A DNA stretch of 64,000 bases from a bacterium (GTDB taxonomy: Bacteria > SAR324 > XYD2-FULL-50-16 > G965216635). The notes under the pieces are model-generated. The model was not told the origin of the DNA. It ran no database searches and saw only the letters and a list, made by a program, of their open reading frames with translations. Both the position numbers and the translations under genes were made by a program. The stretch is taken from contig OZ244188.1 in NCBI GenBank assembly GCA_965216635.1, positions 219,205 through 283,204 of the forward strand, given 5' to 3'. Shown here piece by piece: positions 1-64,000 of this stretch; positions within the stretch are counted from its first letter, which is position 1; the number at the start of each line of letters is the position of its first letter.

Positions 1-1357
1 AAACAGATCCCGCCCTTATTCTACGAGCGAGTTTGTGGGCTTTGCTTAAATTTTCAGTCCATAAAGAAGCAACCAATCCGTAGGTGCTGTCGTTGGCTTT
101 TTGGATAGCTTCGTCATCGGTCTTGAAAGTATCAACGACAACTACGGGTCCAAAAATTTCTTCTCGCACAATGCACGCGTCTTTTTTAGGTGCTTCAAAA
201 ATGGTAGGTTCTATAAAACAATTCACTCCTCCTATTTCTAGTCTGTTTCCTCCATAAACAAGGGTGGCTTCTGTTTTTCCTTTTTCAATATAGCCCATCA
301 CCTTGTCAGCGTGGGATTGCTCTACCATAGCTCCCAATTCGTTTTCTGGATCTAGCGGGTTGCCTACTTTGATTTTCTTTGTTTTTTCTATGATTTTTTT
401 CATCAACTCTTCTTTAAGGCTTTCGTGTATCAAAAGACGGGTATTTGCAGAACACATTTCTCCTTGATTAAAAGTAAAACCTTCTACAGATTTTTCTGCT
501 ATTTTATCTAAATCTTTGGCGTCTTCTAAAACTATGTTGGGAGATTTACCTCCAGCCTCTACCCAAATTCTTTTCATATTGGAACGAGCCGAGTATTCCA
601 AAAATAACTTGCCAATTTCAGTGGAACCAGTAAAAGCGACACAATCTATATCGGAATGTATACCGATAGCCTTGCCAGCGGTTTCTCCAAAGCCTGTTAC
701 TACATTAAAAACGCCATCTGGAATTCCAGCCTCCAAGGCTAATTCTGCTAATTTTAAGGCAGACGAGGGAGATTGTTCGGCTGGTTTTAAAATAAAAGAA
801 TTTCCAGAAATTAAAGCAGGTGCAGTTTTCCACATAGCCATATCCAAGGGAAAATTCCACGGCACTACAGCTCCGATAACTCCCATAGGCTCGCGGGTAA
901 TTGTAGCAAAAGCATCCTTTCTGACAGGAGCTATTTCGTCGTAAATTTTATCTATACTCTCAGCATACCATCTTAAAACACCGCAGGCTGCTGGAACATC
1001 GCTTACATAAGCCATTTGTACAGATTTTCCCATATCTAAACTTTCTAACAAAGCAAAGGTTTCGCTATTTCGCTCTATTAAGTCCACCAATTTAAGCAAA
1101 ATTTTTTTCTTCTCACTAGGATTCGTTTCGCTCCAAACTCCTTTGTTAAAAGATTGTCTTGCGGCTTGGACGGCTTTTTCTACATCTTCTTTATCGCAGG
1201 CAGCTACTTGGGCTAAAACTTCTCCGGTAGCAGGGTTTATGTTTTCAAAAGTTTTTCCGCTTACGGCAGAAACAAATTCTCCATCAATAAAAGCAAGATT
1301 GGGAAATTTTATTTTTTCAGCTTCTGTTTTCCAAAATTCATAAGTTTTTTCTTTCAT
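1..1357 (-). CDS. NAD(P)-dependent aldehyde dehydrogenase (C-terminus runs off window start)
   Basis: Absent from ORF track because cut by window edge. Reverse-strand translation from ATG at 1357 reads MKEKTYEFWKTEAEKIKF... and contains the ALDH catalytic Cys motif FNQGEMCSANTRL and the Glu motif VEAGGKSP. Track ORFs 516..944(+) and 1143..1343(+) are antisense shadows of this gene. Confidence 0.85.
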   Translation of the reverse strand, partial: MKEKTYEFWKTEAEKIKFPNLAFIDGEFVSAVSGKTFENINPATGEVLAQVAACDKEDVEKAVQAARQSFNKGVWSETNPSEKKKILLKLVDLIERNSETFALLESLDMGKSVQMAYVSDVPAACGVLRWYAESIDKIYDEIAPVRKDAFATITREPMGVIGAVVPWNFPLDMAMWKTAPALISGNSFILKPAEQSPSSALKLAELALEAGIPDGVFNVVTGFGETAGKAIGIHSDIDCVAFTGSTEIGKLFLEYSARSNMKRIWVEAGGKSPNIVLEDAKDLDKIAEKSVEGFTFNQGEMCSANTRLLIHESLKEELMKKIIEKTKKIKVGNPLDPENELGAMVEQSHADKVMGYIEKGKTEATLVYGGNRLEIGGVNCFIEPTIFEAPKKDACIVREEIFGPVVVVDTFKTDDEAIQKANDSTYGLVASLWTENLSKAHKLARRIRAGSV

Positions 1358-1405
1358 TTTTTATTTAGGTGATAATTTGATTAAAAATACACGCTCTACA
1401 CAATT

Positions 1406-1534
1406 AGATAGACCTTTGAATTTGCCAAATAGAACAAAACTAGCTGCGACGGCTAGCCAAATGGTTAGAACAGGAGCGAAAAAAACTTTCGCTCCTGGTC
1501 TAGCTTTCCTATAATGCTAAAGTTCAAAGGTCTC
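1406..1534. mobile_element. MITE-like intergenic repeat (family tagacctttgaatt / ggctagccaaatggttagaacagg modules)
   Basis: Shares the gacctttgaatttgccaaatagaacaaaactagctg...ggctagccaaatggttagaacagg module with 10990-11060 and 56861-56940; ends in ttcaaaggtct. Confidence 0.6.
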
Positions 1535-1713
1535 AACAGTATTGTCAAAAATACGCGCAGCTACAAAGTTATTCAGATTCTATCTCTAATTAAAATTGCA
1601 ACTGCACCTTGCCTCACACTTATCCTGGAATTTCCTTTCTTGTGTTTGAAATTTTATCAAATTATCTCAAAACCGCTAGAAAGCTAATTCAACAAATTGT
1701 AGGATAGTTACTA

Positions 1714-2766
1714 TCAATTATATCTATAGGGTCTTCCCGCTTTTTGCATATCAGAGTTATATTTTTTGAAGATATTAACGACCTTAGCCTTCGTTTTTGA
1801 CTCTGCTGCTATTTTGTCCCAAAACTTAACAGCTGCCTTTTCCACTCTAGCCCATTCGCTATCAGATATAGTTGTTAGTTTGAGTTTTTTACCATAAACT
1901 CTGAGAGAAGCTTCGCCTCCCCAATACCACCATTGCCTATAATAGTGTGAACTATCCATAGTAAGCTGCAGAAGCTCTTTCAAGTGAGCAGGTAATTTGT
2001 TATACTGCTTCATATTCGCAAAAAACGAACCCGCCCAAGCACCAGAAATATTGTTGGTGAGAAAATATTTCGTAACATCTGCCCAACCTACAGTATAGTC
2101 TTCTGTTATCCCAGACCACGCAATACCATCTAGTTCTCCAGTTTGAACAGCAACCTCAATATCTTCCCAAGGCAATGTAACAGGCACTACTCCAAACTGT
2201 TTAAGAAACCTTCCCGCTGTTGGAAATGTAAAGACTCTTAATCCTTTTAAATCAGACAGTTTACGGATAGGTTTCTTAGTTGCAAAATGACAAGGGTCCC
2301 AAGCACCTGCTGACAAATGTTTTACTCCGAGTTTTGAATATTCTGCATCCCAAATCTTATTCAATCCATATTGATTAAATAATACAGGAACATCCAGAGA
2401 GTACCTACTAGCAAAAGGGAAATAGCCTCCAAAAACAGTAACCTCAGTGGGAGAAGCCATAGAATCATCATCCGATTGCACTGCGTCTATTGTGCCTTTT
2501 TGCATTGCTCTGAAAAGCTCACTTGTAGGAACTAATTGATCAGAAAAATACAATTCTATTTTCATTTCACCCTTTGCAACTTTATTAAAACTATCAATTG
2601 CCGGTTTGATTACATGTTTTGCTAAGGCTGGTCCTGCATAGGTCTGCATTCTCCAGCGAATCTCCTTTTTAGCGTGAACTACAGGGGCTTTTGTTATCAA
2701 AGCAGCAGCCCCTACACCAGCTATTCCAGCTCCTTTGATGAATTTACGTCTAGTTGTTGTATTCAT
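1714..2766 (-). CDS. dctP: TRAP transporter periplasmic solute-binding protein (DctP family)
   Basis: 364-aa track ORF (1714..2808) with overall DctP-like pattern. N-terminus has a twin-arginine motif TRRKFIKGAGIAGVGAAA, so the true start is probably MNTTT at 2766. Lies downstream of the dctQM pair on the same strand. Confidence 0.75.
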   Translation of the reverse strand: MNTTTRRKFIKGAGIAGVGAAALITKAPVVHAKKEIRWRMQTYAGPALAKHVIKPAIDSFNKVAKGEMKIELYFSDQLVPTSELFRAMQKGTIDAVQSDDDSMASPTEVTVFGGYFPFASRYSLDVPVLFNQYGLNKIWDAEYSKLGVKHLSAGAWDPCHFATKKPIRKLSDLKGLRVFTFPTAGRFLKQFGVVPVTLPWEDIEVAVQTGELDGIAWSGITEDYTVGWADVTKYFLTNNISGAWAGSFFANMKQYNKLPAHLKELLQLTMDSSHYYRQWWYWGGEASLRVYGKKLKLTTISDSEWARVEKAAVKFWDKIAAESKTKAKVVNIFKKYNSDMQKAGRPYRYN

Positions 2767-2775
2767 AATTAATCT

Positions 2776-3172
2776 TGAGACCTTTGAATTAGCGTTCTGT
2801 TTAGCCAAAACAAGCTTATTGCTTCCAACCTATACGGGCTTTAGCAAAAGAGCCACTGGTATGACCATTTGGCTCTTTTGCAGTCTATATTGTGTTAGCT
2901 TTAAGTTTTGTGGTGTTTTTTGCTACGCCGTTAAAAAAAAAATTTAACTCTTGAAATATCGTAGTGCCACAATAATGGCACCAGGTACACTACAAAACTT
3001 GCGTTATGTGCTCTAAATAAGGCAAAAAAGAATGTAAAAGAGCCAGTGGATCTTCTACTGCAACCCTTATTTTGTGTTAAGAAATAAGAGAGTATTCCTG
3101 CAAGCTAAATTTTTTTTTTGCACTTTTCTAACCATTTGGCTAGCCGTCACATAACACTAATTCAAAGCTCTC
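2776..3172. mobile_element. Composite MITE-like repeat (about 400 bp) between dctP and dctM
   Basis: Begins tgagacctttgaattagcgttctgtttagcc and ends ggctagccgtcacataacactaattcaaagctctc, an inverted-end structure. Internal modules (gcaaaagagccactgg, ttaactcttgaaata, attcctgcaagctaaa) recur at 11100-11250, 14780-14860, 28960-29030 and 57040-57110. Confidence 0.7.
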
Positions 3173-3295
3173 GCCTTTAGTTAAGTTTAAAATTAAGCAA
3201 ACAATTATTAATTATTCGCTGTACTATAAAAACATAATCTGTTACCCTTAAAGATCTCTTTTTTTTTAAAAAATATTTTAACAGCTAACTAACTT

Positions 3296-4618
3296 TTATT
3301 TTCCATAGATATAATTTGGAAACCATAAACTAATATTAGGAAATAGCATAATTAGCAGCAATGCAAATATCATAATGAGAATAAAGGGCCAAATAGAGCT
3401 ATAAATATCTTTTATTGTAATTTCAGGAGGAGCCATAGCCCGCATTAGAAAAAGATTGTATCCAAATGGAGGAGTAATATAGGCAATTTGAGATGTAATA
3501 GTGTATAAGACACCATACCAAATAAGATTAAAGCCCAAATGATCTACAAGTGGAACATAGAGAGGAGCAACTATTACAAGCATTGCAGTATCATCAAGGA
3601 ATGTACCCATAACAAGAAAGGATATTTGCATTAAAATTAACACGGTCCAAGGGCTAAATCCGAGTTGATCTGTAAATAGATTTTCTATCACCTTAACTGC
3701 TCCCAGTCCGTCAAATACTGCCCCGAATCCCAACGCAGCAAGAATAATCCACATGAACATACAAGATATGGCTAGAGTTTGTTTGACTGATACTTCCAGA
3801 ACATGTTTATTCATCCTACCTTTGAGCACAGATGCCAACAATGCAGCCATAGCTCCGATTGCCGAACTTTCCACAAGACTTGTCCACCCTTTGACAAATG
3901 GAATCATCATTGCAGCAAAAATAAATAAAGGAAGCAAACCTGATCTTAGAAGAGCTAATTTTTCGCGAAGTGAAACTTTCCTATCATCTGATTTTAATGC
4001 AGGACCGAGTTCAGGTTGAAATTTACAGCGGACAATAATGTATATAATAAAGAGGGTCGCCATCAGCAATCCTGGAATAATTCCTGCTAGCCAAAGTCTT
4101 CCTACCGGTTGCCTTGCTATCAAGGCATATAGGACTAAGACTACAGAAGGTGGGATCAAAATTCCCAATGATGAACCAGCTTGAATTACCCCTGTAACCA
4201 TTTTTTTGTCATAATTTCGTTTTAAGAGTTCGGGTAGAGCAATTGTTGCCCCAATAGCCATACCTGCTACTGAAAGTCCATTCATAGCAGAAATAAGAAC
4301 CATTAAAATAATAGTGCCAATAGCCAAACCACCTCTAATTGGCCCCATCCATACATGGAACATACGGTATAAATCATCAGCCAGTTTTGATTCTGATAAA
4401 ATATATCCCATAAAAATAAACATAGGTAGAGTTAGTAAAGGATACCATTTCATCAATTTCATAGCAGCACCAAAAGGAATAGCCGAACCTCCAGTTCCCC
4501 ATAATGAAAGAGCAGCAATAGATGCAACAGCCCCGATAGCTCCAAAAACCCGTTGTCCTGTCAACAGCATTAGCATCATTGACGAGAACATAAAAACGGC
4601 AATAAATTCGTATGGCAT
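3296..4618 (-). CDS. dctM: TRAP transporter large permease (DctM family)
   Basis: 440-aa polytopic membrane protein with the DctM-type sequence pattern. Start overlaps the stop of the upstream dctQ-like gene (4618). Confidence 0.8.
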   Translation of the reverse strand: MPYEFIAVFMFSSMMLMLLTGQRVFGAIGAVASIAALSLWGTGGSAIPFGAAMKLMKWYPLLTLPMFIFMGYILSESKLADDLYRMFHVWMGPIRGGLAIGTIILMVLISAMNGLSVAGMAIGATIALPELLKRNYDKKMVTGVIQAGSSLGILIPPSVVLVLYALIARQPVGRLWLAGIIPGLLMATLFIIYIIVRCKFQPELGPALKSDDRKVSLREKLALLRSGLLPLFIFAAMMIPFVKGWTSLVESSAIGAMAALLASVLKGRMNKHVLEVSVKQTLAISCMFMWIILAALGFGAVFDGLGAVKVIENLFTDQLGFSPWTVLILMQISFLVMGTFLDDTAMLVIVAPLYVPLVDHLGFNLIWYGVLYTITSQIAYITPPFGYNLFLMRAMAPPEITIKDIYSSIWPFILIMIFALLLIMLFPNISLWFPNYIYGK

Positions 4619-5124
4619 TAGATTTTTTCTCCTTTAATACGTAATATATCCTTCAAAAATTCAGAAAAAATTTGTAACAACATCAGTACAAACCCCAAGC
4701 TTGTAATAAATTTTATTGGCCATAGGTAAGGTCTCCAAGCCGTTGGACTTCTTTCGCTGTATTGTAGAGAATAAGCGAGGCTTTCTATAGATCCATAAAA
4801 AAGAACTCCTAGATAAAATACGAGTAGTAATGAAGTGAAAATATCAAATTTTGCTTTTCGCCTTACACTCCAATTCCCATAAAACAAATCCATACGGACA
4901 TTAGAGCCGAGTTGAATAGAATAAGGTCCTCCTAAAATATAATACGCGACCAGTGCAAACTGTGCCATTTCTAGTGTCCAAAGAGATGGAACTAGAAAAG
5001 TTTTTGAGATAGACGACCACGCAAGTATTACTACTAGCAAGAAAATCCCATACATAACTACTCGTCCGATGCGATAATTGACGATGTCTATCAGATAAAT
5101 AATTTTGTTTAATATTTTCATCAT
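4618..5124 (-). CDS. dctQ: TRAP transporter small permease (DctQ family)
   Basis: 168 aa with 4 predicted TM helices, immediately upstream of and overlapping dctM. Confidence 0.7.
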   Translation of the reverse strand: MMKILNKIIYLIDIVNYRIGRVVMYGIFLLVVILAWSSISKTFLVPSLWTLEMAQFALVAYYILGGPYSIQLGSNVRMDLFYGNWSVRRKAKFDIFTSLLLVFYLGVLFYGSIESLAYSLQYSERSPTAWRPYLWPIKFITSLGFVLMLLQIFSEFLKDILRIKGEKI

Positions 5125-5163
5125 AAATTCAAATATAAGTTCACAAGCTAAATATAAAAAAAA

Positions 5164-5937
5164 TTATTCTGGAGTTACATACGCCGAAGTAATCCCTCCA
5201 TCCACTATAAACTCTGTTCCTGTAGTATAAGAAGATTCATCAGAGGCTAAGAATAAAGCTGATTTTGCCATTTCTTTTGCTTCTCCAAAACGTCCCATCG
5301 GAATATGAACCAGTCGCCTCTGTTTTTTAGCATCTGTATCCAAGAACTTCATTAATAATTCAGTCTGTAAGGGACCTGGACAAAGAGCATTAATACGAAT
5401 GTTTTCTCTAGCGTGTAGCACTGCCAGTTCACGAGTTAAAGCAATCACCCCGCCCTTGCTAGCAGTGTAGGCAACCTGTGGGGTTGCAGCTCCCATGAGA
5501 CCAACGAAAGATGCGGTATTAATAATAGAGCCCCCTCCAGCACGTCGCATAGCACTAATTCCATATTTGCAACCAAGAAAAACTCCTTTTAAATTAATTG
5601 CCATTGTTAAATCCCAAACTTCTTCCTCCGTTACTTGAGCGTTGTCGTCTCTACTATCCATAATCCCTGCATTATTAAACATTACATTAAGTTTTCCGAA
5701 TTGGGTTTCGGCAGTTTTTACCATATTTTCACAGTTTGTAGCTTTAGAAATATCAGCGTGAACATAAATAGCATCTCCTCCAGCAGATTGAATTTTAGCA
5801 ATCGTTTTTTCACCTTCTGCGTCATTCACATCTACAGCTACAATTTTTGCTCCCTCTTGTGCAAACAAAAGCGCAGCTTCTCTACCAATTCCACTAGATG
5901 CGCCCGTAATAAGAGCAACTTTATTTTGTAATCTCAT
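5164..5937 (-). CDS. SDR-family oxidoreductase
   Basis: TGASSGIG Rossmann motif at the N-terminus, NNAG, and a YTASKGGV catalytic Tyr/Lys motif; 257 aa. Confidence 0.85.
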   Translation of the reverse strand: MRLQNKVALITGASSGIGREAALLFAQEGAKIVAVDVNDAEGEKTIAKIQSAGGDAIYVHADISKATNCENMVKTAETQFGKLNVMFNNAGIMDSRDDNAQVTEEEVWDLTMAINLKGVFLGCKYGISAMRRAGGGSIINTASFVGLMGAATPQVAYTASKGGVIALTRELAVLHARENIRINALCPGPLQTELLMKFLDTDAKKQRRLVHIPMGRFGEAKEMAKSALFLASDESSYTTGTEFIVDGGITSAYVTPE

Positions 5938-6042
5938 AAGTTTTATTTTTGTTATTGATTAAATTTTTTTAAGTCTATTATTTAGATAGTCCCATTATTT
6001 TAGAACTGTAAATTTTATGGATTTTTTTAAGGTTAGAGAATT

Positions 6043-7422
6043 TCATAATTGGTTTTCTGTTTTCAAATCATCCTGAACTTTTACAATACTATCCCTAAGT
6101 GTAGCAATTAAAAAATCAGCTTCTTCTTTGCTTAAACAAAGAGGAGGAGACATTACATTTTTATCTCCAATCGGGCGAATAATGAGTCCAGCGTTTTGGG
6201 CGTATTTAGAGACTCTTTCCCCTACCTTCAAATTCGCATCAAAAGAAGTTTTGCTGCTTTTGTCTTTTACAAATTCTACACACATCATAAAATGGCTACC
6301 TCTAACATCCCCCACTATTTCTAAGTCGTCAAGTTCTCCGAGTTTTTTTTCAAAATAACCTCCTACTTTTTGCACATGCCCACAAAAATCCTCGTTTTCT
6401 AAAATCTCAATATTTTTCAAACCCACAGCACAGCTTACAGGATGTCCCGAATAGGTGAAGCCGTGTGCAAATTCTTTGCCTCCTCTAGGTTGGCTGATAG
6501 TATCAAAAATTTCATCCGAAATCAGAGTTGCTCCCAAAGGAATATAACCAGAAGTTAAACCTTTAGCACAGGTTATTATATCAGGTTGAATATCAAACAT
6601 TTTCTCTGAAGAAAAAAAATGCCCTAGCCTACCGAAAGCGGTGACTACTTCATCAGAAATATAGAAACAATCGTGTTTTTTACAAATTTCCAAAGCTCGT
6701 TTGTGATAACCTTTAGGCGCCATTAAAACCCCACCTGCTCCCATAATAGGTTCAGCTATAAAGGCGGCTACTTTGTCTGCTCCTATGCTTAAAATTTTGG
6801 CTTCCAATTCTTGCATTAGCTGGTCACAAAAATCGTTATCGGAAAGGCTACTTGGTTTTCTATAAAGATTCGGGCTAGAAATATGATGAATCCATTCTTT
6901 TTCTACGGTAAAATCTATATGGTCGTAATTTAGTCCTGTCAAAGACATCGCAAGATAGGTACTGCCGTGATAAGCACCCTCTCTCGCAATAATATGCTTT
7001 TTTTGGGGTTGTTTTTTTAGATGAAAATAATGGTGAATAGTGCGCACAGCAGTATCGTTCGCCCCCGAACCGCTTAAAGAATAAAAAACACGGTTTAAAT
7101 TTTGTGGAGCTAGTTCTGCTAATTTGGCTGCTAAAAATGCTGCTGGTTCTGTGGTATGAGCTCCAAAGGTAGAAAAATAAGCCATTTTGTCCATTTGTTT
7201 AGCGGCTACTTCCCCTAATTCTTTTCTGCCGTAGCCGATATTGATACACCACAAACCACCTATACCGTCCAAATATTTTTTACCATCAGAGTCAAAAACA
7301 AAAGAGCCTTTGGCTTCTTTAATTATGATAGAGCCTTCCTTCTTAAAAGATTCAAATTCAGTCCAAGGATGAATAAAATGATCTTTATCCGCTTGCCAAA
7401 TTTTTTGATTGTTTGTTTGCAT
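6043..7422 (-). CDS. Class III (omega) aminotransferase, PLP-dependent, amine:pyruvate type
   Basis: 459 aa; GIGGLWCINIGYGRKEL, AREGAYHGST, and DEVVTAFGRLG with the PLP lysine region CAKGLTSGYIPLG, typical of omega-amino-acid/putrescine/taurine-pyruvate aminotransferases. Confidence 0.8.
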   Translation of the reverse strand: MQTNNQKIWQADKDHFIHPWTEFESFKKEGSIIIKEAKGSFVFDSDGKKYLDGIGGLWCINIGYGRKELGEVAAKQMDKMAYFSTFGAHTTEPAAFLAAKLAELAPQNLNRVFYSLSGSGANDTAVRTIHHYFHLKKQPQKKHIIAREGAYHGSTYLAMSLTGLNYDHIDFTVEKEWIHHISSPNLYRKPSSLSDNDFCDQLMQELEAKILSIGADKVAAFIAEPIMGAGGVLMAPKGYHKRALEICKKHDCFYISDEVVTAFGRLGHFFSSEKMFDIQPDIITCAKGLTSGYIPLGATLISDEIFDTISQPRGGKEFAHGFTYSGHPVSCAVGLKNIEILENEDFCGHVQKVGGYFEKKLGELDDLEIVGDVRGSHFMMCVEFVKDKSSKTSFDANLKVGERVSKYAQNAGLIIRPIGDKNVMSPPLCLSKEEADFLIATLRDSIVKVQDDLKTENQL

Positions 7423-7444
7423 TTTAGTTTTTTGATAAAAATAA

Positions 7445-7560
7445 GAATGAACTTTCTATTTTGTAAGATAAGAAAAATAAACTAGAAAAAGCAAATTCTT
7501 TCTTTTAGACTAGAAAAATAAACTAGAAAAAGCAAATTCTTTCTTTTAGACTAGTAAAGC
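7445..7560. promoter_or_regulatory. 45-bp direct repeat x2 in divergent promoter region between aminotransferase and hdc
   Basis: aaataaactagaaaaagcaaattctttcttttagactag occurs twice in tandem (7468-7506 and 7514-7552). Confidence 0.4.
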
Positions 7561-7571
7561 TACAATAAAAC

Positions 7572-8672
7572 ATGATCACAAAACCCCCACTACTAAAATT
7601 CTTAAAAGAAATACAACACCATTTAGGCAATATGTTCGGTTATCCTGCCGCTCAAGATTTTAACTACGAAGAATTGCTTCCGTTTTTTCGCCACCCAATC
7701 AATAACATTGGTGATCCTTTTATTAAAGGCACCGCCAAAGATAATTGTCACCATTTAGAAAGAGAGGTATTAGGATTTTGGGCAAAATTGCTAAGAGCCC
7801 CCAAAAATAATTGGTGGGGTTACGTGACTAATGGAGGAACTGAAGGCAATCTGTATGGTCTTTGGTTGGCGAGAGAATGCTATCCTAAGGGAATTGTTTA
7901 TTACTCCGAAGATACGCACTATAGCATTGATAAAAATTTGCATTTTTTGAAGATGCAGCAGTGCCGCATTCCTTCCCAAAAAAATGGAGAGATAGACTAT
8001 AAAAAATTGCAAAAAACTTTAGCTAAAAATAGAAAAAAGCCCGCAATTATTTTTGCAAACATTGGAACTACAATGACAGAAGCAAAAGATGATATAGGAA
8101 AAATTCAGGAGATACTAAAAGATTTGATTATTTCTGATTACTATATTCACTGTGATTCAGCAATGAGCGGAGCCATTTCCCCTTTTTTAAAACCCAAACC
8201 GAATTTTGATTTTGCAGACGGGGCAGATAGTATTGTAATTAGCGGACACAAATTTATTGGCTCGCCTATCCCCTGTGGAATAGCCATAGTTCTCAAAAAA
8301 CATAAAAATCGCATCGCAGAATCCATTCCTTATATTGGCACAGTAGATACTACCATCAGCGGTTCTCGTAGCGGGCTAACTTCTCTTATTCTTTGGTATG
8401 CAATGAAGACACAATCCAAAAAAGGAATGGCTGCAAGAGTGCAGAAATCTTTGGATTTAGCGGGTTATGCAAAAACAAAATTAGTAGAAATGGGAGTGCA
8501 AGCGTGGAGAAATGAAAATGCTATCACTGTGGTATTTCCTGCAGCCAAAAAAGAGCTAAAAGAAAAATGGCAACTCGCCACAGCCAATAAAATCTCACAT
8601 ATTATCGTTATGCCTCACCTCACGAAAAAAGATATAGACAATTTTCTCGCAGATTATAAAAAAATTTTTTAG
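7572..8672 (+). CDS. hdc: Pyridoxal-dependent histidine decarboxylase (group II decarboxylase, Gram-negative Hdc type)
   Basis: WGYVTNGGTEGN, YYSEDTHYS, NGEIDY, IIFANIGTT, SGHKFIGSPIPCGIAIV (PLP Lys), SGSRSG and AWRNENAITVVFP track the Morganella/Klebsiella Hdc family essentially block by block; 366 aa. Confidence 0.8.
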   Translation: MITKPPLLKFLKEIQHHLGNMFGYPAAQDFNYEELLPFFRHPINNIGDPFIKGTAKDNCHHLEREVLGFWAKLLRAPKNNWWGYVTNGGTEGNLYGLWLARECYPKGIVYYSEDTHYSIDKNLHFLKMQQCRIPSQKNGEIDYKKLQKTLAKNRKKPAIIFANIGTTMTEAKDDIGKIQEILKDLIISDYYIHCDSAMSGAISPFLKPKPNFDFADGADSIVISGHKFIGSPIPCGIAIVLKKHKNRIAESIPYIGTVDTTISGSRSGLTSLILWYAMKTQSKKGMAARVQKSLDLAGYAKTKLVEMGVQAWRNENAITVVFPAAKKELKEKWQLATANKISHIIVMPHLTKKDIDNFLADYKKIF

Positions 8673-8768
8673 CTCGTAGGAATACTGAAGAGCATTTCTT
8701 CACAAATGGCAAGAGACAAATTTTTTTTGCCTTGCCTAGCCGTCACATAACGCAAATTCAAAGGTCTA
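8670..8768. mobile_element. Partial MITE-like repeat overlapping the hdc stop
   Basis: ttttttagctcgtaggaatactgaag ... ttgccttgcctagccgtcacataacgcaaattcaaaggtcta. Confidence 0.6.
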
Positions 8769-9424
8769 ATTTACTATGAAATGGAAAAAGAAGAGAAAAA
8801 GAAACAAATTAAAGCCAAAAATAAGCATAAATCAGTTATAAATTTAGTAAATTATTGAAAAATTTCTGTGATTTTTGGAAAAAATTTTAAAAAATAGAAT
8901 TTTTAATAATAAACTTTTTTTAAGAGACTAATTCAACAGTTTCTTTAAGAATTGAAAAAAATAAAATGACATTAATCTCCTTATTTTAATAAGCCTAAGA
9001 TACCTATCTTGTTAAAACAGTCAGAAAATGGTTGACAAGAGATTATTTTACTATTAAACTCAACATTATTTTTAGTGATTTAAAACAAAATATTTAAAGC
9101 TGACCTGAAACCGAGTGTTTTTCAATTATGAGAGCACTGATTTTTTATCAAGCAATATAGTGCCTGTTCTAGTTGATGATAGATTTGATTCCACATCAAG
9201 TTCGTTTAGACATCAGGTCGTTTAAGCATTAGGGACAACTTACTGCAGAAAATATCGACATAGTTATGAATATAATCACTAATAAGTTTTATAATGATAA
9301 TGTTTTATTGTGGTCACAGTTTTTGATAGTTTTATGCAAAACACTGAGACCTTATTTTTTAACCAGTTACCTGTTTTGATAAGGATATACCTTATTATCT
9401 AGGCTACTATTTTATGGATATATT

Positions 9425-10873
9425 ATGAAAAAAATTGTATCGTTTCTAACCCTTATTTTAGGGATTTTTCTTTTTGCATCGTCTAATCTTTTAGCTCAAG
9501 GTAGCGATGAAGATTTTGAATATTGTTTTGTATTTGAACGACTCAAAGCAAAAAATGAAGGCGCTAATACTATAGAATCTATAAATCAAGCGAAAGAAGT
9601 TTGTAATTTAAAACTTGGTAATAGTCAAGGAGATAATAACGCTACTGGAAGTTCTACAGAAGAGAATTTAGAAAATTCAGGTTCTAGGAAAGCTCCAATT
9701 TTTACTATAGATATTTTTACTGGTAAAAAAAAAGTAAAAGGAGAGAAGTCCGAAAAACTTGTCACAACTGGGGTTTTATTGAATTATTATATTACACCTA
9801 AATTTAGTTTGGCCGCAGGCTATCTATTGTCTAAAGGGGATGTAAATGGAACTGTTGTGGATTATGAAACTGAGAGCTATACGGACTATTCTGACTATTC
9901 TTATGTAGATGAAACTTACGACGCAACAGTAGCTCGCTATACAGATGAAACCCGTGATATACGAATAAAACAATATAAAGATGAAACCCGTGATATACAA
10001 GTAAAACAATATAAAGATGAAACCTATGATGATCGAATAGCCCGATATACAATCACAACCTCTGGTAATGAACTTAGACCAAATGAACTAACAAAACCCG
10101 GTGATAAATATTTCTGTTCTTTTGGTGATTTTTCTGGATCTCCCGATATTTGTTATGCTTGGAATTATGCTAGAAGGGTCTATGGAACTTTTTTCTGTGG
10201 TAGTTCGTTTGCTGACAGACTTGCTTCCAATTACTATCAGTGTATAAAAATAGTTCGTAAACCTGATGTTTTTAAGTCTTCTTGTAAAATACATGGAGGT
10301 AATGGGTGTATTCAGTGGCAATATCAAACTACTTATGGAGTATTCTCTTACTATGAAACAAAGACTCTCACTGAGCGAGTATTCTCTCACTTTGAAACAA
10401 AGACTTTCACTGAGCGAGTATTCTCTCACTATGAAACGGAAACTCTCATTAGCCAAGTCTTCTCTCACTATGAAACAGAGACTCTCACTCGCCAAGTAGC
10501 TAGTTATGTCACAAAGACACGCCAAGTACCTCGTCGTAGTCGCACAGAAAATCTATCCATTAAAAATATTGAGTCTTCTTTGGGGGCGAAATGGCATTTA
10601 TTGGGTAATGGTTTGGTGGATTTTTTTCTAGGAGCTGGTATAGTCAATATTTCGCATAGTAGAGAATATCTAAATACTGTAGAAAGCGGAAGTGGTTCTG
10701 GTACTTATTTTGAAACTGGTATAAAGTATATTTTTAATTCTGGTTTTAATATAGGCTACTATTGGCGAAGATCTTCGGCTACTTTTGAATTAACTAATAA
10801 TGCAAATCAGCAAACTACAGAAACAGATGGAGGAGGAATTACAAGCGGGTTGACATTTGGGTTTGCCTTTTAG
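9425..10873 (+). CDS. Secreted/outer-membrane repeat protein (signal peptide, Cys-containing N-domain, two tandem-repeat blocks, C-terminal beta-barrel-like segment ending in F)
   Basis: Signal peptide MKKIVSFLTLILGIFLFASSNLLAQ. 36-bp (12-aa DETRDIRIKQYK) repeats x3 at about 9937-10045 and 42-bp (14-aa FSHYETKTLTERV) repeats x4 at about 10325-10500. C-terminal ...GLTFGFAF. Confidence 0.6.
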   Translation: MKKIVSFLTLILGIFLFASSNLLAQGSDEDFEYCFVFERLKAKNEGANTIESINQAKEVCNLKLGNSQGDNNATGSSTEENLENSGSRKAPIFTIDIFTGKKKVKGEKSEKLVTTGVLLNYYITPKFSLAAGYLLSKGDVNGTVVDYETESYTDYSDYSYVDETYDATVARYTDETRDIRIKQYKDETRDIQVKQYKDETYDDRIARYTITTSGNELRPNELTKPGDKYFCSFGDFSGSPDICYAWNYARRVYGTFFCGSSFADRLASNYYQCIKIVRKPDVFKSSCKIHGGNGCIQWQYQTTYGVFSYYETKTLTERVFSHFETKTFTERVFSHYETETLISQVFSHYETETLTRQVASYVTKTRQVPRRSRTENLSIKNIESSLGAKWHLLGNGLVDFFLGAGIVNISHSREYLNTVESGSGSGTYFETGIKYIFNSGFNIGYYWRRSSATFELTNNANQQTTETDGGGITSGLTFGFAF

Positions 10874-10981
10874 TAATGAGACCAGTAGAAATGAGACCAG
10901 TAAAAATGAGACTGTTGAATTAGTGTGATGCTAGGCACAAGCAAAAAATTTTCTCAATTTGGCAATAGTTTGGAGAAAACA

Positions 10982-11256
10982 CTAATTCAAAAGTCTTAAA
11001 TAGACCTTTGAATTTCGCTGATGTGACGGCTAGCCAAATGGTTAGAACAGGTGCGAAAAATTTTTTTAGCTCGTAGGAATACTGAAGTATTTCAAGAGTT
11101 AAAAAAATTTTTCAATGGCGTAGTAAAAAACACTACGAACCTTAAAGCTAACACAATATAGACTGCAAAAGAGCCACTGGCTCTTTTGCTAAAGCCCGTA
11201 TAGAGTGAAAGCAACAAGCTTGTTTTGGCTAAACAGAATGCAAATTCAAAAGTCTA
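10982..11256. mobile_element. Composite MITE-like repeat (about 275 bp)
   Basis: Starts aattcaaaagtcttaaatagacctttgaatttcgctg...ggctagccaaatggttagaacaggtgcg and ends gcaacaagcttgttttggctaaacagaatgcaaattcaaaagtctat. Confidence 0.7.
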
Positions 11257-11268
11257 TTAAAATTATTT

Positions 11269-12063
11269 ATGAAAAAAACAATAATACTTCTTTTTGTTGG
11301 TTGTCTTTTGAGTTTGACTGATCTTTTGGCACAGGAGAATTTTGAAAATTGTTTTGCTCTAAAAAGGATAAGAGCTAAAGCTGGCGGAGCTAGCGCTTAT
11401 GAAGCTGTAGAAATTGCAGAAACAATTTGTTATAGAAAATTCTACCCTGATAAAAAAAGAATGGTTGCTAGTAAAAAACATGCTTTAAAAGAAAATTCTG
11501 ATAAGGATACAATTCAAGAAACAAGCAAAAAAGAAAACAATAATAACTGGGTGGTTGCTACTCAACTCAGAGTCCATTGGGAACTGCAAGATGTTAAAAC
11601 TCTAGTTTCTGATACTCGCTCAGCAAAAAAAATAATCACAAATGAAGAAACACCTATAGCTAAAATAACAGGCAACAGTGATAATCTAAATCTTAGATTT
11701 GCTGGAAAAAATAGCGACCTTATTCTCAACTACTCCAAAGATGGCAAACAGAAAATCATCACTTCTACTTCTCGTGAAATAGGAAAATGGAGTTTAGGAG
11801 GCTCTCTAACAATAGATAAAGATTCTGCAAACTCAAACGCTAATATTAGTGATTTTGGAAAAATTCATCTAAAACACCGCAGCGGACTTCGTTTGAATTT
11901 TAATAGAACCAATGTTTTGAAAGATGTTAATGGTAGTAGTTCTGTAAATAGTGGTGAAATCGGCTTTACCACTAAAAATAAAAAATACAACAGCACTTTA
12001 GACGGAAGCCTTTTATTTAACGATGGATTCTCAACTAGAATTCAAATGTACCAAAGTTTTTAA
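11269..12063 (+). CDS. Secreted hypothetical protein, paralog of the N-terminal domain of 9425..10873
   Basis: Signal peptide ...LLAQ, then a conserved CF..R.KA....A.E......C pattern shared with the 482-aa protein. Confidence 0.5.
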   Translation: MKKTIILLFVGCLLSLTDLLAQENFENCFALKRIRAKAGGASAYEAVEIAETICYRKFYPDKKRMVASKKHALKENSDKDTIQETSKKENNNNWVVATQLRVHWELQDVKTLVSDTRSAKKIITNEETPIAKITGNSDNLNLRFAGKNSDLILNYSKDGKQKIITSTSREIGKWSLGGSLTIDKDSANSNANISDFGKIHLKHRSGLRLNFNRTNVLKDVNGSSSVNSGEIGFTTKNKKYNSTLDGSLLFNDGFSTRIQMYQSF

Positions 12064-12199
12064 GTTTAAGAGAAATAGATACGACAAATTCTAATTCTAT
12101 GAAAAAAAAGCTGTACTTAAAACTTGTATCTACGATTCTAATAAAATTTATAATTCTTAAAAGATTCCATTATTGTTTTATAAGGTTATAAGAATTGTA

Positions 12200-12250
12200 C
12201 CCAAAGGCTATAGGTTTTTATCTTTGCCTTTGGGTTTTTTTATTTGCAGG
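12200..12250 (+). terminator. Rho-independent terminator candidate downstream of 11269..12063
   Basis: cccaaaggc...gcctttggg stem followed by a ttttttt run. Confidence 0.45.
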
Positions 12251-12461
12251 TTTAAGTTCTAAGTGCAACTTTTTACACTAAAGCGTTTGCGGTAACATTT
12301 ATTCTTTTTTAAAGACCACATATTCAACAGAATTATGAAAAAAAAATTATTATTTAATTACCTTTTTTTGTATTTACCTTTTTTCTTCTGTTAATCTTTT
12401 AGCTCAAAAAAATAACTTTGGTGGTGTATTAAAGCTGAAAGAATAAAAGCAAAAAACTTTT

Positions 12462-12506
12462 CTAGCCTTGCCTGTCCGTCACAGATAAGCAAATTCAAAA
12501 GTCTAT
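12462..12506. mobile_element. MITE-like repeat fragment (right-end module)
   Basis: tctagccttgcctgtccgtcacagataagcaaattcaaaagtctat. Confidence 0.55.
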
Positions 12507-12633
12507 CCTATTGTTTAAAACACTTAATTAATTAAAAAACAAATAACACTCCGACTCTAATCAGTATTCCTTGCCGTTTTGTGATATTTGAGTTATTTTT
12601 ACTATAGAAAAACACCAACTCCAAAATTTTTTT

Positions 12634-13455
12634 ATGAAATTTCTAATAAAAAAAGCAATAAAAAAAACAGGTTATGCCTTCTTTTTCATTTTATTTTTTC
12701 TGCTGTTTTATTTTTCCGCAACAAATTCTAAGACTTGGGCACAAGAAAACAACAATCAGAATAAAGATTTTTTATTTCGCTATTATGTAAAAATGGGAGA
12801 TCAGTTTTATCACCATCACTATTTTCAAACGAACCTTCAACTGGCTTTTGGATATTATAAAAAAGCCTTAGAGTTAGACGATTCGCAAGTAGAGCTTTAT
12901 TGGAAAATTTCTCGTGTTTTGTGGGTTGAGCAGGAGAAAACTCTAGCAAACAAGAAAAAAAACCAACTTTTAGAAGAGGCATTGAGATACATAGAAAAAG
13001 GGCTTGCTCTCTATCCACAAAATCTAGATATCCGTCTTTGGAGTGCCATTATTAAGGGAGGTTATGTTCTCAATCAAAATTTTGTGCAGGCTATTTTGTT
13101 TTTAAAAACAGATGTTAAGAGAGATTTGGAATTTGTTTTAAGTCAAAATCCTAAATCCACCCGCGCTCTTTTTGCGCTAGGTAGTTATTACTCGCTTGTG
13201 CCGAAAGTTTTAGGAGGCAATATAGAAAAAGGCATACAGTTTATTCAGGAGGCTATAAAGGTTAATCCTAATTTTCATAGAGCAAGAATTGGTTTGGCAG
13301 AAATTTATTTAAAAAACAAGCAATACGACGAAGCAATTCAGATTTTAGAGCCTACTTTAAAAGCCACAGTATGGGAAGAAAATGGTTATGCTTTATCCTA
13401 TAAACAAAGAGCAGAAAAACTCATCCAACAGGCTCAATTAGAAAAAAGTTTGTAG
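12634..13455 (+). CDS. TPR-repeat protein with N-terminal signal/anchor
   Basis: N-terminal hydrophobic segment, then recurring 34-residue helical repeats (...AFGYYKKALELD...; ...YDEAIQILEPTL...). Confidence 0.5.
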   Translation: MKFLIKKAIKKTGYAFFFILFFLLFYFSATNSKTWAQENNNQNKDFLFRYYVKMGDQFYHHHYFQTNLQLAFGYYKKALELDDSQVELYWKISRVLWVEQEKTLANKKKNQLLEEALRYIEKGLALYPQNLDIRLWSAIIKGGYVLNQNFVQAILFLKTDVKRDLEFVLSQNPKSTRALFALGSYYSLVPKVLGGNIEKGIQFIQEAIKVNPNFHRARIGLAEIYLKNKQYDEAIQILEPTLKATVWEENGYALSYKQRAEKLIQQAQLEKSL

Positions 13456-13466
13456 CTAAAATTTTT

Positions 13467-14762
13467 ATGAAAAAAAAATACAATATTTTTTTGGATACTT
13501 TAGGTTGTCGTCTCAATTTTTCAGAAACATTTGTGATTGCAGGCAGTTTTGAAGCATTAGGTCATCGGGTGGTGCAGACTGTTGAAAAAGCGGATCTTTG
13601 TGTTCTTAATAGCTGCACTGTAACAGCCCAAAGTGATGCAAAGTGCAGACAGAAAATTCGCCTTTTTCAAAAAAGAAATCCCCGAGCTTGGCTCGCTGTG
13701 ATTGGTTGCTATTCACAAATGGACGCTAAAAAAATCCAAAAAATGGGAGTGGATATTATTTTGGGAAACCAAGAAAAAATGCAATTAGCAAATTATTTTG
13801 GAATGTTTTTAAAAACCAAATCTCCCATTCTCAATGTGCGGAAAATTTCTAAAAAACCTTTTGTCTTACCAGAGACAAAACGGGTTTCGTTACAAACTAG
13901 GGCTAGTTTAAAAATTCAAGATGGTTGTGATTTTTGCTGTGCTTTTTGTATTATTCCTTTTGCAAGGGGTAGAGCCAGACCGCGTTTGTTTGCCGATATT
14001 ATAAAAGAGGCTCGCAGTTTAGCAAAACAGGGTTATCAAGAATTGGTTTTAACGGGGGTAAATATTGGCACTTACCAAGAGCAGGGTTTTTGTTTTATGG
14101 ATATTTTAGAAGCATTGGAATCCATTGAGTCTCTGCGAAGGATTAGAATTAGTTCCATAGAACCTACTACTATAGGAACAGAAATTTTTTCTTTAATGAA
14201 AGACGAGCAAAGCAAGTTAGTGCCTTTTTTGCACTTACCTTTGCAATCAGCTTCTAATAGAGTCTTAAAGGATATGCGAAGAAAATATTCCTTTGAAGAC
14301 TACCAAAATTTTATTCAGCAGGCTTATAACGAAGTTCCAGATATTTGCTTGGGAACAGATATTATTGTGGGATTTCCTACAGAAAATGAGGCAGAATTTG
14401 AAGAGAACTATCAAAACCTACAACAAGCGCCTTTGCACTTTTACCATGTTTTTCCTTTTTCTGCTCGCAAAAAAACAAGAGCCTATAATTTGGTAGAACA
14501 TCAATCAGCAGAGATAATCCAAAAAAGAGCTAGTATCGTTCGGAATTTGAGCCAAGAAAAAAGAAAATCTTTTTATCAAACACAGTTAGGAAAAATTAAA
14601 AAGGTTTTATTTGAGGTATGCAAAGAAGACAATGTTTGGTTTGGGTATACCGATAATTATGTTCGTGTAAAAACACAGGAAAGGAGCATACAAAAAAACT
14701 TTATTGCTTCTGTTAAAATTCAAGCTGTAGATAGTATGCTTGCTGAAGCTATTCTAGTATAG
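13467..14762 (+). CDS. Radical-SAM methylthiotransferase, MtaB/MiaB family (tRNA modification)
   Basis: N-terminal MTTase domain (LGCRLNFSE) and radical-SAM cluster motif CDFCCAFCIIP; 431 aa. Confidence 0.75.
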   Translation: MKKKYNIFLDTLGCRLNFSETFVIAGSFEALGHRVVQTVEKADLCVLNSCTVTAQSDAKCRQKIRLFQKRNPRAWLAVIGCYSQMDAKKIQKMGVDIILGNQEKMQLANYFGMFLKTKSPILNVRKISKKPFVLPETKRVSLQTRASLKIQDGCDFCCAFCIIPFARGRARPRLFADIIKEARSLAKQGYQELVLTGVNIGTYQEQGFCFMDILEALESIESLRRIRISSIEPTTIGTEIFSLMKDEQSKLVPFLHLPLQSASNRVLKDMRRKYSFEDYQNFIQQAYNEVPDICLGTDIIVGFPTENEAEFEENYQNLQQAPLHFYHVFPFSARKKTRAYNLVEHQSAEIIQKRASIVRNLSQEKRKSFYQTQLGKIKKVLFEVCKEDNVWFGYTDNYVRVKTQERSIQKNFIASVKIQAVDSMLAEAILV

Positions 14763-14968
14763 ACTTTTGCATTTGCATTCTGTTTAGCCTATGCAGCGTT
14801 GAAAATTTTTTTTAACTCTTGAAATACTTCAGTATTCCAGCGAGCTAAAAAAAATTTTCGCACCTGTTCTAACCATTTGGCTAGCCGTCACATAACGCAA
14901 ATTCAAAGGTCTATAATAGACTGTCGTATTTGCATTCTGTTTAGCCAATGCAGTGTTAAAAAAAATTT
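14761..14968. mobile_element. Composite MITE-like repeat between mtaB-like gene and hemH
   Basis: agacttttgcatttgcattctgtttagcctatgcagcgttgaaaa...accatttggctagccgtcacataacgcaaattcaaaggtctat, plus a second half-copy. Its read-through translation (SRHITQIQRS) produced the artificial N-terminal extension of track ORF 14877. Confidence 0.7.
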
Positions 14969-14969
14969 A

Positions 14970-16067
14970 ATGTCCGTAAAATACAGTTCCCAAAAAAATT
15001 TCAATCATTTAGAGCTACAAAAAATAGGGATTTTACTGGTTAATTTAGGCACTCCTGATGCACCAACAACAAAATCTCTTAAGAAATACTTAAAGCAATT
15101 TTTGAGCGATCCGAGGGTGATAGAGCTACCTAAATACATTTGGTTTTTTATTTTAAATTTTATTGTTTTGCCTTTTCGTGCTCCAAAATCATCCAAAAAA
15201 TACCGTACTATTTGGGGGAAAAAAGGCTCTCCGCTATTAGTTCAATCTCAAAACCTTACTTTCAAACTACAAAAAAAACTTCCTTCTTCTATGATTTGTG
15301 CGTTGGCGATGAGTTACGGCAAACCATCTATCTGCGATGCCCTAGAAAATTTGAGAGAGCAAAATTGTAAAAAATTGCTTGTTTTACCTATGTATCCGCA
15401 ATATTCTGCAACGACTGTAGCTTCTGTTTTTGACGAAGTTTGCACACAACTGAAAAAATGGCGATGGATTCCAGAATTAAGATTTGTCAATCAGTACCAC
15501 GACGAAGAAGCCTATATTAGGGCACTTGCTGCAAGTCTTCTTCCCTTTAAAAAAATAGCAAAAAACCAAAAAATTGTTTTTTCTTATCACGGAACGCCTT
15601 TACAATCATTATTAGATGGCGATCCCTACCACTGTCAATGCCATAAAACTTCTCGTTTAATAGCGGAAAAATTAAAACTAAAAAAAGAAAATTATCTAAC
15701 CTGTTTTCAATCTAGGTTTGGCTCAAGTGCTTGGTTGCAACCCTATACCGACGAAACCTTGAAAAGCCTACCTCAAAAAAAAATCAACGAAGTTTTTATA
15801 ATATGCCCCGGTTTTTCCATAGATTGTTTGGAGACTTTGGAGGAAATCAATTCAGAAAATAGAGAAATATTCTTAAAAAATGGCGGGAAAAAATTCACTT
15901 ATATTTCTTGTTTGAACGATTCAAAACACCAGCTAAAACTTTTTCAAACTTTAGTAGACATACATACTCAAAACTGGGCGAAACAAGAGAAAAAAACAAG
16001 AGAAAAACAAAACCATCTTTATCAACAATTATTTGAAAAACACAGCTTTTTCTCCACAAACCGATAG
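14970..16067 (+). CDS. hemH: Ferrochelatase
   Basis: GILLVNLGTPDAPT N-terminal ferrochelatase signature. Start moved from track 14877 to ATG 14970 (MSVKYS...) because the upstream extension is MITE sequence. Confidence 0.8.
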   Translation: MSVKYSSQKNFNHLELQKIGILLVNLGTPDAPTTKSLKKYLKQFLSDPRVIELPKYIWFFILNFIVLPFRAPKSSKKYRTIWGKKGSPLLVQSQNLTFKLQKKLPSSMICALAMSYGKPSICDALENLREQNCKKLLVLPMYPQYSATTVASVFDEVCTQLKKWRWIPELRFVNQYHDEEAYIRALAASLLPFKKIAKNQKIVFSYHGTPLQSLLDGDPYHCQCHKTSRLIAEKLKLKKENYLTCFQSRFGSSAWLQPYTDETLKSLPQKKINEVFIICPGFSIDCLETLEEINSENREIFLKNGGKKFTYISCLNDSKHQLKLFQTLVDIHTQNWAKQEKKTREKQNHLYQQLFEKHSFFSTNR

Positions 16068-16080
16068 CCCAACTGGATAA

Positions 16081-16118
16081 TGAGACCTTTGAATTAGAAT
16101 GCTAATTCAAAAGTCTAT
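16081..16118. mobile_element. Minimal 38-bp MITE hairpin (both inverted ends only)
   Basis: tgagacctttgaatt-agaatgct-aattcaaaagtctat. Confidence 0.6.
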
Positions 16119-16231
16119 ATAAAAAAGGAGCAGAAAAAATAAAAAAAACTGCCAATAGCCACTAAGTACTATTGACAAGAAGGTGTTTTTCTGTAATTAT
16201 TCTTTATAAAGGATAAGCAGAAAAAATAAAA

Positions 16232-16371
16232 AACTTTTGAATTAGCGTTCTGTTTAGCCTATGCAGCGTTAAAAAAAAATTTTAACTCTTGAAATATTAC
16301 ATATATTCCTGCGAGCTAAAATTTTTTTTTGCCTTGCCTAGCCGTCACATAACGCAAATTCAAAGGTCTAT
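16232..16371. mobile_element. MITE-like repeat (about 140 bp)
   Basis: aacttttgaattagcgttctgtttagcctatgcagcgtt...ttgccttgcctagccgtcacataacgcaaattcaaaggtctat; nearly identical to 28938-29080. Confidence 0.75.
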
Positions 16372-16459
16372 AAAAAACTGCCAACAACCAATAGTTTGCT
16401 ATTATTGTTTTTTTCTGCTAATTTTTATTTTAATACTAACATTTTCATTACAAATAATT

Positions 16460-17857
16460 ATGAAAAACATAAATTCCCAAGTTTTAAGGAAAACTTCAGC
16501 TGTTCGTTTTACTCTGGTTCGTTTCGTTTTGGCAGCTATTCTTATTCCCGCTATTCTTATAGGAAGTGCCTTTACTTTTGGAGGCAGTAATCTGCAAGCC
16601 CAAGCGAATGGTGGCAGCAAGCAGGGATTTTTCGCTGGTTTTGTCTATTTGAGTGGTTTTAAAGTGGATAGCACAAAAAAGGTCACCACAAATATCACAA
16701 CCACTGCAAACGCTATAACAGGCTATAGAATCACTGGCTCTTCAGACGCAACTTCTATAGTCGCCAACGTAGATGCCGTTTTTAATACTCAGATTAATGG
16801 TATTATTCATTATAACGGAGTAAAAGCTCTTTTGAAAGAGAGTTGTGAAACAGGAGTCACATCGGTTACAGCGTATGGTAGAACTTATAGTTATGGCAGC
16901 ATTGATCTGGATTCTTTTGATGCAGGCACAAGTAAAGGTGAAGGAACTAGTGTGACCACCACAAGTGATGGATCTGGCACGATAGTGCACAGTAATCAGA
17001 ATCTATTTCCTACGGGAACAAGAAATGATGGAGATGACACTAATTATTGTTTCACTTACTTTTTCGGTGATCTTTCCTCCGATAGAACCTCTATTACTCT
17101 TTCTGCTTATAAGGGGGTATCTGACGATTCAGAACCAACTACAACTGCTGTAATTGTGGATCCAACAGCAATCACTAGTAGTAGCAAGAGCGATAAAATC
17201 TCAGGTATTGGTCTGCAATTCGGCTTTAGGTGGGAAAAATGGAGAGCCTCCTTGACTCACTTTACTGGCAAGGGGGGAGATAACGAGCTCGCCAATACGC
17301 TAGTTATGGCGGATTATTTTGTAAACGAGGGTCTTTTTGTAGGAGGCGGTCTAGCGAGTATGAAGCTTACCAATGGCTCCGCCAGCGGCTCCGCCACAAG
17401 TCCAGCGCTTAGAGTCGGCTATAAGCAGAAATTAACCCCCAACCTATCGCTTAATTTTGGCTTGACTAAGTATATCTCGGGAGTTTCTCTAAAAAACAGT
17501 GTTACTACTAATAATACTACTACTGCTAATGCTAATGCTAATACTACTCCCATTGTGTTACGCTCTTTTGAAGAAACACAGACTCCTGACCGCGGCGATT
17601 CAGCAGTGGTTGGTGTTTCCAACATACGATTTGGTACCAGTCAAACTATTACCGCAAGATATTTTGTTGTACCTAGTACTCAAATGTTTGATAGTGATCG
17701 TAGAACACCAGTGACTCAAGTCCGCAGCAGAACTGTATATATAAACGAAATCCAGACTCCAGCAGGATCAGAAACTCAGACAACCACAACTACAGAAACC
17801 GATGCCGAACTCAAAGCACCACTCGTCATCAGCATCTCCTTCCACTTGAGTTTTTAA
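16460..17857 (+). CDS. Outer-membrane beta-barrel family protein with Thr/Ser/Asn-rich variable regions (paralog of 53281..54570)
   Basis: Start moved to MKNINSQ (16460) because the track start 16289 lies inside the MITE. Signal peptide ends NLQAQA. The C-terminal half (GLQFGFRWEKWRASLTHF...LVMADYFVNEGLFVGGGLA...LRVGYKQ) aligns with 53281 ORF. Terminal ...FHLSF. Confidence 0.6.
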   Translation: MKNINSQVLRKTSAVRFTLVRFVLAAILIPAILIGSAFTFGGSNLQAQANGGSKQGFFAGFVYLSGFKVDSTKKVTTNITTTANAITGYRITGSSDATSIVANVDAVFNTQINGIIHYNGVKALLKESCETGVTSVTAYGRTYSYGSIDLDSFDAGTSKGEGTSVTTTSDGSGTIVHSNQNLFPTGTRNDGDDTNYCFTYFFGDLSSDRTSITLSAYKGVSDDSEPTTTAVIVDPTAITSSSKSDKISGIGLQFGFRWEKWRASLTHFTGKGGDNELANTLVMADYFVNEGLFVGGGLASMKLTNGSASGSATSPALRVGYKQKLTPNLSLNFGLTKYISGVSLKNSVTTNNTTTANANANTTPIVLRSFEETQTPDRGDSAVVGVSNIRFGTSQTITARYFVVPSTQMFDSDRRTPVTQVRSRTVYINEIQTPAGSETQTTTTTETDAELKAPLVISISFHLSF

Positions 17858-17944
17858 TGGGAGCAGGGTACTATAAAATTTGCGTTATGTGCTCTAGGCA
17901 AAAAGTCTGTTTTATAAGAGCTACTTTTATTAACTTTTATTAAT

Positions 17945-18577
17945 ATGTATCAAAAAAAAGTTTATTTTTTAATTCTTTTGGTTGGGTTTTTCAGCACTTC
18001 TTTAGTTTTTAGCTGGGATAAGGAGTTTTTTGAAAATATTGAGCAACCTATTGCATTTCCTCATAAACTGCATACCGTCAACAATGGTATAAGCTGTGAG
18101 TATTGCCATTCTTCGGCTCGTAATTCTATAAATGCGGGAATTCCTCCCGTGAGAACCTGTATCGGCTGTCATGCTTTAGTAAAAGGTCGTAGCGAAGAAC
18201 AGAAAAAAGAAATCCAAAAAATCACGGATTATTGGCAGAAAAAAGAGCCTATTCCTTGGAAAAAAATACACGATTTACCAGATTTTGTTTATTTTTCGCA
18301 TAAAAGACATATCAAAGCAGGTTTTGATTGCACGAATTGCCACGGAGATGTATCGGAAACCAAGACTCCTGTTCCCAAACCTCTTTATGGGAAGACTCCT
18401 TTGAGTATGGGTTGGTGTATTAGCTGTCATCTTGACGATCATCCAGTGGATAAAAATGGCAAAATAATCACTCTTCCTCGTTTGACGCGTGGGGGAATAA
18501 GGCAGTATGATAAGCCGACTCCAAAAGCGGTTGGTGTAAAAAATGGGAGTTTGGATTGTTTAGTTTGCCACAAATGA
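17945..18577 (+). CDS. actA: Alternative complex III subunit A, pentaheme cytochrome c
   Basis: Five CxxCH motifs (CEYCH, CIGCH, CTNCH, CISCH, CLVCH), N-terminal membrane anchor, position upstream of actB. Confidence 0.8.
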   Translation: MYQKKVYFLILLVGFFSTSLVFSWDKEFFENIEQPIAFPHKLHTVNNGISCEYCHSSARNSINAGIPPVRTCIGCHALVKGRSEEQKKEIQKITDYWQKKEPIPWKKIHDLPDFVYFSHKRHIKAGFDCTNCHGDVSETKTPVPKPLYGKTPLSMGWCISCHLDDHPVDKNGKIITLPRLTRGGIRQYDKPTPKAVGVKNGSLDCLVCHK

Positions 18578-18637
18578 GAATCTTTGAATTAGATATTAAA
18601 CTTTGCATAACGCTAAAGATTTTAATAAAATAGAAAA

Positions 18638-20014
18638 ATGAAATATTTAAGTTTTTCATTAGAAAATTATAAAGGGATTAAAAAATTTTCAATTAATGTG
18701 GATCCAAACCAACCTATCTCGCTGGTAGGATTGAACGAGAGCGGTAAAACTACTATTTTAGAAGGTATAGACCATATAGGAAAACATTGTAAGCAATTAT
18801 CAACAAATAAGTTTCGGCAATTACTGAATAATGGAGAATTGGCAAAAGTAAGACCAAAAAAATTACCAGGTGTTTTTTTTAGTGATGAGATTAAATTTGC
18901 GTGTAAAGTTGTATGTGAAGAAAAAGTTTGCGAAATATCTTTTATCTATACTTTAGAAAAAGATAAAACCGCAGGCTACAAAGTGTTTTTTGATAAAGAG
19001 GAATTGAATTTTAAAGATGCTGATGTATTGGAAAAAATAAATAAATTTAGCGAAGAAATGCCAGAAATTATTTATTATTCTGATTTTACTCTTGAAGTTC
19101 CTCAAGAAATATTTTTTCATACAAATACTTATAAAAAAAAACAAACTCCAGGTATGTTGGCAAGTTTAGAAAGAGAAAATAAGAAATCCAATAACCCAGA
19201 ATGGCAAAAAATTTTACAGGATATAACGGATTCTCTATATTCTGAGGACGAAAAAGTGCTTTTTCAAGATGATATTGTAGATTATTTGGACGGTGACAAT
19301 ACTGGGGATGAAAATAGTTTTAGGGATAAGTTAACAGGTTTTAGCAGACATATAAACCAAAAAATCACCAAAAAATGGTTGCAAAGCCTACCAAAAAAAT
19401 CTTCTTTAAAAGAAATTGAATTTGTTTGTAATACAATGGAAAAAAATGCAAACACAAGAGAGTTTGCTTTTAAAGTTATCTCTAATGATGACGCTACATT
19501 TGATTTATCGGACAGATCTAAAGGCTGTAGGTGGTTTTTTGCTTTTATGTTATTTACAGAGTTTAGAAAATATAGAAAACAAAATACAATTTTTTTATTA
19601 GATGAGCCTGCTTCTAATTTACACTCTTATGTTCAAGAAAAAGTTATCCACGCTATTAATGAATTATGCGACGAAAAGACAGGCTCTATTGTTTTATATT
19701 CTACCCACTCTCCTTATTTACTAGATATAGAAAACGTAGAAACTATGTATCTTGTAGAAAATATCAATGCCTCTTCTGAGGTTAGGGAAGCAAGAATAGA
19801 AGTCAATTTATACACAGAAAACACTCGGGCAAGCAAGAAAGGAGAAGCGAAACCTATCTCTGATTATTTTCAGTTAAACTTGCAAAAAGTAATGAAATAT
19901 TTTGAAAAAAAAAATACTCCTAAAAAAATCGGAGCTATTGGTAAAAAATTTTTAGAAAATACAAGAAATATTAAAAATATAGCAGATGTGATTGAGTTTT
20001 CTAAGAATTTGTAA
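18638..20014 (+). CDS. Standalone ABC/OLD-family-type ATPase (AAA_15/AAA_21-like) inserted between actA and actB
   Basis: Walker A LVGLNESGKTTILEGI at the N-terminus; Walker B/D-loop IFLLDEPASNLH and H-loop YSTHSPYLLD near the C-terminus; no nuclease domain evident; 458 aa. Confidence 0.6.
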   Translation: MKYLSFSLENYKGIKKFSINVDPNQPISLVGLNESGKTTILEGIDHIGKHCKQLSTNKFRQLLNNGELAKVRPKKLPGVFFSDEIKFACKVVCEEKVCEISFIYTLEKDKTAGYKVFFDKEELNFKDADVLEKINKFSEEMPEIIYYSDFTLEVPQEIFFHTNTYKKKQTPGMLASLERENKKSNNPEWQKILQDITDSLYSEDEKVLFQDDIVDYLDGDNTGDENSFRDKLTGFSRHINQKITKKWLQSLPKKSSLKEIEFVCNTMEKNANTREFAFKVISNDDATFDLSDRSKGCRWFFAFMLFTEFRKYRKQNTIFLLDEPASNLHSYVQEKVIHAINELCDEKTGSIVLYSTHSPYLLDIENVETMYLVENINASSEVREARIEVNLYTENTRASKKGEAKPISDYFQLNLQKVMKYFEKKNTPKKIGAIGKKFLENTRNIKNIADVIEFSKNL

Positions 20015-20045
20015 TTTTTTGTTTATGATTTAAATATTAAAAAAA

Positions 20046-23000
20046 ATGTCCCATAATAATATTAAAAACAACAAAATAAAAAGAAGAGATTTTTTCAAAA
20101 TAGCTGCGACCAGTGGCGCTGCTGTAGCTGTAGCCAGCTGTAATAATGACCCTGTAGAAAAAATACTCCCTTCTTTATTGCCTCCAGACAATTACCAAAC
20201 TGGTGTAGCTTTACATTTTGCTTCTGTATGCCAAGAATGTCCTTCTCAGTGCGGCATAGTAGTCAAAACTCGCGAAGGTAGGGCTATTAAAATTGAAGGC
20301 AACCCTAATCACCCTCTCAATCAAGGCAAACTTTGTGCTATAGGACAATCTGCTTTGCAAGGTTTATACAGTCCTAATCGCATTAAAAAAGCGACCCAAA
20401 AAGGCAAACAGCTAGATTTAGCAACAGCCAAAAACGAATTTTATGGCAAAATAAAACGTCTAGTCGCAGAAAACAGAGGCAAAGAAATTCTGTTTATTAG
20501 CCCCGCTGGAGATAGCAGTCTGCAAAGAATGACTACTAAAATTATTTCCCGTCTTGGAGCCTCCCAAATTCAGTTGGACTTGAGTTCTGCTAATTCCATC
20601 AAAAACGCAAACAAAATTTTGTACGGGAAAAACGAAGTTCCAGATTACCAATTTTCAAAAGCAAACTTTTTACTCAATTTTGGAGCAGATTTTTTGGAAG
20701 GCTGGCTTAATGTGATGAAAAATTCTAGAGAATTTGCCGAATTTCATTCTTACAAAAGAAAAAACAAAAACGAGTATGTGCATATTTCACCTCATCTTTC
20801 TACGACTGGTGTACAAGCAGACGATTGGATAAACTGCCCTTCCAAAGCAGAAGAAGCGATTGCACTCGCTTTGGTAGCCCGTCTGGCAGCTAGCAATTCT
20901 TCTCTTTCTGCAGCGGAAAAAAGGATTATCCGTAGCTATACTAAAAACCACAACATTGCCGCTGTGGCGAAAAAATACCAGCTAGATGCAAAAAAATTAG
21001 AGCAGATTGCCAAAAAACTAGCTACTAAAAGTAGCCTGATTATTGGAGGCGGTAATGCTACTTCCAACGGAGAGCAAACAAAACTGCAAATAGCGATTGC
21101 TCTTTTGAACTATCTTACTGGAAATACAAATCTAAACTTTGGAGCAGATTATAAATTTGGAGGCAGTAGCTTTGCAGAAATCAAGAAGGCTGTTCAAAAA
21201 ATAAAAAATAAAAAATATAGCCTAGTCGTAATTTTAGAGTTAAACCCTGCTTATATTTTTTCTATTTTCTCCGAATGGTCGGATAAAAAAGAAATTCAAG
21301 GAAAAGTTCCCATAGTGAGTTTGTCTCTGTCTCATAGCGAGACCACCGAGCAAGCGGATTTAGTAATTCCCATCACTTCCAGTTTTGAAAATTGGGGAGA
21401 TAGTTTTGCTGCCAATGGAATTTACGCTTTGCAGCAACCAGTAATGGCAAAGTTGCCGGGTTTTGAAGCAGAGCCTTTGGGAGATATTTTGCTTGGTTTG
21501 ACAAAAGAATTAGGCTGGAGCGGAGATAATTTTGAAGCTGCTGATTTTAAAAATTATTTAAGAAGTCAATGGAGAGGGCTACAAACCCAACTGAAATATG
21601 TAGGCACTTTTGAAATGTTTTGGATAGCTGCTTTGAAAAAAGGAGGGATTTTTCAAAATTATACTCCACAAAGAGCGAGTTTAAAAACCAATGCTTTGGC
21701 ACAGCTTAACGCTAGCGAAACAAAAACAGCTAAAGGCATTTCTTTAATGGTCCTAAATTCTAATTTGCATTCTAACGACGGCAGAACGGGGGATAGATAC
21801 TGGCTTTTAGAAATTCCCCATCCTTTAACGCAGGTCGTTTGGGATTCTTGGCTAGAAATTAACCCCGATAAAGCACAAGAATTAGGTATTCAACATTTAG
21901 ACGAAGTGGAAGTTACTACTTCTGCGGGCAGTGTCAAATTAGCTGCCTATATTTATGATTTTATAGATAAAAATACAGTTGCCATTCCAGCGGGCATGGG
22001 TAGAAGTTTGAAATTTCCTAACTATTCTTCCAGAAGAAACAGTATTTTACCATTCAAAGGTGGGCATAAAAGGACAAACCTTGTAGAAAAAAAGGTAGGC
22101 TTGAATCCTTTTGAATTGATTCCTTTTGCGACTGATGATTCTGGAGAGCTGATTTTTTCTGCAGAAAATATTAGTCTTAAAAAGACTGGAAAAAAATCTT
22201 TTTTGGTCAGCAGCGATGGGCAGTATAAAGACGATTCCAAAGCTCTTATTGCTGATACACCTACTGGTTACGGAGATAGAAGCCAAAAAGGAAGGCATTT
22301 GATTAGGTCAGTTTCTTTGAAGGAATTGAATTCTGGCAAAATCCACAAAGAAGGACACCAACTCAAAGATAGATTTTATACTACCGATAGACAAAACACC
22401 CACGATTTTTATAAGGAAAAAAGGGACGGTTTAGATAATCATATTTTTGGAATAAAGGGAAGTAAAACAGGAAAATACTACGACCCCTACAAGTTTGAAA
22501 TGAGTATAGATTTAGATAAATGCACGGGTTGTTCTGCTTGTGTGGTTGCCTGCTACGCCGAAAATAATATTGCAGTGGTCGGTAAAGAAAGACAGGCTAT
22601 CGGCAGGGAAATGTCTTGGCTTAGAATAGAAAGATACTTAGACAAAGATAAAAAAACCGGAAAAATCCAAGCGCTTTTATCGCCGCAGATGTGTCAACAG
22701 TGCGGCAACGCAGGTTGCGAAGCAGTCTGCCCCGTTTATGCAACTTACCACAACCCTGATGGACTCAACGCACAGATTTACAACCGTTGCGTTGGCACTA
22801 GATATTGTGCCAATAACTGCGTTTATAAACAAAGAAGATTTAACTGGAGAAGCTATAGTTTTCCATCTCCTTTGCATTACCAACTTAACCCCGATGTTAC
22901 TGTTCGCGACAAAGGAGTAATGGAAAAATGCACCTTTTGTGTGCAAAGAATTGTAGCTGCAAAAGATAAGGCTAAGGACGATAACCGAATTGTTTTTGAC

Positions 23001-23180
23001 GGAGAAATCAAAACAGCGTGTCAGCAAACCTGTCCGACAGAGGCAATTGTTTTTGGCAATGCGATGGATAAAAAATCTTTGCTTACAAAAACAAAAAAAG
23101 ATATTCGCGGCTATCACCAACTAGAAGAATTGAATTTTCAACCTGGGGTTACCTATCTCAGTAAAATAAAAAGAGGGTAA
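20046..23180 (+). CDS. actB: Alternative complex III subunit B (molybdopterin-oxidoreductase-like domain fused to 4Fe-4S ferredoxin domain)
   Basis: Tat signal KRRDFFKIAATSGAAVAVASC. 1044 aa. C-terminal Cys clusters CTGCSACVVAC, CQQCGNAGCEAVCP, CVGTRYCANNC and CTFCVQRI. Confidence 0.85.
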   Translation: MSHNNIKNNKIKRRDFFKIAATSGAAVAVASCNNDPVEKILPSLLPPDNYQTGVALHFASVCQECPSQCGIVVKTREGRAIKIEGNPNHPLNQGKLCAIGQSALQGLYSPNRIKKATQKGKQLDLATAKNEFYGKIKRLVAENRGKEILFISPAGDSSLQRMTTKIISRLGASQIQLDLSSANSIKNANKILYGKNEVPDYQFSKANFLLNFGADFLEGWLNVMKNSREFAEFHSYKRKNKNEYVHISPHLSTTGVQADDWINCPSKAEEAIALALVARLAASNSSLSAAEKRIIRSYTKNHNIAAVAKKYQLDAKKLEQIAKKLATKSSLIIGGGNATSNGEQTKLQIAIALLNYLTGNTNLNFGADYKFGGSSFAEIKKAVQKIKNKKYSLVVILELNPAYIFSIFSEWSDKKEIQGKVPIVSLSLSHSETTEQADLVIPITSSFENWGDSFAANGIYALQQPVMAKLPGFEAEPLGDILLGLTKELGWSGDNFEAADFKNYLRSQWRGLQTQLKYVGTFEMFWIAALKKGGIFQNYTPQRASLKTNALAQLNASETKTAKGISLMVLNSNLHSNDGRTGDRYWLLEIPHPLTQVVWDSWLEINPDKAQELGIQHLDEVEVTTSAGSVKLAAYIYDFIDKNTVAIPAGMGRSLKFPNYSSRRNSILPFKGGHKRTNLVEKKVGLNPFELIPFATDDSGELIFSAENISLKKTGKKSFLVSSDGQYKDDSKALIADTPTGYGDRSQKGRHLIRSVSLKELNSGKIHKEGHQLKDRFYTTDRQNTHDFYKEKRDGLDNHIFGIKGSKTGKYYDPYKFEMSIDLDKCTGCSACVVACYAENNIAVVGKERQAIGREMSWLRIERYLDKDKKTGKIQALLSPQMCQQCGNAGCEAVCPVYATYHNPDGLNAQIYNRCVGTRYCANNCVYKQRRFNWRSYSFPSPLHYQLNPDVTVRDKGVMEKCTFCVQRIVAAKDKAKDDNRIVFDGEIKTACQQTCPTEAIVFGNAMDKKSLLTKTKKDIRGYHQLEELNFQPGVTYLSKIKRG

Positions 23181-23231
23181 ACATCAAATTTTGCCTATGC
23201 TTTGTCTAACGCCTAATTTAAAAATAAAAAA

Positions 23232-23921
23232 ATGGTAGAAGTGAATCTAGAACACAAATCGGATGAGCAATTTGATAAAGAGTTGAGTGAAAAAAAAGTT
23301 ACCCCTAACCTACAAAATATAGGTTATTTACCTTGGATTGGAAAGGATTATGCTGACTTGCCTGACAAAAATAAAATTTTTATTCTTGGCGAAAGTGTTT
23401 ATAATGGTTGGAATCCTGATAAAAACGCTTCTAGAGATATAATAAATGGTCACGCAATAAAGACAAATCCTAGTCGTCTTTTTAGAAATATGAGTTGGGC
23501 TATTTGTGGAGAAAAAAAAAAGAAAGAGTTAAATCCAAAAGAGTTTTGGAGTAAAGTTTGTTTTAATAATTTGGTGCAAACTAAAATGAAAACTAAGAAG
23601 TATAGACCTTCTACAAGTGATTATGAAAATGGAACTGAATATATTGCAAAACAAATAGATATATTAAAACCTGCTTTAGTTATTTGTTTTAATAATTCGG
23701 ATGTAGCTAATTCTTTTAAAGAAATATTTGCTGACGCTAAATTAGAAGTTAAAGAAAAAGTAGGTAGAATAAAACCAAAAATACTAACAGCAAACAAGCT
23801 AAAAATATTATTTATTAAACACGCTAGTAGTTATTTTAGTTGGAGCAAATGGAATGAGTTTATAAATAAAAATGCAAAAGAAAATATTGATTGCTTTCAA
23901 TCATTAGAAAATACAAACTAA
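23232..23921 (+). CDS. Hypothetical protein (cargo between actB and actC)
   Basis: 229 aa, no confident family. Weak resemblance to uracil-DNA-glycosylase-superfamily motifs (ILGESVY...; HASSYFS). Confidence 0.3.
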   Translation: MVEVNLEHKSDEQFDKELSEKKVTPNLQNIGYLPWIGKDYADLPDKNKIFILGESVYNGWNPDKNASRDIINGHAIKTNPSRLFRNMSWAICGEKKKKELNPKEFWSKVCFNNLVQTKMKTKKYRPSTSDYENGTEYIAKQIDILKPALVICFNNSDVANSFKEIFADAKLEVKEKVGRIKPKILTANKLKILFIKHASSYFSWSKWNEFINKNAKENIDCFQSLENTN

Positions 23922-23930
23922 GTTTTAAAA

Positions 23931-24062
23931 TTAAAAAATGCTAACCTACGAAAAAATTGATAATGATTTTTTATAATTTATGCTAGAATGTATTTTTAAT
24001 AAACTAAAAAACCAAAATGAATAAAACTATAATCACTTTTTGCGATAAAGGAGGCGGACTGC
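23931..24062. repeat. Duplicated actC 5' end (about 35 bp incl. ATG) plus about 95-bp element-end sequence, copy 1
   Basis: aaaaaatgctaacctacgaaaaaattgataatgat + tttttataatttatgctagaatgtatttttaat...gcgataaaggaggcggactgc; compare real actC start at 27583-27620. Confidence 0.8.
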
Positions 24063-24139
24063 CTTAAAACTAAATTTTGTGCTTTTAAAATTAAAGTTAT
24101 AGACTGTGCTATACTGCAAAATAAAAGATAAATATTATT

Positions 24140-24619
24140 ATGGAAAAACAAAATGTATTGAGTGTGGCGGATTTTTTTATCACAGAAGTTGATAAAAAGT
24201 ATGGTGTAGATAATTTAAAATTAAACAAAATAGCCTATATCTCTTTAGGATTTTCACTATCTATACGGAATTTTGATTTATTTTCTGAAGATGTAGAAGC
24301 TTGGAATTGGGGTCCGGTAATTCCAGAATTGTATTATTCTTTTAAAGAATATGGCTCTAGGATTATTACTAAGCCTTCTGAAAGAGAAAATTCAAGTGAG
24401 ATAAAAGATGAAGATACTTTGGGTTTGTTGAATCTAGTAAAAGATCTTTATCAAAGTAAGAGTGGGTTAGAAATTATGGAATTGACTCATGTAAAAAACA
24501 CACCTTGGGATTATTGTTATGATGGAGAAAAAAATACAATTATAGATAAGAATATTATTAAAGATTACTATGATATTCTTATAAAAAACTTAAAAAAAAG
24601 TAATATTCTTATAGATTAG
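24140..24619 (+). CDS. Panacea-domain (DUF4065, SocA/PanA-like) antitoxin
   Basis: AWNWGPVIPELYYSFKEYGS matches the W.GPV....Y hallmark of DUF4065. Paralogous to the 195-aa protein at 39866..40453 (shared NLKLNKIAY, EAW.WGPVIPE.Y). Confidence 0.7.
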   Translation: MEKQNVLSVADFFITEVDKKYGVDNLKLNKIAYISLGFSLSIRNFDLFSEDVEAWNWGPVIPELYYSFKEYGSRIITKPSERENSSEIKDEDTLGLLNLVKDLYQSKSGLEIMELTHVKNTPWDYCYDGEKNTIIDKNIIKDYYDILIKNLKKSNILID

Positions 24620-24623
24620 TTTT

Positions 24624-25031
24624 ATGGTAAAATGTAATACTAAAGAAAAATTTTTATACTCAAAAGTTAGTGATGATAGTTCTGTAAGTGAATCCAAAGA
24701 AAAATTTAAAGCATCTGCTCCGATCAAGACAGAGATAAGTAAAGAATTTGAAGAGACGATAAGTAAAGAATTTGAATTGCTATATAACAATAGATTTAAA
24801 CAAGATACAGAATTAAGTAAAGATTTCTTTTACTTTGCTAAAGAAATTACTGGTTGGTGGATATTGATTTTATTTATAGTCTTATTGTGGCAATTATTTT
24901 TACCATTTGAAGGATACGGACAACGACTTTCTGATATTCAATTTTCTGTATTATTCAGCACTACTACTGTAACAGTGCTTGGTTTTTGGGGAATAGTTGG
25001 TTTGTATTTATTTCCTAAAAAAGGAAAATAA
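24624..25031 (+). CDS. Small membrane protein, candidate toxin partner of the Panacea antitoxin
   Basis: 135 aa, starts 4 bp after the antitoxin stop. Soluble charged N-terminal half, then two TM helices (WWILILFIVLLWQLF; VLFSTTTVTVLGFWGIVGLYLF). Confidence 0.45.
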   Translation: MVKCNTKEKFLYSKVSDDSSVSESKEKFKASAPIKTEISKEFEETISKEFELLYNNRFKQDTELSKDFFYFAKEITGWWILILFIVLLWQLFLPFEGYGQRLSDIQFSVLFSTTTVTVLGFWGIVGLYLFPKKGK

Positions 25032-25047
25032 AAAATAATTTTAATAA

Positions 25048-25177
25048 ACAAAAAATGCTAACTTACGCACAAATTGATAAGGATTTTTTATAATTTATGC
25101 TAGAATGTATTTTTAATGAACTAAAACCAAAATGAATAAAACTATAATCACTTTTTGCGATAAAAGAGGCGGACTGC
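25048..25177. repeat. Duplicated actC 5' end plus element-end sequence, copy 2
   Basis: aaaaatgctaacttacgcacaaattgataaggat (identical to real actC start) + ttttttataatttatgctagaatgtatttttaatgaac...gcgataaaagaggcggactgc. Confidence 0.85.
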
Positions 25178-25610
25178 AGAAAACCAGAATTTGTGATATT
25201 TTTGAAATAAGGATTGTTACTTACTCAACAGTTTAATAGCAATACTTTCAGGCGTAGAGTTATTTATTTTGACATCTGGAATTTGGATTGCTTACTCTAG
25301 TATTCAATCCCATAAAAACAGGCAAATTTAACCATTTTTGCACAAAAATCGCCTTTTTTAATTATTTAATTCTAAAAAAAAACTTTTTGTAAATGCTTTA
25401 AAAATCTTATAAAATTCCTTGAATTAAGGAAAATATTGAATTTTTGTGAAAAAAAAGTTACTATTTTAATAAATTTATTAAAAACAATAAACGGATTTTA
25501 AGACTTTTTGGGGCGGTTGTTAAGAATGGTTTTAAATTTCCTTCGTTAAAGTTTTATATCATAAAAACTAAAACAGACATATTTCTTTGTCTGTGCGTAA
25601 TAAATAAAAT

Positions 25611-26132
25611 ATGGAACAAAGAAAAGTTGAGTTTCTTTTAGAATATCAACAAAGAATAGATCAAAAAGCTAGAGAGAACTCTAGTGAGTTGATTTCTAAC
25701 GGAACCATTGAACACGCTAGAATCTTAATTGCTTCTATTTTTAGTGTTGCAAATAAAAAAATAGAAATATTTACAGGATTTCTTAATCCAATAATCTACA
25801 ATGATAAAAAAATCATTGACAGCGCCTTTAATTTTCTAAAAAAACAAAACACTAAAATAGAAGTTGTAGTGCAAGAAAATGACCACTCATTAGGTTTGAA
25901 TGAATTTGTGAATGAAGCTAAGAATAATAAACAATTTGTTCTTAAAGAAGCAAATGAAATTGATAAAAATGAACAGTATCATTTTATAGTTGCTGATAGT
26001 AAATCATTCCGTTATGAACCTGATAAAGCAAAAAATATAGGTATAGGTTGTTTTAACAAACCAGCATTTGCTGAGAAACTTAATAATCGCTTTCAAGAAA
26101 TATTTAAACAAGCAAAAACGCTGGAAATTTAA
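25611..26132 (+). CDS. Hypothetical protein (cassette cargo)
   Basis: 173 aa, no recognisable family; preceded by an about 400-bp AT-rich leader with a hairpin acagacatatttctttgtctgt. Confidence 0.35.
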   Translation: MEQRKVEFLLEYQQRIDQKARENSSELISNGTIEHARILIASIFSVANKKIEIFTGFLNPIIYNDKKIIDSAFNFLKKQNTKIEVVVQENDHSLGLNEFVNEAKNNKQFVLKEANEIDKNEQYHFIVADSKSFRYEPDKAKNIGIGCFNKPAFAEKLNNRFQEIFKQAKTLEI

Positions 26133-26147
26133 AAGAAAGAATATTCT

Positions 26148-26714
26148 ATGGATTTTTTTTATATTATAGAAATTTCTTTTTTATTAAATATAGCTTATAG
26201 AGAGCTAAAATCTTCTCGTTGGAAGCAAGAATTTGAGAAAAAATATTCTACTTATTTCAACGCATTTGAGATGACAGAATCTATTGGTAGAGATATTCTA
26301 AAAAAAGATAATCTGTTCCAACCAGAAGGAAAACAGTTTGTTGAGGGATTAGAAAAAGGGGAAAAGAATGCTTGGGAGAACAAATTTTTTATTCCTTTTT
26401 ATTACCGCAATTTTATTTGCAAAGAATGGAGTAAAAAATTTACTGGTTGTATTATATTAGGTATAATTATTATTATAGGAATATTGTATTTTTTTGCAGG
26501 ATATAATTATTATATTTACATAAAAAACACTTCCTTTGTCGCATTTTTAATCTTTTCTATGTGCCCTTTTATTTTTAGTTTTTTTGATAATCGGTGTTAT
26601 AATTATTTATTTGGTGATAATGGAAGAATAGAATTTATTATAAAAGAAATAACAAGAAAAAATAAATCTATGATGGATGATGAGCTAGATTTACCAGAAA
26701 GAGCATTAAAGTAA
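26148..26714 (+). CDS. Hypothetical membrane protein (cassette cargo)
   Basis: 188 aa; central hydrophobic segments (FTGCIILGIIIIIGILYFFAG; SFVAFLIFSMCPFIFSFF); 16 bp after the preceding ORF. Confidence 0.35.
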   Translation: MDFFYIIEISFLLNIAYRELKSSRWKQEFEKKYSTYFNAFEMTESIGRDILKKDNLFQPEGKQFVEGLEKGEKNAWENKFFIPFYYRNFICKEWSKKFTGCIILGIIIIIGILYFFAGYNYYIYIKNTSFVAFLIFSMCPFIFSFFDNRCYNYLFGDNGRIEFIIKEITRKNKSMMDDELDLPERALK

Positions 26715-26799
26715 TTAACTTACCAACCTCTTATATCCTTACCATTTTTATACCGATTCCTTAAAAATACTCTTCAATAAAAAAACAAATAAATGAAAA

Positions 26800-27048
26800 A
26801 TGGCTAGTTTAGCAGAAAAAGAGGTAGATGCAAATTTTGATTATTTTCAAACACTACTTCCAGAATTAAAACAAACTCACTTTGAAAAATTTGCTTTATT
26901 GCATAAAAAAAAAATTATTGAATTTTTTGATACTGCTAGAGATGCAGCAAAGTTTGGGATAGTAAAATTCGGAAAAGGCAATTTTTCTGTGCAACAAGTA
27001 GCTGATAGACGTGTTGATTTAGGATATCAAGGACATGTCCTCTTTTAG
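26800..27048 (+). CDS. Small hypothetical protein overlapping the downstream aspartic protease gene
   Basis: 82 aa; 14-nt overlap with 27035..27538 suggests translational coupling. Confidence 0.35.
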   Translation: MASLAEKEVDANFDYFQTLLPELKQTHFEKFALLHKKKIIEFFDTARDAAKFGIVKFGKGNFSVQQVADRRVDLGYQGHVLF

Positions 27049-27538
27049 GCAAACTTTAAATAAAAACAGGCAGTTTATTATTACTGTAAAAGTTATTGAG
27101 TCACCTTTGGAAAAAGAGAAATACAAAGACGGCACAGCACAAAGATTTCTTATTAAGGCGGAAACTCAAAAAGCTTTGATTGATACAGGTGCTAATACGA
27201 CTAGTATATCTCAAAAATATGCGAATGAATCAGGTTTAGTTGCTACTGGAAAAACCATTACAAGTACTGCTGGAGGAGATTGTAGAGAAAATTTATTTTT
27301 GATTGATATTGCTATTCCGATTACTCAAACTGCATTAAAACCTTTTACAGCAAAAGACGGTAGTCAGCAGTTTAAACCATTTATAATTGGAGAAGAACAT
27401 TGGGCTCACGCAGAACTTGAGGTTACTTCTTTTGCAGTTGGTGAAGGATATTATGGTTTTGATATTCTTTTAGGTATGGATATACTATCTCAAATGCATA
27501 TTACTATGTTTCATAATGAGATTATTATGTCTTTTTAA
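27035..27538 (+). CDS. Retropepsin-like (clan AA) aspartic peptidase
   Basis: ALIDTGANTTSIS contains the D-T/S-G-A catalytic motif in a hydrophobic-hydrophobic-D-T-G-A context; about 170 aa, typical of single-domain bacterial retropepsins. Confidence 0.55.
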   Translation: MSSFRQTLNKNRQFIITVKVIESPLEKEKYKDGTAQRFLIKAETQKALIDTGANTTSISQKYANESGLVATGKTITSTAGGDCRENLFLIDIAIPITQTALKPFTAKDGSQQFKPFIIGEEHWAHAELEVTSFAVGEGYYGFDILLGMDILSQMHITMFHNEIIMSF

Positions 27539-27588
27539 AAAATTGTAAAATTTATTACACAAGTTTTCTTAATTTTAAAAAATAAAAA

Positions 27589-28935
27589 ATGCTAACTTAC
27601 GCACAAATTGATAAGGATGTTTTAAAATCAATGGAGCCACCCGGCAAAAAATGGTTTTTGTGCATCGCAGTTTCTTTGACCGCTTTGGCTATGGGGATTT
27701 ATGCCCTTTATATCCAAGTTGCCGGAGGACTAGAGATTAGCGGAATTTCGCATCCTATTGGTTGGGGAGTTTATATTACTGACTTTGTTTTTTGGGTAGG
27801 TATTGCACACGCGGGAACCTTAATTTCTGCAGTGCTTTTTCTAACGCGAGCTCCTTACAGAACTTCTATCTATAGAACTGCAGAGGCGATGACAGTTTTT
27901 GCGGTAATGACGGCTGGGCTTTTTCCTATTATCCATGTAGGGCGGATTTGGAACGCCTACTGGTTAGTGCCTTATCCCAATCAAAGAGAGCTTTGGGTCA
28001 ATTTCAAATCTCCGCTCCTTTGGGATGTTTTTGCGGTTTCTACCTATATGTCGGTTTCCATTGCCTTTTTTATTGTAGGGTTGATTCCAGACTTTGCCAC
28101 AGTGCGAGATCGCACCAAAGGTTTGATGAAATTTTTTTACGGGTTTTTGGCATTAGGCTTTAGAGGCACCAATCACCAGTGGGTGCATTATTTGAGAGGC
28201 TACCTACTTTTTGCAGCACTGGCTACTCCTCTAGTTTTTTCCGTTCACTCCATAGTCTCTTGGGATTTTGCAATGTCTAGTATACCGGGCTGGCATACCA
28301 CAATTTTTGCTCCTTACTTTGTAGCAGGTGCGATTTTTTCGGGCTGTGCTATGGTCTTGACGATTGTGATTCCTATGAGAAAAATTTTTAGAGGCTTTGA
28401 AGAAATTATAAAAATAGAACACTTAGAGGCTTTGGGTAAACTGATTTTACTCACGGGAACGATTGTAACCTATTCTTACACCATAGAATTTTTTATTGCC
28501 TATTATAGCGGTAATCCTTACGAAAAAGCTATTTTTTGGTTTCGCCCTTTTGGAGAATTAAAGGGATTTTTCTGGTTGATGGTGCTTTGTAATTGTATTG
28601 GTCCCATTCCCCTTTGGAGAAAGAAAATTCGCACCAATCTCGCTGCTCTTTTTGTGATTTCTATTATTGTCAATGTAGGTATGTGGTTGGAAAGATTTAA
28701 CATAGTCGTCACTTCGCTGTCTCACGATTTTGTGCCTTTTGTTTGGAGCAACTACCAGTTTCAGTGGGGCGAAATTTGGATTACTATCGGTAGTTTTGGT
28801 TGGTTTTTCACTTGGTTTTTTCTATTTGTTAAAATTATGCCTTCTATGTCGGTTACAGAATTGAAGGAAGCATTGCCTCCAATGTTGCGAAAAGGTAAAA
28901 TGACACCTAGGCCAGTTTCTGGCTTCTATAAATAA
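27589..28935 (+). CDS. actC: Alternative complex III subunit C (NrfD/PsrC-like polytopic membrane subunit)
   Basis: 448 aa, about 10 TM helices, positioned between actB and actDEF. Confidence 0.8.
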   Translation: MLTYAQIDKDVLKSMEPPGKKWFLCIAVSLTALAMGIYALYIQVAGGLEISGISHPIGWGVYITDFVFWVGIAHAGTLISAVLFLTRAPYRTSIYRTAEAMTVFAVMTAGLFPIIHVGRIWNAYWLVPYPNQRELWVNFKSPLLWDVFAVSTYMSVSIAFFIVGLIPDFATVRDRTKGLMKFFYGFLALGFRGTNHQWVHYLRGYLLFAALATPLVFSVHSIVSWDFAMSSIPGWHTTIFAPYFVAGAIFSGCAMVLTIVIPMRKIFRGFEEIIKIEHLEALGKLILLTGTIVTYSYTIEFFIAYYSGNPYEKAIFWFRPFGELKGFFWLMVLCNCIGPIPLWRKKIRTNLAALFVISIIVNVGMWLERFNIVVTSLSHDFVPFVWSNYQFQWGEIWITIGSFGWFFTWFFLFVKIMPSMSVTELKEALPPMLRKGKMTPRPVSGFYK

Positions 28936-28937
28936 AT

Positions 28938-29080
28938 TAGAGACCTTTGAATTAGCGTTCTGTTTAGCCTATGCGTCGTTGAAAAAAATTTTTAACTCTT
29001 GAAATACTTGAGTATTCCTGCGAGCTAAATTTTTTTTTTGCCTTGCCTAGCCGTCACATAACGCAAATTCAAAGGTCTAT
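28938..29080. mobile_element. MITE-like repeat (about 143 bp) between actC and actD
   Basis: tagagacctttgaattagcgttctgtttagcctatgcgtcgttgaaaaa...ttgccttgcctagccgtcacataacgcaaattcaaaggtctat; clear inverted termini. Confidence 0.8.
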
Positions 29081-29097
29081 AAATTTTACTAAAAAAA

Positions 29098-29628
29098 ATG
29101 AATAAAAAATTTTGCGGAGTTTGGGCAACTTTTGAATATTTAGACGACTTTTGCAACAGCGTAAAAGATTTGCGTAGCAAAAATTTTAAAAAAATCACTA
29201 CCTATTCGCCTTGCCCTCGTCATGAGATTTTGGACGCTTTGGGTAATCCAGTGAGTAGAGTGCCTTTTTTCACTTTAGCGTTTGGAATTTTAGGAGTAAC
29301 CATAGCCTATACTTTAGCAAGCTGGATGTCGCTGGATTGGGTTTTACCAGTGTCTAATAAACCGATTGTGTCTCTTCCTCCGTTCACTATTATAGCTTTT
29401 GAATTAATGGTGCTTTTGGGAGCCTACGGCACTATGGTTGGAGTTGTTTTTTTGATAATCCGAGAAACTAGAAAATTTACTTTCCCGAAAAGTAATAAAT
29501 TCAAAAACTACGACAGATTTACCCACGATAGGTTTGGTTTGGTAGTGCGGTGCAAAAAAAAAGATATTAAAAAATTGATACAAATTGTCAAAATACATCA
29601 ACCAGAAGAAATCAACAATGAAAGTTAA
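29098..29628 (+). CDS. actD: Alternative complex III subunit D (small membrane subunit)
   Basis: 176 aa, two TM helices, operon position. Confidence 0.65.
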   Translation: MNKKFCGVWATFEYLDDFCNSVKDLRSKNFKKITTYSPCPRHEILDALGNPVSRVPFFTLAFGILGVTIAYTLASWMSLDWVLPVSNKPIVSLPPFTIIAFELMVLLGAYGTMVGVVFLIIRETRKFTFPKSNKFKNYDRFTHDRFGLVVRCKKKDIKKLIQIVKIHQPEEINNES

Positions 29629-30199
29629 AAAAAGATTTTTGGCTACAGTTCTTGCTATAGCTCTCTGCGGTTTGATTTTTACGGTTTCCGCTTATGGCAC
29701 TTCCACGATTTGGTCTTGGATGAAGGATATGTATAACCAACCGAGCATCAAACCTCAAGAAGAAGGTTCTTTTAAACATTTTCCTATTGGCTCTGTTACA
29801 ACAGAAGGCTTGCAAATTAGTAGTGATGGAGAAAAGCACTTAAAAGCAACAGATTTTACTTGGATAGCTGCCAGAAATAGTGTTGCACTAGCTCCCAAAA
29901 ATCCTCAAAAAGCAACGGCAGAATCTTTGAAGCAAGGAGAGTTTTTTTTTAATTCTTACTGTATTGCCTGCCACGGGGCAGATGGTAAATCAACCACTCC
30001 TGTAGCTCTTTTTAGAGGAGGAGTTATTCCTTTAGATTTGATTTTAACCGACCCTACTATTACCGACGGCTACCTTTTTTACAAAATTACTTATGGAGGT
30101 TTTGGAGATGTAGCTATGCCTCCTTTTGGCTATTCCATCACAGAAAAAGAAAGATGGCACATAGTAAATTATATAACCCATAGATGGCAGAACAAATGA
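29618..30199 (+). CDS. actE: Alternative complex III subunit E (monoheme cytochrome c)
   Basis: Single CIACHG heme motif. Signal peptide starts at MKVKKRFLATVLAIALC, so start placed at 29618 rather than track 29585 (either overlaps the actD stop). Confidence 0.7.
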   Translation: MKVKKRFLATVLAIALCGLIFTVSAYGTSTIWSWMKDMYNQPSIKPQEEGSFKHFPIGSVTTEGLQISSDGEKHLKATDFTWIAARNSVALAPKNPQKATAESLKQGEFFFNSYCIACHGADGKSTTPVALFRGGVIPLDLILTDPTITDGYLFYKITYGGFGDVAMPPFGYSITEKERWHIVNYITHRWQNK

Positions 30200-31521
30200 C
30201 AAGAGAACAAGAAATAAAAAATATTCTACAGAAAATTTCTTTTAAGCTAGATTCTAAAGCAAAACTTTCTTTATTTGTTTTGTTTGGGGTAGGGGTTGTA
30301 GGACTATTACTAGGAATTTTTACTGGCCATTTAGAGTTGGCTTGGCAAGCCTTACTTATCAACAGTATTTATTTTACTGGAATAGGCTACGCTGGACTGG
30401 CATTTTCTGTGATTTTTACTATCAGTGATGCATTTTGGGGCAGACCCATCAAACGCATTGGAGAAGCTTTCGCTAGTTTTATTCCTATAGGCACTATTAT
30501 CTTTTTTATTTTGTTTTTTGCAGGCAATTCAATCTTTGAATGGTATGATCACGACAAGGTCATCCACTCCAAAGAAGGCTGGCTCAATATTCCTTTTTTT
30601 GTTGGTAGAAATCTAGTACTTTTCTTGTTTTCTGCTTGGCTTGCTTCCCTTTATCTTAAAAACTCTATCCGCCCTGATATAGTCTTGGCTAGAAAAATGG
30701 GGGATTATTTTAAAAATAAGTTTGCTGATAAATTTGTCAAAAACTTCTGTGACTCTGAAAAAGAAATTGAAACTGCTTACCATAAAAACAAAAGAATAGC
30801 ACCTGTATTAGCTTTAACTTACGCCCTTTTGACTTCATTTATTGCCTTTGATTGGATGATGTCCATTGATCAAGAATGGTTTAGCACTATGTTTGGAGTG
30901 CAGTTCACTGTCTCTAGCTTGATGGGAGCAGGCGCTTTTTTGATTATAATTACTGGAATTCTTCGCAGAAAATTCCAACTTACAGATTATCTTTCTATCA
31001 ATCGTCACCACGATTTAGCAAAACTCACCTTTGCTTTTTGTCTACTCTGGACCTATATGATTTTTTCGCAAGTCCTTGTGATTTGGTATGCTAATTTGCC
31101 TGAGGAAACTCCATTTTTGGTTTTAAGAATGTTCTCATTAGAATGGGGTTGGCTCTTTTGGGTTATTTTCTTTATGCTTTTTATTACTCCTTTTTTTGGT
31201 TTAATGGCTCGTACTGCCTGCTGCTCTATTTGGTTTTCCAGACTGGTTGCTTTCATTATTTTGAGCGGACTTTGGCTAGAAAAATATTTTATCATAACCC
31301 CCTCGCTACAAGAAAATGCACTCGTGGCTGGACATGCTGTATCGCATGGAGCAGCCTCTATTGAAAAAGTAGCAGGTTTTGAATTTTTTCCTTTCCTTGT
31401 GGATTTGTTTGTAGGTATGGGATTTTTAGGAATTTTCTTAGGCTGTTTCTTCTTCTTTATCCAAAGAGTTCCTCTCGTTCCTATCTCTGACTACCGTTTC
31501 TTTAAAGACGGGCATCACTAA
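30184..31521 (+). CDS. actF: Alternative complex III subunit F (NrfD-like membrane subunit)
   Basis: 445 aa polytopic membrane protein, overlaps the actE stop. Confidence 0.7.
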   Translation: MAEQMTREQEIKNILQKISFKLDSKAKLSLFVLFGVGVVGLLLGIFTGHLELAWQALLINSIYFTGIGYAGLAFSVIFTISDAFWGRPIKRIGEAFASFIPIGTIIFFILFFAGNSIFEWYDHDKVIHSKEGWLNIPFFVGRNLVLFLFSAWLASLYLKNSIRPDIVLARKMGDYFKNKFADKFVKNFCDSEKEIETAYHKNKRIAPVLALTYALLTSFIAFDWMMSIDQEWFSTMFGVQFTVSSLMGAGAFLIIITGILRRKFQLTDYLSINRHHDLAKLTFAFCLLWTYMIFSQVLVIWYANLPEETPFLVLRMFSLEWGWLFWVIFFMLFITPFFGLMARTACCSIWFSRLVAFIILSGLWLEKYFIITPSLQENALVAGHAVSHGAASIEKVAGFEFFPFLVDLFVGMGFLGIFLGCFFFFIQRVPLVPISDYRFFKDGHH

Positions 31522-31562
31522 TTCAAGGGGTCTCACTTAATTCATAACTTAAAAAATATAAA

Positions 31563-32438
31563 ATGGAAATTACTAGTGGTCTTATTATTGGGGTAGCTCT
31601 TGTAGCTACTGTACTTTTCACACTTTATTTGGGGGTCAAAATAGTTCCTCAATCTGAAGTATTTGTTATCGAGCGATTTGGAAAATATACTAAAACTCTT
31701 TCCTCTGGGTTGTCTTTGATTGTCCCTTATTTGGATCGGGTGGCTCATAGAGTTTCTGTTCTTGAACGGCGTTTAGAAGAATTTGATGTTTCGGTCATCA
31801 CTAAAGATAATGTTGAAGTTGGATTGAGCACTTCTGTTTTCTATCGCGTTATTGATGCTTCGCGATCTGTGTATCGCATTCGCAATATTGATGGGGCTAT
31901 TTATACAGCAGCAGCTTCTATTGTGCGCTCGGCTGGTGGTAAGCTAGAATTAGACGAATTGCAATCTAGCCGCGAGGCTATGAATGCAGAAATTTCTAAA
32001 AACTTGGGCGAAGCTGCGGAAGTTTGGGGAATTGAAATTACTAGAACGGAAATCACTGATGTGCAAATAGACGAGCAAACCAAAAACGCACAAAGACAAC
32101 AACTTAATGCTGAAAGAGAACGGCGAGCCGAAATTGCCCGTGCTGAAGGTTCAAAAAAATCTGCCGAACTATCTGCTGAAGCTTCTCTTTACACAGCTCA
32201 GAAGTCCGCTGAAGCAGTTATAGTAAAAGCGGATGCAGAATCCCATCGCGTCCGTGTAGAAGGAGCGGCTGCGGCTTCTGTGATTGAAATACAAGGTAAG
32301 GCTCTTAAGAGTAATGAGAAAATTATTGAATTGGAAAAAGCTCGTAGCTGGGATGGAGTTTTGCCTACAACTAATGTTGGAGGCGATAGTGGGGCTAATT
32401 TCTTGTTTGAATTGAAATCTAGTAAAAGCAAAAAATAA
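31563..32438 (+). CDS. SPFH/band-7 (stomatin/prohibitin-like) membrane protein
   Basis: N-terminal TM helix, then an SPFH core (VPQSEVFVIERFGKY...) and an Ala/Glu-rich coiled-coil tail. Confidence 0.8.
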   Translation: MEITSGLIIGVALVATVLFTLYLGVKIVPQSEVFVIERFGKYTKTLSSGLSLIVPYLDRVAHRVSVLERRLEEFDVSVITKDNVEVGLSTSVFYRVIDASRSVYRIRNIDGAIYTAAASIVRSAGGKLELDELQSSREAMNAEISKNLGEAAEVWGIEITRTEITDVQIDEQTKNAQRQQLNAERERRAEIARAEGSKKSAELSAEASLYTAQKSAEAVIVKADAESHRVRVEGAAAASVIEIQGKALKSNEKIIELEKARSWDGVLPTTNVGGDSGANFLFELKSSKSKK

Positions 32439-32704
32439 TGCTTGTTTTATTGACAAATCCTACGACGTGGTTTGTTATCGGAGCCTTATTGCTGATTATA
32501 GAAATGTTTGAAGGCTCTTTGGCATTCTTTCTTCCTATAGGTATTGCTTCTTTGGTTATCTCGGGTTTGGTTGCTTTTTGGGAAATAAATATCTCTACGA
32601 TTCTAGTACTTTTTGCAGTTTTTTCACTTGTTTTTGCTACAACTCTTAGGTTTTATTCCAAATCCATCAAAAAGAAAAAAACGAAGGATATTAACAAATA
32701 CTAA
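32438..32704 (+). CDS. NfeD-like small membrane protein (SPFH partner)
   Basis: 88 aa, two TM helices, start overlaps the SPFH stop; classic SPFH-NfeD pairing. Confidence 0.55.
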   Translation: MLVLLTNPTTWFVIGALLLIIEMFEGSLAFFLPIGIASLVISGLVAFWEINISTILVLFAVFSLVFATTLRFYSKSIKKKKTKDINKY

Positions 32705-32926
32705 AAAAAAATTCTGAATCTAAAAAATCGCCAAACCTTGTTATTTATCTATCAAAAATTCTTTGTTTGCTTTATTTTTTATTCTTTATTATATTTATAA
32801 TTATTAACAATAAACTTAAAATGAGAATTCTTATGTACTTTGTTCTTACCTGTCTTTTTCTACTTCCATTTGCTTGTTCAACTGTTTTTGCTTAATACTA
32901 AAACTTCCATTCCTAAAAATAATTTG

Positions 32927-34810
32927 ATGAAAATTTTGAAAAAGAAAAAAATCAATTTTTCTAGAAGAGTTTATCTTGTTCTCGCCTGTTTCTTTCTTGG
33001 TTCTTACTGTTTCTCTGGTTCGGGGGTTATTTTCGCTCAAAACTTTGAGTTAGTAGATAAAGAAACTTATGAAGAATATTACAAAAAACCGCTCTATGTT
33101 CCAGATGTGCGTTTTTCTGGAGAATACCAATATAATGCTTTAAATTTTGAAGATTTTGCTGGTAATAGGCATATATCTTCTTGGCAGGGTTTTGAATTGC
33201 GTCTACGAAGTGAGGTCAAAGAAAATTTGAAGCTTAATCTTTTATTTACCAACGAGCCTTACGAATGGGGCGAAACGAAGGAGGTTTATCGCTCTCGTGG
33301 GAACGGCAATAGGCAAAATCAAGCAAGACAGAATATCGGAATTTCTTTGCGGGAGTTTTACTTGGAATACAATAGCAATCCTCACGCTATTTTTCGTGCG
33401 GGTCGCCAGCCTATCAGCTTGGGTGATAAATTAGGCTTGATTTATGAGGGGGAAGCAGATGCTTTTACTATTAGCTGTCGTATTGGCACTTGGTGTTTGG
33501 AAGCAGGGCAGGCTAATTTTGGTGGTGGGATAAAAGCCTACGAATCGTATGGAATTACTACTTGGCTAGAGTTTTTTTATCCCGTCTATGAATCGGAGGA
33601 GACAATAGAAAACTATTGGATTGACAACGAGGAGAAGAAAAGAAAACATTCCCGATTGGATGTAGATATCTATCGTATAGACGACAAGCAAGACAGAGTC
33701 GCTGTGACTTCTTATGGGGGTAGAACCCATAACCCTTATCAAAATTCTGTAGGGGATATAGTCTATAGTCCTGATCATTTGCAAGTTGGAGTAATAGATG
33801 ATTTTACTCTACAAACTAGAAGTTTTGATTTTAATGGAGATGAGACTATTGACGCTACTAATGATATTTTAGGAAGAGATGTGAAAGCTGGAATAGAAAA
33901 TTCTATTTTCAGTGAATATGCTACGAGTAGCCCTTTTGATATTAATGGAGATGGTACTTTTGATAATCCCAACAAAGACGAATTCCTATTTCTAATAAGA
34001 CTTCCTGTTTTGAGAATAGATGCTATAGATAGCTATAGATCCATCAGTGTAGTTAAAAGTAATAACAAAGATATTAGCGCTGACTTTGCCTTTGACTTAC
34101 CCTTAAATCTAGAACGTGTTTATTTTGATAGGGAGCAACAAACTTTTGGTATTAATATTAAATGGTATGCCGGCAATTTTGGTTTGCTTTTTCATACTGC
34201 TCAAAATTTTGGTAAAAAAGCCTACCACTATGGAGGAGGTGATAGCGATGCTGTGCCTGGTGCAGAAAGACAGACATTAGGAAGATTTTACCGTTTGGAA
34301 TGGCAACAGCTAGCTGGCAGTTCTACCCAATTTGGGGCAGTAGCTTTTATGGCATCAGGTGGGAAAGCTAATTCTAACGATGACTTTCCTTGGAGCAATA
34401 ACGATGGTTATTTTGAATGGAATAAAGGCACTTATGGAGATGCTCTGTTATATTTTGGAGGAAAAGAAAGCTATCTAGGACAGGCTCATTCGGTGAATAA
34501 TTTAGTTTATAGTAGTTTTTATTACAAATACCACGGTGCCGAACAAAATATCGGAGGCATTACGCGACTATTTAGCTTTAGTAGGAACGAACCTGTCTAT
34601 AACGCAGCAGGTAAAAAAGTATCCTACATAGGTTGGGAGTGGGATTTAGAATTTTATAAATATATCTCTGATTCTTTAAAAATAAGTCTAGAGGCTGCTT
34701 ATTTCAAACCTGGAAATGCTTACAGTCCAGATGATTCTACAAAACCCGGAGTAGATCCCATTCCTTCTAATATTACGCAGTATAATTTTAAGATAGAGTA
34801 TAAATTCTAA
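32927..34810 (+). CDS. Putative outer-membrane beta-barrel protein/porin
   Basis: Start moved to MKILKKKK (32927), giving signal peptide ...VIFAQ. About 628 aa rich in Y/G/N/D. Ends YNFKIEYKF (C-terminal aromatic OMP signature). Confidence 0.5.
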   Translation: MKILKKKKINFSRRVYLVLACFFLGSYCFSGSGVIFAQNFELVDKETYEEYYKKPLYVPDVRFSGEYQYNALNFEDFAGNRHISSWQGFELRLRSEVKENLKLNLLFTNEPYEWGETKEVYRSRGNGNRQNQARQNIGISLREFYLEYNSNPHAIFRAGRQPISLGDKLGLIYEGEADAFTISCRIGTWCLEAGQANFGGGIKAYESYGITTWLEFFYPVYESEETIENYWIDNEEKKRKHSRLDVDIYRIDDKQDRVAVTSYGGRTHNPYQNSVGDIVYSPDHLQVGVIDDFTLQTRSFDFNGDETIDATNDILGRDVKAGIENSIFSEYATSSPFDINGDGTFDNPNKDEFLFLIRLPVLRIDAIDSYRSISVVKSNNKDISADFAFDLPLNLERVYFDREQQTFGINIKWYAGNFGLLFHTAQNFGKKAYHYGGGDSDAVPGAERQTLGRFYRLEWQQLAGSSTQFGAVAFMASGGKANSNDDFPWSNNDGYFEWNKGTYGDALLYFGGKESYLGQAHSVNNLVYSSFYYKYHGAEQNIGGITRLFSFSRNEPVYNAAGKKVSYIGWEWDLEFYKYISDSLKISLEAAYFKPGNAYSPDDSTKPGVDPIPSNITQYNFKIEYKF

Positions 34811-34895
34811 ATTAGACATTAGCGTTTTGCTTAGCCTATGCTTCGTTAATTTTTTTTTATCCCTTGCCTAGCCATCACATAACACTAATGCAATA
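34806..34895. mobile_element. Degenerate MITE-like copy
   Basis: aaattagacattagcgttttgcttagcctatgcttcgtt...cccttgcctagccatcacataacactaatgcaata. Confidence 0.5.
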
Positions 34896-35036
34896 AGCCT
34901 CTTTTAAATTAGACATTATTCGGAATTTAGTTTTTTAAAATTTTTTTGCAGTGTCTAGTTTGTCCTAGCTAGTTTGTACTATCTGGCCAATTCAATAAAT
35001 CTCTTTTAAACGAAATATAAGCTAAACAGAATACTA

Positions 35037-36362
35037 ATGAAAACAACACAATCCCAAAGACTATTCCAAGCCGCTAGCCAAAGTATAGCAGGCGGAGTCA
35101 ATAGCCCTGTCCGAGCTTTTAAATCTGTTAATCTCCAACCTCTTTTTATTGAAAGAGCTACTGGCTCTAAAGTTTATGATGTAGATGGCAACGAATACAT
35201 AGATTTTGTAGGCTCCTGGGGACCTATGATATTGGGGCACAATCATCCCGCTGTGCAAAAAAAAGTATGCGAAGCTGCAAAAAACGGCTTATCTTTCGGT
35301 GCTCCTTGCAGAAGTGAAGTGATTTTAGCAGAGAAAATCAAAAGTTTTTTTCCATCTATTGATCTGTTAAGAATGGTCAATTCTGGAACAGAGGCGGCTA
35401 TGTCTGCTATCCGTTTAGCTCGTGGTTTCACTGGCAAAAATAAAATTATCAAGTTCATTGGTTGCTATCACGGTCACGCTGACTTTCTTTTAGTGCAGGC
35501 TGGTTCTGGTTCTAGCACTCTGAATACTCCAAATTCTGCGGGAGTGCCTCCTAATCTAGTGCAGGATACTTTGCTTGCAGATTTTAATTCTTTAGAGCAA
35601 GTAGAACAGTTAGTAGAAGAAAACTCGGACGAAATTGCAGCGATAATTATAGAGCCTATTGCGGGGAATATGGGCTTAATCACTCCTCAAAATAATTTTT
35701 TGAAAGATTTAAGAAAATTTTGTGATTTGCACTCTATCTTGCTGATTTTTGACGAAGTTATGACGGGATTTCGGGTAGCCAAAGGAGGAGCGCAAGAGCT
35801 TTTTTCTATTCAAGCAGATTTGACTATTTTAGGAAAAATTATTGGTGGAGGTATGCCCGTCGGTGCTTATGGAGGAAGAAAAGATATTATGGATTGTCTT
35901 GCTCCTTTAGGAAAAGTCTATCAAGCTGGCACTCTTTCGGGAAATCCTATTGCAATGGCATCGGGTATAGCTACTTTAGAAGAATTGGAAAAAGAAGGTG
36001 TTTATGAAGAATTAGGACAAAAAACGAACTGGTTTATACAGTGTTTGCGTTCTGTTTTTGAAAAACACAATCTCCATTTTAGTATGAACTATGCGGGAGC
36101 TATGTTTGGTTTTTTTATAATGCAAAAAGATTTGCCACCAGAAAAATTCTCGGGAGATGTAAAAAACTACTCCGATGCTCAAAAAACCGATCAAGATCTT
36201 TTTAGCAAACTTTTTAAACAACTTTTGATAAGAGGCGTCTACATTGCCCCTTCTGTTTTTGAGGCTGGTTTTATTTCGCTTGCTCACAGCGAAGAAGATT
36301 TACAAAAAACGGTGGATGTTTTTGATGAAGCACTGGGTAAAGTATTGAGCGAGCTGTTGTAA
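35037..36362 (+). CDS. hemL: Glutamate-1-semialdehyde 2,1-aminomutase
   Basis: 441 aa; GSWGPMILGH and FDEVMTGFRV with PLP-lysine region GKIIGGGMPVGAYGG; HemL-typical N-terminus. Confidence 0.85.
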   Translation: MKTTQSQRLFQAASQSIAGGVNSPVRAFKSVNLQPLFIERATGSKVYDVDGNEYIDFVGSWGPMILGHNHPAVQKKVCEAAKNGLSFGAPCRSEVILAEKIKSFFPSIDLLRMVNSGTEAAMSAIRLARGFTGKNKIIKFIGCYHGHADFLLVQAGSGSSTLNTPNSAGVPPNLVQDTLLADFNSLEQVEQLVEENSDEIAAIIIEPIAGNMGLITPQNNFLKDLRKFCDLHSILLIFDEVMTGFRVAKGGAQELFSIQADLTILGKIIGGGMPVGAYGGRKDIMDCLAPLGKVYQAGTLSGNPIAMASGIATLEELEKEGVYEELGQKTNWFIQCLRSVFEKHNLHFSMNYAGAMFGFFIMQKDLPPEKFSGDVKNYSDAQKTDQDLFSKLFKQLLIRGVYIAPSVFEAGFISLAHSEEDLQKTVDVFDEALGKVLSELL

Positions 36363-36377
36363 GCAATTCTATCCATA

Positions 36378-37286
36378 GTGCAAAGTCCTTTTTTTTCTGT
36401 TGTAATTCCTACCTATAACCGCAAAGAATTTTTAAAAAAAGCTATAGATTCTGTTTTGCAACAAAGCGAAAAAGATTGGGAGCTTTTGATTGTGGACGAT
36501 GGCTCTACCGATGGAAGTTCGCTAAAAGAAGAAATAGCCAAAAAAGATTATTCTCAAGAAAATATTCATTGGTTCACAAGAAAACATTTTGGAGTAAGTA
36601 GTGCTAGAAATCATGGAGTCAAACAAGCAAAAGGCGAGTGGATAGCGTTCTTGGATTCTGATGATTTGTGGCATCCTGAAAAACTTAAAAAACAAAAAGA
36701 GTTTGCCCGCCAATTCCCCAAGTATAGTATTTTTCAATGTGAAGAATTTTGGATGAAAAACAATTCACAGGTTAATTTACCACAAAAACATTATAAAAAA
36801 GCAGGTGATATTTTTAAAAAATCGTTGGAACTTTGCTTTATCACTCCGTCTGCTGTTTGTATAAAAAAAAAACTTTTTGAAATGTTTGGAGGCTTTGATG
36901 AAAATATGCCTTGCTGCGAGGATTACGATCTTTGGCTAAGAATCACAGCACAACAACCTGTCGGATTACTTGCAGAAAATTTAGTTACTCGCTACGAAGG
37001 ACACCCAGAGCAACTTTCCCACACTTTTTTTGCTATGGATAGATTTCGTATTTATAGCCTTTGCAAATTGTTTCTTTTTGAATCACTAACCAAAACTCAA
37101 AGAAATTTAGCAAAAGCTGTTTTTTTTAAAAAATCTGCTATCTATCTCCAAGGAGCAAAAAAAAGAAATAAAGATAGTCAAAAACTAAAAAATTTACTTC
37201 AAATTGTCACAGATGTTTTTATCTCCAGTGAAGAAGAAAAAGAATTTTTTCTTGAATCTATTCGCGAGCTCCTATGGAAAAGTTAA
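36378..37286 (+). CDS. Family-2 glycosyltransferase
   Basis: [10 protein letters not shown]...[11 protein letters not shown]...FLDSDD (DxD) motifs. Confidence 0.75.
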
Positions 37287-37292
37287 AGCTCT

Positions 37293-37643
37293 TTAGGCAT
37301 TTGTTCTTTCACAGCGAATCAAAATAAAATCTGCTTTTGCTAAAGCCTTAGGTTTTAGACATTCTACTTCCAGCCATTTTAAACGAGTATCTTGAATCAA
37401 GAAATCAGCTACTTCATTCGCTAAAGTTTCTAGGAGAGAAAATTTTTTCTCTGATAAAAAGTTTTGTAACTTTTCACAAAGTTGGGAATAATCTACTGTC
37501 TGTTCTAAAGCATCTTTTTCTAGCTCTGGTTCTTTTTTCAGTCTGTATTTTAGATTAAAAACAACCCTTCTTTTTTTTTTCTGCTCCCAAGCAAAACAGC
37601 CAAGATAAACTTTTAGGGATAAGTTTTGAATTTCTACTTGCAT
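37293..37643 (-). CDS. folB: Dihydroneopterin aldolase
   Basis: 116 aa; MQVEIQNLSLKVYLGCFAWEQKKKRRVVFNL matches the FolB N-terminal GVYDWE...Q pattern and size. Confidence 0.7.
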   Translation of the reverse strand: MQVEIQNLSLKVYLGCFAWEQKKKRRVVFNLKYRLKKEPELEKDALEQTVDYSQLCEKLQNFLSEKKFSLLETLANEVADFLIQDTRLKWLEVECLKPKALAKADFILIRCERTNA

Positions 37644-37663
37644 ATTTTGAACTTTTTGAAAAG

Positions 37664-37737
37664 TAGCGATGGGGTGAATTGAACACCCGACCTTACGATT
37701 ATGAGTCGTACGCTCTAACCATCTGAGCTACATCGCC
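37664..37737 (-). tRNA. tRNA-Met (anticodon CAT; could be Ile2-lysidine type)
   Basis: Reverse complement reads GGCGATG-TA-GCTC-AGATGGTT-AGAGC-G-TACGA-CTCATAA-TCGTA-AGGTC-GGGTG-TTCAATT-CACCC-CATCGCT-A: full cloverleaf, T-loop TTCAATT, anticodon CAT. Confidence 0.85.
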
Positions 37738-37908
37738 TTTGCAATTGTTTTAGTCTAATCTGAATAATTTTCCAAGAAAAATTTTAAACAGAAATAGGAG
37801 CTTTAATACTTGGATGAAACTGATAATTTTCTAAAGCAAAATAATCAAGATAAACTTTTAGGGATAAGTTTTGAATTTCTACTTGCATATTTTAAACTTT
37901 TTGAAAAG

Positions 37909-37982
37909 TAGCGATGGGGTGAATTGAACACCCGAACTTATGATTATGAGTCGTATGCTCTAACCATCTAAGCTACATCGCC
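37909..37982 (-). tRNA. Diverged duplicate of tRNA(CAT), likely pseudo-tRNA
   Basis: Same 74 nt with 6 substitutions, including a C-A mismatch in the anticodon stem (ATACGA/TCATA). Sits in a duplicated block with a folB 5' fragment. Confidence 0.5.
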
Positions 37983-38055
37983 TTTATTTTTGAGATTTTT
38001 GAATTAACTCTATATAGATGCTAGGCAAGACGCGTGAACTCTACACAATAGCAAA

Positions 38056-38310
38056 TCAGTTATAAATATTACCTCTAAAATCTGCCTTATCAACAACAAT
38101 TTTATCGTCAAGCACATAAAAAATAAAACGAATTTTTCCGATTCGTAGCCGATAAAAACCTTTTGCCTTACCTTTAAGCATTTTTATATCTAAATTGACT
38201 TGATTGGTTTTAAAAAATTTTAAATCTTCAAGTTTTAATAAATATTTTGATGAATTCTTTAAACTACTGATAAATTTATAAACTGATTTTCTGATAATAA
38301 GGCGATACAT
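38056..38310 (-). CDS. RelE/ParE-family type II toxin
   Basis: 84 aa; ...GKAKGFYRLRIGKIRFIFYVLDDKIVV... matches the RelE/ParE G..YRLR.G.YR..Y core. Confidence 0.7.
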   Translation of the reverse strand: MYRLIIRKSVYKFISSLKNSSKYLLKLEDLKFFKTNQVNLDIKMLKGKAKGFYRLRIGKIRFIFYVLDDKIVVDKADFRGNIYN

Positions 38311-38312
38311 CT

Positions 38313-38489
38313 TTATAATTCTACAAAATCATCTTCCGTTATCTGTTTATCAAAAGCATCATTTTTATATATACTTTCAATTTCTGCTTGCTCCTTATCA
38401 GATATAAAATTGTATCTTGGGAAATATTCTTTTAGAGCATCTTGTATTAATGATTTTAATTCACTTTTTTTTATAATAACTGTATCCAT
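38313..38489 (-). CDS. Small antitoxin partner of the RelE/ParE toxin
   Basis: 58-aa ORF (MDTVIIKKSELKSLIQDALKEYFPRYNF...) not in track (<60 aa), ending 3 nt before the toxin start. Confidence 0.5.
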   Translation of the reverse strand: MDTVIIKKSELKSLIQDALKEYFPRYNFISDKEQAEIESIYKNDAFDKQITEDDFVEL

Positions 38490-38612
38490 AGTATTTTTAA
38501 TTTTATTTGGGATAGCTCTCCATTAGTTTGATTTAGATTAACCTAACCTAGCTAATTTTTAAAGTAAAAATATCAACAATTTTTGGCTTTTAAAATTTAT
38601 TTTTTTAAAGAA

Positions 38613-39446
38613 CTAAACAGAGATAGGAGCTTTAATACTTGGGTGAAACTGATAATTTTCCAAAGCAAAATCTTTCACTTCGTATTCTTCTAAAGAGTTT
38701 CTTTTTTTCAAAATAGCTAGTTTTGGTAAAGAGTAGGGTTTTCTCGTTAGTTGTAATTTTGCCTGCTCTAAATGGTTTTTATAAAGGTGAATGTCGCCTC
38801 CAGACCATATTAGTTCGCCTACTTCTAAACCACTATGCAAAGCGAGTAGGTGTGTAAGTAGAGCATAGCTTGCGATATTGAAAGGAGTTCCTAAAAAATA
38901 ATCTTGACTACGAGCAAAGAAAAATAAAGATAATTTATCTTGATTGACAAAAAGCTGTGTTAAAAGATGACAACAAGCTAAAGCCATTTTACCCTGTTTG
39001 ATGTTCTCTTGGGGGCTAATGTCTTCGTCTGGCAAATCTTCTACATTCCAACCGCTCAAAATCATCCTACGGCTATGAGGTTTTTTTTTTAGACTCCGCA
39101 GCAGTGTTTTTATTTGGTCGTAATTTTTACCTTTACTACCGCTCCAATTTCTCCACTGTTTGCCATAAATAGGACCTAAATTGCCATCCTCAGCTGCCCA
39201 TTTATCCCAGATACTACAACCGTTATCTTTTAAGAATTGAATGTTTGTATCACCGCGTAAAAACCATAAAAGCTCAGCTACTACGCTTTTAAAATGAATT
39301 TTTTTAGTGGTGATAATCGGAAAGCCAGCCTGTAAATCAAATCTTTGCTGTCTAGCAAATAAAGAAAAAGTGCCAGTACCAGTGCGGTCTTTTTTTTCTG
39401 CTCCTTCTTCTATAATCTGCTTCAATAAATCTAAATAACTTTGCAT
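38613..39446 (-). CDS. thyA: Thymidylate synthase
   Basis: 277 aa; DRTGTGT, LPPCH-equivalent region CCHLLTQLFV, sizes and C-terminus typical of ThyA. Confidence 0.85.
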   Translation of the reverse strand: MQSYLDLLKQIIEEGAEKKDRTGTGTFSLFARQQRFDLQAGFPIITTKKIHFKSVVAELLWFLRGDTNIQFLKDNGCSIWDKWAAEDGNLGPIYGKQWRNWSGSKGKNYDQIKTLLRSLKKKPHSRRMILSGWNVEDLPDEDISPQENIKQGKMALACCHLLTQLFVNQDKLSLFFFARSQDYFLGTPFNIASYALLTHLLALHSGLEVGELIWSGGDIHLYKNHLEQAKLQLTRKPYSLPKLAILKKRNSLEEYEVKDFALENYQFHPSIKAPISV

Positions 39447-39565
39447 TTTTTATGCGATTAAACTTAAAATTTTATATTTTTTGTTTTTCTGTAAGTGGTT
39501 TGTAGACAGGATTTTTTTCTTATTTTTTTCTTGGTTAGTTTTTTAGGTATTTTTATTGTTTTTAA

Positions 39566-39865
39566 TTATAACCCTAGTTCCGAATGGGAACCTGTTCTAA
39601 TTAAAATAAGTTCGTCATTTTTTATTCTATATTCTAAAAGCCAATCTCCTTTTATGTGGCATTCTTTGTTACCTTTACTACTACCTTTCAATTTATGGTC
39701 TTTATTGATTTCAGGGAGCTTGATTCCTTGGGCTAATAATCCAATAATTTCATTAAGATCATTAATATCTCTATTTTTGCTTTTACCTTGTCGGTTTATT
39801 TTTTCTAGATCGTCTTTAAATTTTTTTTTATATTTTAGAGTATAATTATATTCTGACTCTGACAT
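39566..39865 (-). CDS. YafQ/RelE-family type II toxin (mRNA interferase)
   Basis: 99 aa; KDHKLKGSSKGNKECHIKGDWLLEYRIKNDELILIRTGSHSEL matches the YafQ C-terminal signature (H...DW.L.Y......L.L.RTG.HS.L). Confidence 0.7.
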   Translation of the reverse strand: MSESEYNYTLKYKKKFKDDLEKINRQGKSKNRDINDLNEIIGLLAQGIKLPEINKDHKLKGSSKGNKECHIKGDWLLEYRIKNDELILIRTGSHSELGL

Positions 39866-40453
39866 CTAAATCCCTAAATCTTTTAGCATAGACTTAAAAT
39901 CACTATAACTTTTTGGTTCAGGTTCGGATAATAAAGCCACTATAGTTTCTCTGTTGGGAAGTCCAAATGATGGTATAGGATAATATGCTTTTATTTCTTC
40001 TTTGGGTATTTTGATATTTTTAATGTTTGGTTTATACAATCTTGCCCAAGGACTGTTTTCATCGTGAAATTCGTCATAAAAATACTTTTTACTCATTGAG
40101 GAATAAATTTCTATAACAGTATCTAGTATTTCTTCAGTCTTCCTCTGTAGGCTACTACTGGCATTATCTATTATAGATGGAATAGTTTTTTTACCATTTT
40201 TTAAAAAATAATATTTTTCTTTTATATTTTTATTACCATAATTCTTAAATTTACAATAAACCTCAGGTATGACAGGCCCATGTTCCCAAGCCTGAATTTC
40301 ATCTTTAAATAATTCTAAATTGTAATAAGCAGAACCTATTCCATAAGCACTGTAAACAAATTTGTTTAATTTAAAATTGTCTATCTCTTTAACTTTATCA
40401 ATAAAATAATTTGCTATTTGGACTGCGGTGTATTTATTATTTTCAGTTTCCAT
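39866..40453 (-). CDS. Panacea-domain (DUF4065) antitoxin, immediately upstream of the YafQ-like toxin
   Basis: QAWEHGPVIPEVYCKFKNYGN hallmark; 195 aa; its stop abuts the toxin start. Confidence 0.7.
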   Translation of the reverse strand: METENNKYTAVQIANYFIDKVKEIDNFKLNKFVYSAYGIGSAYYNLELFKDEIQAWEHGPVIPEVYCKFKNYGNKNIKEKYYFLKNGKKTIPSIIDNASSSLQRKTEEILDTVIEIYSSMSKKYFYDEFHDENSPWARLYKPNIKNIKIPKEEIKAYYPIPSFGLPNRETIVALLSEPEPKSYSDFKSMLKDLGI

Positions 40454-40740
40454 TTTTAGTATCGGGCAATTTCTATAAATATTTTTTAGGTTTTGGAATA
40501 AAGGATATATTTTGAAAATCGTCGCTTATATCAACAAATAAGTGATGATTTTCTTCTTTTATCAGCTCAAATATTCTCCAATTTTCTCTTTTTTTTGATC
40601 TCTGTAGATATTTTTTTTTAAGTATCTTTTTTCCCCTAATTTATGAAAGTCGTATTTGTTATCAAACATAAATTTTATAGTTGGTGATATTGAGTTTATT
40701 TAACTAAAAATAATAGTAAAAGTCAAGGTTTTATAAAAAA

Positions 40741-40870
40741 TTTTTCATACAATCAAATTTTGTTTGTCTAGCAAATAAAGAAAAAGTGCCAGTACCAGTG
40801 CGGTCTTTTTTTTCTGCTCCTTCTTCTATAATCTGCTTCAATAAATCTAAATAACTTTGCATTTTTTATG
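40741..40870. repeat. Duplicate of thyA promoter-proximal/5' coding region (copy b)
   Basis: ttttcatacaatcaaattttgtttgtctagcaaataaagaaaaagtgccagtaccagtgcggtc...ctaaataactttgcattttttatgcg identical to 39346-39465 (real thyA start). Confidence 0.9.
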
Positions 40871-42569
40871 CGCTAGGAGATAAATTTTCTTTAAAAAAAT
40901 TTAATATAGTGCGGGAAAATTTATCTTCTCGTTTTTCAATATCTTCTTTTAGCCAATCGTCTTTAGTATATCGTGATAATTTTTGAACCTCTGCTATATT
41001 AGAATTTTTATATACTTCTTTTTTTGTTTTGAAGTTATCATTGCTTGCTTGATTATTAGTTTTTTTCTCTATAGCAACCTTGTTGCCGAATTTTTCTCTA
41101 TATTTCTTTGCATCTTCTTCACTCCATCCATGATAATTCTTCCACCGCCAAGGAAAAATATGTTCAATCTCAAATTTTTCTGAAATCAATTCTTCTTGTT
41201 TTGGGTTTTGATAAGCGTGCACTAAAATTAGTCCTCTTGCTATTCTTAAGTTGTTTGCATTACTAATCCTAGTTTTCAAAGGTGGATTTTGGTATTTTTC
41301 TAATTCAATATTCATTTCATAATTTTTATTTTGGCATAAATTTTCACACTCTTTATGAGTATCGTTTTTAATTTCATTTACAGTTGGTTTTTCTATAAAT
41401 TTGACATACAAAAATGCAGTTAGTTTTTTTAAAAATTGTAGAAAATTTTCTTCAAAATTAGGTCCATCTTTTTTTTTCAGATAAAAAACGCTAGTGAGAT
41501 ATCTCCAATGTTCGTTTGGATAATTTTGTAAGCAATGCAGATATTTATACGTTTCTTGGATAATTTTTTTATTTTTAAAATCTAAATCTCTTCCATTTAT
41601 AGCTACCCAAAAAGTAGCTAGTTTATCTAAATTTTCCAGCAAATTAGGCTCTGCTAGTTTTTTGTAACCGTCTCTTGCATAAAATTTTCTTAAACTCACT
41701 TCAACTTCCTTTTTAGTATTTTTTGCTTTTCCTCCAAGATAGCGCATATAATAGGTAAATAAATTATTTAAAAAAATTTTAGCGGGTTCAAGTTTTTTTA
41801 CTTTTTCTACCAATTCTTTCCAATCATTAATAAATTTTTCTTTTTCTTCATCTGTTTTTTTTGTTTTATAAATTTCTGCTTTAAAAATATCAGAGTCATT
41901 CAAAGGCAATCCTCTATCGTTAAGTGTAGAAAAAATTGTTAAGGCAGCGCCAGCATTATTGCATTCAATAGGTAAAATGATACATTTATTTAGTATAACA
42001 CTGAGTAAAGAGTGCCATTTTAAAGGCTCATTTCTAGCGTATTTTTCGCATTGGTTATAAAAAAAATTATAATTTTTTTGGTACCTGTTTTTTTCATCAA
42101 TATCTAATTTTCCTTCTGTTAAAATGGTATGAAATATTTTATTATCACTTTCAGTAACAACTTTTGATTCAATATTTATTTTTGTTTTATTTTCTGCTCT
42201 ATGATAGGTTTCATCCACTTCCCAAATGCAAGGTTCAATATCTCTTTTTAAGATATCAATGTTACTATCTTCATTCATTTCTTCTAGTTTTTTATAAAAG
42301 GCTCGCAACAATAAAAAAAATGAAATAACTCTCTGCTGTCCGTCAATAACTTCTATATTTTTTTGTTCATCTTTGCTGGTAACTATTGTACCCAAAAAGT
42401 ATTCTTCCTCTTTTTTATCTTTAGAAAAATTATCTATATCATCCCATAAAATTTCACATTTTTCTTCATCCCAGCTGTAAGGTCTTTGGTATTCAGGAAT
42501 AATAAATTTCCCTTTCTTAATGCTTAAAAAACTTTTTATACTTTCTCTGCTTACATTTAATTCTGCCAT
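40866..42569 (-). CDS. GmrSD-family type IV (modification-dependent) restriction enzyme, DUF262+DUF1524
   Basis: N-terminal DUF262 with IPEYQRPYSW and DGQQR motifs; C-terminal DUF1524/HNH-like EIEHIFP...; 567 aa. Confidence 0.7.
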   Translation of the reverse strand: MAELNVSRESIKSFLSIKKGKFIIPEYQRPYSWDEEKCEILWDDIDNFSKDKKEEEYFLGTIVTSKDEQKNIEVIDGQQRVISFFLLLRAFYKKLEEMNEDSNIDILKRDIEPCIWEVDETYHRAENKTKINIESKVVTESDNKIFHTILTEGKLDIDEKNRYQKNYNFFYNQCEKYARNEPLKWHSLLSVILNKCIILPIECNNAGAALTIFSTLNDRGLPLNDSDIFKAEIYKTKKTDEEKEKFINDWKELVEKVKKLEPAKIFLNNLFTYYMRYLGGKAKNTKKEVEVSLRKFYARDGYKKLAEPNLLENLDKLATFWVAINGRDLDFKNKKIIQETYKYLHCLQNYPNEHWRYLTSVFYLKKKDGPNFEENFLQFLKKLTAFLYVKFIEKPTVNEIKNDTHKECENLCQNKNYEMNIELEKYQNPPLKTRISNANNLRIARGLILVHAYQNPKQEELISEKFEIEHIFPWRWKNYHGWSEEDAKKYREKFGNKVAIEKKTNNQASNDNFKTKKEVYKNSNIAEVQKLSRYTKDDWLKEDIEKREDKFSRTILNFFKENLSPSA

Positions 42570-42601
42570 AATAATTTTTAAAGTTTAGGTTTATAATACT
42601 A

Positions 42602-42664
42602 TAGACCTTTGAATTTGCGTTATGTTTAGCCTTGCCGTCGCATCAGCGAAATTCAAAGGTCTAT
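42602..42664. mobile_element. Short MITE (63 bp)
   Basis: tagacctttgaatttgcgttatgtttagccttgccgtcgcatcagcgaaattcaaaggtctat. Confidence 0.8.
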
Positions 42665-42779
42665 AATAAAAAAAAGTAAGTTTGTATAGTTTAGCAAAAA
42701 AAACTTCTTTGTCAAGTATAAAATATAATTTTTAGCAAAAAAACTTCTTTGTCAAGTATAAAATAGACTTTTGATTTTA

Positions 42780-42965
42780 ATGGTTTTTTTGTCTGGAAAT
42801 AATTTTTCTATTATAAGGAGTATGTTTTTCTATTTTCATACAATCAAATTTTGTTTGTCTAGCAAATAAAGAAAAAGTGCCAGTACCAGTGCGGTCTTTT
42901 TTTTCTGCTCCTTCTTCTATAATCTGCTTCAATAAATCTAAATAACTTTGCATTTTTTATGCGCT
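42780..42965. repeat. Junction block: 5' fragment of the 410-aa methyltransferase gene + duplicate of thyA 5'/promoter region (copy a)
   Basis: 42785-42850 is the reverse complement of atgaaaatagaaaaacatactccttataatagaaaaattattt (compare 46040-46085). 42838-42990 repeats the thyA start plus 40 bp of its upstream region. Confidence 0.85.
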
Positions 42966-43862
42966 TAAACTTAAAATTTTATATTTTTTTTCTACTAATT
43001 TTAATTCCTTATTTTTATTTTCCCAAATATTAACAAAATCTTTGTTTTGCATAGTGCGAATTTTCCCCAGATAGATTGAAACAAAAGAGTCATTAATTTT
43101 TGTTTCTTTTGCTTCTACTACATTTTTTTTTGCTATTTCCACATAGTCAGAATCTAGCTCTATTCCAATATAGTTTCTTCCTAATTGTTTTGCTGCTATT
43201 GCTGTAGTTCCAGTTCCTATAAATGGATCTAAAACCACATCGTTTTCTTCTGTGGACATTAAAATCAACCTTTCTAAAAGAGGAATGGGTAACTGGCAAG
43301 GATGGTTATCTCGTCTTTTTTTGTGACGGAGTCTATGAATATCTGTCCATACATCTGAAAGTAAGGGACCGAATCCATGGGCTTGATCTTTTTTACCGCC
43401 ATAATCTTTTAGAAATTCTTTACAACTACGGCAACTAGAATGCGGAGCTCTAATATCATAAAATTTAAAATCTTTATAATTTTGCGAACGAGTGTAGTAT
43501 AAAATTCCATAATGATTTGGTAGTAAAGTTTTGCCAAGCGGAACCCCACCAGAGTCCCAAGAAATCCAGTGTTTAAAGCAAGCAATTTTATTTAGATATC
43601 CTGCATAGTAATTAAGCCAACGAGGAATGTTATGCACAAAAATAGAACCGCTAGGTTTTGTTACTCTTACCATTTCACTAATCCATTCTTTACACCAATT
43701 CAAATAGTCTTCTTGTTCTTTCGTATCTTCATAGGAAGTATAATTTTTTTTGAGGTTAAAAGGTGGGTCAGCAAAGCTCATATCTGCAGACTCATTTGGT
43801 ATTTTTTTTAGCCATTGCAGGCAATCTCCTTCTATAATTTTATTGAGGTATTTTTTAAGCAT
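42957..43862 (-). CDS. Beta-class N6-adenine/N4-cytosine DNA methyltransferase
   Basis: N-terminal NKIIEGDCLQWLKKIP...FADPPFN (motif IV) and C-terminal VLDPFIGTGTTAIAA (motif I); pfam N6_N4_Mtase order IV then I. Confidence 0.8.
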   Translation of the reverse strand: MLKKYLNKIIEGDCLQWLKKIPNESADMSFADPPFNLKKNYTSYEDTKEQEDYLNWCKEWISEMVRVTKPSGSIFVHNIPRWLNYYAGYLNKIACFKHWISWDSGGVPLGKTLLPNHYGILYYTRSQNYKDFKFYDIRAPHSSCRSCKEFLKDYGGKKDQAHGFGPLLSDVWTDIHRLRHKKRRDNHPCQLPIPLLERLILMSTEENDVVLDPFIGTGTTAIAAKQLGRNYIGIELDSDYVEIAKKNVVEAKETKINDSFVSIYLGKIRTMQNKDFVNIWENKNKELKLVEKKYKILSLSA

Positions 43863-43864
43863 AA

Positions 43865-44848
43865 TTATTTTTTAAAAGTTTGAATGAGAAGTTTTTTAAA
43901 TCTTTCTAACTCTTCTTTATGAAAAGTAAAAACTTCATTATAAGCGCTAACCATTCTTTTTAAATCTCCTTTTCTTACATACCATCCAATACCATCTATA
44001 AATCCAATAAATTTCGCTTTTGGATAATGAGATTTGATAAGATAATCTACAGAAATTTCTGTTTTAGATTTGTCTCCCTGTCCTGATGAAGTTGTAACTA
44101 AAAATGAACTTTCACCAATAATTAAAGGATTTCTTTTGTCTGGTATTATAAAATCCATTGTTCTTTTAGTGGTAGGAGCGTTAGTAACTAATTCGTTTAA
44201 ATCTCCTTTTTCAAAAGGAATATTTAAATCTTTTAATATTTTTTCTATCAGTGTTTCAGGATTATTTTCTTTTTTTCCAGAATAGCTCCCTTTTTCTTTA
44301 TACCTTACTAGAGTATCTATCATTTCTGGTATTTCAAATTTAAGTTTTGAAATACTTAATTTTTTGAGCTCAAATAAAGGAATAGTTTTAGCTAAAAATG
44401 GAATAGTAGAACCTTCAAAAAAAATATTCACTATCCCTTTCCTAAAAGATTGATTTTCTTTTATTATTTTTCTAATCTGACTGTCTGACCATTCTTTAAT
44501 ATCACTACTTTTTTCTTCAAACCATTCTTCTTTATTTACTAATCTATTAAGTTCATCATCATTAACTACTCTAATAATTGTTGTTAATCTTTTTAAAGTT
44601 TCATTAGAAAAACCTGTTAATGCCAATAACGCTCTCAAACCATTTTCTTTTTCAAGGAGTATTTTTTCAAATAACTCTTTCTTTAGTCCATTATTTTCAA
44701 TTTCATTTTTTAAAAATAAAAGTATTTCTTTTAATGAATTCAGATAACCCTCATATTTTTCTTCAAAAATTGGGTTGAAAAAATAAAAAGTATTTTTACT
44801 GATTATAGTCTGAAATTTTGATTCTATTGTTGGTAAGTTTGTTTGCAT
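43865..44848 (-). CDS. Hypothetical protein, candidate restriction endonuclease of the R-M cassette
   Basis: 327 aa, sandwiched between two MTase genes with 2-4 bp spacing; possible PD-(D/E)xK-like segment MDFIIPD...IIGESSF...K; no firm motif. Confidence 0.35.
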   Translation of the reverse strand: MQTNLPTIESKFQTIISKNTFYFFNPIFEEKYEGYLNSLKEILLFLKNEIENNGLKKELFEKILLEKENGLRALLALTGFSNETLKRLTTIIRVVNDDELNRLVNKEEWFEEKSSDIKEWSDSQIRKIIKENQSFRKGIVNIFFEGSTIPFLAKTIPLFELKKLSISKLKFEIPEMIDTLVRYKEKGSYSGKKENNPETLIEKILKDLNIPFEKGDLNELVTNAPTTKRTMDFIIPDKRNPLIIGESSFLVTTSSGQGDKSKTEISVDYLIKSHYPKAKFIGFIDGIGWYVRKGDLKRMVSAYNEVFTFHKEELERFKKLLIQTFKK

Positions 44849-44852
44849 AGCA

Positions 44853-46085
44853 TTATTTTAAATTTTTAAAAAATAGAATAGATTCATTTTTCATACTATT
44901 TTGAAGACCCCTAATAGGCTTGCTCATTTTTAGATTTAAACACAAATTTTGTTCTTTTGCTATTTCAATAATTTTATTTTCTAAATTTACTCCTTTTGTT
45001 TGAATCTCATTTGTTCCTATAATTATAATAATAAAAGAATCTTTCTTAGAAACTCTCTTCATTTCTTTTAAAGCTACTGCCATTTTTTCAAAATACAATT
45101 CTAATTTACTTTCTATTCCTCGTCCTGACAAGCCAATCATTTCTTCTCTTAAGGTATTCAGATTATATCCGAGGTATTCTAGTTGAGGTTGATCGTTCTT
45201 TAGATAATCAATAGCAAAAGAATATGGAGGAGAAGTTATAATAGCGTCCACAGAATCGTCGTCAATAGGTAATTGTAATGCACTTGCTTGAATTATTTTA
45301 CTGTTGCCTATTTTTAATTTAACTTCTTTTCTTGCTTTTTGAAAATTACCTATAGTCGCAACATATCTTTCTAATACTCTCGGGAAAAGTTTTTCAATAG
45401 AAGCACTAATTCTATTTGAGAATCCCATAGCATCTAAAAAAGCCAACAAAACTATTTCATAGTATCTTTTTTTATCACAAGGACTATTTGACAAATAATT
45501 AAGGATTTTTTTACTTTTAAGTCCATTTAATAATCCTATTGGATTTTTTGTAATTTCTTGCAATATTTCAATATCTAAATTTAAAGCGAAGGTTTTTACT
45601 TGACCCATTAAATTACAAAAAGGACTCAAATCTACAGCAATAGAATTAAGATTAAGCAAATTTGCTTCTACTGAAAAAGTAGAACTCCCAGCCATTGGAT
45701 CTAAAACTACATCTCCTTTTTTAATTTTTAAGATATTTAATAAAGCTCTAATTAATTGTGGATGAAATTTTCCACGGTATGGAAAAAGACTATGTGTAGA
45801 ATAACCTGTAGAATATTTTCCATTTAAGAAAAATACTTTTGTTCTAAATGAACTTTCTTTATGAATTTCTTCAAGATTGTGTAAATTACAAGTTTTAAAA
45901 TGAATCGTTTCTATTCCAGCCACCGTTTTGAAAAAGGCACTTCTATCAATTAATTCTGTTTTTGATAAATTTTCATATTCCCACAAAGCCAAATCTAATT
46001 CAAAAATATCATCTGTACCTTCAATTAACTGGTAACCTTCTGGAAATAATTTTTCTATTAAAGGAATATGTTTTTCTATTTTCAT
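44853..46085 (-). CDS. Gamma-class-like DNA methyltransferase (motif I before motif IV)
   Basis: HSLFPYRGKFHPQLIRALLNIL...GDVVLDPMAGSSTFSVEA (AdoMet motif I) then IITSPPYSF (motif IV); 410 aa. Confidence 0.7.
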   Translation of the reverse strand: MKIEKHIPLIEKLFPEGYQLIEGTDDIFELDLALWEYENLSKTELIDRSAFFKTVAGIETIHFKTCNLHNLEEIHKESSFRTKVFFLNGKYSTGYSTHSLFPYRGKFHPQLIRALLNILKIKKGDVVLDPMAGSSTFSVEANLLNLNSIAVDLSPFCNLMGQVKTFALNLDIEILQEITKNPIGLLNGLKSKKILNYLSNSPCDKKRYYEIVLLAFLDAMGFSNRISASIEKLFPRVLERYVATIGNFQKARKEVKLKIGNSKIIQASALQLPIDDDSVDAIITSPPYSFAIDYLKNDQPQLEYLGYNLNTLREEMIGLSGRGIESKLELYFEKMAVALKEMKRVSKKDSFIIIIIGTNEIQTKGVNLENKIIEIAKEQNLCLNLKMSKPIRGLQNSMKNESILFFKNLK

Positions 46086-47620
46086 ACAATCAAATTTTGT
46101 TTGTCTAGGAAGCGGTAGTGCACAGCTTCGGCGAGGTGGGCGACTGCTACCGTTTCTTTTTTGTCAAGGTCTGCGATGGTGCGAGAAATTTTCAAAATTC
46201 TATCATAAGCTCTACTAGAAAAATTAATTTTTTCCATTGTGGCACGCAGAAAATTAGAACCTTCTTTATTCAGTTCACAAAAAATTTCAATTTGCCTGCG
46301 ACTCATATCAGAATTTGTTTTAGTTGTACTTTTTTTAAATCGTTCTTTTTGGATAGCAGCAACAGCCATCACTTTTTCTAAAACCATACGACTGCTAGAT
46401 TCCGTTTCTGTTTGCTGCATTTCATCAAAGGAAAGATGGGGCATTTCTATTTGTAGGTCAATTCTGTCTAATAGTGGTCCAGAAATACGCGAGCGATATT
46501 TTTGAATTTGGTAGGGAGTGCAATTACAACTATGCAGCGAGCTTCCATAATAACCGCAAGGGCAGGGGTTCATTGCACATACAAGCAAAAATCCAGTGGG
46601 TAGGGTGATACTCATATTTGCTCGGGAAATAGTGACCTCTTTGGCTTCCATAGGTTGTCTAAGGTTTTCTAAAGTTGTTCTTTGAAATTCTGGAAGTTCA
46701 TCTAAAAAAAGCACTCCATTATGAGCGAGGGATGCTTCTCCAGCTTTAGGTTGACTACCTCCTCCAATAAGTCCAGCGGGTGAAATTGTATGGTGCGGAG
46801 AGCGGAAAGGTCTTTCAGTTGAGATTTCTTCGGTTTTTCTTAAATTTCCAGTCGCTGAATGAATTTGGATTAAGCTTAAACACTCTGCTATACTCAACGG
46901 AGGTAGGATTGTTTTTAATCTACGAGCAAGCATTGTTTTTCCAGTTCCTGGGGGACCACAAAATAAAATATTGTGATTACCAGCAGCAGCTATTTCTAAA
47001 GCTCTTTTTGCTTTTTGTTGTCCTTTTACTTCGTTTAAATCTTCAGCGTAGTAGGGCAATTCTATTTTAGGTGGCTGATATTGAGCTAGAATAAGTTCTT
47101 TTCCAAAATCAAAAAAATCTATCACCTGTTTTAAATTTTCGGCTAGATATATTTCCATTCCTTCTACTAGGCTTGCTTCTTTTTGGTTTTCTGCAGGTAA
47201 AATGATTTTGCGGATGCCTTTTTTTTTAGCAGCTAAAAGAATTGGCAAGATGCCCTGCACCGAGCGAATTTTTCCTTGCAAAGACAATTCTCCGACTAAA
47301 AGAAATTCTTTGATTTTGTCTTTGGGTATGTTGTGATTAGCGGCAAGAATAGCAATCGCCAAGGGTAAGTCAAATCCTGTGCCCTGTTTTTTTAAGTTCA
47401 CAGGGGCAAGATTGACTATGACTTTATAAAGATAAAAACCTTTGAGGAGATAGTTGAGAGAAGCAAAAATACGGTCTCTACTTTCACGAATAATATTATC
47501 GGGCAAGCCTACGATATTAAAATAACTAGTGCCTGAACTAACCTCTACTTCTACAGTTACTAGGTGGGCTTCTATACCCCAAAGAGTGGCGGTGTTTGTA
47601 ATTGCAATACTAGAAGCCAT
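46082..47620 (-). CDS. comM: Mg-chelatase-like AAA+ protein ComM/YifB
   Basis: Lon-like N-domain, Walker A GPPGTGKTML, Walker B VLFLDE, C-terminal Mg-chelatase domain. Probable start MASSIAITNT (47620). Last six codons KQNLIV are supplied by the cassette junction sequence. Confidence 0.8.
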   Translation of the reverse strand: MASSIAITNTATLWGIEAHLVTVEVEVSSGTSYFNIVGLPDNIIRESRDRIFASLNYLLKGFYLYKVIVNLAPVNLKKQGTGFDLPLAIAILAANHNIPKDKIKEFLLVGELSLQGKIRSVQGILPILLAAKKKGIRKIILPAENQKEASLVEGMEIYLAENLKQVIDFFDFGKELILAQYQPPKIELPYYAEDLNEVKGQQKAKRALEIAAAGNHNILFCGPPGTGKTMLARRLKTILPPLSIAECLSLIQIHSATGNLRKTEEISTERPFRSPHHTISPAGLIGGGSQPKAGEASLAHNGVLFLDELPEFQRTTLENLRQPMEAKEVTISRANMSITLPTGFLLVCAMNPCPCGYYGSSLHSCNCTPYQIQKYRSRISGPLLDRIDLQIEMPHLSFDEMQQTETESSSRMVLEKVMAVAAIQKERFKKSTTKTNSDMSRRQIEIFCELNKEGSNFLRATMEKINFSSRAYDRILKISRTIADLDKKETVAVAHLAEAVHYRFLDKQNLIV

Positions 47621-49052
47621 AAAAATTATTTTTAGTAAATAGCTTAGACTGTGCATTTAATTTAGCATAAAAATCTCCTAAAAGATAGATAGAGCCAGTC
47701 ACCAAAAAAATAGAATAATTTGCAAACATTCCTTTAAGGAATTTTTCTATAACCTCTTCTAAAGTTTGCGGGCTGTTGGTTTTTAAATGAGCTTTTTTTA
47801 AAGTAGTTTGAATACTAGCAATATCGCCAGCTTTGGAGTGTTTAAAATCTATGGGTAAAAACTCTATATTCAGGTGAGAGAATTTTTTGAGGGATACAAA
47901 AATTTCCTTTTTTTGTACCCAATGGATGGCACAAAGAATTTTATCTTTAAAATGATGTTGCTGGAGATGTTTTGCTAAAGATTCTATTCCTTGAGAGTTA
48001 TGAGCAGCGTCTAAAAGCAAAGTAGGTTTTATTTTTGAAATATAATGCAACCGTGCGGGCCAATGGCTCTTTTGTAGACTGGATGCTATTTTTTTTTTTG
48101 TTAGCCTTTTTTGAGGAGGCACAATAGAAAAGTAAGAAGCGAGAGCTGTAGCTATATTTTCTAATTGGTAGGTAGATATTGTCTGGTTTTTTACTGGGTT
48201 TTTTGCTGGGTTTTTTATTGGGTTTTTTACTGGGCTTTTTATTGGGCTTTTTATTGGGCTTTTATTCTTTGTCCGAATGGGAATTTCTAAAGTTTGTTCT
48301 GTTTTTTTTTTTTGCCATTTTTTTTGTTTAGAGAGAAAAAAATAGGTGTCTTTTCTTTTTTCTAAAAAAAAATCGTTCCCAAAAATTGTTTTTTCATTAT
48401 TCGGGAATTTATCTTGCAAAAGTTTTAAAACAGAATTTTCTTGTGAAGAGCTGATGATAAGGGATTTTTTTTTAACAATACCAAATTTTTCTTGAGCGAT
48501 TTCAAGCAAACTATTCCCTAGAAATTCTGTGTGATCTAAAGAAATAGGAGAAAAAATACAGGCAAGACTTTTAGGGATTGCATTGGTAGAATCCATTCTT
48601 CCTCCCATACCCGTCTCTAATAAAATGTAGTCTGGTTTTTTTTTTTTAAACCAAAAAAAAGCAAGTCCGATACTAAATTCAAAAAAAGTCGGTTTGACGA
48701 GCCAATTTTTATCATTCTTAGAATAAGGGTCTATGCAGCAAATTTCACAAATTTCATCAAAATTTTCTTTTAACTCTGCATCGGAAATCTGTTTGGCTTG
48801 AAAACGAAATCTTTCATTGTAGTCTAATAAATGCGGTGAGGTTGTCATACATACTTTAAAACCACTATCTATTAAGAGTCTTTCTAAAAAACTTAGAATA
48901 GAGCCTTTGCCATTTGTGCCTGCTATGTGAATGATGGCTGGGTGGATCTGTGGATTACCTAGTTTCTCTAAAAATTTATACGTTGTCTCTAATCCTAGTC
49001 TAATATGAAACTCTCCTAATCTATAAATAAAATCCAGCAAATAGTTATCCAT
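47610..49052 (-). CDS. folC: Folylpolyglutamate synthase/dihydrofolate synthase (Mur ligase family)
   Basis: HIAGTNGKGS P-loop and Mur ligase central/C-terminal domains. Start probably MDNYLLD (49052). Carries an in-frame low-complexity insert KSPIKSPIKSPVKNPIKNPAKNPVKN. Confidence 0.75.
   Translation of the reverse strand: MDNYLLDFIYRLGEFHIRLGLETTYKFLEKLGNPQIHPAIIHIAGTNGKGSILSFLERLLIDSGFKVCMTTSPHLLDYNERFRFQAKQISDAELKENFDEICEICCIDPYSKNDKNWLVKPTFFEFSIGLAFFWFKKKKPDYILLETGMGGRMDSTNAIPKSLACIFSPISLDHTEFLGNSLLEIAQEKFGIVKKKSLIISSSQENSVLKLLQDKFPNNEKTIFGNDFFLEKRKDTYFFLSKQKKWQKKKTEQTLEIPIRTKNKSPIKSPIKSPVKNPIKNPAKNPVKNQTISTYQLENIATALASYFSIVPPQKRLTKKKIASSLQKSHWPARLHYISKIKPTLLLDAAHNSQGIESLAKHLQQHHFKDKILCAIHWVQKKEIFVSLKKFSHLNIEFLPIDFKHSKAGDIASIQTTLKKAHLKTNSPQTLEEVIEKFLKGMFANYSIFLVTGSIYLLGDFYAKLNAQSKLFTKNNFYGF
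48175..48255. repeat. 15-bp tandem repeat array (about 6 units) inside the folC coding sequence
   Basis: ttttttactggg/ttttttgctggg/ttttttattggg units; in-frame (5 codons each). Confidence 0.8.
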
Positions 49053-49056
49053 TTTT

Positions 49057-49710
49057 TTAGTCTTCAGTGTTACGAAGCATCGGCACAAAAGAAACTCCAC
49101 AAATTTTTCTAATAGCCAGTTTCGGGTTCTTTGGATTTTCGGATTCTTTGGTTATCTCTAGTAAATCTTGATATCCTCTTTCTCCTACGGGGGTGATAAT
49201 TTTTCCTCCTATTTTTAACTGACTGACTAATTCTTTAGGAATGAGTTTGGGAGCGCAGGAGATAAGAATAGCATCATAAGGAGAATGCTCTTGCCAGCCT
49301 TGGTGTCCATCCCCTAGTTTTAAGTGAACGTTAGAAAGAGCCATTTTTTTTAAATTATTTTTTCCCTTTAAATGAAGATAGCGAATTCTTTCAACACTAA
49401 AAACTTGCCCCTGTGAACTTAACAAAAGTTTTGCTAAGATAGCTGTTTGGTAACCGCACCCTGTGCCTATTTCCAAGATATTTTGACACTTTGCTTTTAA
49501 GACAAGTTCTGTCATTAAGGCTACAATGTAAGGTTGTGATATTGTCTGTCCCGCTCCTATAGGTAGAGGTCTATCGTCGTAGGCTTGGAGTTGGTAGTTT
49601 TCTGCTACAAAAAGATGACGAGGCACCTGCTCCATAGCCTTTAATAGATCTGGATTTTGAACGCCCCGAAAAATGATTTGCTCGCGTATCATTTTTTCGG
49701 TTTTTTTCAT
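49057..49710 (-). CDS. pcm: Protein-L-isoaspartate O-methyltransferase
   Basis: GTGCGYQTAILA AdoMet motif and ISQPYIVALM; track start 49728 lies inside the tandem repeat array, so MKKTEK (49710) is preferred. Confidence 0.75.
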   Translation of the reverse strand: MKKTEKMIREQIIFRGVQNPDLLKAMEQVPRHLFVAENYQLQAYDDRPLPIGAGQTISQPYIVALMTELVLKAKCQNILEIGTGCGYQTAILAKLLLSSQGQVFSVERIRYLHLKGKNNLKKMALSNVHLKLGDGHQGWQEHSPYDAILISCAPKLIPKELVSQLKIGGKIITPVGERGYQDLLEITKESENPKNPKLAIRKICGVSFVPMLRNTED

Positions 49711-49721
49711 CCAGTTATTTT

Positions 49722-49800
49722 TTGCCATTGATTTTTTGCCAATTATTTTTTACCAATTATTTTTTACCAGTTATTTTTTGCCAGTATTTTTTTTATGGGT
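49722..49800. repeat. 15-bp tandem repeat array (5-6 units) upstream of pcm
   Basis: ttattttttgccat tgattttttgccaa ttattttttaccaa ttattttttaccag ttattttttgccag; unit related to the folC internal repeat. Confidence 0.8.
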
Positions 49801-49808
49801 AGCATCCA

Positions 49809-50225
49809 CTAATTCAAAATATCTGGTTTTACCAGACTAAAAGTAGGGATAAGAACTTCAAAGGTTTCTGAAGAAGTAATATAACACATTGTAAAAGCAC
49901 CATGCATAGAACCTACAGGAGTAGATATTTGAGCCCAGCTATCGTATTCAAATTTTTCTTGTGGTGCAAAAAATGGTTGTTGCCCTACTACCCCCTCTCC
50001 TTGCACGATGCGTTTTTCTCCATCTGCGTTTTCAATAACCCATCTACGAGATAAAAGCTGCACATTCTCTTCGGTTAAATTTTGAATAGTTATAAAATAA
50101 CCAAAAGCATAAATATTTTCTGTATCACTAGAATATTGCGGCAAATAAAATGTTTGTATGGAAATAGATATATTTTTATCTATGGATTGTATTTTTTCTG
50201 ATAAATTTTTTTTTGAAAAAAGCAT
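49809..50225 (-). CDS. apaG: ApaG (DUF525) protein
   Basis: 138 aa; YAFGYFITIQN...RRWVIENADGEKRIVQGEGVVGQQP matches the ApaG core. Confidence 0.7.
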   Translation of the reverse strand: MLFSKKNLSEKIQSIDKNISISIQTFYLPQYSSDTENIYAFGYFITIQNLTEENVQLLSRRWVIENADGEKRIVQGEGVVGQQPFFAPQEKFEYDSWAQISTPVGSMHGAFTMCYITSSETFEVLIPTFSLVKPDILN

Positions 50226-50392
50226 AGCTCAAAAGGTCTCTCTAATTAATTGATAACTCCTAGCAAGAAGTCTTTGTAGCATATTTTTAGGAAAAATCCA
50301 AACTTCAGTTTTTACAAAATTTTACTTCTTTTTTTCTGTGTTGAATAAAATTGTAGATATTTGTAAACTAAAAGAGACTAAAAAAACAAAAA

Positions 50393-52801
50393 ATGGCATA
50401 CAACCCCGCAAAAATAGAGCCCAAGTGGCAAAACTACTGGCTTAAAAACAAAATTTTTAAAGCAGAACTTAACCACGAAAAAAAAAAATTTTATTGTCTT
50501 GATATGTTTCCTTATCCTTCAGGGAATGGATTGCATGTGGGGCATCCCGAAGGCTATACGGCAACGGATATCTATTGTCGTTATAAAAGAATGAAAGGCT
50601 TTAATGTTTTGCATACAATGGGCTGGGATGCTTTTGGCTTGCCTGCTGAACAATACGCCTTAAAAACAGGAGTACATCCCGCAAAGACAACGAAAAAAAA
50701 TATTGCTACCTTTAAAAAACAGATCCAATCACTAGGTTTTTCTTACGACTGGGATAGAGAAATCAACACTACAGATCCTGATTATTATAAATGGACTCAA
50801 TGGATATTTTTGAAAATTTTCAAAAAAAATTTGGCTTATCAAGAAGAAGCTCCAGTAAATTGGTGTCCTGGGTTAAAAGCTGTTTTATCCCACGAAGAAG
50901 TAGCTGATGGACTTTCTGTAGAAGGGGGGCATCCAGTCTATCAAAAAAATTTAAGACAATGGAAATTAAAAATCACTGCCTATGCAGATGCACTTTTAAA
51001 AGATTTAGAAAAACTAGATTGGCCCGAGGCTATTAAAGAGCAGCAACGCAACTGGATCGGAAAATCGCAAGGTGTGATTGTTAAATTTTTGGTAGCACAA
51101 AAGCAAAATTTATTTTTTGAGATTTATACGACAAGAGCAGACACTCTTTTTGGAGCGACCTACTGCGTGTTAGCACCCGAACACCCACTTTTGACGAAGA
51201 TTACTACCCTTGAAAAACTTGATGCAGTAGAAAAATATTTAGCACAAAGCCTCGTTAAAAGTGAACGAGAAAGGATGAGTGAAAAAAAAAAAACAGGAGT
51301 TTTCACTGGTGCTTATGCTATCAATCCAGTGAACCAAGAAAAAATACCGATTTGGGTTTCCGATTATGTTTTGATTAGCTATGGCACAGGAGCTATTATG
51401 GCAGTTCCAGCCCACGATCAAAGAGACTACGAATTTGCAAAAAACTTCAATTTAGAAATCAGGAAAGTTGTATTTGGGGGCAACCTCAGTGAAGAAGCTT
51501 ATAGCGGAGAAGGAAAAATTGTAAACAGTGATTTTCTTAATGGTCTAAACTCTAAAGAAGCAATCCAAAAAATCACAGAATACTTAGTGCAAAAAAAACT
51601 AGGAAAAAAAGAAACTCACTACAAACTGAGAGATTGGCTTTTTTCAAGACAACGTTATTGGGGCGAGCCTATACCTATATTTTTTGACGAAAAGGGCAAT
51701 CCAGTTCCTCTGGACGAAAAAGAATTGCCTTTGCTACTACCTGAAACAGATTCTTTTACTCCGTTGGATAACGGAGAAAGCAGACTAGCAGCTATAGAAA
51801 ATTGGATAAAGTTCAAAAAAGAAGACAAAAATTATACAAGAGAAAGCAATACTATGCCGCAATGGGCTGGTAGTTGTTGGTATTATTTGAGATTTGTGGA
51901 CCCGCAAAATAAAAATCAGGCTTGGTCTGAAGAAGCAGAAAAATATTGGATGCCGGTAGACCTTTATGTAGGCGGAGCGGAGCACGCCGTTTTGCACCTT
52001 TTGTATGCCCGATTTTGGCATAAGGTTCTTTATGACTGTGGATTGGTTCATACCAAAGAGCCTTTTCAAAAATTGCTTAATCAAGGAATGATTTTAGGTA
52101 GTGACGGTCAGAAGATGTCTAAATCTAGAGGAAATGTAATCAACCCCGATGAGATTGTAGCTGAGTTCGGCGCAGATTCTTTAAGGCTTTACGAAATGTT
52201 TATGGGTCCCTTAGACAAAGCCAAGCCTTGGCAAATAAACGGAGCGGATGGGATTTTTCGCTTCTTAAATCGTGTTTGGAATATGGTTGTGGACTCCGTT
52301 GACAAGCTGGATTCTAGCATCCAAGAAATAGAAGCGAGTGAAGAAGATAAAAAATTGTTACACCGCACAATCAAAAAAGTAGGCGAAGATATAGAAGCTA
52401 TCCATTTAAATACAGCCATCTCAGAAATGATGATTTTCGTCAATCAATTTTCTAAAAACAGAGTAAAACCCTTAGAAATTGTAAGAAATTTTATTTTATT
52501 ACTCTCCCCCTTTGCTCCTCATCTGGCAGAAGAGCTTTGGCAAAAAATTGGAGAAAAAGAAAGTCTCGCTTACCACCCTTGGCCCCTTTATCAAGAAAAA
52601 TATCTAGTCCAAGAGAGCTATATATTACCCGTACAAATCAATGGAAAAGTGCGGCTACAACTCAAGGCACGAATAGGAGAAACCCAAGAAAATATACTGA
52701 AAAAAATAAGGCAAGAAGAAAAACTAGAAAAATATCTCAAAGGAAAAGAAATCAAAAAAATCATCTTTGTTCCAGATAAAATAATGAATTTGGTGCTCTG
52801 A
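50393..52801 (+). CDS. leuS: Leucyl-tRNA synthetase
   Basis: 802 aa; [12 protein letters not shown] (HIGH) and KMSKS motifs; LeuS-specific editing/anticodon-binding regions. Confidence 0.9.
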
Positions 52802-53129
52802 TACCCTAATACCTGATACCCGAAACTATGAAATTAAGATATTTTTTTGAGTAAGTTAGGGGTTGATAATATTTCAATAAAGTATTAAAAATAAAAGAAA
52901 TACAGACCTAGAAGAAAAGAGACCTATTTTTGACTATTTAAAATTGAACACAGAAACAATAGAAAAATATTTAAAAAAAGAAAAAAACAACATTACTAAC
53001 ACTAAGGTCAAAAATTTTAGTCAAAAATTCTTATCAGGGATAAAAGATGCTAAAAATATGGTGACTGTGTTTGAATTTTTTAAAGATTTGTTTTAAAGAA
53101 AAATAAAAAAGTTATGTTTTTTTATTTTT

Positions 53130-53275
53130 GTGTTATTATTCTTTGTAAAGTTTTATAAAAATAAAACTGAATAACCTAAATTAACTAAAAAAAAGATTGA
53201 CTATTTTTATTTTTTTAGTTACTCTTTGTAAAGTTTTATAAAAATAAAACTGAATAACCTAAATTAACTATAAAA
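53130..53275. repeat. About 60-bp direct repeat x2 upstream of OMP gene 53281
   Basis: ctttgtaaagttttataaaaataaaactgaataacctaaattaacta at about 53141-53200 and 53222-53275. Confidence 0.7.
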
Positions 53276-53280
53276 AGACT

Positions 53281-54570
53281 ATGGAATCTCAAAAAATTAT
53301 GCAAACAAAAGAAATTATGCAAACAAAAGAAATCATGCAAACAAAAAAAACTATGCAAACAAAAGAAATTGTGAAATTAAGCAAAATAACACTGGCAATT
53401 TTAGCTTCGCTTTCGTGCTTGCTTTTACTTTTTGCGGGAGTAAATAATCTGCAAGCCCAAGAAGCAAGACAGCAAGGTTGGTCTATCGGGGTTAGTCCCT
53501 TTTATCTAGGTGCTAAAATCAAAACCACTACAGAAAACACCACCCTTAGAGAAGTAGTAACAACTGGAACCAGAACATTGGATTCTACGAGTGTGGCATT
53601 CAGTGCGAGTACCACCGATAATGTATCTTCGGGCGAAACTGCAGGTGTAGAGGGTGCATTGTTAGCGACTGGTGCTATAAGTTACAGCTCCAATTACAAC
53701 GCAATAGTAATCGCTGCTGTAGTGAATATTTGTGAAGATGGCACCTACGATAATAGTCCTGGAATCTATTCTTCTCGTCAGTTTGACGCAAATTCTAATC
53801 CAGCATCCTCTACAGCAACGACAGATACAGCTGCCTGTTTCAAGTACTTCCAAGGGCTAGATCTAACCTCTTTTAGTGAATTTTTAACAGGAACAGTTGT
53901 AGATTCTTCCACTACATCTGTTTCCGTTAGCAACGAAAATACCAATTTAGCAGGTAACGGATTGGAACTAGGCTACAGCTTTGAAAAGTTTCGCCTTTCT
54001 TTTAGCCTACACCAATGGAGTGCTGGAGACGATAAACTGAACAGTCAAATGGTGCTGGTGGATTACTTCCTGCCCTACGGGCTTTATGCAGGAGCTGGTT
54101 TAGCCCAAGCCAAGCTAGAAACTCCGCTAGGCTCAGATTCAAAAATAGCCCCCGCCGTTCGTTTTGGCTATAAGCGAAATTTTAGCAAAAACTTTTCTAT
54201 AGAAGCGGGACTGCTGTGGGTGGGGACAAAGCTCTCTATAAAACATACCAATGCAGCACCATTAGCAACAACAAGCTCAGCAGCGGAGCCGCTACCGATT
54301 CCTATTACCAGATCTGCATTGGTTGGAGGTCTTATAAATGCTCCAATTAGTAATATTTTATTGTATTTTGTAGATGATAGAAATAATCAATTAAGCCTCG
54401 CAGGAACTACTGATGAAGATAGAAGAATACGAGTAGACGGAACAGTAACTCCAACCTACACTGAAGGACAACAGGAGCCCCTACCCCCAAGAACTGTACC
54501 TACAAAAACAACAATAGAAGTAGAAGCACCAGCTTCTCTTTTTATTCGCTTCGTCTTAAAATTTCGCTAA
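53281..54570 (+). CDS. Outer-membrane beta-barrel family protein (paralog of 16460..17857) with N-terminal MQTKEI x4 repeat
   Basis: Four tandem 18-bp units atgcaaacaaaagaaatt at the 5' end, each beginning with ATG. Signal peptide ...NNLQAQ. C-terminal region aligns with the 522-aa paralog (LVLVDYFLPYGLYAGAGLA...VRFGYKRNF). Confidence 0.6.
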   Translation: MESQKIMQTKEIMQTKEIMQTKKTMQTKEIVKLSKITLAILASLSCLLLLFAGVNNLQAQEARQQGWSIGVSPFYLGAKIKTTTENTTLREVVTTGTRTLDSTSVAFSASTTDNVSSGETAGVEGALLATGAISYSSNYNAIVIAAVVNICEDGTYDNSPGIYSSRQFDANSNPASSTATTDTAACFKYFQGLDLTSFSEFLTGTVVDSSTTSVSVSNENTNLAGNGLELGYSFEKFRLSFSLHQWSAGDDKLNSQMVLVDYFLPYGLYAGAGLAQAKLETPLGSDSKIAPAVRFGYKRNFSKNFSIEAGLLWVGTKLSIKHTNAAPLATTSSAAEPLPIPITRSALVGGLINAPISNILLYFVDDRNNQLSLAGTTDEDRRIRVDGTVTPTYTEGQQEPLPPRTVPTKTTIEVEAPASLFIRFVLKFR

Positions 54571-54690
54571 AGAAAATATCAAGAAATTTATCGTTTTTTT
54601 TTCTTTAAAGCCTATCAGAATTTTAGACGGTTTTTTATTATTTGCTTGACTTTAGCGGATTTGTTTATTATTATTATAGAAATAAATAAT

Positions 54691-54770
54691 ATAGACTGTC
54701 GTTTTGTCCTATTTGGCAAATAGGACAAAACTAGCTGTTTAGCCTAAACAGAACGCAAATTCAAAAGTCT
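54691..54770. mobile_element. MITE-like repeat
   Basis: atagactgtcgttttgtcctatttggcaaataggacaaaactagctgtttagcctaaacagaacgcaaattcaaaagtct. Confidence 0.65.
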
Positions 54771-54787
54771 TATTTTTATTTACTGTA

Positions 54788-56041
54788 CTACAGACTGGAA
54801 GTAAAAAGAGCAGGACGACTAGCAGAAAAAGATGAAATAAGAGATTGATAGCTTGTTTTTTCTTGGACAGCTAAATCCACGAGTATTCTTCCGTAGAGCG
54901 GTGTGAATTTAAAACTACGGCCCGAAGAATCGCAAAAAACAGCTGCTTTGGGAAAGTAGTTATCCGACTCTGGTGTAGTAGGTATTCTACTCAATATTAT
55001 TTCTCCATCTGGACTAACAGAATAGGGGCAAGCTGCTTCTAATTGGGGCGTTAAATCTAATACACCTTCTCGGATTCGGTTTTGCAGATGATTTTTTATA
55101 TCTTCTATGATTTGGGGATCAAAATTTTCTTTTTTGGCTTGCTCTGGTTTTTCTAGCTTTGTGTTTGTGCAGTCTTTTGCTGTTTTTAGCATTCCTTTAG
55201 TCGCTTCGTTAAAATCCAAATTGGTAATAGCGTAAAAAAGATTTTGGTCTGTCTGTGTAAAATTACCAAATTCATACCAGATAGGCAAACACGATTGTTC
55301 GTAGGATTTTAGCAAAATCTTAAAATAGGCGTAGCTCATCATCCATATTTCCCAGTTTTTAGGAGCTAGTCTGAAATGTTTCAAACATTCGCTCAACCAA
55401 ATTCCAGGGCAGAGAATCAGACTTGTAGTTTGTAGACTTTGGCTCGTCTGCTCTCCTGTGCACTGGAGATGCCATTCTTCCGCTTCCCTTGAAATATTTG
55501 ATACTGTGGTGTTTTCGTAGATGCTCAAATTCCCTGTTTTCAAGCCGTATTCTTTCAAAACAGAAAAAGAGCTGGTTAAATCAATAGAGGCTGCGTTGTT
55601 TTGTAGCATCCCTACATATTCTTTCGGAAATTTATTGCAATCAAAAATGGGAAAGGCTTCTGCTATTTCTTGCGGTGATTTGAAGTATTGGTAAGGAATA
55701 CCCATTTCTTGCATTTGGGTTTTTACTTTTAATATGCTATTTTCATAAGGGTTGTATCCTTGCTCGTATCCAAAAAATAATAGGCTGTTTTCTGCTAGTA
55801 TTTTTCTTTGTGCCATTTTTTCTAGTTCGTACCAGCCTGCAAGGGAGGCTTCTGCTAACCTGACTTTTTCTTCTTTGGAGTAAAGAATACGAAAGCACCT
55901 ATCAAATCCTCGTGAGCTATTTTTGTCACTATGAATCTGGTGCTGTTCTATTAAGGCAGTTTTTAATCCTCGTTTTGCAGAGTTGAAAGCAGCTGATAGT
56001 CCTATAGTGCCTCCTCCTATTACAATAAGATCGTATTTCAT
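54788..56041 (-). CDS. FAD-dependent oxidoreductase (DAO/sarcosine-oxidase-like family)
   Basis: N-terminal dinucleotide-binding MKYDLIVIGGGTIGLSAAF...ALIE; start chosen at MKYDL (56041) rather than track 56095. Confidence 0.6.
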   Translation of the reverse strand: MKYDLIVIGGGTIGLSAAFNSAKRGLKTALIEQHQIHSDKNSSRGFDRCFRILYSKEEKVRLAEASLAGWYELEKMAQRKILAENSLLFFGYEQGYNPYENSILKVKTQMQEMGIPYQYFKSPQEIAEAFPIFDCNKFPKEYVGMLQNNAASIDLTSSFSVLKEYGLKTGNLSIYENTTVSNISREAEEWHLQCTGEQTSQSLQTTSLILCPGIWLSECLKHFRLAPKNWEIWMMSYAYFKILLKSYEQSCLPIWYEFGNFTQTDQNLFYAITNLDFNEATKGMLKTAKDCTNTKLEKPEQAKKENFDPQIIEDIKNHLQNRIREGVLDLTPQLEAACPYSVSPDGEIILSRIPTTPESDNYFPKAAVFCDSSGRSFKFTPLYGRILVDLAVQEKTSYQSLISSFSASRPALFTSSL

Positions 56042-56427
56042 AAAAAAATAGTTCGTGTGAGGTAAATACCCAACAAAGTAGCCAACAGGGCGCAAAAAAC
56101 ATTCAATACTAAATTACTTATAGCGTAAAAATAATTTCCTTGCCCTAAAAGTTGGATGGTTTCCAAAGAAAAAGTTGAAAAAGTAGTTAAAGCTCCTAAA
56201 AAACCTACCTTCAAAAAAAGATGCCAAGCCTCGCTTAAAGCGAGTTTTTGGGTGGCTATTACAAAAACAACGCCTAGCAAAAAAGAGCCTAGTAAATTTG
56301 CAGTTAAAGTTGCCCAAGGAAAAAAAATAGCGGAGTTTTTTTGTACAAAGACAGAAATTGTATAACGTCCTAAAGAGCCTAAAGCTCCGCCAAAAGCTAC
56401 AGCTAGAATTATATTGATCTTAAACAT
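56038..56427 (-). CDS. crcB: Fluoride channel CrcB/Fluc
   Basis: 129 aa, 4 TM; GGALGSLGRY and FLGALTTFSTFS motifs typical of CrcB. Confidence 0.8.
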   Translation of the reverse strand: MFKINIILAVAFGGALGSLGRYTISVFVQKNSAIFFPWATLTANLLGSFLLGVVFVIATQKLALSEAWHLFLKVGFLGALTTFSTFSLETIQLLGQGNYFYAISNLVLNVFCALLATLLGIYLTRTIFL

Positions 56428-56650
56428 CTTTTACTGTTTTTTTCTTAAAATAAATTGAGACACTTATACAAGTGTTTTGGCTAAACAAGCTAAGCTAATC
56501 TATTTAAGTTTTTTTTGCAAAGCCATCAAAAAAGTCACAATTTGAGAATTTTTACAGCGGCAGTTTTTTTTTATTAGTATTGTTTGACGAAAGGTTTTAT
56601 TTTTAGTATTCTTTAAAGAAATTTTAAGAAACTAATCAGATAAAAATACT

Positions 56651-56830
56651 ATGGCTGTTCCTAAAAGAAGAAAATCTCACAGCACAACAAGGCAAGGTAG
56701 AAATCATAAAAATATGAAATTTATCACTTTAACTCCTTGTTCTCATTGCGGAGAATTAAAATTACCGCATGTGGTGTGTGGTGCTTGTGGTTATTATAAC
56801 AATAAACTTATTAGGGAGGTAGCTTCCTAA
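56651..56830 (+). CDS. rpmF: 50S ribosomal protein L32
   Basis: 59-aa ORF missing from the track (<60 aa): MAVPKRRKSHSTTRQGRNHKN...CSHCGELKLPHVVCGACGYY with a C4 zinc ribbon; upstream of plsX as in the canonical rpmF-plsX cluster. Confidence 0.85.
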   Translation: MAVPKRRKSHSTTRQGRNHKNMKFITLTPCSHCGELKLPHVVCGACGYYNNKLIREVAS

Positions 56831-56860
56831 CTAGTAGACCCAACTAATTTTCCTAACTAA

Positions 56861-57167
56861 TAGACCTTTGAATTTGCCAAATAGAACAAAACTAGCTGTG
56901 ATGGCTAGCCAAATGGTTATAACAGGTGCGAAAATTTACAAAAAAGCGGAGCATACACGGTAGTATGTGAGTGTTTTTTGTAAATTTTTAATGGCGTAGT
57001 GCCACAATATAACGGGATCAGGGCACTACAAAACTTAAAGCTAGCACAATATAGACTGCAAAAGAGCCACTAACAAAAGAGCCAGTGGCTCTTTTGCTAA
57101 AGCCTGTATTGGCGTAAAAGCAATAAGCTTGTTTTGGCTAAACTAGACAAGCAAATTCAAAAGTCTA
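56861..57167. mobile_element. Composite MITE-like repeat (about 300 bp) between rpmF and plsX
   Basis: tagacctttgaatttgccaaatagaacaaaactagctgtgatggctagccaaatggtt...gcaataagcttgttttggctaaactagacaagcaaattcaaaagtcta. Confidence 0.75.
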
Positions 57168-57177
57168 ACTAATTTGA

Positions 57178-58167
57178 ATGATAGGTTTAGATGTCATGGG
57201 GGGAGATTTTTCTCCAGAAGTCCCTATTAGAGCTGCGATCCAAACAGTGCAAAAGCATAAAATCCCTATTCTTTTAATAGGCGATAAGTCTTTGATTGAG
57301 GAGCAGTTGAAAATACAAAATTACAAAGGAAATTTGTTATCTGTTTTTCATACAGAGGATTTTGTAAGTATGGAAGATTCAGTTTTACACGCTCTTAGAA
57401 AAAAAGAATCTTCTTTATACAAGGCTTTTGCGTTGCACAAAGAAAAAGAAATACAAGGCGTTGTTAGTGCGGGAAATTCTGCTGCATTTTTGGCGATTGG
57501 CAAATGCATTCTCAAATCTATAGAAGGGATTGATAGACCTTGCATTAGTGCGGTTATGCCTCATCTAAAGGGGAGATTAGTCTTTTTGGATGCTGGAGCT
57601 AATACAGATTGTGAAGCAAAACATCTATTGCAATTTTCTATTTTAGGCTCTATCTATGCTACTGAGTTTTTAAATATTTCCAAACCTAAGGTTGCTCTTT
57701 TGAATATTGGATCAGAAAAAGGCAAAGGGAATAGGGTGGTAAAAGAAGCTTATGATCTTTTAGAAAAGGCTCCTATTCATTTTATTGGTAATATAGAGGG
57801 AAAAATTTTTTTTAGCGGAGAAGCGGATGTGGTGGTAGCAGATGGTTTTGTTGGCAATGTTTTGTTGAAATCTGTAGAAGGATCCGCTAGTTTTATGAAG
57901 AATTTAGCTAAAAAACATTTCACAGAATCCTTGCTGAGTAAATTGGGAAGTGTTTTTCTTATGAGAAGTATAAAAAAAATCCAAAAAACTATAGATTATG
58001 CGGAATATGGCGGAGCTCCTCTTTTGGGGTTGAATGGAGTAGCTATAGTTTGCCACGGTGCTTCTCGGGACGATGCTATTGTCTACGCTTTGCGTTTAGC
58101 TCAAAAGAGTGCTGATTGTGGGTATGTTCGCCAAGTTACGGAGAAAATTTTTAATCTTAATTTTTAA
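57178..58167 (+). CDS. plsX: Phosphate acyltransferase PlsX
   Basis: MIGLDVMGGDFSPEV N-terminus and FLDAGAN/VADGFVGN motifs. Confidence 0.85.
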   Translation: MIGLDVMGGDFSPEVPIRAAIQTVQKHKIPILLIGDKSLIEEQLKIQNYKGNLLSVFHTEDFVSMEDSVLHALRKKESSLYKAFALHKEKEIQGVVSAGNSAAFLAIGKCILKSIEGIDRPCISAVMPHLKGRLVFLDAGANTDCEAKHLLQFSILGSIYATEFLNISKPKVALLNIGSEKGKGNRVVKEAYDLLEKAPIHFIGNIEGKIFFSGEADVVVADGFVGNVLLKSVEGSASFMKNLAKKHFTESLLSKLGSVFLMRSIKKIQKTIDYAEYGGAPLLGLNGVAIVCHGASRDDAIVYALRLAQKSADCGYVRQVTEKIFNLNF

Positions 58168-58183
58168 TTACTTTAAAAAATCT

Positions 58184-59107
58184 ATGTCTATTGCGTTTCT
58201 TTTTGCGGGGCAAGGATCTCAAAAAGTGGGTATGGGAAAATCTTTTGCCGATGATTCTCTTTGCCAAGAATCTTTTCAGATAGCAAATCAAGCATTAGGC
58301 TATGATTTACAAAAAATTTGCTGGGAGGGACCTGAAGATAAACTGACTCTTTCTGAAAACGCACAGCCTGCTATTTTAACAGTAGCTATTATTGCCTACC
58401 GAATATTTACCCAAATGCATAAAATTCAACCTAGTCTTATGGCTGGACATTCTTTAGGTGAATATAGTGCTTTAGTTGCTTCTGAAGTTTTAGATTTAGC
58501 AGACGCAGTGAAATTAGTGCATAAAAGAGGACAGTTGATGCAAGAGGCAGTACCCGCTGGAGTAGGAGCAATGGCCGCAGTGTTGGGAAAAAGCAACGAA
58601 GAAATTAAGTTACTTTGCTCACAAATAAGCAGCGCAGAAAAAATGGTTTCGGCTGCGAATTTTAATTGCAATGGACAGGTTGTGGTCTCAGGACATAAAG
58701 AAGCAGTTTTAGAGCTTTTAGAACAGGTGAAAGGTAAGATGCTTCAAGTCAGTGCCCCTTTCCATTGCCCTTTAATGAGTCCAGTAAAAGAAAAATTTGC
58801 TCCGTTTTTAAAGGAAGTTACTTTTAAGGACGCTAAAACAGCTATAGTCAATAATGTTCGTGGTGACATTCAAGAAAAAGCAGATAGTTTTCAAGAATCT
58901 CTGTTGAGTCAAATAGATAGTGCGGTTCTCTGGGAAAGTGGTATCCAAAAAATGCTTCAAAAAGGAATAAAAAATTTTTTAGAATTTGGAGAAGGCAAAG
59001 TTCTTACAAATCTCTTGAAAAGAATAGATAAAGAGGCTATGTTTGTGAATGTAAATTCTTTAGAGGCAATAAACGAATATAGACTGTCGTATTTGCATTC
59101 TGTTTAG
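58184..59107 (+). CDS. fabD: Malonyl-CoA:ACP transacylase
   Basis: Start moved to MSIAFLFAGQGSQKVGM (58184); GHSLGEYSA active-site Ser motif. Confidence 0.85.
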   Translation: MSIAFLFAGQGSQKVGMGKSFADDSLCQESFQIANQALGYDLQKICWEGPEDKLTLSENAQPAILTVAIIAYRIFTQMHKIQPSLMAGHSLGEYSALVASEVLDLADAVKLVHKRGQLMQEAVPAGVGAMAAVLGKSNEEIKLLCSQISSAEKMVSAANFNCNGQVVVSGHKEAVLELLEQVKGKMLQVSAPFHCPLMSPVKEKFAPFLKEVTFKDAKTAIVNNVRGDIQEKADSFQESLLSQIDSAVLWESGIQKMLQKGIKNFLEFGEGKVLTNLLKRIDKEAMFVNVNSLEAINEYRLSYLHSV

Positions 59108-59280
59108 CCAAAACAAGCTTATTGCTTTAAATAGGTTATGGGCTATAGTAAAAGCTCCACAAAGCAAAAAGAGTAAAAATTTAGCGTTAAGCAAAAACGA
59201 ACTGCCAAAAGGCACTTTGGCAATAATCTGTCTGAAGTTTAAAACAAAAACGTCACATTGGCGAAATTCAAAGTTCTAGG
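59079..59280. mobile_element. Two MITE-end fragments between fabD and fabG
   Basis: atagactgtcgtatttgcattctgtttagccaaaacaagcttattgc (59079-59130) and cgtcacattggcgaaattcaaagttctagg (59254-59280). Confidence 0.6.
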
Positions 59281-59331
59281 ATATACAGAACCTTTGCATT
59301 AAAGGTTTAAAATAGATAAAAAACATATAAG

Positions 59332-60072
59332 ATGTTAGATTTAAAAAATAAAGTAGCTTTCATCACGGGAGCAAATAGAGGCATAGGGAAAGCTTGTGCT
59401 TTGAAATTAGCAAAAAATGGTTGTAAGATAGCTTTTTTGAATAGAGATGAAGCTTCTGCAAAAACAGCACAGCAAGAAATTTCAGCTTTGGGAGTAGACT
59501 GTATCTATTTTAATGGTGATATTACAGATTCCAAAATGGTAGAAAAATCGGTATCGTCTACTATAGAACGGTTTGCTAAAATTGATTTTTTGATTAACAA
59601 TGCAGGACTTACCCAAGATACTTTATTCATTAGAATGACAGAAGAGCATTGGGATAAAGTTTTGAATGTAAATTTAAAAGGATTGTTTTTTGTTTCTAGA
59701 GAAGTAGCCAAATACATGATGAAAGCGAGAAGTGGCAGGATTATCAATATAGGCTCTATTGTAGGGCATACTGGAAATCCAGCTCAAGTCAATTACTCCT
59801 CTAGTAAAGCAGCACTTGTTGGCTTTACAAAATCTATTGCTTTAGAGTTGGCAGCTAGGAATATTTTATGCAATTTAATATCGCCGGGTTTTATAGAAAC
59901 GGATATGACCGATAAACTTAACGAAAAACAAAAAGAAGATATTTTAAACAAAATTCCTTTAAAAAAAATAGGAACCGCAGAATATATTGCGAATGGAGTG
60001 CTTTTTTTATGTTCTCCTATGTCTGATTATATAACTGGCACTACTTTGCATATTAATGGAGGTTTGTTATGA
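59332..60072 (+). CDS. fabG: 3-oxoacyl-ACP reductase
   Basis: TGANRGIG, NNAG and YSSSKAA SDR motifs; 246 aa; position in the fab cluster. Confidence 0.85.
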   Translation: MLDLKNKVAFITGANRGIGKACALKLAKNGCKIAFLNRDEASAKTAQQEISALGVDCIYFNGDITDSKMVEKSVSSTIERFAKIDFLINNAGLTQDTLFIRMTEEHWDKVLNVNLKGLFFVSREVAKYMMKARSGRIINIGSIVGHTGNPAQVNYSSSKAALVGFTKSIALELAARNILCNLISPGFIETDMTDKLNEKQKEDILNKIPLKKIGTAEYIANGVLFLCSPMSDYITGTTLHINGGLL

Positions 60073-60130
60073 TAAAATCTTATGGTGATTTTTTTATTTA
60101 AACTTAATAATAACTTAAACTTAATAAAAA

Positions 60131-60367
60131 ATGAGTGATCAATTTGAAGATATAAAAAAAATAATTGTAGATCAATTGGGAGTGGAAGAAAGTAAAGTTG
60201 TTCCTGAAGCAAAATTTATAGATGATTTAGGAGCAGATTCTCTAGATATAGTAGAGCTAATTATGGCGTTTGAAGAAAAATTTCAGGTAGAAATTTCTGA
60301 GACAGAAGCGGAAAACATCCAAACCGTCCAAACTGTGATGGATTATTTGGAAAAGTCTACCAGTTAA
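60131..60367 (+). CDS. acpP: Acyl carrier protein
   Basis: 78 aa with LGADSLD phosphopantetheine-attachment motif. Confidence 0.9.
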
Positions 60368-60423
60368 CAATACGAGAGCATTGCATTAGATAGTAGCTAG
60401 GCGAAGCGTTCACCTTTTTAAAA

Positions 60424-61656
60424 ATGGAGAGAAAAGTAGTAGTAACAGGGATAGGTAGTATTAACGCACTAGGTAATTCTTTGACAGAAAGTTGGAGAAA
60501 AGCAGCTGCGGGTATAGGTGGTATTGATACTATCACGAAATTTGATGCTTCTGAGTTTAAAAGTCAGATGGCAGCAGAAGTAAAAGGATTTGATCCCTCT
60601 GCGGTGATTCCCCATAAAGAACTAAAAAAACTAGGTCTTTTTATCCAATACTCTCTTTGTGCTACTAAAGAAGCACTAGAAGATGCCAATTTAACTATTA
60701 CTGAAGAAATTGCAGAATCTGTTGGTGCTTTAGTGGGAGTAGGTATAGGAGATTTAGATTATATCTATAGAACTTCTGTTTTGATTAAAGATGGCAGACA
60801 AAACAGAGTATCCCCTTTTTTTATTCCAGCGACTCTGCCTAATATGGCATCAGGACAAATTTCCATTTTTTTTGGAGCTAAAAACTACAATGCTTCTGTT
60901 GTTTCAGCCTGTTCTTCTTCTAATCATTCCATAGGCGATTCTGCGAAAATCATTAAAAGAGGAGATGCTCAGGTAATGATTTGCGGTGGTGCAGAATCTA
61001 CTATTTGCTCTTTAGCTATTGGAGGTTTTGCCGCAATGCGGGCTTTATCCTGTCGTAATGACAGTCCTAAAACAGCTAGTCGTCCTTATGATACAGGTAG
61101 AGATGGTTTTGTTTTGGGAGAAGGTAGCGGTATTTTGATTTTAGAAGACGAAGAATTTGCCAAAAGTAGAGGAGCGAAAATTTATGCAGAAATAGCAGGG
61201 TATGGTTTTAGTGCTGATTCTTTTCATATGACTGCTCCTTCTTTGGAGGGACCAGCTCAATCTATGAAAATGGCTCTTAAAAATGCTCGAATCAATACTT
61301 CAGAAATAGACTACATTAACGCACACGGTACTTCCACCCCATTAGGAGACAAAAACGAAATCAAAGCTATTAAATCCGTTTTTGGAGAATATGCTAAAAA
61401 AATATCTATTAGTGCGACAAAATCTATGCACGGACATGTGCTAGGAGGTGCTGGAGGAATTGAAGCAGCTCTTAGTCTTAAAGCTATGCAGGAAGGAATA
61501 GTTCCTCCCACTATCAATATTGAAAATCTTGATCCAGAATGCGACCTAGATGTCACACCCAACAAAGCCAAAGAAAGAAAAATAGATGCGTTAATGAGCA
61601 ACAGTTTTGGTTTTGGAGGCACCAATGCTACTCTTATCTTCAAGAAATACAGTTGA
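60424..61656 (+). CDS. fabF: 3-oxoacyl-ACP synthase II
   Basis: 410 aa; active-site Cys context SACSSS, HGTSTP and HGHVLGGAG His motifs. Confidence 0.85.
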   Translation: MERKVVVTGIGSINALGNSLTESWRKAAAGIGGIDTITKFDASEFKSQMAAEVKGFDPSAVIPHKELKKLGLFIQYSLCATKEALEDANLTITEEIAESVGALVGVGIGDLDYIYRTSVLIKDGRQNRVSPFFIPATLPNMASGQISIFFGAKNYNASVVSACSSSNHSIGDSAKIIKRGDAQVMICGGAESTICSLAIGGFAAMRALSCRNDSPKTASRPYDTGRDGFVLGEGSGILILEDEEFAKSRGAKIYAEIAGYGFSADSFHMTAPSLEGPAQSMKMALKNARINTSEIDYINAHGTSTPLGDKNEIKAIKSVFGEYAKKISISATKSMHGHVLGGAGGIEAALSLKAMQEGIVPPTINIENLDPECDLDVTPNKAKERKIDALMSNSFGFGGTNATLIFKKYS

Positions 61657-62327
61657 GTATTCAAGAGAACTATCTGAAAATCCTAGAAAAAATTCAAAAA
61701 TGCAAAGAGTTCACAGAGCGTGTGAAATTAGTTGCTGTTTCTAAATTTAAGCCCTATTTAGATATGCTGCAGCTTTATCAAGCAGGGCATAGAATATTTG
61801 CAGAAAGTAGAATCCAAGAAGCAAGAGATAAAAAACCTTATTTGCCGCAAGACCTTAGGCTTCATTTTGTGGGTAGGGTACAAACCAATAAAGTCAAATA
61901 TATTCCTAGTATTTTTAATACTGTGCATTCTCTTTCTGATTTAAAAGTAGCTCAGATTTTAGAGCAAAAATGTTTGGAGCAAGATAAAAAAATGGAGGTT
62001 TTGCTACAGATGAATCTCTGTCAAGAACAACAAAAAAGCGGTTTATTGAATTACGAGGAACTTGCTCTATTAGGGACAGAATTATTAAAGCTGAAACAGC
62101 TCAAACTCGTTGGTTTAATGACTATTCCAGCCTTCAATCTTAATACAAAAGAAACTACTAAAATCTACTCCAAATTGCGAGAGCATAAAGAAAAATTAGC
62201 AAGAGAATTAGGTATAGAAACACAACTCACAGAGCTTTCTATGGGTATGAGTGGAGATTTTGAAATAGCCATAGAGGAAGGAGCGACCTATGTGCGCATC
62301 GGCACGGCGTTATTTGGCGAACGTTAA
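61653..62327 (+). CDS. yggS: PLP-homeostasis protein YggS (alanine-racemase-fold)
   Basis: VAVSKFKP PLP-Lys motif; track start 61539 overlaps fabF. A TTG at 61653 overlapping the fabF stop gives a typical 224-aa YggS. Confidence 0.65.
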   Translation: MSIQENYLKILEKIQKCKEFTERVKLVAVSKFKPYLDMLQLYQAGHRIFAESRIQEARDKKPYLPQDLRLHFVGRVQTNKVKYIPSIFNTVHSLSDLKVAQILEQKCLEQDKKMEVLLQMNLCQEQQKSGLLNYEELALLGTELLKLKQLKLVGLMTIPAFNLNTKETTKIYSKLREHKEKLARELGIETQLTELSMGMSGDFEIAIEEGATYVRIGTALFGER

Positions 62328-62399
62328 TTCAACAGACGCGAGAATGTCTCTAAAAGCCTTATAATATTGATTGAAATTATAAGGTAAGTAATATTTTTA

Positions 62400-63122
62400 T
62401 TAAAATAATTTTGGGAGTGTATCCCTTGTGTGATTTTTACACAACAATCCAGCTGAGTAGTTTTGTTTTAATAAACTACGATCAATTATGCTGATAAAAT
62501 TTTGTTGGGAATTTAATGCATTATCAAATAAATTAAGTTGAAGTAATGATACCAACAAAGCACAAGTTCTAGCTTGGCAAGCTATGGACTTTTTAGGGTT
62601 AAATTCAATATCTGTAAAACCTTTAAATTTTAATAGTTTTTCTAGATAATCTTGATGAGGGTGAAGGGCAGTGAGGTACAACCAATCATAAAATGCAGTC
62701 TCTGGTTTCAATGACCATTTTTGTCCAAAATAATCAAATCCAATAAGTTTTCCTGATTCTTTAAGTATAAGGTCTTGTCTTGCTGATCTACTATCTTTTT
62801 CATAAATATCTGTATAAGGTCCTCCTTGTTCAAATACTTTACTCCCTTGATAAGCAGATTCAATGCTTATATATCCTCTACTAGTTTTTATTTTTAGATT
62901 GAATGCACTCAATCGCTTTCCGAGCAATACTTCAGATTTTGTAGAAGCCTCTAATAATGGCAACAAGCCTTTTTTTTTTGCTGCTTTATGTAGGGCTGCA
63001 ATATTTTTTTTCTTTTGTTCAACTGCAAAGCCAGGGTTCCATTCAAACTCAACTTGCAGTTCTTCAACTAGATTTTCTGTTTTACCAACAGGAATAAATA
63101 CGGGTCGTTTAGCCATTTTCAA
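62400..63122 (-). CDS. NADAR (YbiA-like, DUF1768) domain protein, candidate antitoxin for the adjacent DarT-like toxin
   Basis: LSAFNLKIKTSRGYISIESAYQGSKVF parallels the NADAR core FSNF....G.....SEHYFQAQKF; 240 aa; start overlaps the toxin gene end by 14 nt. Confidence 0.5.
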   Translation of the reverse strand: MKMAKRPVFIPVGKTENLVEELQVEFEWNPGFAVEQKKKNIAALHKAAKKKGLLPLLEASTKSEVLLGKRLSAFNLKIKTSRGYISIESAYQGSKVFEQGGPYTDIYEKDSRSARQDLILKESGKLIGFDYFGQKWSLKPETAFYDWLYLTALHPHQDYLEKLLKFKGFTDIEFNPKKSIACQARTCALLVSLLQLNLFDNALNSQQNFISIIDRSLLKQNYSAGLLCKNHTRDTLPKLF

Positions 63123-63633
63123 TACTTATAATCATATTTAATGGAATACAATCAGGGACAAGAATTTCTGATTTTACTGCTAATCTACGTCGCTTTTTAA
63201 TCTCTGGGTCATTCCAATCCATACCTTTGTACTTGAAAATGACATCAAAATCAATTCTTTTTTCTGCCTCCTCTGATGTAAAAAGAATAGCATCTGATTT
63301 ATTGGCTACCTCAGAGCAAAATTGTATCCCTTCTTGTAAAAGTATAGAAGATTTAATTTTCAACCACTTTGGATTTTTTATCCTTTGCTTTGATTTTACT
63401 GTATAGAGCATTGGATGTTCCTTGATAAATGTTAAATGCACAAATTTATGTAGATTTTTTTGTTTATCTGCATCATGACTCCATTTATTTCCTCCAAAAA
63501 CAGGGTGAATTTGTTGCCTTTCAATTTCTTCTAAAGAAAATATACCTTTATGTTTCTTTATTAACGCAATATTTGATTCTTCCGTAAAATGCCAGACGCT
63601 ATTAATTATATATTTTTTAATTATTTCTTTCAT
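63109..63633 (-). CDS. DarT-like (DUF4433) ADP-ribosyltransferase toxin
   Basis: N-terminal VWHFTEESNIALI (H-x-T NAD-binding element) and C-terminal RRRLAVKSEILVPDCIPL (ARTT-loop Glu, compare DarT ...AEFLV...LPL); 174 aa. Confidence 0.5.
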   Translation of the reverse strand: MKEIIKKYIINSVWHFTEESNIALIKKHKGIFSLEEIERQQIHPVFGGNKWSHDADKQKNLHKFVHLTFIKEHPMLYTVKSKQRIKNPKWLKIKSSILLQEGIQFCSEVANKSDAILFTSEEAEKRIDFDVIFKYKGMDWNDPEIKKRRRLAVKSEILVPDCIPLNMIISIENG

Positions 63634-63860
63634 TCTAGGAGTGCATTTTTATTTTTATCTATTCCAGAGAGATTTTGCGCTAATGTTTTGTTTAGCACCA
63701 ATGTATTAAATAATTTTACTTTAAAAAGTTATTAAACTATTGATTTAGCTGAATAAAATAATAAAAAACTGTGTGCTAAACGGCTAGTTTTTAAGGAAAA
63801 TAGTTTATTTTCTGGTTGTTTTCTAAACTTGTAAATCACTAATGTAATGCTTTTGTATTG

Positions 63861-64000
63861 TATAGACTTTTGAATTTGCATTCTGTTTAGCCTATGCAAG
63901 CTTATTGCTTTCACCCTATACAGGCTTTAGCAAAAGAGCCATTGGCTCTTTTGCAGTCTATCTTGTGTTAGCTTTAAGTTTTGTAATGCATTGCACTACG
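63861..64000. mobile_element. MITE-like repeat at window edge (truncated)
   Basis: tatagacttttgaatttgcattctgtttagcctatgcaagcttattgc...gcaaaagagccattggctcttttgcagtctat. Confidence 0.7.

Follow-up and report, generated by a model that had tools for sequence, protein, structure and literature searches.

A predicted mosaic locus: a histidine decarboxylase-family gene beside a Hin-like aminotransferase and aldehyde dehydrogenase pair, with a putative ethanolamine-type TRAP cassette inserted between the pair

This study focused on a gene cluster at the start of a 64-kb stretch of bacterial DNA (the window), where a histidine decarboxylase-family gene (hdc) is divergently adjacent to a class III aminotransferase (AT) gene. 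The reading preferred here, held with moderate confidence, sees the locus as a mosaic: its base is a histamine module, hdc plus a hinC/hinD-type gene pair, and an ethanolamine importer cassette was joined to this. The hdc product would convert histidine to histamine, the HinC-type AT would turn histamine and pyruvate into imidazole-4-acetaldehyde and alanine, and the HinD-type aldehyde dehydrogenase (ALDH) would convert the aldehyde to imidazole-4-acetate. If hdc and the AT operon act jointly in this way, the likely net role would be to draw amino nitrogen, in the form of alanine, and NADH from histamine made out of histidine. A 4.7-kb cassette, comprising a short-chain dehydrogenase/reductase (SDR) gene and an EtoVWX-type TRAP system, has been inserted exactly between formerly coupled AT and ALDH genes, in the same orientation. 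The TRAP system would bring in ethanolamine, and since the cassette lies inside the AT-ALDH pair, the operon would couple an importer of ethanolamine or small amino alcohols with enzymes of broad amine to aldehyde to acid capability. Imported ethanolamine might then flow into the AT, and the two enzymes may also take it through glycolaldehyde to glycolate. All of these parts are known; the novelty is in their mixture, and no new kind of system is proposed.

The layout of the original prediction was confirmed, with all seven genes at the same coordinates and on the same strands: hdc (7572-8672, plus strand; NCBIfam NF002748) is divergent from the AT gene (6043-7422; NF005447/PRK07036), which is followed, all on the minus strand, by the SDR gene (5164-5937; PF13561/PF00106), the small and large TRAP permease genes dctQ/etoV (4618-5124; PF04290) and dctM/etoW (3296-4618; PF06808), the EtoX-type binding protein gene dctP (1714-2808; similarity to PDB 4uab/4xf5) and a PuuC/KauB-like, HinD-like ALDH gene (1-1351). 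The last is cut by the window start, leaving the N-terminal 450 aa and removing about 45 C-terminal residues. The likely true start of dctP is the ATG at 2766 (giving 1714-2766), which yields the Tat signal MNTTTRRKF. No regulator gene was found near the locus.

The hdc product is a group II PLP-dependent decarboxylase that scored 469.3 bits against the equivalog model 'histidine decarboxylase' (NF002748; cut-off 305) and shares 46% identity (312 bits) with the Photobacterium histidine decarboxylase 7erv. The catalytic set was checked by alignment, and the PLP lysine K227 (SGHK), the PLP-stacking H116, D195 (the Asp to the pyridine N) and the mobile-loop Y254 were invariant in the hdc product, 7erv and 11 clade members. 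It is assigned to the histidine decarboxylase family, with histidine as its putative substrate. While it agrees with the PLP-dependent enzymes of Photobacterium, Morganella and enteric bacteria (7erv) in fold, family model, identity level and catalytic residues, it falls in a separate environmental clade, the members of which are 52-65% identical to it, and differs in the YPX motif, whose pocket residue is Ala in the hdc product and small (A/S/V) throughout the clade, where 7erv has Glu and plant serine decarboxylase has Tyr (PMC11407765). Histidine decarboxylase genes are usually accompanied by a histidine/histamine antiporter gene and a hisS-type gene; neither is present beside the hdc gene of the window.

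The AT is a member of a single, tight group of orthologues (NF005447), with a score of 678 bits (cut-off 618), 58-65% identity to distant orthologues and about 170 invariant columns. The same model was the best match for AT orthologues located in Hin-like clusters, and through this shared equivalog the AT is classed as probably HinC-like. Among solved structures it is closest to amine/polyamine:pyruvate transaminases, while beta-alanine:pyruvate enzymes score far lower, so that a GabT- or beta-alanine-type enzyme was ruled out. The ALDH gave its best NCBIfam match to PuuC (537 bits, under the PuuC equivalog cut-off), and its best solved relatives are the aryl-/amino-aldehyde dehydrogenases 5iuu, 6b4r (KauB) and 7jso, at 486-490 bits. 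It shares 88.5% identity with the ALDH encoded directly after the AT gene in the closest relative, L082, where the stop codon of AT overlaps the start codon of ALDH (ATGA), and 47-51% with the AT-adjoining ALDHs of the Hin-like clusters L083 and L085; the two genes are adjacent or next-but-one in L083, L085, L166 and L170. AT and ALDH form an ancestral pair whose genes were once translationally coupled.

In four other lineages, the neighbours of NF005447 AT genes comprise an ALDH gene, the series FMO-like monooxygenase, RidA, DUF1028 and M20 amidase, and a LysR gene. The best solved matches of the LysR protein of one such cluster (L170) were 6m5f and 3fzv, which we take to be P. aeruginosa PA0218/HinK, at 212 bits, the next LysR scoring 80 bits. 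These clusters match the histamine pathway in composition and order, namely hinC, hinD, hinFLHG, which encode a monooxygenase, an enamine deaminase and two amidases, and a HinK-like LysR gene (PMC8231116, PMC6467879). The original prediction had seen in the AT and ALDH the logic of histamine catabolism, and the NF005447 grouping and the Hin-type clusters of the orthologues support it: the pair looks like steps one and two of that pathway. The original interpretation as a whole is partly supported. Compared with the Hin pathway of Pseudomonas putida U and P. aeruginosa (hinC, hinD, hinA, hinFLHG, hinK), the window shares an operon pair of class III AT and ALDH, orthologues of the AT that elsewhere accompany the full hinFLHG-type set with a HinK-like LysR, and a transporter gene between the pair, as in the hinDAC layout of P. 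aeruginosa, where the histamine transporter gene sits between hinD and hinC (PMC8231116). It differs in that homologues of hinFLHG and HinK were found neither in the 64-kb window nor on the contigs of the relatives, in the added SDR gene, in a transporter of the ethanolamine TRAP type in place of an APC permease, and in the attached hdc, by which the substrate could be made inside the cell and not only imported. The polyamine route of SpuC and KauB/PuuC-type ALDHs has both enzyme families and the same amine to aldehyde to acid logic, and the best solved relatives of the AT and ALDH belong to the polyamine group; however, the AT prefers NF005447 over the SpuC-type model NF005682 (526 bits), and no polyamine transporter or gamma-glutamyl enzyme gene occurs near the AT gene.

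Comparison with the relatives L082 and L179 by blastn limited homology to 1-1366, 6034-7455 and 7587-8663. This means that the 4.67-kb segment between AT and ALDH (1367-6033), carrying the SDR gene, dctQ, dctM, dctP and their spacers, is an insertion into the pair and not an ancestral part of it. The inserted genes share the orientation of the AT-ALDH operon and have a GC3 of 0.25-0.30, equal to that of the host genes, which suggests that the arrangement has been retained for some time. In the sister strain L179 the AT/ALDH junction is occupied by a type IIG restriction-modification gene; the junction is an insertion hot spot, so the TRAP cassette may be unrelated cargo. Repeats are also present. 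A MITE-like element with terminal inverted repeats TAGACCTTTGAATT lies in the dctP-ALDH spacer (1410-1533), a composite MITE-like repeat (2778-3171) occupies the unusually long dctM-dctP spacer, and a 49-nt inverted repeat (1445-1493 and 3103-3151) brackets dctP. The core motif of the dctP-ALDH element is present 22 times in the window, where 0.28 occurrences would be expected.

The binding protein speaks against the TRAP system being a generic dicarboxylate or unknown-amine carrier. The dctP product is 75% identical to Csal_0678 (4uab/4xf5), with E = 7e-172, and so clusters with Csal_0678/MED193_10041 at the E cut-off of 1e-60 applied in PMC10132767. Both Csal_0678 and Phaeobacter EtoX are documented to bind ethanolamine (PMC4646407, PMC5812351, PMC10132767). 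A comparison set was formed from the best 80 of about 600 EtoX loci in reference genomes. The binding protein was 77-87% identical to its 80 genomic homologues and kept 222 of the 229 family columns of at least 95% conservation, DctM was 74-82% and DctQ 45-74% identical to their EtoX-adjacent counterparts. Judged by sequence, the system is of the ethanolamine type, an orthologue of EtoVWX/Csal_0678. It has the Q-M-P order, the Tat signal and the levels of protein identity (binding protein 75-87%, permeases 45-82%) of the EtoVWX systems that occur with gamma-glutamylation genes in Chromohalobacter salexigens, Agrobacterium and Phaeobacter MED193, but differs in its partners, which are a transaminase, a PuuC/KauB-like ALDH and an SDR. 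Genes for RpiR, an FGase-like amidohydrolase, a GS-like gamma-glutamylase, an ALDH and an Fe-ADH each occurred in roughly one half of the reference set (34-40 of the 80 loci for each gamma-glutamylation family; raw tblastn match counts 41-50), and this set is entirely absent from the 64-kb window, the ALDH of which is 30-36% identical to the ALDHs of the reference loci. Conversely, neither this AT, any class III aminotransferase nor hdc was near EtoX in any of the best 80 of about 600 loci. The SDR (PF13561/PF00106) reached no NCBIfam equivalog cut-off, its best solved relative is the uncharacterised SDR 4wec, and its family shows 78-88% identity across many marine lineages; homologues in four loci (L175-L178) come after a glutamine-synthetase-like gene. 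It is a different enzyme from the Fe-ADH of canonical ethanolamine clusters.

The adjacency of hdc and AT is not conserved. In the two closest relatives (85-89% identity) hdc and AT-ALDH are on different contigs, next to IS1595, HicAB, methylase, MmeI-type restriction-modification, SMODS and ORF6N genes. Among 80 metagenomic hdc loci, of which 41 include 3 kb or more of upstream sequence, none had an AT, ALDH or hinFLHG homologue nearby. Neither this result nor the lack of hdc at the orthologous AT-ALDH loci in the closest relatives supports the original prediction. Such differing neighbours, the restriction-modification gene between AT and ALDH in L179, the MITE-like repeats scattered through the locus, an hdc-AT intergenic region not common to the relatives, and the lack of a local regulator gene would all fit a coincidental mosaic in a rearrangement-prone chromosome. 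The three parts would then be independent and their adjacency without functional meaning, with hdc making histamine for export or pH control, AT-ALDH serving general amine catabolism, and the TRAP system feeding ethanolamine enzymes encoded elsewhere. We regard this as rather unlikely. An HDC-family gene beside HinC/HinD-type genes is improbable by chance, the odds of such a gene adjoining one given locus being, as a rough estimate, about 2 in roughly 2,200 genes; the pairing of a decarboxylase with Hin-type genes recurs in the Hin-like cluster L085, which has a pyruvoyl-type histidine decarboxylase unrelated to hdc, its Ser-Ser cleavage site kept; and the operon orientation and host-like GC3 of the inserted genes also count against it.

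Two readings would give the whole locus a single substrate. It is improbable that the EtoX-like protein has shifted to histamine and taken the HinA role, so that histamine would be both taken up and synthesised by the locus for the AT and ALDH. The resemblance to hinDAC and the varied transporters of Hin-like clusters elsewhere (PotD-type ABC, TauA-type ABC, APC) point that way, as do the seven highly conserved columns at which the binding protein leaves the consensus, two of them Glu-to-Lys; but most of these changes introduce Lys or Leu, in line with AT-rich drift, all other conserved columns are kept, the 75% identity to the ethanolamine-bound crystal protein is inside the family range (75-85%), and histamine is far bulkier than ethanolamine or 2-aminopropanol. 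Still more doubtful is an ethanolamine locus throughout, in which a serine decarboxylase would supply ethanolamine, the TRAP system would import it, AT and ALDH would yield glycolaldehyde and then glycolate, and the SDR would act towards ethylene glycol or aminopropanols. The TRAP type agrees with this, the hdc product scores nearly as well with plant serine decarboxylase (286 bits) as with bacterial HDC (312 bits), and an engineered serine route reportedly combines a decarboxylase, a deaminating enzyme and a reductase. Against it, the HDC equivalog model was exceeded by a wide margin, and the specificity residue is Ala, the plant Tyr-to-Ala mutant having lost serine decarboxylase activity (PMC11407765). 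The AT and ALDH orthologues, moreover, are in Hin-type and not ethanolamine-type clusters, and simultaneous synthesis and breakdown of ethanolamine would bring no obvious benefit. The proposal that histamine feeds a siderophore or other secondary metabolite, for which hdc genes provide histamine in anguibactin, acinetobactin and pseudomonine, found no support and seems very improbable: the 64-kb window has no ORF of NRPS/PKS size, the largest (1044 aa) encoding an alternative-complex-III-type subunit, and no siderophore-like family was among the recurrent neighbours at the 80 hdc homologue loci, most neighbours carrying no annotation. Two recurrent neighbour sequences that were inspected are ACT-domain-like and Lrp/AsnC-like.

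The direct repeats in the intergenic region shared by hdc and AT (149 bp, 7423-7571) are present as predicted, but are 41 and not 45 bp long: an exact tandem duplication (7473-7554; copies 7473-7513 and 7514-7554) is preceded by a degenerate partial copy (TRF, 2.1 copies, 97%) and ends 17 bp ahead of the hdc ATG. It has no further match in the window (0 would be expected by chance) and is not shared by the relatives, where homology ends at 7455 and restarts at 7587. No evidence favoured its proposed role as a dedicated regulator site, and no stable fold was found for it. By itself it is no sign of a dedicated operator, since the AT-rich intergenic DNA of the window often contains similar tandem duplications, 14-83 bp in size (42690-42772, 49711-49792, 53119-53276 and 56566-56621).

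The locus is a mosaic, in which a short-chain dehydrogenase/reductase (SDR) gene and the genes of an ethanolamine-type importer were inserted together into a once-coupled gene pair. Family scans located seven genes at the positions of the original prediction: hdc, encoding a histidine decarboxylase (HDC)-family protein (7572-8672, plus strand; NF002748, 469 bits against a cut-off of 305), and, on the minus strand, genes for a class III aminotransferase (6043-7422; NF005447/PRK07036, 678 bits against 618), the SDR (5164-5937), DctQ (4618-5124), DctM (3296-4618), DctP (1714-2808) and a PuuC/KauB-like aldehyde dehydrogenase (ALDH) that continues past the window start (1-1351). The true start of DctP is probably the ATG at 2766, which gives a Tat signal.

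On a contig from one of the closest relatives (L082), the aminotransferase and ALDH are 86% and 88.5% identical to those of the window, and the stop codon of the first gene overlaps the start codon of the second (ATGA), a signature of translational coupling. Nucleotide homology between the window and its relatives is restricted to 1-1366, 6034-7455 and 7587-8663, so that the stretch 1367-6033, comprising the SDR gene, dctQ, dctM, dctP and their spacers, is extra. At the same junction, a sister contig (L179) carries an 865-aa type IIG restriction-modification gene, and in both the window and L179 the insert is bordered by an imperfect copy, 10-12 nt long, of the aminotransferase 3' end. The aminotransferase and ALDH genes are an old pair into which the SDR-TRAP block was inserted, and their junction is an insertion hot spot in the lineage: empty in L082, occupied by restriction-modification in L179 and by the SDR-TRAP block in the window. 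The locus represents a clear case of operon remodelling via insertion at a translationally coupled junction. The junction sites lie at 5589-5614 in L082, 8650-8710 and 11355-11380 in L179, and 1352-1366 and 6034-6043 in the window. An origin of the TRAP cassette by recent transfer out of high-GC Proteobacteria was considered and rejected, because the third-position GC of the inserted genes (0.25-0.30) matches that of the host genes (0.27-0.32).

The transporter is predicted to be of the ethanolamine type (EtoVWX, corresponding to DctQ, DctM and DctP). Its binding protein matched PDB entries 4uab/4xf5 with E = 7e-172, while all other TRAP binding proteins gave E = 1e-13 or worse. These structures are of Csal_0678 from Chromohalobacter salexigens, which is without the usual carboxylate-binding arginine and has ethanolamine as ligand (PMC4646407, PMC5812351), and the Phaeobacter orthologue, EtoX, has an ethanolamine Kd of 7.9 uM (PMC10132767). 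When one genome per species was scanned, about 600 etoX loci were recovered, and the window protein was 77-87% identical to the binding proteins of the best 80, which were retained; its 75% identity to the crystallised protein falls within the family's own range. Of the 229 columns with at least 95% conservation in the family, it retains 222, the seven departures being mostly to Lys or Leu. About half of these best 80 loci carry the canonical gamma-glutamylation set of RpiR, an FGase-like amidohydrolase, a glutamine synthetase (GS)-like gamma-glutamylase, an ALDH and an Fe-ADH, and the rest are stand-alone or lie beside other genes, such as, in Parvibaculaceae, ORFs resembling (by eye) an acyl-CoA dehydrogenase and a flavin monooxygenase. 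What becomes of imported ethanolamine may differ among lineages. A homologue of the window aminotransferase or decarboxylase was present in none of the 80 best loci, their ALDHs share only 30-36% identity with that of the window, and no homologues of the GS-like, Fe-ADH, FGase or RpiR genes were found within the 64-kb window.

The SDR reached no equivalog cut-off in the NCBIfam scan, and its best solved relative is an uncharacterised protein. Members of its family are 78-88% identical across widely different marine lineages. In one of these (L175-L178, 7543-9774), an SDR 82% identical to that of the window directly follows a glutamine-synthetase-like gene, which hints that it acts there on gamma-glutamylated amines, and in another lineage the gene sits among unrelated genes. 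A role as the canonical gamma-glutamyl-ethanolamide dehydrogenase was rejected, the canonical enzyme being an Fe-ADH. The window SDR may work in the reductive direction on the aldehyde intermediate, or in the oxidative direction on an amino alcohol.

The aminotransferase is a member of a tight orthologous group whose proteins are 58-65% identical, share about 170 invariant columns and fall under one NCBIfam equivalog. The context of its orthologues was checked in four further lineages (L083/L084, L085, L166-L169, and L170 from Marinomonas posidonica), and in all four the aminotransferase and ALDH genes occur with an FMO-like flavin monooxygenase, RidA, DUF1028, an M20 amidase and LysR, usually accompanied by an amine-type ABC transporter. 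The LysR protein of L170 matched PDB entries 6m5f/3fzv, which we take to be PA0218/HinK, with 212 bits, the next LysR scoring 80 bits. In the Pseudomonas histamine catabolic (Hin) pathway, the enzymes are the aminotransferase HinC, the ALDH HinD, the FAD monooxygenase HinF, the enamine deaminase HinL and the amidases HinH and HinG (EC 3.5.1.8), with HinK as LysR regulator; the operon is ordered hinFLHG, and the first genes in P. aeruginosa are hinD-hinA(transporter)-hinC (PMC8231116, PMC6467879). The monooxygenase-RidA-DUF1028-M20 order of L166 is that of hinFLHG, and L170 has the first three genes in this order, with the M20 gene instead upstream of the aminotransferase. Among solved structures, the window ALDH is nearest to the aryl- and amino-aldehyde dehydrogenases 5iuu, KauB (6b4r) and 7jso. 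Given the Hin-type context of the orthologues, the window pair is read as putative HinC/HinD-type enzymes. Homologues of hinFLHG and hinK were absent from the 64-kb window.

Whether the decarboxylase belongs functionally with this pair has to be weighed from both sides. It scores well above the HDC model cut-off and keeps the catalytic residues, and one of the Hin-like clusters (L085, on a 2.97-Mb contig) includes, four genes from the aminotransferase, a homologue of pyruvoyl-type histidine decarboxylase, an unrelated fold (15276-16265, minus strand); this protein keeps the Ser-Ser self-cleavage site (TS|SF) and scores 116 bits to 1hq6, and 190 bits against TIGR00541, under the cut-off. Chance would hardly account for the presence of the same catabolic genes beside two unrelated decarboxylases. 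Against a link, the adjacency of hdc and the aminotransferase gene turned out to be particular to this genome rather than conserved: the aminotransferase-ALDH loci of the closest relatives are without hdc, and where hdc is closest in sequence (about 88% identity), its neighbours are defence and other genes and no aminotransferase is nearby. None of 80 metagenomic hdc loci had an aminotransferase, ALDH or Hin homologue near hdc; upstream sequence reached 3 kb or more in 41 of them, and both flanks did so in 28. Neighbours in this environmental clade, labelled by reading their sequences, were a divergent Lrp/AsnC-like gene (19/80) or a small membrane protein gene (15/80) preceding hdc and, most often, an ACT-domain-like gene of ~130 aa following it (30/80); both the ACT-domain-like gene and the Lrp/AsnC regulator are absent at the window locus. 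The substrate specificity of the decarboxylase is also uncertain from its sequence, plant serine decarboxylases nearly equalling bacterial HDC as a match (286 against 312 bits). In plants, specificity for serine or for alanine is decided by a pocket residue in the YPX motif (PMC11407765); the window protein has Ala at this position, its clade A/S/V and the crystallised HDC Glu. On one 5.6-kb contig (L001), two inverted hdc copies (2148-3236, plus; 4549-5625, minus), each about 88% identical to that of the window, flank an EamA-type transporter gene, and represent either a genuine inverted duplication or a product of misassembly.

Of the histamine catabolism originally proposed, the decarboxylase beside a histamine-type amine-to-aldehyde-to-acid pair gains backing from the orthologue context, but the TRAP system must be set apart as an inserted importer of the ethanolamine type. 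The best explanation, to which we give about even chances, is a module leading from histidine to histamine to imidazole-acetate, with an acquired ethanolamine uptake cassette. A further pair of linked proposals, which we regard as possible but rather unlikely, assigns ethanolamine to the omega-transaminase and ALDH, and a decarboxylation-first catabolism of histidine to hdc and the Hin enzymes. Ethanolamine imported by EtoVWX would be deaminated by the omega-transaminase and the product oxidised by the ALDH; if true, this would be a third bacterial ethanolamine route, needing neither B12 (Eut) nor ATP-dependent gamma-glutamylation. The histidine route would have arisen independently with a decarboxylase of the PLP type in the window and of the pyruvoyl type in L085. 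The occurrence of hdc genes of two unrelated folds beside Hin-type genes, one of them inside a Hin-like cluster, suggests that some bacteria break down histidine via histamine, which bears on histamine sources and sinks in marine and food settings. To our knowledge, EtoX-type transporters have been tied to one catabolic pathway only. Since the window transporter is joined to a transaminase/ALDH pair, etoX abundance may not report a single ethanolamine fate, and such transporters are reported from about 5-10% of marine bacteria, with high expression (PMC10132767).

The divergent intergenic region is 149 bp long. The repeat in it, described as 45 bp and suggested to be a dedicated regulator site, consists of two exact tandem copies of a 41-bp unit (7473-7513 and 7514-7554) and is unique within the window; the regulatory role found no support. 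The duplication is missing from the relatives in nucleotide comparison, neither its unit nor the whole region forms a stable fold (z = +0.5 to +1.7), Rfam gave no match in 1-9500 at E up to 0.1 (and two tRNAs only over the whole window), there is no regulator gene within the locus, and at least four comparable duplications occur elsewhere, so it is not supported as an operator. Promoter and terminator predictions were uninformative: sigma-70 promoter-like sites numbered 19, below the 29.6 of shuffled sequence, and those resembling terminators were at chance level. The other intergenic tandem duplications (42690-42772, 49711-49792, 53119-53276 and 56566-56621; units of 14-83 nt, about 2-6 copies) indicate that repeat-prone, AT-rich spacers are general in the window, and recent duplication by slippage in such DNA is the simpler reading of the 41-bp repeat.

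The spacers on both sides of dctP, which are unusually long, consist of members of a MITE/REP-like family, with terminal inverted repeats TAGACCTTTGAATT and inner module GACGGCTAGCCAAATGGTTAGAACAG; the inverted repeat around dctP was accordingly rejected as a cassette-specific feature, the family being window-wide. In 64 kb there are 22 occurrences of the core motif (0.28 expected), all of them intergenic, and full copies span 60-140 nt. Copies lie at 1410-1533, 2778-3171, 8710-8768, 10984-11041, 14873-14912, 16083-16116, 28941-29078, 42603-42662, 56862-56916 and other sites. Two plus-strand genes (9425-10873 and 11269-12063) encode secreted proteins whose Bacteroidota-like signal peptides end in LLAQ. 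The first protein has a weak OMP beta-barrel C-terminus, and internal 36-39-nt tandem repeats in its gene specify YKDETRD- and FSHYETETL-type units.

Follow-up and report, generated by a model that had tools for sequence, protein, structure and literature searches.

Among the bacterial repeat systems closest to the family reported here are the Correia or NEMIS elements of Neisseria, which are MITEs of about 104-157 bp with terminal inverted repeats of ~26 bp (PMC3184786, PMC10969869), the bcr1 elements of the Bacillus cereus group, which are ~155 bp long, have 5-bp AT-rich direct repeats, show compensatory changes and have no identified transposase (PMC3184786), and QMITE1 and QMITE2 of Coxiella burnetii, which form a size gradient from ~39 to 400 bp in one genome and affect the ends of ORFs (PMC10969869). 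REP sequences are GC-rich stem-loops of 20-40 bp with a GTAG or CGTC tag, by which two large super-families are defined (PMC3733652). Features of prokaryotic MITEs are used below as defined in PMC10969869 and PMC3184786.

The present family was found in a window (the whole stretch of DNA analysed, 64 kb in length) from a low-GC bacterium that has not been cultured; the nearest relatives with names are MAGs carrying the labels SAR324 or Proteobacteria. The family is a MITE of the Correia or bcr1 style and not a REP/BIME; its sequence is undescribed, though bacterial repeats of this kind are well known and it is an ordinary case among them. It has in common with Correia/NEMIS that the elements are short and non-coding, have ~26-bp terminal inverted repeats and a whole-length hairpin, are dense in intergenic DNA, include internally deleted size variants, and are inserted by or between co-transcribed genes, sometimes altering gene ends; "Correia-type", as the first-pass annotation had put it, is a fair analogy for how the family works. 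Correia elements have a TA duplication at their flanks, whereas the recurring duplication of the window family is 5 bp, its host is unrelated, and its end sequence is presumably unrelated to the Correia terminal inverted repeat.

The likeness to bcr1 is one of style alone and comprises a length of ~150 bp, a low-GC host, 5-bp AT-rich direct repeats, positions that are not conserved between related genomes, a stable structure in which base changes compensate each other, and the lack of an identified transposase; the window host is not a Bacillus, its LeuRS being at most 61% identical to those of Bacillaceae. With QMITE1/QMITE2 the family (36-396 bp) shares a size gradient from degeneration or deletion of a longer form, and affected ORF ends; QMITE2 has a GTAG REP targeted by IS1111, of which no counterpart was seen in the window family, and the sequences and hosts are unrelated. 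REP, BIME and REPIN elements are, like the present copies, extragenic, palindromic and clustered at gene ends and inside operons. The resemblance to REP/BIME proposed at first pass is not supported: measured against the REP features, the units are AT-rich, mostly 60-400 bp long and up to 396 bp, their ends are TAGAC or GAGAC with no GTAG or CGTC tag, and 5-bp target-site duplications are present.

Extent and coding capacity of the family

In the 64-kb window the end motif TAGACCTTTGAATTNGCG has 15 occurrences at no more than two mismatches, both strands counted, against 0.00 expected from shuffles; the shared inverted ends and multiple intergenic copies reported by the first-pass annotation thus belong to a real family. 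Profile searches of the window delimited 18 copies, 36-396 bp in size and spread across 62 kb at 15 intergenic sites; nhmmer, run with single copies as queries or with the family profile, gave 15-16 loci, and repeat finding returned many overlapping families at the positions where copies had been placed before. The earlier figure of at least 20 copies was right in that the family is multi-copy and too high in number: 59079 and 59254, listed separately, are the two ends of a single copy, a degenerate partial copy ends at 10982, and the sequence at 17870 matches no more than the extra segment of copy D, and that weakly (E 0.002). The family accounts for 3.9% of the window and for ~22% of the non-coding DNA in it. 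Copies are AT-rich, occur in both orientations, each with different flanks, and are 71-93% identical to each other in pairwise comparison; neighbouring copies nearly touch at 10997/11001 and 14913/14917. No match to the repeat was found in Rfam or in phage, plasmid or metagenome collections.

No frame is open throughout the 256-bp reference copy, copy D or copy F, and the concatenated six-frame translation of the elements gave no protein match with E<=1 in a search of 5.8 billion sequences. As in MITEs, the copies (36-396 bp) are shorter than 500 bp and carry no transposase gene. Neither the window (~53 ORFs scanned) nor eight relative loci yielded a transposase or a full-length autonomous element bearing these ends.

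Structure of the copies

The terminal inverted repeats are imperfect, 18-30 bp long, and read TAGACYTTTGAATTWGCR, inverted at the opposite end; when the two terminal 30-mers of each of the ten complete window copies are compared, 70-88% of the 24-30 alignable positions agree. All copies are colinear with copy E (11001..11256, minus strand, 256 bp), the reference, which has every segment found in the other copies, and they differ from it by internal deletion, truncation and one nested partial copy. The four strings quoted at first pass as optional modules are all segments of copy E and stand as such, but their free option or shuffling does not: "modular" overstates a pattern made up of deletion variants of a single 256-bp sequence and one nested copy.

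Copies A (14760..14913, plus strand, 154 bp; profile E 5e-40), B (16230..16370, plus strand, 141 bp; profile E 2e-35; left terminus mutated to AAAAC) and C (28938..29079, plus strand, 142 bp) are of similar length. Copy G (1409..1534, minus strand, 126 bp; profile E 1e-12) has both ends, an extra GCCAAATAGAACAAAACTAGCTG segment and a GC-rich central hairpin; the copy folds at -53.7 kcal/mol with z -8.6. The longest is the composite copy D (2777..3172, plus strand, 396 bp), in which reference positions 2-169 are followed by an inverted partial copy (about 2959-3088) and by reference 164-255; copy F (56861..57167, minus strand, 307 bp; profile E 1e-23) has enlarged inner hairpins, copy J (59080..59278, plus strand, 199 bp; profile E 1e-19) a divergent interior, and copy K (63863..64000, plus strand) is of the long type, cut by the window end and 89% identical to reference 1-138. 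Copy H (42602..42663, plus strand) had been described as a 63-bp copy made of two ends and a core; it does consist of reference positions 1-30 and 219-256, with a size of 62 bp. Shorter still is copy P (16082..16117, no strand assigned), 36 bp of two inverted ends alone, whose hairpin has -14.4 kcal/mol and z -7.5. Copy I (54692..54771, minus strand) is 80 bp long.

The remaining copies are partial or degenerate: copy L (8657..8768, plus strand, 112 bp; profile E 2.5e-13) is a right-half remnant, copy N (12450..12505, plus strand, ~56 bp; profile E 2e-4) a right-end remnant, copy M (10908..10997, minus strand; profile E 0.001) a degenerate partial copy with the terminus AATTCAAAAGTCTT, 3 nt from copy E, copy O (14917..14969, plus strand; profile E 1e-10) a left half only, with the variant end TAGACTGTCGTATTTGC, and copy R (34806..34899, plus strand; profile E 2e-6) a degenerate short copy. 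Copy Q (17855..17921, no strand assigned; E 0.0024) is a weak fragment like the extra inner segment of copy D only; it is absent from the family-profile results, and its membership of the family is doubtful. The range of 36-396 bp would have arisen from a ~256-bp form by internal deletions, probably through slippage between its inner hairpins, by truncation, and by one nested insertion.

The two halves of a copy are complementary over nearly its whole length, making each copy one long end-to-end hairpin. Folding of short and ~143-bp copies, a check proposed at first pass, gave a single long hairpin in every copy tested, with z-scores of -3.5 to -8.6 against dinucleotide shuffles (seven copies, the six longer ones on both strands); by these predictions either strand, as DNA or RNA, can form one long hairpin. 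The inner hairpin GCAAAAGAGCCAGTGGCTCTTTTGC scores as terminator-like, and neither promoter-like nor terminator-like sites are enriched in the region scanned. Changes on both sides that keep the arms paired amount to 10 pairs, against 3.6 in shuffles (0 of 500 shuffles reach 10), in a count made on five sequences from two species and lying in part in A/T runs whose alignment is arbitrary. Such paired changes hint that the hairpin itself is under selection, something a purely selfish transposon would not need.

Flanking direct repeats and an empty site

Direct repeats of 5 bp flank three of the 11 complete copies exactly (E, TTAAA/TTAAA; C, TAAAT/TAAAT, the left one including the actC stop codon; F, ACTAA/ACTAA) and three more with four of five positions matching (A, TAGTA/TAATA; H, TACTA/TAATA; J, GAATA/GGATA). 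The other five complete copies have no convincing flanking repeat, as is expected for old copies, so that support for target duplication is statistical and not universal. The permutation probability of at least three exact 5-bp repeats is 0.006, read with the provisos that AT-rich flanks inflate chance matches (1.8% exact in a cross-pair control) and that the boundary of copy C, TAGAGACC, was chosen after its repeat had been seen; at other repeat lengths from 2 to 9 bp there were never more than two exact cases. TA stands immediately outside ~10 of 27 ends; the recurring duplication is nonetheless 5 bp.

Insertion polymorphism, a mark of MITE mobility, was found at one site. Copy C lies between actC (stop 28935) and actD (ATG 29098), where the spacer is 162 nt in the window, 5 nt in the relative L112 and 27 nt in the relative L110; actC of L112 is 88% identical to that of the window at the nucleotide level, and the actD start ATGAATAAAAAATTTTGCGGAGT is identical in both. 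Deleting copy C and one TAAAT restores an actC-actD spacer of 15 nt. Copy C would thus be an insertion into an orthologous site that is empty in L112 and L110, although this is the sole filled/empty comparison, and insertion cannot formally be distinguished from precise loss, which gives the same pattern. In the related species L107 (LeuRS 85% identical at the amino acid level) three copies lie upstream of leuS: one of 145 bp that shares 82-84% identity with copies A, B and C, another at 71-77%, and a third that is partial. Judged by these identities, set beside the 71-93% among window copies, the family predates the split of the window genome and L107.

Gene context and effects on annotation

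Copies are located between converging, diverging and tandem genes, as well as inside operons (actC|actD, dctM|dctP and fabD|fabG), and several lie 0-32 nt from start codons. Copy D is located between dctM and dctP, its left end 10 nt from the dctP ATG (2766), copy E ends 12 nt before an ATG at 11269, copy F ends 10 nt before the plsX ATG at 57178, copy H lies 32 nt upstream of the GmrSD start within the thyA defence island, and copy K lies upstream of a DarT/NADAR pair. Copy I is found between the converging 3' ends of ORF 53281-54570 and a DAO oxidoreductase gene, and copy R directly 3' of the stop of ORF 32840-34810. That copies abut start or stop codons, as the first-pass annotation noted, is borne out by copy A, in which the first TAG serves as stop codon for the radical-SAM gene 13467-14762, and by copy O, whose last base directly precedes the ferrochelatase (hemH) ATG at 14970. 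The stop codon of ORF 7572-8672 falls within copy L, and the acyltransferase (fabD-like) gene 58109-59107 takes its last nine codons and its stop from the left arm of copy J.

No copy lies within a gene body, element-derived sequence being limited to the last few codons of two or three genes. The Rickettsia palindromic element (RPE) type was considered and rejected, as in-frame genic insertion was not found. In the left arm every one of the three frames meets a stop codon within 28 nt, and in the right arm two of the three do, so an insertion at the extreme 3' end of a gene usually alters only a few codons. The false N-terminal extensions from read-through translation noted earlier are present, in three ORFs (14877, 16289 and 2808 on the minus strand) where two had been counted; the mechanical ORF 16289 begins inside copy B, and the first in-frame ATG beyond that copy, at 16460, is likely its real start. 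Since the family misleads gene callers in this way, and also through element-derived C-termini or stops in two or three genes, it should be masked when the window genome and its relatives are annotated.

Proposed mobilisation and alternative explanations

The best explanation, to which we give a probability of roughly 0.7, is a family of hairpin-forming MITEs inserted in AT-rich 5-bp targets and mobilised in trans. The description "MITE-like, intergenic" given at first pass holds for small non-coding elements with inverted ends, 5-bp repeats, a hairpin, an empty site and a second species; terminal inverted repeats (about 4-30 bp in MITEs), flanking repeats, multiple dispersed AT-rich intergenic copies and a stable long stem-loop are likewise found. 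A DDE-type transposase encoded elsewhere in the genome would act in trans by binding both ends, and insertion into AT-rich 5-bp targets (TTAAA, TAAAT, ACTAA or TAATA-like) would duplicate the target. Such targets are most frequent in the A/T-rich spacers that surround stop and start codons, and insertions inside genes would presumably be lethal; this target preference and this lethality together could account for copies positioned exactly at gene boundaries, including inside operons.

The minimal copies, at 16082-16117 (36 bp) and 42602-42663 (62 bp), are two inverted 18-nt units in a hairpin, and the copies are strictly extragenic, often adjacent and in both orientations, as would be seen in a REP/REPIN-type system of inverted short palindrome pairs spread by a single-copy RAYT (HUH/Y1) transposase, of the kind known from enterobacterial BIMEs and Pseudomonas REPINs. 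Such a system is improbable here: 5-bp direct repeats, exact or nearly so, flank six of the 11 complete copies, the commonest forms are 140-300 bp long with a structured interior instead of being 20-40 bp GC-rich stem-loops, and a search of the window ORFs found no RAYT. To our knowledge, mobilisation of the IS200/IS605 or RAYT type (HUH, single-strand) makes no target-site duplications. The ends are, moreover, AT-rich TAGAC sequences without the GTAG or CGTC tag of REP sequences (PMC3733652). Duplication confined to this region, or an assembly artefact, is effectively refuted within the window. The evidence from the source genome is this 64-kb window, and some relative contigs of the same ENA sample (L105, L107 and L112) are palindromic chimeras, yet the copies are 71-93% identical rather than identical, they occupy 15 different junctions of unrelated housekeeping genes over 62 kb in both orientations and with different flanks, and homologous copies stand beside a different gene in a different organism (L107).

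Somewhat less improbable than a REP/REPIN system, though still unlikely, is that the hairpins are primarily functional and that selection retains them at gene boundaries, where they could act as mRNA 3'-end stabilisers, RNase III sites, partial terminators or translation attenuators, their MITE-like spread being secondary or ancient. The very stable folds in all copies, the arm pairing kept in diverged copies of two species (10 both-sided changes against 3.6), the placement of several copies inside operons or 0-32 nt from start codons and the terminator-like GCAAAAGAGCCAGTGGCTCTTTTGC inner hairpin agree with such a role. It fits poorly with orientations that run both ways relative to the flanking genes, in every gene context, with the bare 5-27 nt spacer of relatives at actC|actD, with the wide variation in copy length and retained segments, with promoter- and terminator-like sites that are not enriched in the scanned region, and with the lack of an Rfam match; the covariation comes from five sequences, in part from arbitrarily aligned A/T runs. 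A more novel form of the idea has the hairpin selected in its own right, the family being a co-opted set of RNA or DNA hairpins that would set differential expression within operons; instead, or as well, the family would be moved by a kind of transposase so far unconnected with MITEs that have TAGAC ends and 5-bp duplications. This reading draws on the both-sided substitutions across two species, the precise positions within operons and 0-32 nt from start codons, and the presence of almost no spacer DNA in the organism, and we see it as an outside chance.

Under the MITE reading, the window organism is one more lineage on the long list of those with dense MITE families, which leaves the general picture unchanged. 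The copies could serve as insertion-polymorphism markers for strain typing in this uncultured lineage, and where they lie in the respiratory (act), TRAP-transporter and fatty-acid operons they offer natural test cases for the effect of long hairpins on polycistronic mRNAs. A more unusual feature of the region is that defence and toxin-antitoxin cassettes have been inserted in arrays at gene junctions, each bordered by copies of the downstream gene's 5' end.

Repeat family and layout of its copies

The window, which is densely coding with a G+C content of 26-38%, carries genes for a TRAP transporter, an aminotransferase, a ferrochelatase and the alternative-complex-III (act) operon, as well as leuS, folC, yifB, thyA and a plsX-fabD-fabG-fabF cluster. 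The end motif TAGACCTTTGAATTNGCG, reported as repeated in the first-pass annotation, was found 15 times in the window (at most two mismatches, both strands), compared with 0.00 matches expected from dinucleotide shuffles. Repeat finding over the window returned a dozen overlapping direct-repeat families at the positions where this annotation had placed copies, and nhmmer searches, run both with individual copies and with a profile of 13 sequences, gave 15-16 significant loci. Once two very short copies are added, the family totals 18 copies at 15 intergenic sites; these sum to 2.5 kb, which represents 3.9% of the window and approximately 22% of its non-coding DNA, and show pairwise identities of 71-93%.

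The 256-bp copy E (11001-11256, minus strand) was taken as reference, its reverse complement defining the canonical orientation. As determined by blastn, all other copies are colinear with this reference and differ from it by internal deletion or truncation. Copies A (14760-14913), B (16230-16370) and C (28938-29079), of 140-154 bp, join reference positions 1-30 to approximately 142-256, the 62-bp copy H (42602-42663) joins positions 1-30 to 219-256, and the 36-bp copy P (16082-16117) is composed of both ends and nothing else. Two copies are longer than the reference: copy F (56861-57167; 307 bp), in which the inner hairpins are enlarged, and copy D (2777-3172; 396 bp), which includes part of a second copy in inverted orientation. 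The optional modules of the first-pass annotation are thus parts of a single sequence rather than shuffled cassettes.

Terminal repeats, folding and coding capacity

Imperfect inverted repeats of 18-30 bp, of the kind TAGACYTTTGAATT or GAGACTGTTGAATT, are found at both element ends. Folding of the copies, which had been suggested as a check, gave a single long end-to-end hairpin in each copy tested, as RNA from either strand or as DNA, with energies 3.5-8.6 SD below shuffled controls; the 256-bp form has three or four additional inner hairpins. In an alignment of five sequences (A, B, C and two copies from L107, a contig locus of a relative), 87.5% of the alignment cells are paired in the end-to-end hairpin, and 10 of its 52 pairs show changes on both sides, compared with 3.6 +/- 1.5 in shuffles (none of 500 reaching this value) and 0-5 in slid controls. 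Based on these five sequences, with some of the changes lying within A/T runs, conservation of the hairpin structure across copies is suggestive only, and a transposase that has to recognise two identical ends would be just as likely to produce both-sided changes.

No open frame spans the reference, copy D or copy F. The concatenated six-frame translation of the elements had no match at E<=1 among 5.8 billion proteins, which supports their non-coding status; stop codons occur within 28 nt in each frame of the left arm and in two frames of the right arm. Promoter- and terminator-like motifs were not enriched in the region scanned, and an outward promoter at the ends (GGTCTATAAT) was discarded, as the scan found neither enrichment nor a properly spaced -35. 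The inner palindrome GCAAAAGAGCC..GGCTCTTTTGC was also considered as a pair of abutting ISL3-like ends, a reading rejected on the grounds that unique DNA flanks the whole element and not the palindrome.

Gene context and target duplications

Every copy is intergenic, and copies are found in both orientations and between tandem, converging and diverging gene pairs. Their abutment on start and stop codons, already pointed out in the first-pass annotation, is confirmed: a radical-SAM gene (13467-14762) terminates on the first TAG of copy A, copy O (14917-14969) runs up to the ATG of the ferrochelatase gene at 14970, start codons lie 10-32 nt from the ends of copies E, C, F and H, copy J (59080-59278) is the source of the last nine codons and stop of a fabD-like gene, and remnant L (8657-8768) contains the stop of ORF 7572-8672. 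The false N-terminal extensions noticed earlier are also real and affect three mechanical ORFs rather than two, starting at 14877, 16289 and 2808 (minus strand); in-frame ATGs are located just outside the element at 14970, 16460 and 2766, respectively, and the Pfam domains start downstream of these ATGs. Several copies lie within operons, copy C in act, copy D in the TRAP operon and copy J within the plsX-fabD-fabG-fabF cluster.

Start codons throughout the window are preceded by A/T-only spacers having no recognisable Shine-Dalgarno sequence (e.g. 11257-11271, 29080-29100, 57168-57180), and in relatives the spacers between genes measure only 2-27 nt. The gene junctions of this organism seem very compact and Shine-Dalgarno-poor, which makes the tolerated insertions at these junctions more striking.

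The 5-nt flanks are identical in three of the 11 two-ended copies, namely E (TTAAA), C (TAAAT) and F (ACTAA), and match at four of five positions in A, H and J, the latter after a one-base correction of its start. Three or more exact matches were obtained in 0.6% of 100,000 random left/right re-pairings, a value to be read with the AT-richness of the flanks and with the left boundary of copy C (TAGAGACC) having been fixed after inspection. Other duplication lengths from 2 to 9 bp never gave more than two exact cases. TA is often found just outside the element ends, and a TA target duplication in the style of IS630/mariner was therefore weighed; a length of 2 bp gives only two exact cases, compared with three for 5 bp, and the 5-bp duplication is preferred because it alone yields three.

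Distribution in relatives and databases

Eight loci from relatives were compared with the window. The relatives' assemblies in ENA include ERZ26869290, ERZ26693861, ERZ25069278 and ERZ25072278; the LeuRS of the named relatives are only 60-77% identical to that of the window, and the MAGs are labelled SAR324, Proteobacteria or Bdellovibrionales. Loci L105, L107 and L112 (ERZ26869290) are among palindromic chimera contigs, which carry the same genes in mirror image, and for these copy counts need halving and synteny is unreliable.

In L107 (LeuRS 85% identical), the 490 nt of intergenic DNA preceding leuS contain three family members. The first, of 145 bp, shares 82-84% identity with A, B and C and has the ends GAGACTGTTGAATT.../...AATCAACAGTCTC; identity is 71-77% for the second, and the third is a partial copy. 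The other seven loci (approximately 90 kb, partly redundant) contain no family member. The act operon provides a clean comparison of occupied and empty orthologous sites: the window reads actC-TAA-AT-[142-bp copy C]-TAAATTTTACTAAAAAAA-ATG actD, whereas L112 (actC 88% identical at the nucleotide level) reads TAA-AAACA-ATG with the same actD start, and the actC-actD spacer of L110 (ActC 85% identical at the amino acid level) is 27 nt. When copy C and one TAAAT are taken out, a 15-nt spacer of the same kind as that of the relatives is left.

A pattern of 16 specified bases, AGACCTTTGAATTNGCG, which is too short for a specific search, gave only single chance matches in unrelated taxa among those listed from a 596-Gb genome collection. 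Two longer patterns had no match in JGI metagenomes and IMG/VR, by exact search that could miss diverged relatives, and plasmid and phage collections gave none by blastn. Rfam returned two tRNAs and nothing else at gathering threshold, and for the reference copy only sub-threshold noise at E<=1. The end motif retrieved only unrelated primer matches from the full-text literature.

Classification and proposed mechanism

All the features by which two reviews (PMC10969869, PMC3184786) define prokaryotic MITEs are present in the family, except for a cognate transposase, which was sought within the window and is encoded by none of the approximately 53 ORFs scanned (Pfam, NCBIfam). It is real, well supported and ordinary in kind, representing a new MITE-class sequence family, which appears to be undescribed and confined to a narrow clade. 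The first-pass annotation had likened the copies to REP/BIME or Correia-type elements. Membership of REP/BIME is not supported, on account of size, composition, the end tag and the target duplications present here. The Correia comparison holds better, these elements being among the closest analogues in behaviour; bcr1 of the B. cereus group likewise resembles the family in its 5-bp AT-rich duplication and compensatory changes. Neither likeness is based on sequence homology.

We favour, with a probability of about 0.7, a joint mechanism in which a DDE-type transposase encoded elsewhere would mobilise the elements in trans, insertion would occur into AT-rich 5-bp targets, copies would persist only at gene boundaries, and deletion between inner hairpins would generate the size diversity. 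Putative effects of the copies on transcripts, through processing, stabilisation or partial termination, are plausible.

Cassette arrays and other observations

Two arrays of accessory cassettes are located in the window at junctions that are tight in relatives. The yifB-thyA gap, 6 nt in L108, holds a 6.6-kb defence island in the window (38613-47656 from thyA to yifB, minus strand). This island comprises three cassettes: MTase/DpnII-like REase/MTase, GmrSD (PADLOC HEC-06), and SocA_Panacea with a 99-aa ORF partner. All three open with the same 21-mer, TAGACAAACAAAATTTGATTG, which corresponds to thyA codons 34-42 in diverged form, and ahead of each of the last two lies a pseudo-copy of approximately 130 nt of the thyA upstream region and first 33 codons; the genuine thyA comes after the last cassette (repeats at 39335-39482, 40751-40898, 42842-42989 and 46061-46111). 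The island looks like serial integration into the thyA 5' end with restoration of that end.

The act operon (17945-31521) is also interrupted at gene junctions. Between actB and actC, contiguous in L110, 4.3 kb hold three cassettes (UDG-like, SocA_Panacea, DUF7931 and others); each of the two internal cassette boundaries is marked by a duplicate of the initial 45-64 nt of actC, and actC itself directly adjoins the last cassette (repeats at 23907-24009, 25024-25126 and 27570-27633). actA and actB are separated by the gene of an AriA-like AAA_15 ATPase. The operon is uninterrupted in L110 (6243-13774; spacers of 2-27 nt), and in L111 (1-13262), a same-sample strain represented by another metagenome contig, every act junction is occupied by different cassettes (SocA pairs, an MTase pair). 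The act arrangement is hypervariable, integron-like and inside an essential operon. No recombinase genes were found in either island, and the arrays look like an integrase-less, array-forming version of serial site-specific integration in which the target gene regains its 5' end. They may warrant closer attention than the MITEs.

A DarT (ssDNA ADP-ribosyltransferase)/NADAR antitoxin pair of the DarTG toxin-antitoxin/defence system (62400-63633, minus strand) adjoins copy K (63863-64000). The tRNA-Met(CAT) is duplicated in a 152-nt direct repeat (37589-37740 and 37834-37985, minus strand), 95% identical and 245 nt apart. In-frame tandem repeats occur inside ORFs at 53254-53397, 48185-48268, 49692-49793 and 10331-10486: an 18-nt repeat (six times) at the start of an uncharacterised ORF (53281-54570), a 12-nt repeat in a folC-like ORF, a 14-nt repeat spanning the start of a PCMT gene, and a 39-nt repeat (four times) on the opposite strand of an OMP-like ORF (9425-10873). 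These ORFs are possible contingency or variable-surface loci.

Follow-up and report, generated by a model that had tools for sequence, protein, structure and literature searches.

Accessory cassettes bounded by copies of a gene start interrupt the alternative complex III operon of a SAR324-like bacterium

The act operon and its interruptions

The window (the whole stretch of DNA analysed, 64 kb) belongs to a bacterium whose nearest relatives are SAR324-type MAGs. It includes six act genes, all on the + strand. The first, actA (17945-18577), encodes a pentahaem cytochrome c subunit of 210 aa (Pfam Cytochrome_C7/c3, five CxxCH motifs) that is 90% identical to P0135. The product of actB (20046-23180) is a fused molybdopterin-like / 4Fe-4S subunit of 1044 aa (Molybdop_Fe4S4, Molydop_binding, Fer4_7/11 and TAT_signal Pfam profiles) whose Tat signal carries an RRDFF motif. 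Homology with the related contig L025 begins 27 nt inside this gene, and strains differ in its first codons. The NrfD-type membrane quinol-interacting subunit (448 aa; NrfD profile, 4e-22) is encoded by actC (27589-28935). The last three genes are contiguous (29098-31521): actD (29098-29628; PF11821, 5e-39), actE (from an ATG at 29618 or a TTG at 29585, to 30199), which encodes a monohaem cytochrome c (Cytochrome_CBB3, 2e-10; one CxxCH), and actF (30184-31521), whose product is an NrfD-like paralogue of ActC. ActF and ActC cross-match at about 21% identity in every locus and both exhibit 8-11 TM-like segments.

All six subunit types of alternative complex III were found with their diagnostic features, and the assignments are backed by both Pfam and NCBIfam profiles. 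ActD (PF11821) and ActE (monohaem c) set this complex apart from Qrc and other CISM relatives, and Qrc models score under their cut-offs. The subunit types and their canonical order are those of Rhodothermus, Flavobacterium and Chloroflexus. However, 6 kb of unrelated genes interrupt this order here, ActA is short and the lineage is SAR324-like.

The preliminary description proposed that the operon is split by about 6 kb of insertions on the same strand, and the open reading frames bear this out. The interruptions amount to 1,468 nt between actA and actB, 4,408 nt (eight genes) between actB and actC and 162 nt between actC and actD, a sum of 6,038 nt. The cargo has a GC content of 0.23-0.30 versus 0.35-0.42 for the act genes, which all remain intact and in frame over every junction. 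Their dN/dS is 0.04-0.14 overall, with 0.07 for actA and 0.04 for actC against L025 (ActC 95% identical at the amino acid level) and 0.10-0.14 for actD-actE-actF. The act genes are under strong purifying selection while the cargo turns over among related genomes.

Cargo between actA and actB

A degenerate fragment of a dispersed MITE family (18579-18620, + strand; CTTTGAATTAG ... CATAACGC, with a TIR-like match at 18579) lies directly 3' of the actA stop, at the left edge of an insertion carrying a 458-aa ATPase gene (18638-20014, + strand; GC 0.29). The protein is an ABC/SMC-head-type ATPase of the OLD/AriA/PtuA defence class (AAA_15, 7e-19; PADLOC AriA, 1e-22), and the best PDB matches of its AF2 model (pLDDT 86) are the retron I-A and Septu PtuA ATPases. 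It had been called an orphan. The gene is indeed solitary, as is its homologue in L032, but it is not a broken gene: it belongs to a stand-alone short subfamily whose close homologues measure 440-480 aa, the distant ones being the OLD family of about 600 aa. Neither a nuclease domain nor a partner gene was found at the act locus or in L032. Membership of PARIS (AriA/AriB), the OLD family or Septu was rejected, as the ATPase fold is present but the Toprim/HNH nuclease domain or the partner is absent. This insertion shows no clear junction duplication and may have come by another route.

Cargo between actB and actC

The spacer 3' of actB (23181-23231, + strand) is conserved and common to L025 and L026; according to the blastn end-points, the variable region opens exactly at the next ATG. 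This codon starts a gene for a 229-aa protein (23232-23921, + strand), located as first described but there termed hypothetical. The protein has a weak Pfam UDG match (8e-5), and its family comprises 604 cluster representatives. The AF2 model (pLDDT 90) retrieves TDG, family-4 UDG and UdgX with Foldseek (E 6e-6, TM 0.45-0.5), so that on structural prediction the protein is assigned a divergent uracil/thymine-DNA-glycosylase superfamily fold.

The next cassette carries a Panacea antitoxin (24140-24619, + strand; 159 aa, SocA_Panacea 1.5e-11) followed by a putative membrane toxin (24624-25031, + strand; 135 aa) with two C-terminal TM segments and no Pfam family. Homologous pairs occur in L025, with antitoxins 27-57% and toxins 40-44% identical, in agreement with the toxin-antitoxin (TA) pair announced in the preliminary description. 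The dS of the pair is 1.65 versus about 0.8 for the act genes. The antitoxin with a co-directional adjacent small gene forms a conserved pair in three cassettes, and a second pair occurs at thyA (see below). In Panacea (SocA-like) TA systems, a Panacea-domain protein of about 160 aa is encoded directly 5' of a small unrelated toxin gene and the domain is promiscuous in its toxin partners (PMC8832971; PMC10440598). The two pairs of the window, with a putative two-TM membrane toxin at act and a YafQ/RelE-like one at thyA, would fit this promiscuity.

The last block (25193-27569, + strand; GC 0.25-0.27) consists of about 420 nt of non-coding DNA and then four ORFs (25611-27538, all +), matching the four-gene cassette reported before actC. 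They encode a DUF7931 protein (25611-26132; Pfam), a 188-aa protein with two TM segments (26148-26714), an 82-aa protein (26800-27048) and a retropepsin-like aspartyl protease (27035-27538; Pfam). The 82-aa protein is 72% identical to the product of an 86-aa gene of L025, which is located on the opposite side of the TA pair.

Duplicated actC starts at the cassette boundaries

The translation-initiation region and first codons of the true actC (27570-27633, + strand) form a repeated, att-like segment. Two pseudo-actC starts lie upstream on the same strand. The first (23919-24007) includes the region upstream of actC and about the first 30 nt of the gene (26/30 identical), followed by a left end shared between cassettes (TTTTTATAATTTATGCTAGAAT); the second (25036-25122) is 30/30 identical to the true start and is followed by the same left end. 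The duplicated piece at cassette boundaries is the upstream region plus the first 30-35 nt or so of the gene. The pseudo-actC starts at 23938, 25055 and, in L025, 5916 leave the actC sequence at the same break point before entering the shared left end. These three copies with one left end may derive from a single event followed by duplication, and because they may do so their identical break point is not proof of repeated independent crossovers.

A conserved element of about 60 nt follows each pseudo-start (24008-24077 and 25123-25192, + strand) and includes a micro-ORF (MNKTIITFCDKGGGLP*). It has no Rfam match and no significant fold, and probably represents either a leader peptide or the relic of a gene start. 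An orf96-type gene adjoins the true actC in L028. In L025 the tail of the same orf96-type gene adjoins a pseudo-actC start, after which come further cassettes, so that L028 and L025 seem to show one insertion before and after it took place.

The MITE between actC and actD

The actC|actD junction is occupied by a member of a dispersed MITE family (28936-29085, + strand; TIR (T)ATAGACCTTTGAATT) lying between the actC stop and the actD start. The element, already recognized in the preliminary description, is real. It is short and non-coding, its inverted arms span 59 nt (28934-28992 and 29027-29085), the predicted hairpin reaches -43 kcal/mol (z = -6.0), and its terminal motif is dispersed in 20 copies over the window versus 0.37 expected. 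L026 and L027 have nothing inserted at this junction, which in L025 holds cargo that shows no clear junction duplication and may have arrived by another route.

A second island between comM and thyA

Cargo capture had been presented as a feature of the act operon but is also seen at comM|thyA. This region (38613-47656, - strand) has the same architecture, with 6.6 kb of restriction, methylase and TA genes between comM (46082-47656) upstream and thyA (38613-39446) downstream. Two methyltransferase genes and a 327-aa gene lie between comM and a first pseudo-thyA start (42842-42989). Next come a GmrSD gene (40866-42569), a second pseudo-thyA start (40751-40898) and a Panacea antitoxin gene (39866-40453) with a 99-aa YafQ/RelE-like putative toxin, all on the - strand. 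The three 148-nt copies of the thyA start have 100% identical coding parts and each is joined to the comM tail at CTAGACA. They duplicate the 3' tail of the upstream gene comM as well as the thyA ribosome-binding region and first codons. In L023 comM and thyA are 19 nt apart, and this empty junction already contains the CTAGACA microhomology. At actB|actC a duplicated copy of the junction bounds each cassette, and the same holds, independently, for comM|thyA.

Comparison with relatives

A search of the genome collection with ActC gave 21 loci, among them the closest genome (L001, 85% ActC identity) and one Bacteroidota MAG; in every one of them, and in the metagenome contigs L023 and L024 (86-87% ActC identity), the act genes are contiguous. 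The expectation that these genes are normally contiguous thus holds, although Bacteroidota and Chloroflexota are not the appropriate comparison set for a SAR324-like organism. In relatives with more than 90% ActC identity (L025, L026-L030), the same junctions hold different cargo (other Panacea TA pairs, a DNA methyltransferase, MORN-repeat genes) or nothing. One ENA sample supplied many of the comparison contigs, and L022 and L026-L029 are fold-back chimeras, of which the local junctions only were used. The genome studied and L025 are separated by a dS of about 0.8. Different cargo at the same junctions in the closest lineage therefore points to variable insertion hotspots rather than an old fixed gene order. 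The opposing case named in the preliminary description, that close relatives all share the interruption and have kept the same cargo, was looked for and is not what these genomes carry. Together with the low GC of the cargo and the duplicated actC starts, this agrees with its proposal of accessory insertion. Three hotspots, at actA|actB, actB|actC and actC|actD, gather small accessory cassettes and a MITE in this SAR324-like lineage.

Origin and expression of the cassettes

Integration is inferred from its end-products only. DNA carrying a cassette and a junction copy would enter through a single crossover inside that junction, the incoming DNA being either a circle formed by looping out between two copies of the junction or the partner of an unequal exchange. 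New cassettes would join in tandem beside the downstream gene, whose intact 5' end would be restored each time, and the process would act like an additive genomic island. The driver would most likely be homology or microhomology, not an element-encoded integrase. No circular or empty-site molecules were observed. Pfam profiles identified no recombinase in the cargo or in 29 other ORFs, a scan within 64 kb of a genome of about 2.4 Mb that took in all but six window ORFs of at least 100 aa, and an integrase may be encoded elsewhere.

About 12 cassettes, counted over the window and relatives, all point the same way as the genes beside them (P about 2e-4 under random orientation). No convincing + strand terminators were found at the cassette boundaries, and a promoter scan did not rise above chance (59 found versus 53 expected). 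Co-oriented cargo and the lack of obvious terminators therefore make read-through transcription across the cargo plausible at the sequence level. The operon would still be transcribed through the cargo, possibly with help from conserved promoter-like -10 elements in the left ends of the cassettes, and an indispensable operon would both express the cargo and shelter it. The two possibilities put forward in the preliminary description, read-through or promoters brought in by the elements, are reasonable as a hypothesis. As a whole, this explanation by homology-driven, junction-duplicating additive islands at hotspots, with read-through, has in our view a slightly better than even chance of being correct.

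A wider proposal, which we regard as improbable, is that the lineage possesses a recombinase-independent or trans-acting cassette capture at the translation-initiation regions of conserved, highly expressed genes, duplicating them at each insertion and using operon transcription and the copied start signals to express TA/defence cargo. If so, capture would work like an integron made of operon junctions without the integron machinery, and junctions between indispensable genes would offer a secure place for the defence repertoire that small marine genomes carry at strain level.

Alternative explanations

The cassettes could instead derive from site-specific integrative elements (tycheposon-, IME- or CIME-like), as their remnants or satellites, a possible but rather doubtful origin. 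A tyrosine or serine recombinase encoded elsewhere or on a helper would join an attP mimicking the actC or thyA 5' end with the chromosomal site, and repeats of this would push older cassettes outward. Tandem arrays parted by repeated att copies are a hallmark of additive and tycheposon islands, and the pseudo-actC copies break at the same nucleotide and enter the same left end in two genomes about 0.8 dS apart. At the actC joint of both genomes a centre of about 7 nt is flanked by an imperfect 13-14-bp palindrome (GCACAAATTGATAA-7 nt-TTATAAYTTRTGC), as might be expected if a site-specific recombinase acted in trans. The motif ACAAA(A)TT(T)GAT, although chosen post hoc, occurs within the 64 kb only at the actC and thyA junction copies. 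However, no recombinase was found on the L025 and L030 contigs, in the cargo or in the other scanned ORFs, and an actC or thyA fragment was found on no viral contig. Moreover, the duplicated segments at the two sites are unlike in length (about 64 versus about 200 nt) and sequence, and the thyA joint falls on a pre-existing microhomology of the two flanking genes.

It is very unlikely that the interrupted order is ancient and fixed, with the intervening genes encoding lineage-specific accessory subunits or regulators of alternative complex III. The cargo shares the orientation of the act genes and is closely packed with them, and several relatives have a small ORF (36-89 aa) at actB|actC, but these ORFs are not homologous across lineages. 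The cargo is missing from 23 relatives, differs among the closest ones, is low in GC and belongs to TA, defence or phage-associated families, and the pseudo-actC starts mark insertion events.

There is an equally slight chance that faulty assembly or binning produced the arrangement, through false joins at repeats. The fold-back chimeras in the related ENA sample would encourage this reading; however, the copies of the repeats have diverged from one another (86-97%), architecture of this kind is also present in L025 and L030, which are independent contigs, a public contig of 2.39 Mb encodes a protein 100% identical to the ATPase, and the act ORFs are in frame across all junctions.

Capture of integron-type cassettes at an attI-like site by an integron integrase is extremely unlikely: the small, co-oriented, promoterless-looking tandem cassettes recall integrons, but no intI was found in the cargo or scanned window ORFs, the boundaries lack an attC-type imperfect-palindrome fold (z -0.6 to +1.0) and what recurs between cassettes is the start of the downstream gene, not a cassette-specific attC.

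Relation to known islands

The two loci come closest to additive flexible genomic islands, a concept of Rodriguez-Valera exemplified by the tRNA-Lys island of 'Ca. Methylopumilus' (PMC10872708), and to the tycheposon islands of Prochlorococcus (bioRxiv 10.1101/2020.12.28.424599). Shared features are strain-variable cargo added in tandem at one conserved chromosomal position, newer arrivals pushing older ones outward, recurring direct repeats of all or part of the attachment site between cassettes (here the pseudo-actC and pseudo-thyA copies), and low-GC accessory cargo in a small, marine-type genome. However, what is repeated here is the 5' end of a protein-coding gene and not the 3' end of a tRNA, a respiratory operon hosts one of the islands, no integrase or transposase was found in the cargo and scanned ORFs of the 64 kb, and all cargo is co-oriented with the flanking operon. 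The duplicated segments are also long (64 to about 200 nt) and, at thyA, joined by flanking-gene microhomology. Tycheposon membership was rejected, neither island having recombinase or replication genes and the targets being the actC and thyA 5' ends, not tRNA or tmRNA genes. The loci look like additive genomic islands with no integrase in view, and in the act case defence-type cassettes are stacked inside a respiratory operon. What is new here is the duplication of the actC start at each cassette boundary and the same architecture at a second locus.

SXT/R391 integrates into the 5' end of prfC, and ICE/CIME accretion is known in streptococci. These systems share entry at a gene 5' end with supply of a replacement 5' end, and the tandem accumulation of integrase-less, att-flanked derivatives. 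They are however large elements that encode their own tyrosine integrase, whereas the cassettes described here measure 0.7-2.5 kb and carry no mobility genes. Core-genome defence hotspots likewise gather strain-variable TA, restriction-modification, GmrSD and OLD/PtuA-type ATPase genes at few recurrent spots. Those described usually lie between transcription units, whereas the three act hotspots are adjacent, lie between cistrons of one operon and divide genes whose products must be co-produced.

The act operon and its accessory genes

The act genes lie on the + strand, and every ORF of the preliminary description was recovered at its coordinates: actA (17945-18577), actB (20046-23180), actC (27589-28935) and actD-actE-actF (29098-31521). 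Pfam and NCBIfam profiles identify a multihaem cytochrome c with five CxxCH motifs (ActA), a molybdopterin-like protein with 4Fe-4S and an RRDFF Tat motif (ActB), an NrfD-type protein (ActC), a PF11821 match (ActD, 5e-39) and a monohaem cytochrome c (ActE), while ActF is NrfD-like and a paralogue of ActC. Since the NCBIfam Qrc models score below their cut-offs and both ActD and ActE are present, Qrc is ruled out and the complex corresponds to alternative complex III (ACIII). None of the genes is internally interrupted, and their dN/dS values (0.04-0.14) indicate strong purifying selection. The claim that insertions split this operon stands: the gaps measure 1,468 nt (actA-actB), 4,408 nt (actB-actC) and 162 nt (actC-actD), 6,038 nt in sum, and the two large ones have a GC content of 0.23-0.30 vs 0.35-0.42 in the act genes.

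The accessory genes had been placed correctly, and the naming of two of them is revised. The 458-aa ATPase, called an orphan in the preliminary description, matches AAA_15 and AriA-like profiles over its full length. Its model (pLDDT 86) is best matched by PtuA-type ATPases of retron I-A/Septu and by SMC heads. The nearest homologues are all 440-480 aa long, the distant ones being OLD nucleases of about 600 aa, and a 53% homologue in another comparison locus (L032) is also solitary, among metabolic genes. The protein belongs to a stand-alone short subfamily. A truncated gene was rejected because the nearest homologues are equally short, and membership of PARIS, OLD or Septu systems because no nuclease is present; a plasmid tblastn search with the ATPase returned distant AAA ATPases only. 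The 229-aa protein, formerly hypothetical, has a family of 604 cluster representatives and is predicted (pLDDT 90) to adopt the uracil/thymine-DNA-glycosylase (UDG) superfamily fold, at low identity. The 135-aa partner of the Panacea antitoxin has two C-terminal TM segments. Its homologues include the partners in both Panacea pairs of L025, a contig of the closest lineage. This agrees with the promiscuity described for Panacea antitoxins (PMC8832971). The other products of the actB-actC interval are a DUF7931 protein, a 188-aa membrane protein, an 82-aa protein and a retropepsin-like protease.

Empty and occupied junctions in relatives

With ActC as the query, 185,579 species genomes yielded 21 loci. 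The closest, L001, is on the 1.6 Mb chromosome of an unclassified MAG (ActC identity 85%); the others come from SAR324-type MAGs (about 60%) and one Bacteroidota MAG (49%). The act genes are contiguous in every one of these loci of sufficient length to judge, and none of those loci contains homologues of the cargo. They are also contiguous in two metagenome contigs (L023 and L024, ActC identity 86-87%). Homologues labelled SAR324 by their source reach 75-77% for ActC and 57% for ActA. The organism is accordingly SAR324-like, and an assignment to Bacteroidota is not retained.

The informative set consists of 107 ActC sequences more than 90% identical, mainly from a single ENA sample. Over the act genes, L025 and the window share 82-89% nucleotide identity (dS 0.63-0.91). 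L025 carries a Panacea antitoxin with a 118-aa toxin between actA and actB, genes of 96 and 86 aa followed by a Panacea antitoxin with a 108-aa toxin between actB and actC, and an N6/N4 DNA methyltransferase with a 188-aa gene between actC and actD; its actD-actE-actF are contiguous. A second contig (L030) bears out the placement of a TA pair after actA. Only local junctions were taken from five further contigs (L022 and L026-L029), which are fold-back chimeras. Their actB-actC junction holds a single gene of 87-89 aa (L026, L029) or an orf96-type gene lying directly against actC (L028); after actC, the junction with actD is empty in L026 and L027, and a MORN-repeat gene is found in L028 and L022. 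Many contigs of ENA sample ERZ26869290, these five among them, are palindromic and carry one act segment on both strands, probably as an artefact of amplification or of long reads; they call for caution in synteny analyses.

The same three act junctions are thus repeatedly occupied by differing cargo. An old, fixed gene order had been expected to appear as one interruption with conserved cargo in all close relatives; the pattern is the reverse, the same junctions with different cargo, and supports the proposed accessory insertion. Synonymous divergence of the shared Panacea pair is about twice that of the host act genes. The strain diversity described here comes solely from the ENA sample and a few MAGs, since JGI metagenomes scanned for the repeated box described below and an actC att-like pattern, and viral contigs scanned for the box, actC/thyA fragments and Panacea relatives, gave no match. 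Exact look-up of the window ActC and of P0131, which lies on a 2.39 Mb contig, returned no record.

Duplicated actC starts

The start of actC (27570-27633, ATG at 27589) is repeated upstream at 23919-23982 and 25036-25099. The latter copy matches the true start at 30 of 30 positions over ATGCTAACTTACGCACAAATTGATAAGGAT, where chance predicts no such match, and L025 has a pseudo-actC copy of its own at 5916. All pseudo-actC copies depart from actC at one point, after GAT(G)TTTT, and then run into a common left end, TTTTTATAAYTTRTGCTAKAAT, which includes -10-like hexamers. The interval therefore reads: actB, a conserved 51-nt spacer, the UDG-fold gene, pseudo-actC/left end/box, the Panacea TA pair, a second pseudo-actC/left end/box, 420 nt, DUF7931, the 188-aa and 82-aa genes, the Asp-protease-like gene and actC. 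Homology with the relatives stops exactly at the first cargo ATG (23232) and restarts 19 nt 5' of the actC ATG.

The tail of the orf96-type gene lies directly against the true start of actC in L028. An identical tail in L025 borders on a pseudo-actC start, after which come further cassettes and then actC. The two junctions look like a before-and-after pair, and the duplicated gene starts keep a record of the order of insertion. Modules are also shuffled: the window orf82 is 72% identical to the 86-aa gene of L025, which lies on the opposite side of the TA pair. A search for comparable duplications of the actB and actD starts found only A-rich similarities of about 15 nt, which could be due to chance.

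The box, an element of about 60 nt, follows each left end of the window (24008-24077 and 25123-25192), and two more copies precede different genes in L025. It thereby stands before four different cargo sets in two genomes. Its micro-ORF, MNK(T/I)II..CDKGGGLP*, is conserved (window 24017-24067 and 25132-25236; L025 5514-5570 and 6277-6335); three of the four copies read ...II(T/I)xCDKGGGLP-stop, and several differences between copies are synonymous. The box could be the relic start of another gene, a leader micro-ORF or a regulatory element; no parent gene of the peptide occurs in the sequence searched. It has no Rfam match. At the gathering threshold Rfam finds two tRNAs only in the window; for the cassette boundary region it gives no hit with E values up to 1. 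Structured RNA and attC sites were both rejected because neither the box nor the boundaries show significant RNA or DNA folding.

A second island between comM and thyA

The comM-thyA interval (38613-47656, minus strand) shows the same signature. The first 112 nt of thyA and 36 nt upstream occur three times, at 39335-39482 (the true start), 40751-40898 and 42842-42989, and the coding part of the three copies is 100% identical. Each pseudo-thyA copy is joined at CTAGACA to a copied comM 3' tail, a sequence also found at the far boundary of the island (about 46.1 kb). The cargo comprises a Panacea antitoxin paired with a YafQ/RelE-like toxin of 99 aa, the type IV restriction enzyme GmrSD, and two DNA methyltransferases accompanied by a 327-aa gene. 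Every one of these genes has the orientation of thyA, and the GC content is 0.25-0.32. A + strand ORF of this island (orf116) was discarded as spurious in favour of the YafQ/RelE-like ORF on the minus strand. L023 has PCMT-mur-comM-thyA side by side, with 19 nt separating comM from thyA. In this empty junction the comM tail already resembles thyA over a short stretch near thyA +105, the site of the hybrid joints. Because the thyA locus repeats the signature, cassette accretion with junction duplication is a property of the genome at large rather than one confined to the act operon. The duplications and the second island are additions to the preliminary description. A motif common to the actC and thyA junctions was picked post hoc and is excluded from the evidence.

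Two tandem tRNA-Met(CAT) genes, adjoining folB and some 0.6 kb away from thyA, lie in a 152-nt direct duplication (37589-37985; 95% identical, 245 nt apart), which may be another duplicated attachment site or a plain tRNA gene duplication.

Insertion mechanism and expression of the cargo

Insertions at cistron junctions are recurrent, strain-variable and co-oriented, with junction duplications at two loci. They could be explained by a single crossover between the chromosomal junction and DNA that carries a cassette and a junction copy. This DNA might be a circle that arose between two such copies, or another chromosome in unequal exchange. The crossover would add the cassette, duplicate the junction and restore the 5' end of the downstream gene. 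We favour such a homology or microhomology mechanism because the long duplications differ between sites, the thyA joint falls at pre-existing microhomology and no integrase was found; a Pfam scan detected no recombinase in the cargo or the other scanned ORFs of the window. Its main rival, a site-specific recombinase acting in trans, is less likely in our estimation; it is supported by the identical breakpoint of the pseudo-copies, by a left end common to two diverged genomes and by an imperfect palindrome surrounding the joint. An integron could also produce cassette arrays of this kind; that model fails, with no IntI among the scanned ORFs and no attC-like fold at the boundaries. An ancient fixed gene order and an assembly artefact are contradicted by the comparison loci.

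Each of about 12 cassettes in the window and in relatives points in the direction of its flanking genes (P ~2e-4 under random orientation), and no convincing + strand terminator was found at any boundary, which makes transcriptional read-through across the cargo plausible. The conserved -10-like elements of the left end and a promoter-like site at 27459-27486 are candidate internal promoters, in AT-rich DNA where the promoter scan performed no better than chance (59 found vs 53 expected).

Relation to known islands

Operons of respiratory complexes are thought to resist interruption, since the parts of a multi-subunit complex need to be produced jointly. In SAR11, rearrangements are reported to be less frequent inside operons than between operons (PMC2217521). 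In the act operon, whose genes are under strong purifying selection, three consecutive junctions serve as strain-variable landing pads for TA and defence genes. Full-text searching of the literature turned up no account of an ACIII operon broken up by such genes. The closest category is that of additive flexible genomic islands and tycheposon-type islands, in which tandem cassettes are separated by partial copies of an attachment site, usually a tRNA end (PMC10872708; bioRxiv 10.1101/2020.12.28.424599). The islands described here share the tandem cassettes divided by site copies. They differ in four respects: what is repeated is the start of a protein-coding gene; one of the islands sits within a respiratory operon, where three hotspots adjoin; the cargo and the scanned window ORFs include no integrase; and all cargo follows the orientation of the operon. 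If read-through does occur, an indispensable operon would both drive the expression of the cargo and shield it, which would explain the preference for such sites. Pseudo-copies of a gene start upstream of that gene provide a simple sequence rule for detecting hidden mini-islands in other uncultured bacteria with small genomes.

Dispersed repeats and the act neighbourhood

The MITE reported between actC and actD is confirmed. This 162-nt element has 59-nt inverted arms and folds as a hairpin (-43 kcal/mol, z = -6.0). The window contains 20 occurrences of its terminal motif vs 0.37 expected, with about eleven paired copies. The element is a genuine member of a dispersed family. One might speculate that the hairpin attenuates or stabilises the transcript. 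The family is MITE/REP-like, with the TIR (T)ATAGACCTTTGAATT and length variants of about 70-390 nt, and is not in Rfam. Besides 14756-16382, about 20 sites are spread over the window (e.g. 2779-3170, 8702-8780, 10910-11254, 42597-42667, 56863-57165 and 63859-63945), often bunched in intergenic regions such as that from hemH to a 522-aa ORF.

In relatives (L023, L030 and L001) greA lies immediately 5' of actA, and PCMT-mur-comM-thyA-greA-actA are collinear in L023. The window lacks greA, its PCMT-thyA block lies some 20 kb downstream in inverted orientation, and the region upstream of actA (14877-17857) is occupied by hemH and the 522-aa ORF, which has no Pfam match and an unusually high GC content (0.42-0.44). 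The upstream neighbourhood is thus rearranged. Directly 3' of actF are an SPFH/Band-7 gene and a gene for an 88-aa membrane protein (31563-32704), an NfeD-like pairing. This region is also variable, since L025 and L027 carry other genes there: a 154-155-aa gene, followed in L027 by a restriction-modification system. Short tandem repeat arrays occur at 53254-53397, 48185-48268, 49692-49793 and 10331-10486 (periods of 18, 12, 14 and 39 nt), partly within ORFs such as the 429-aa ORF at 53281 and the 482-aa OMP-like ORF at 9425.
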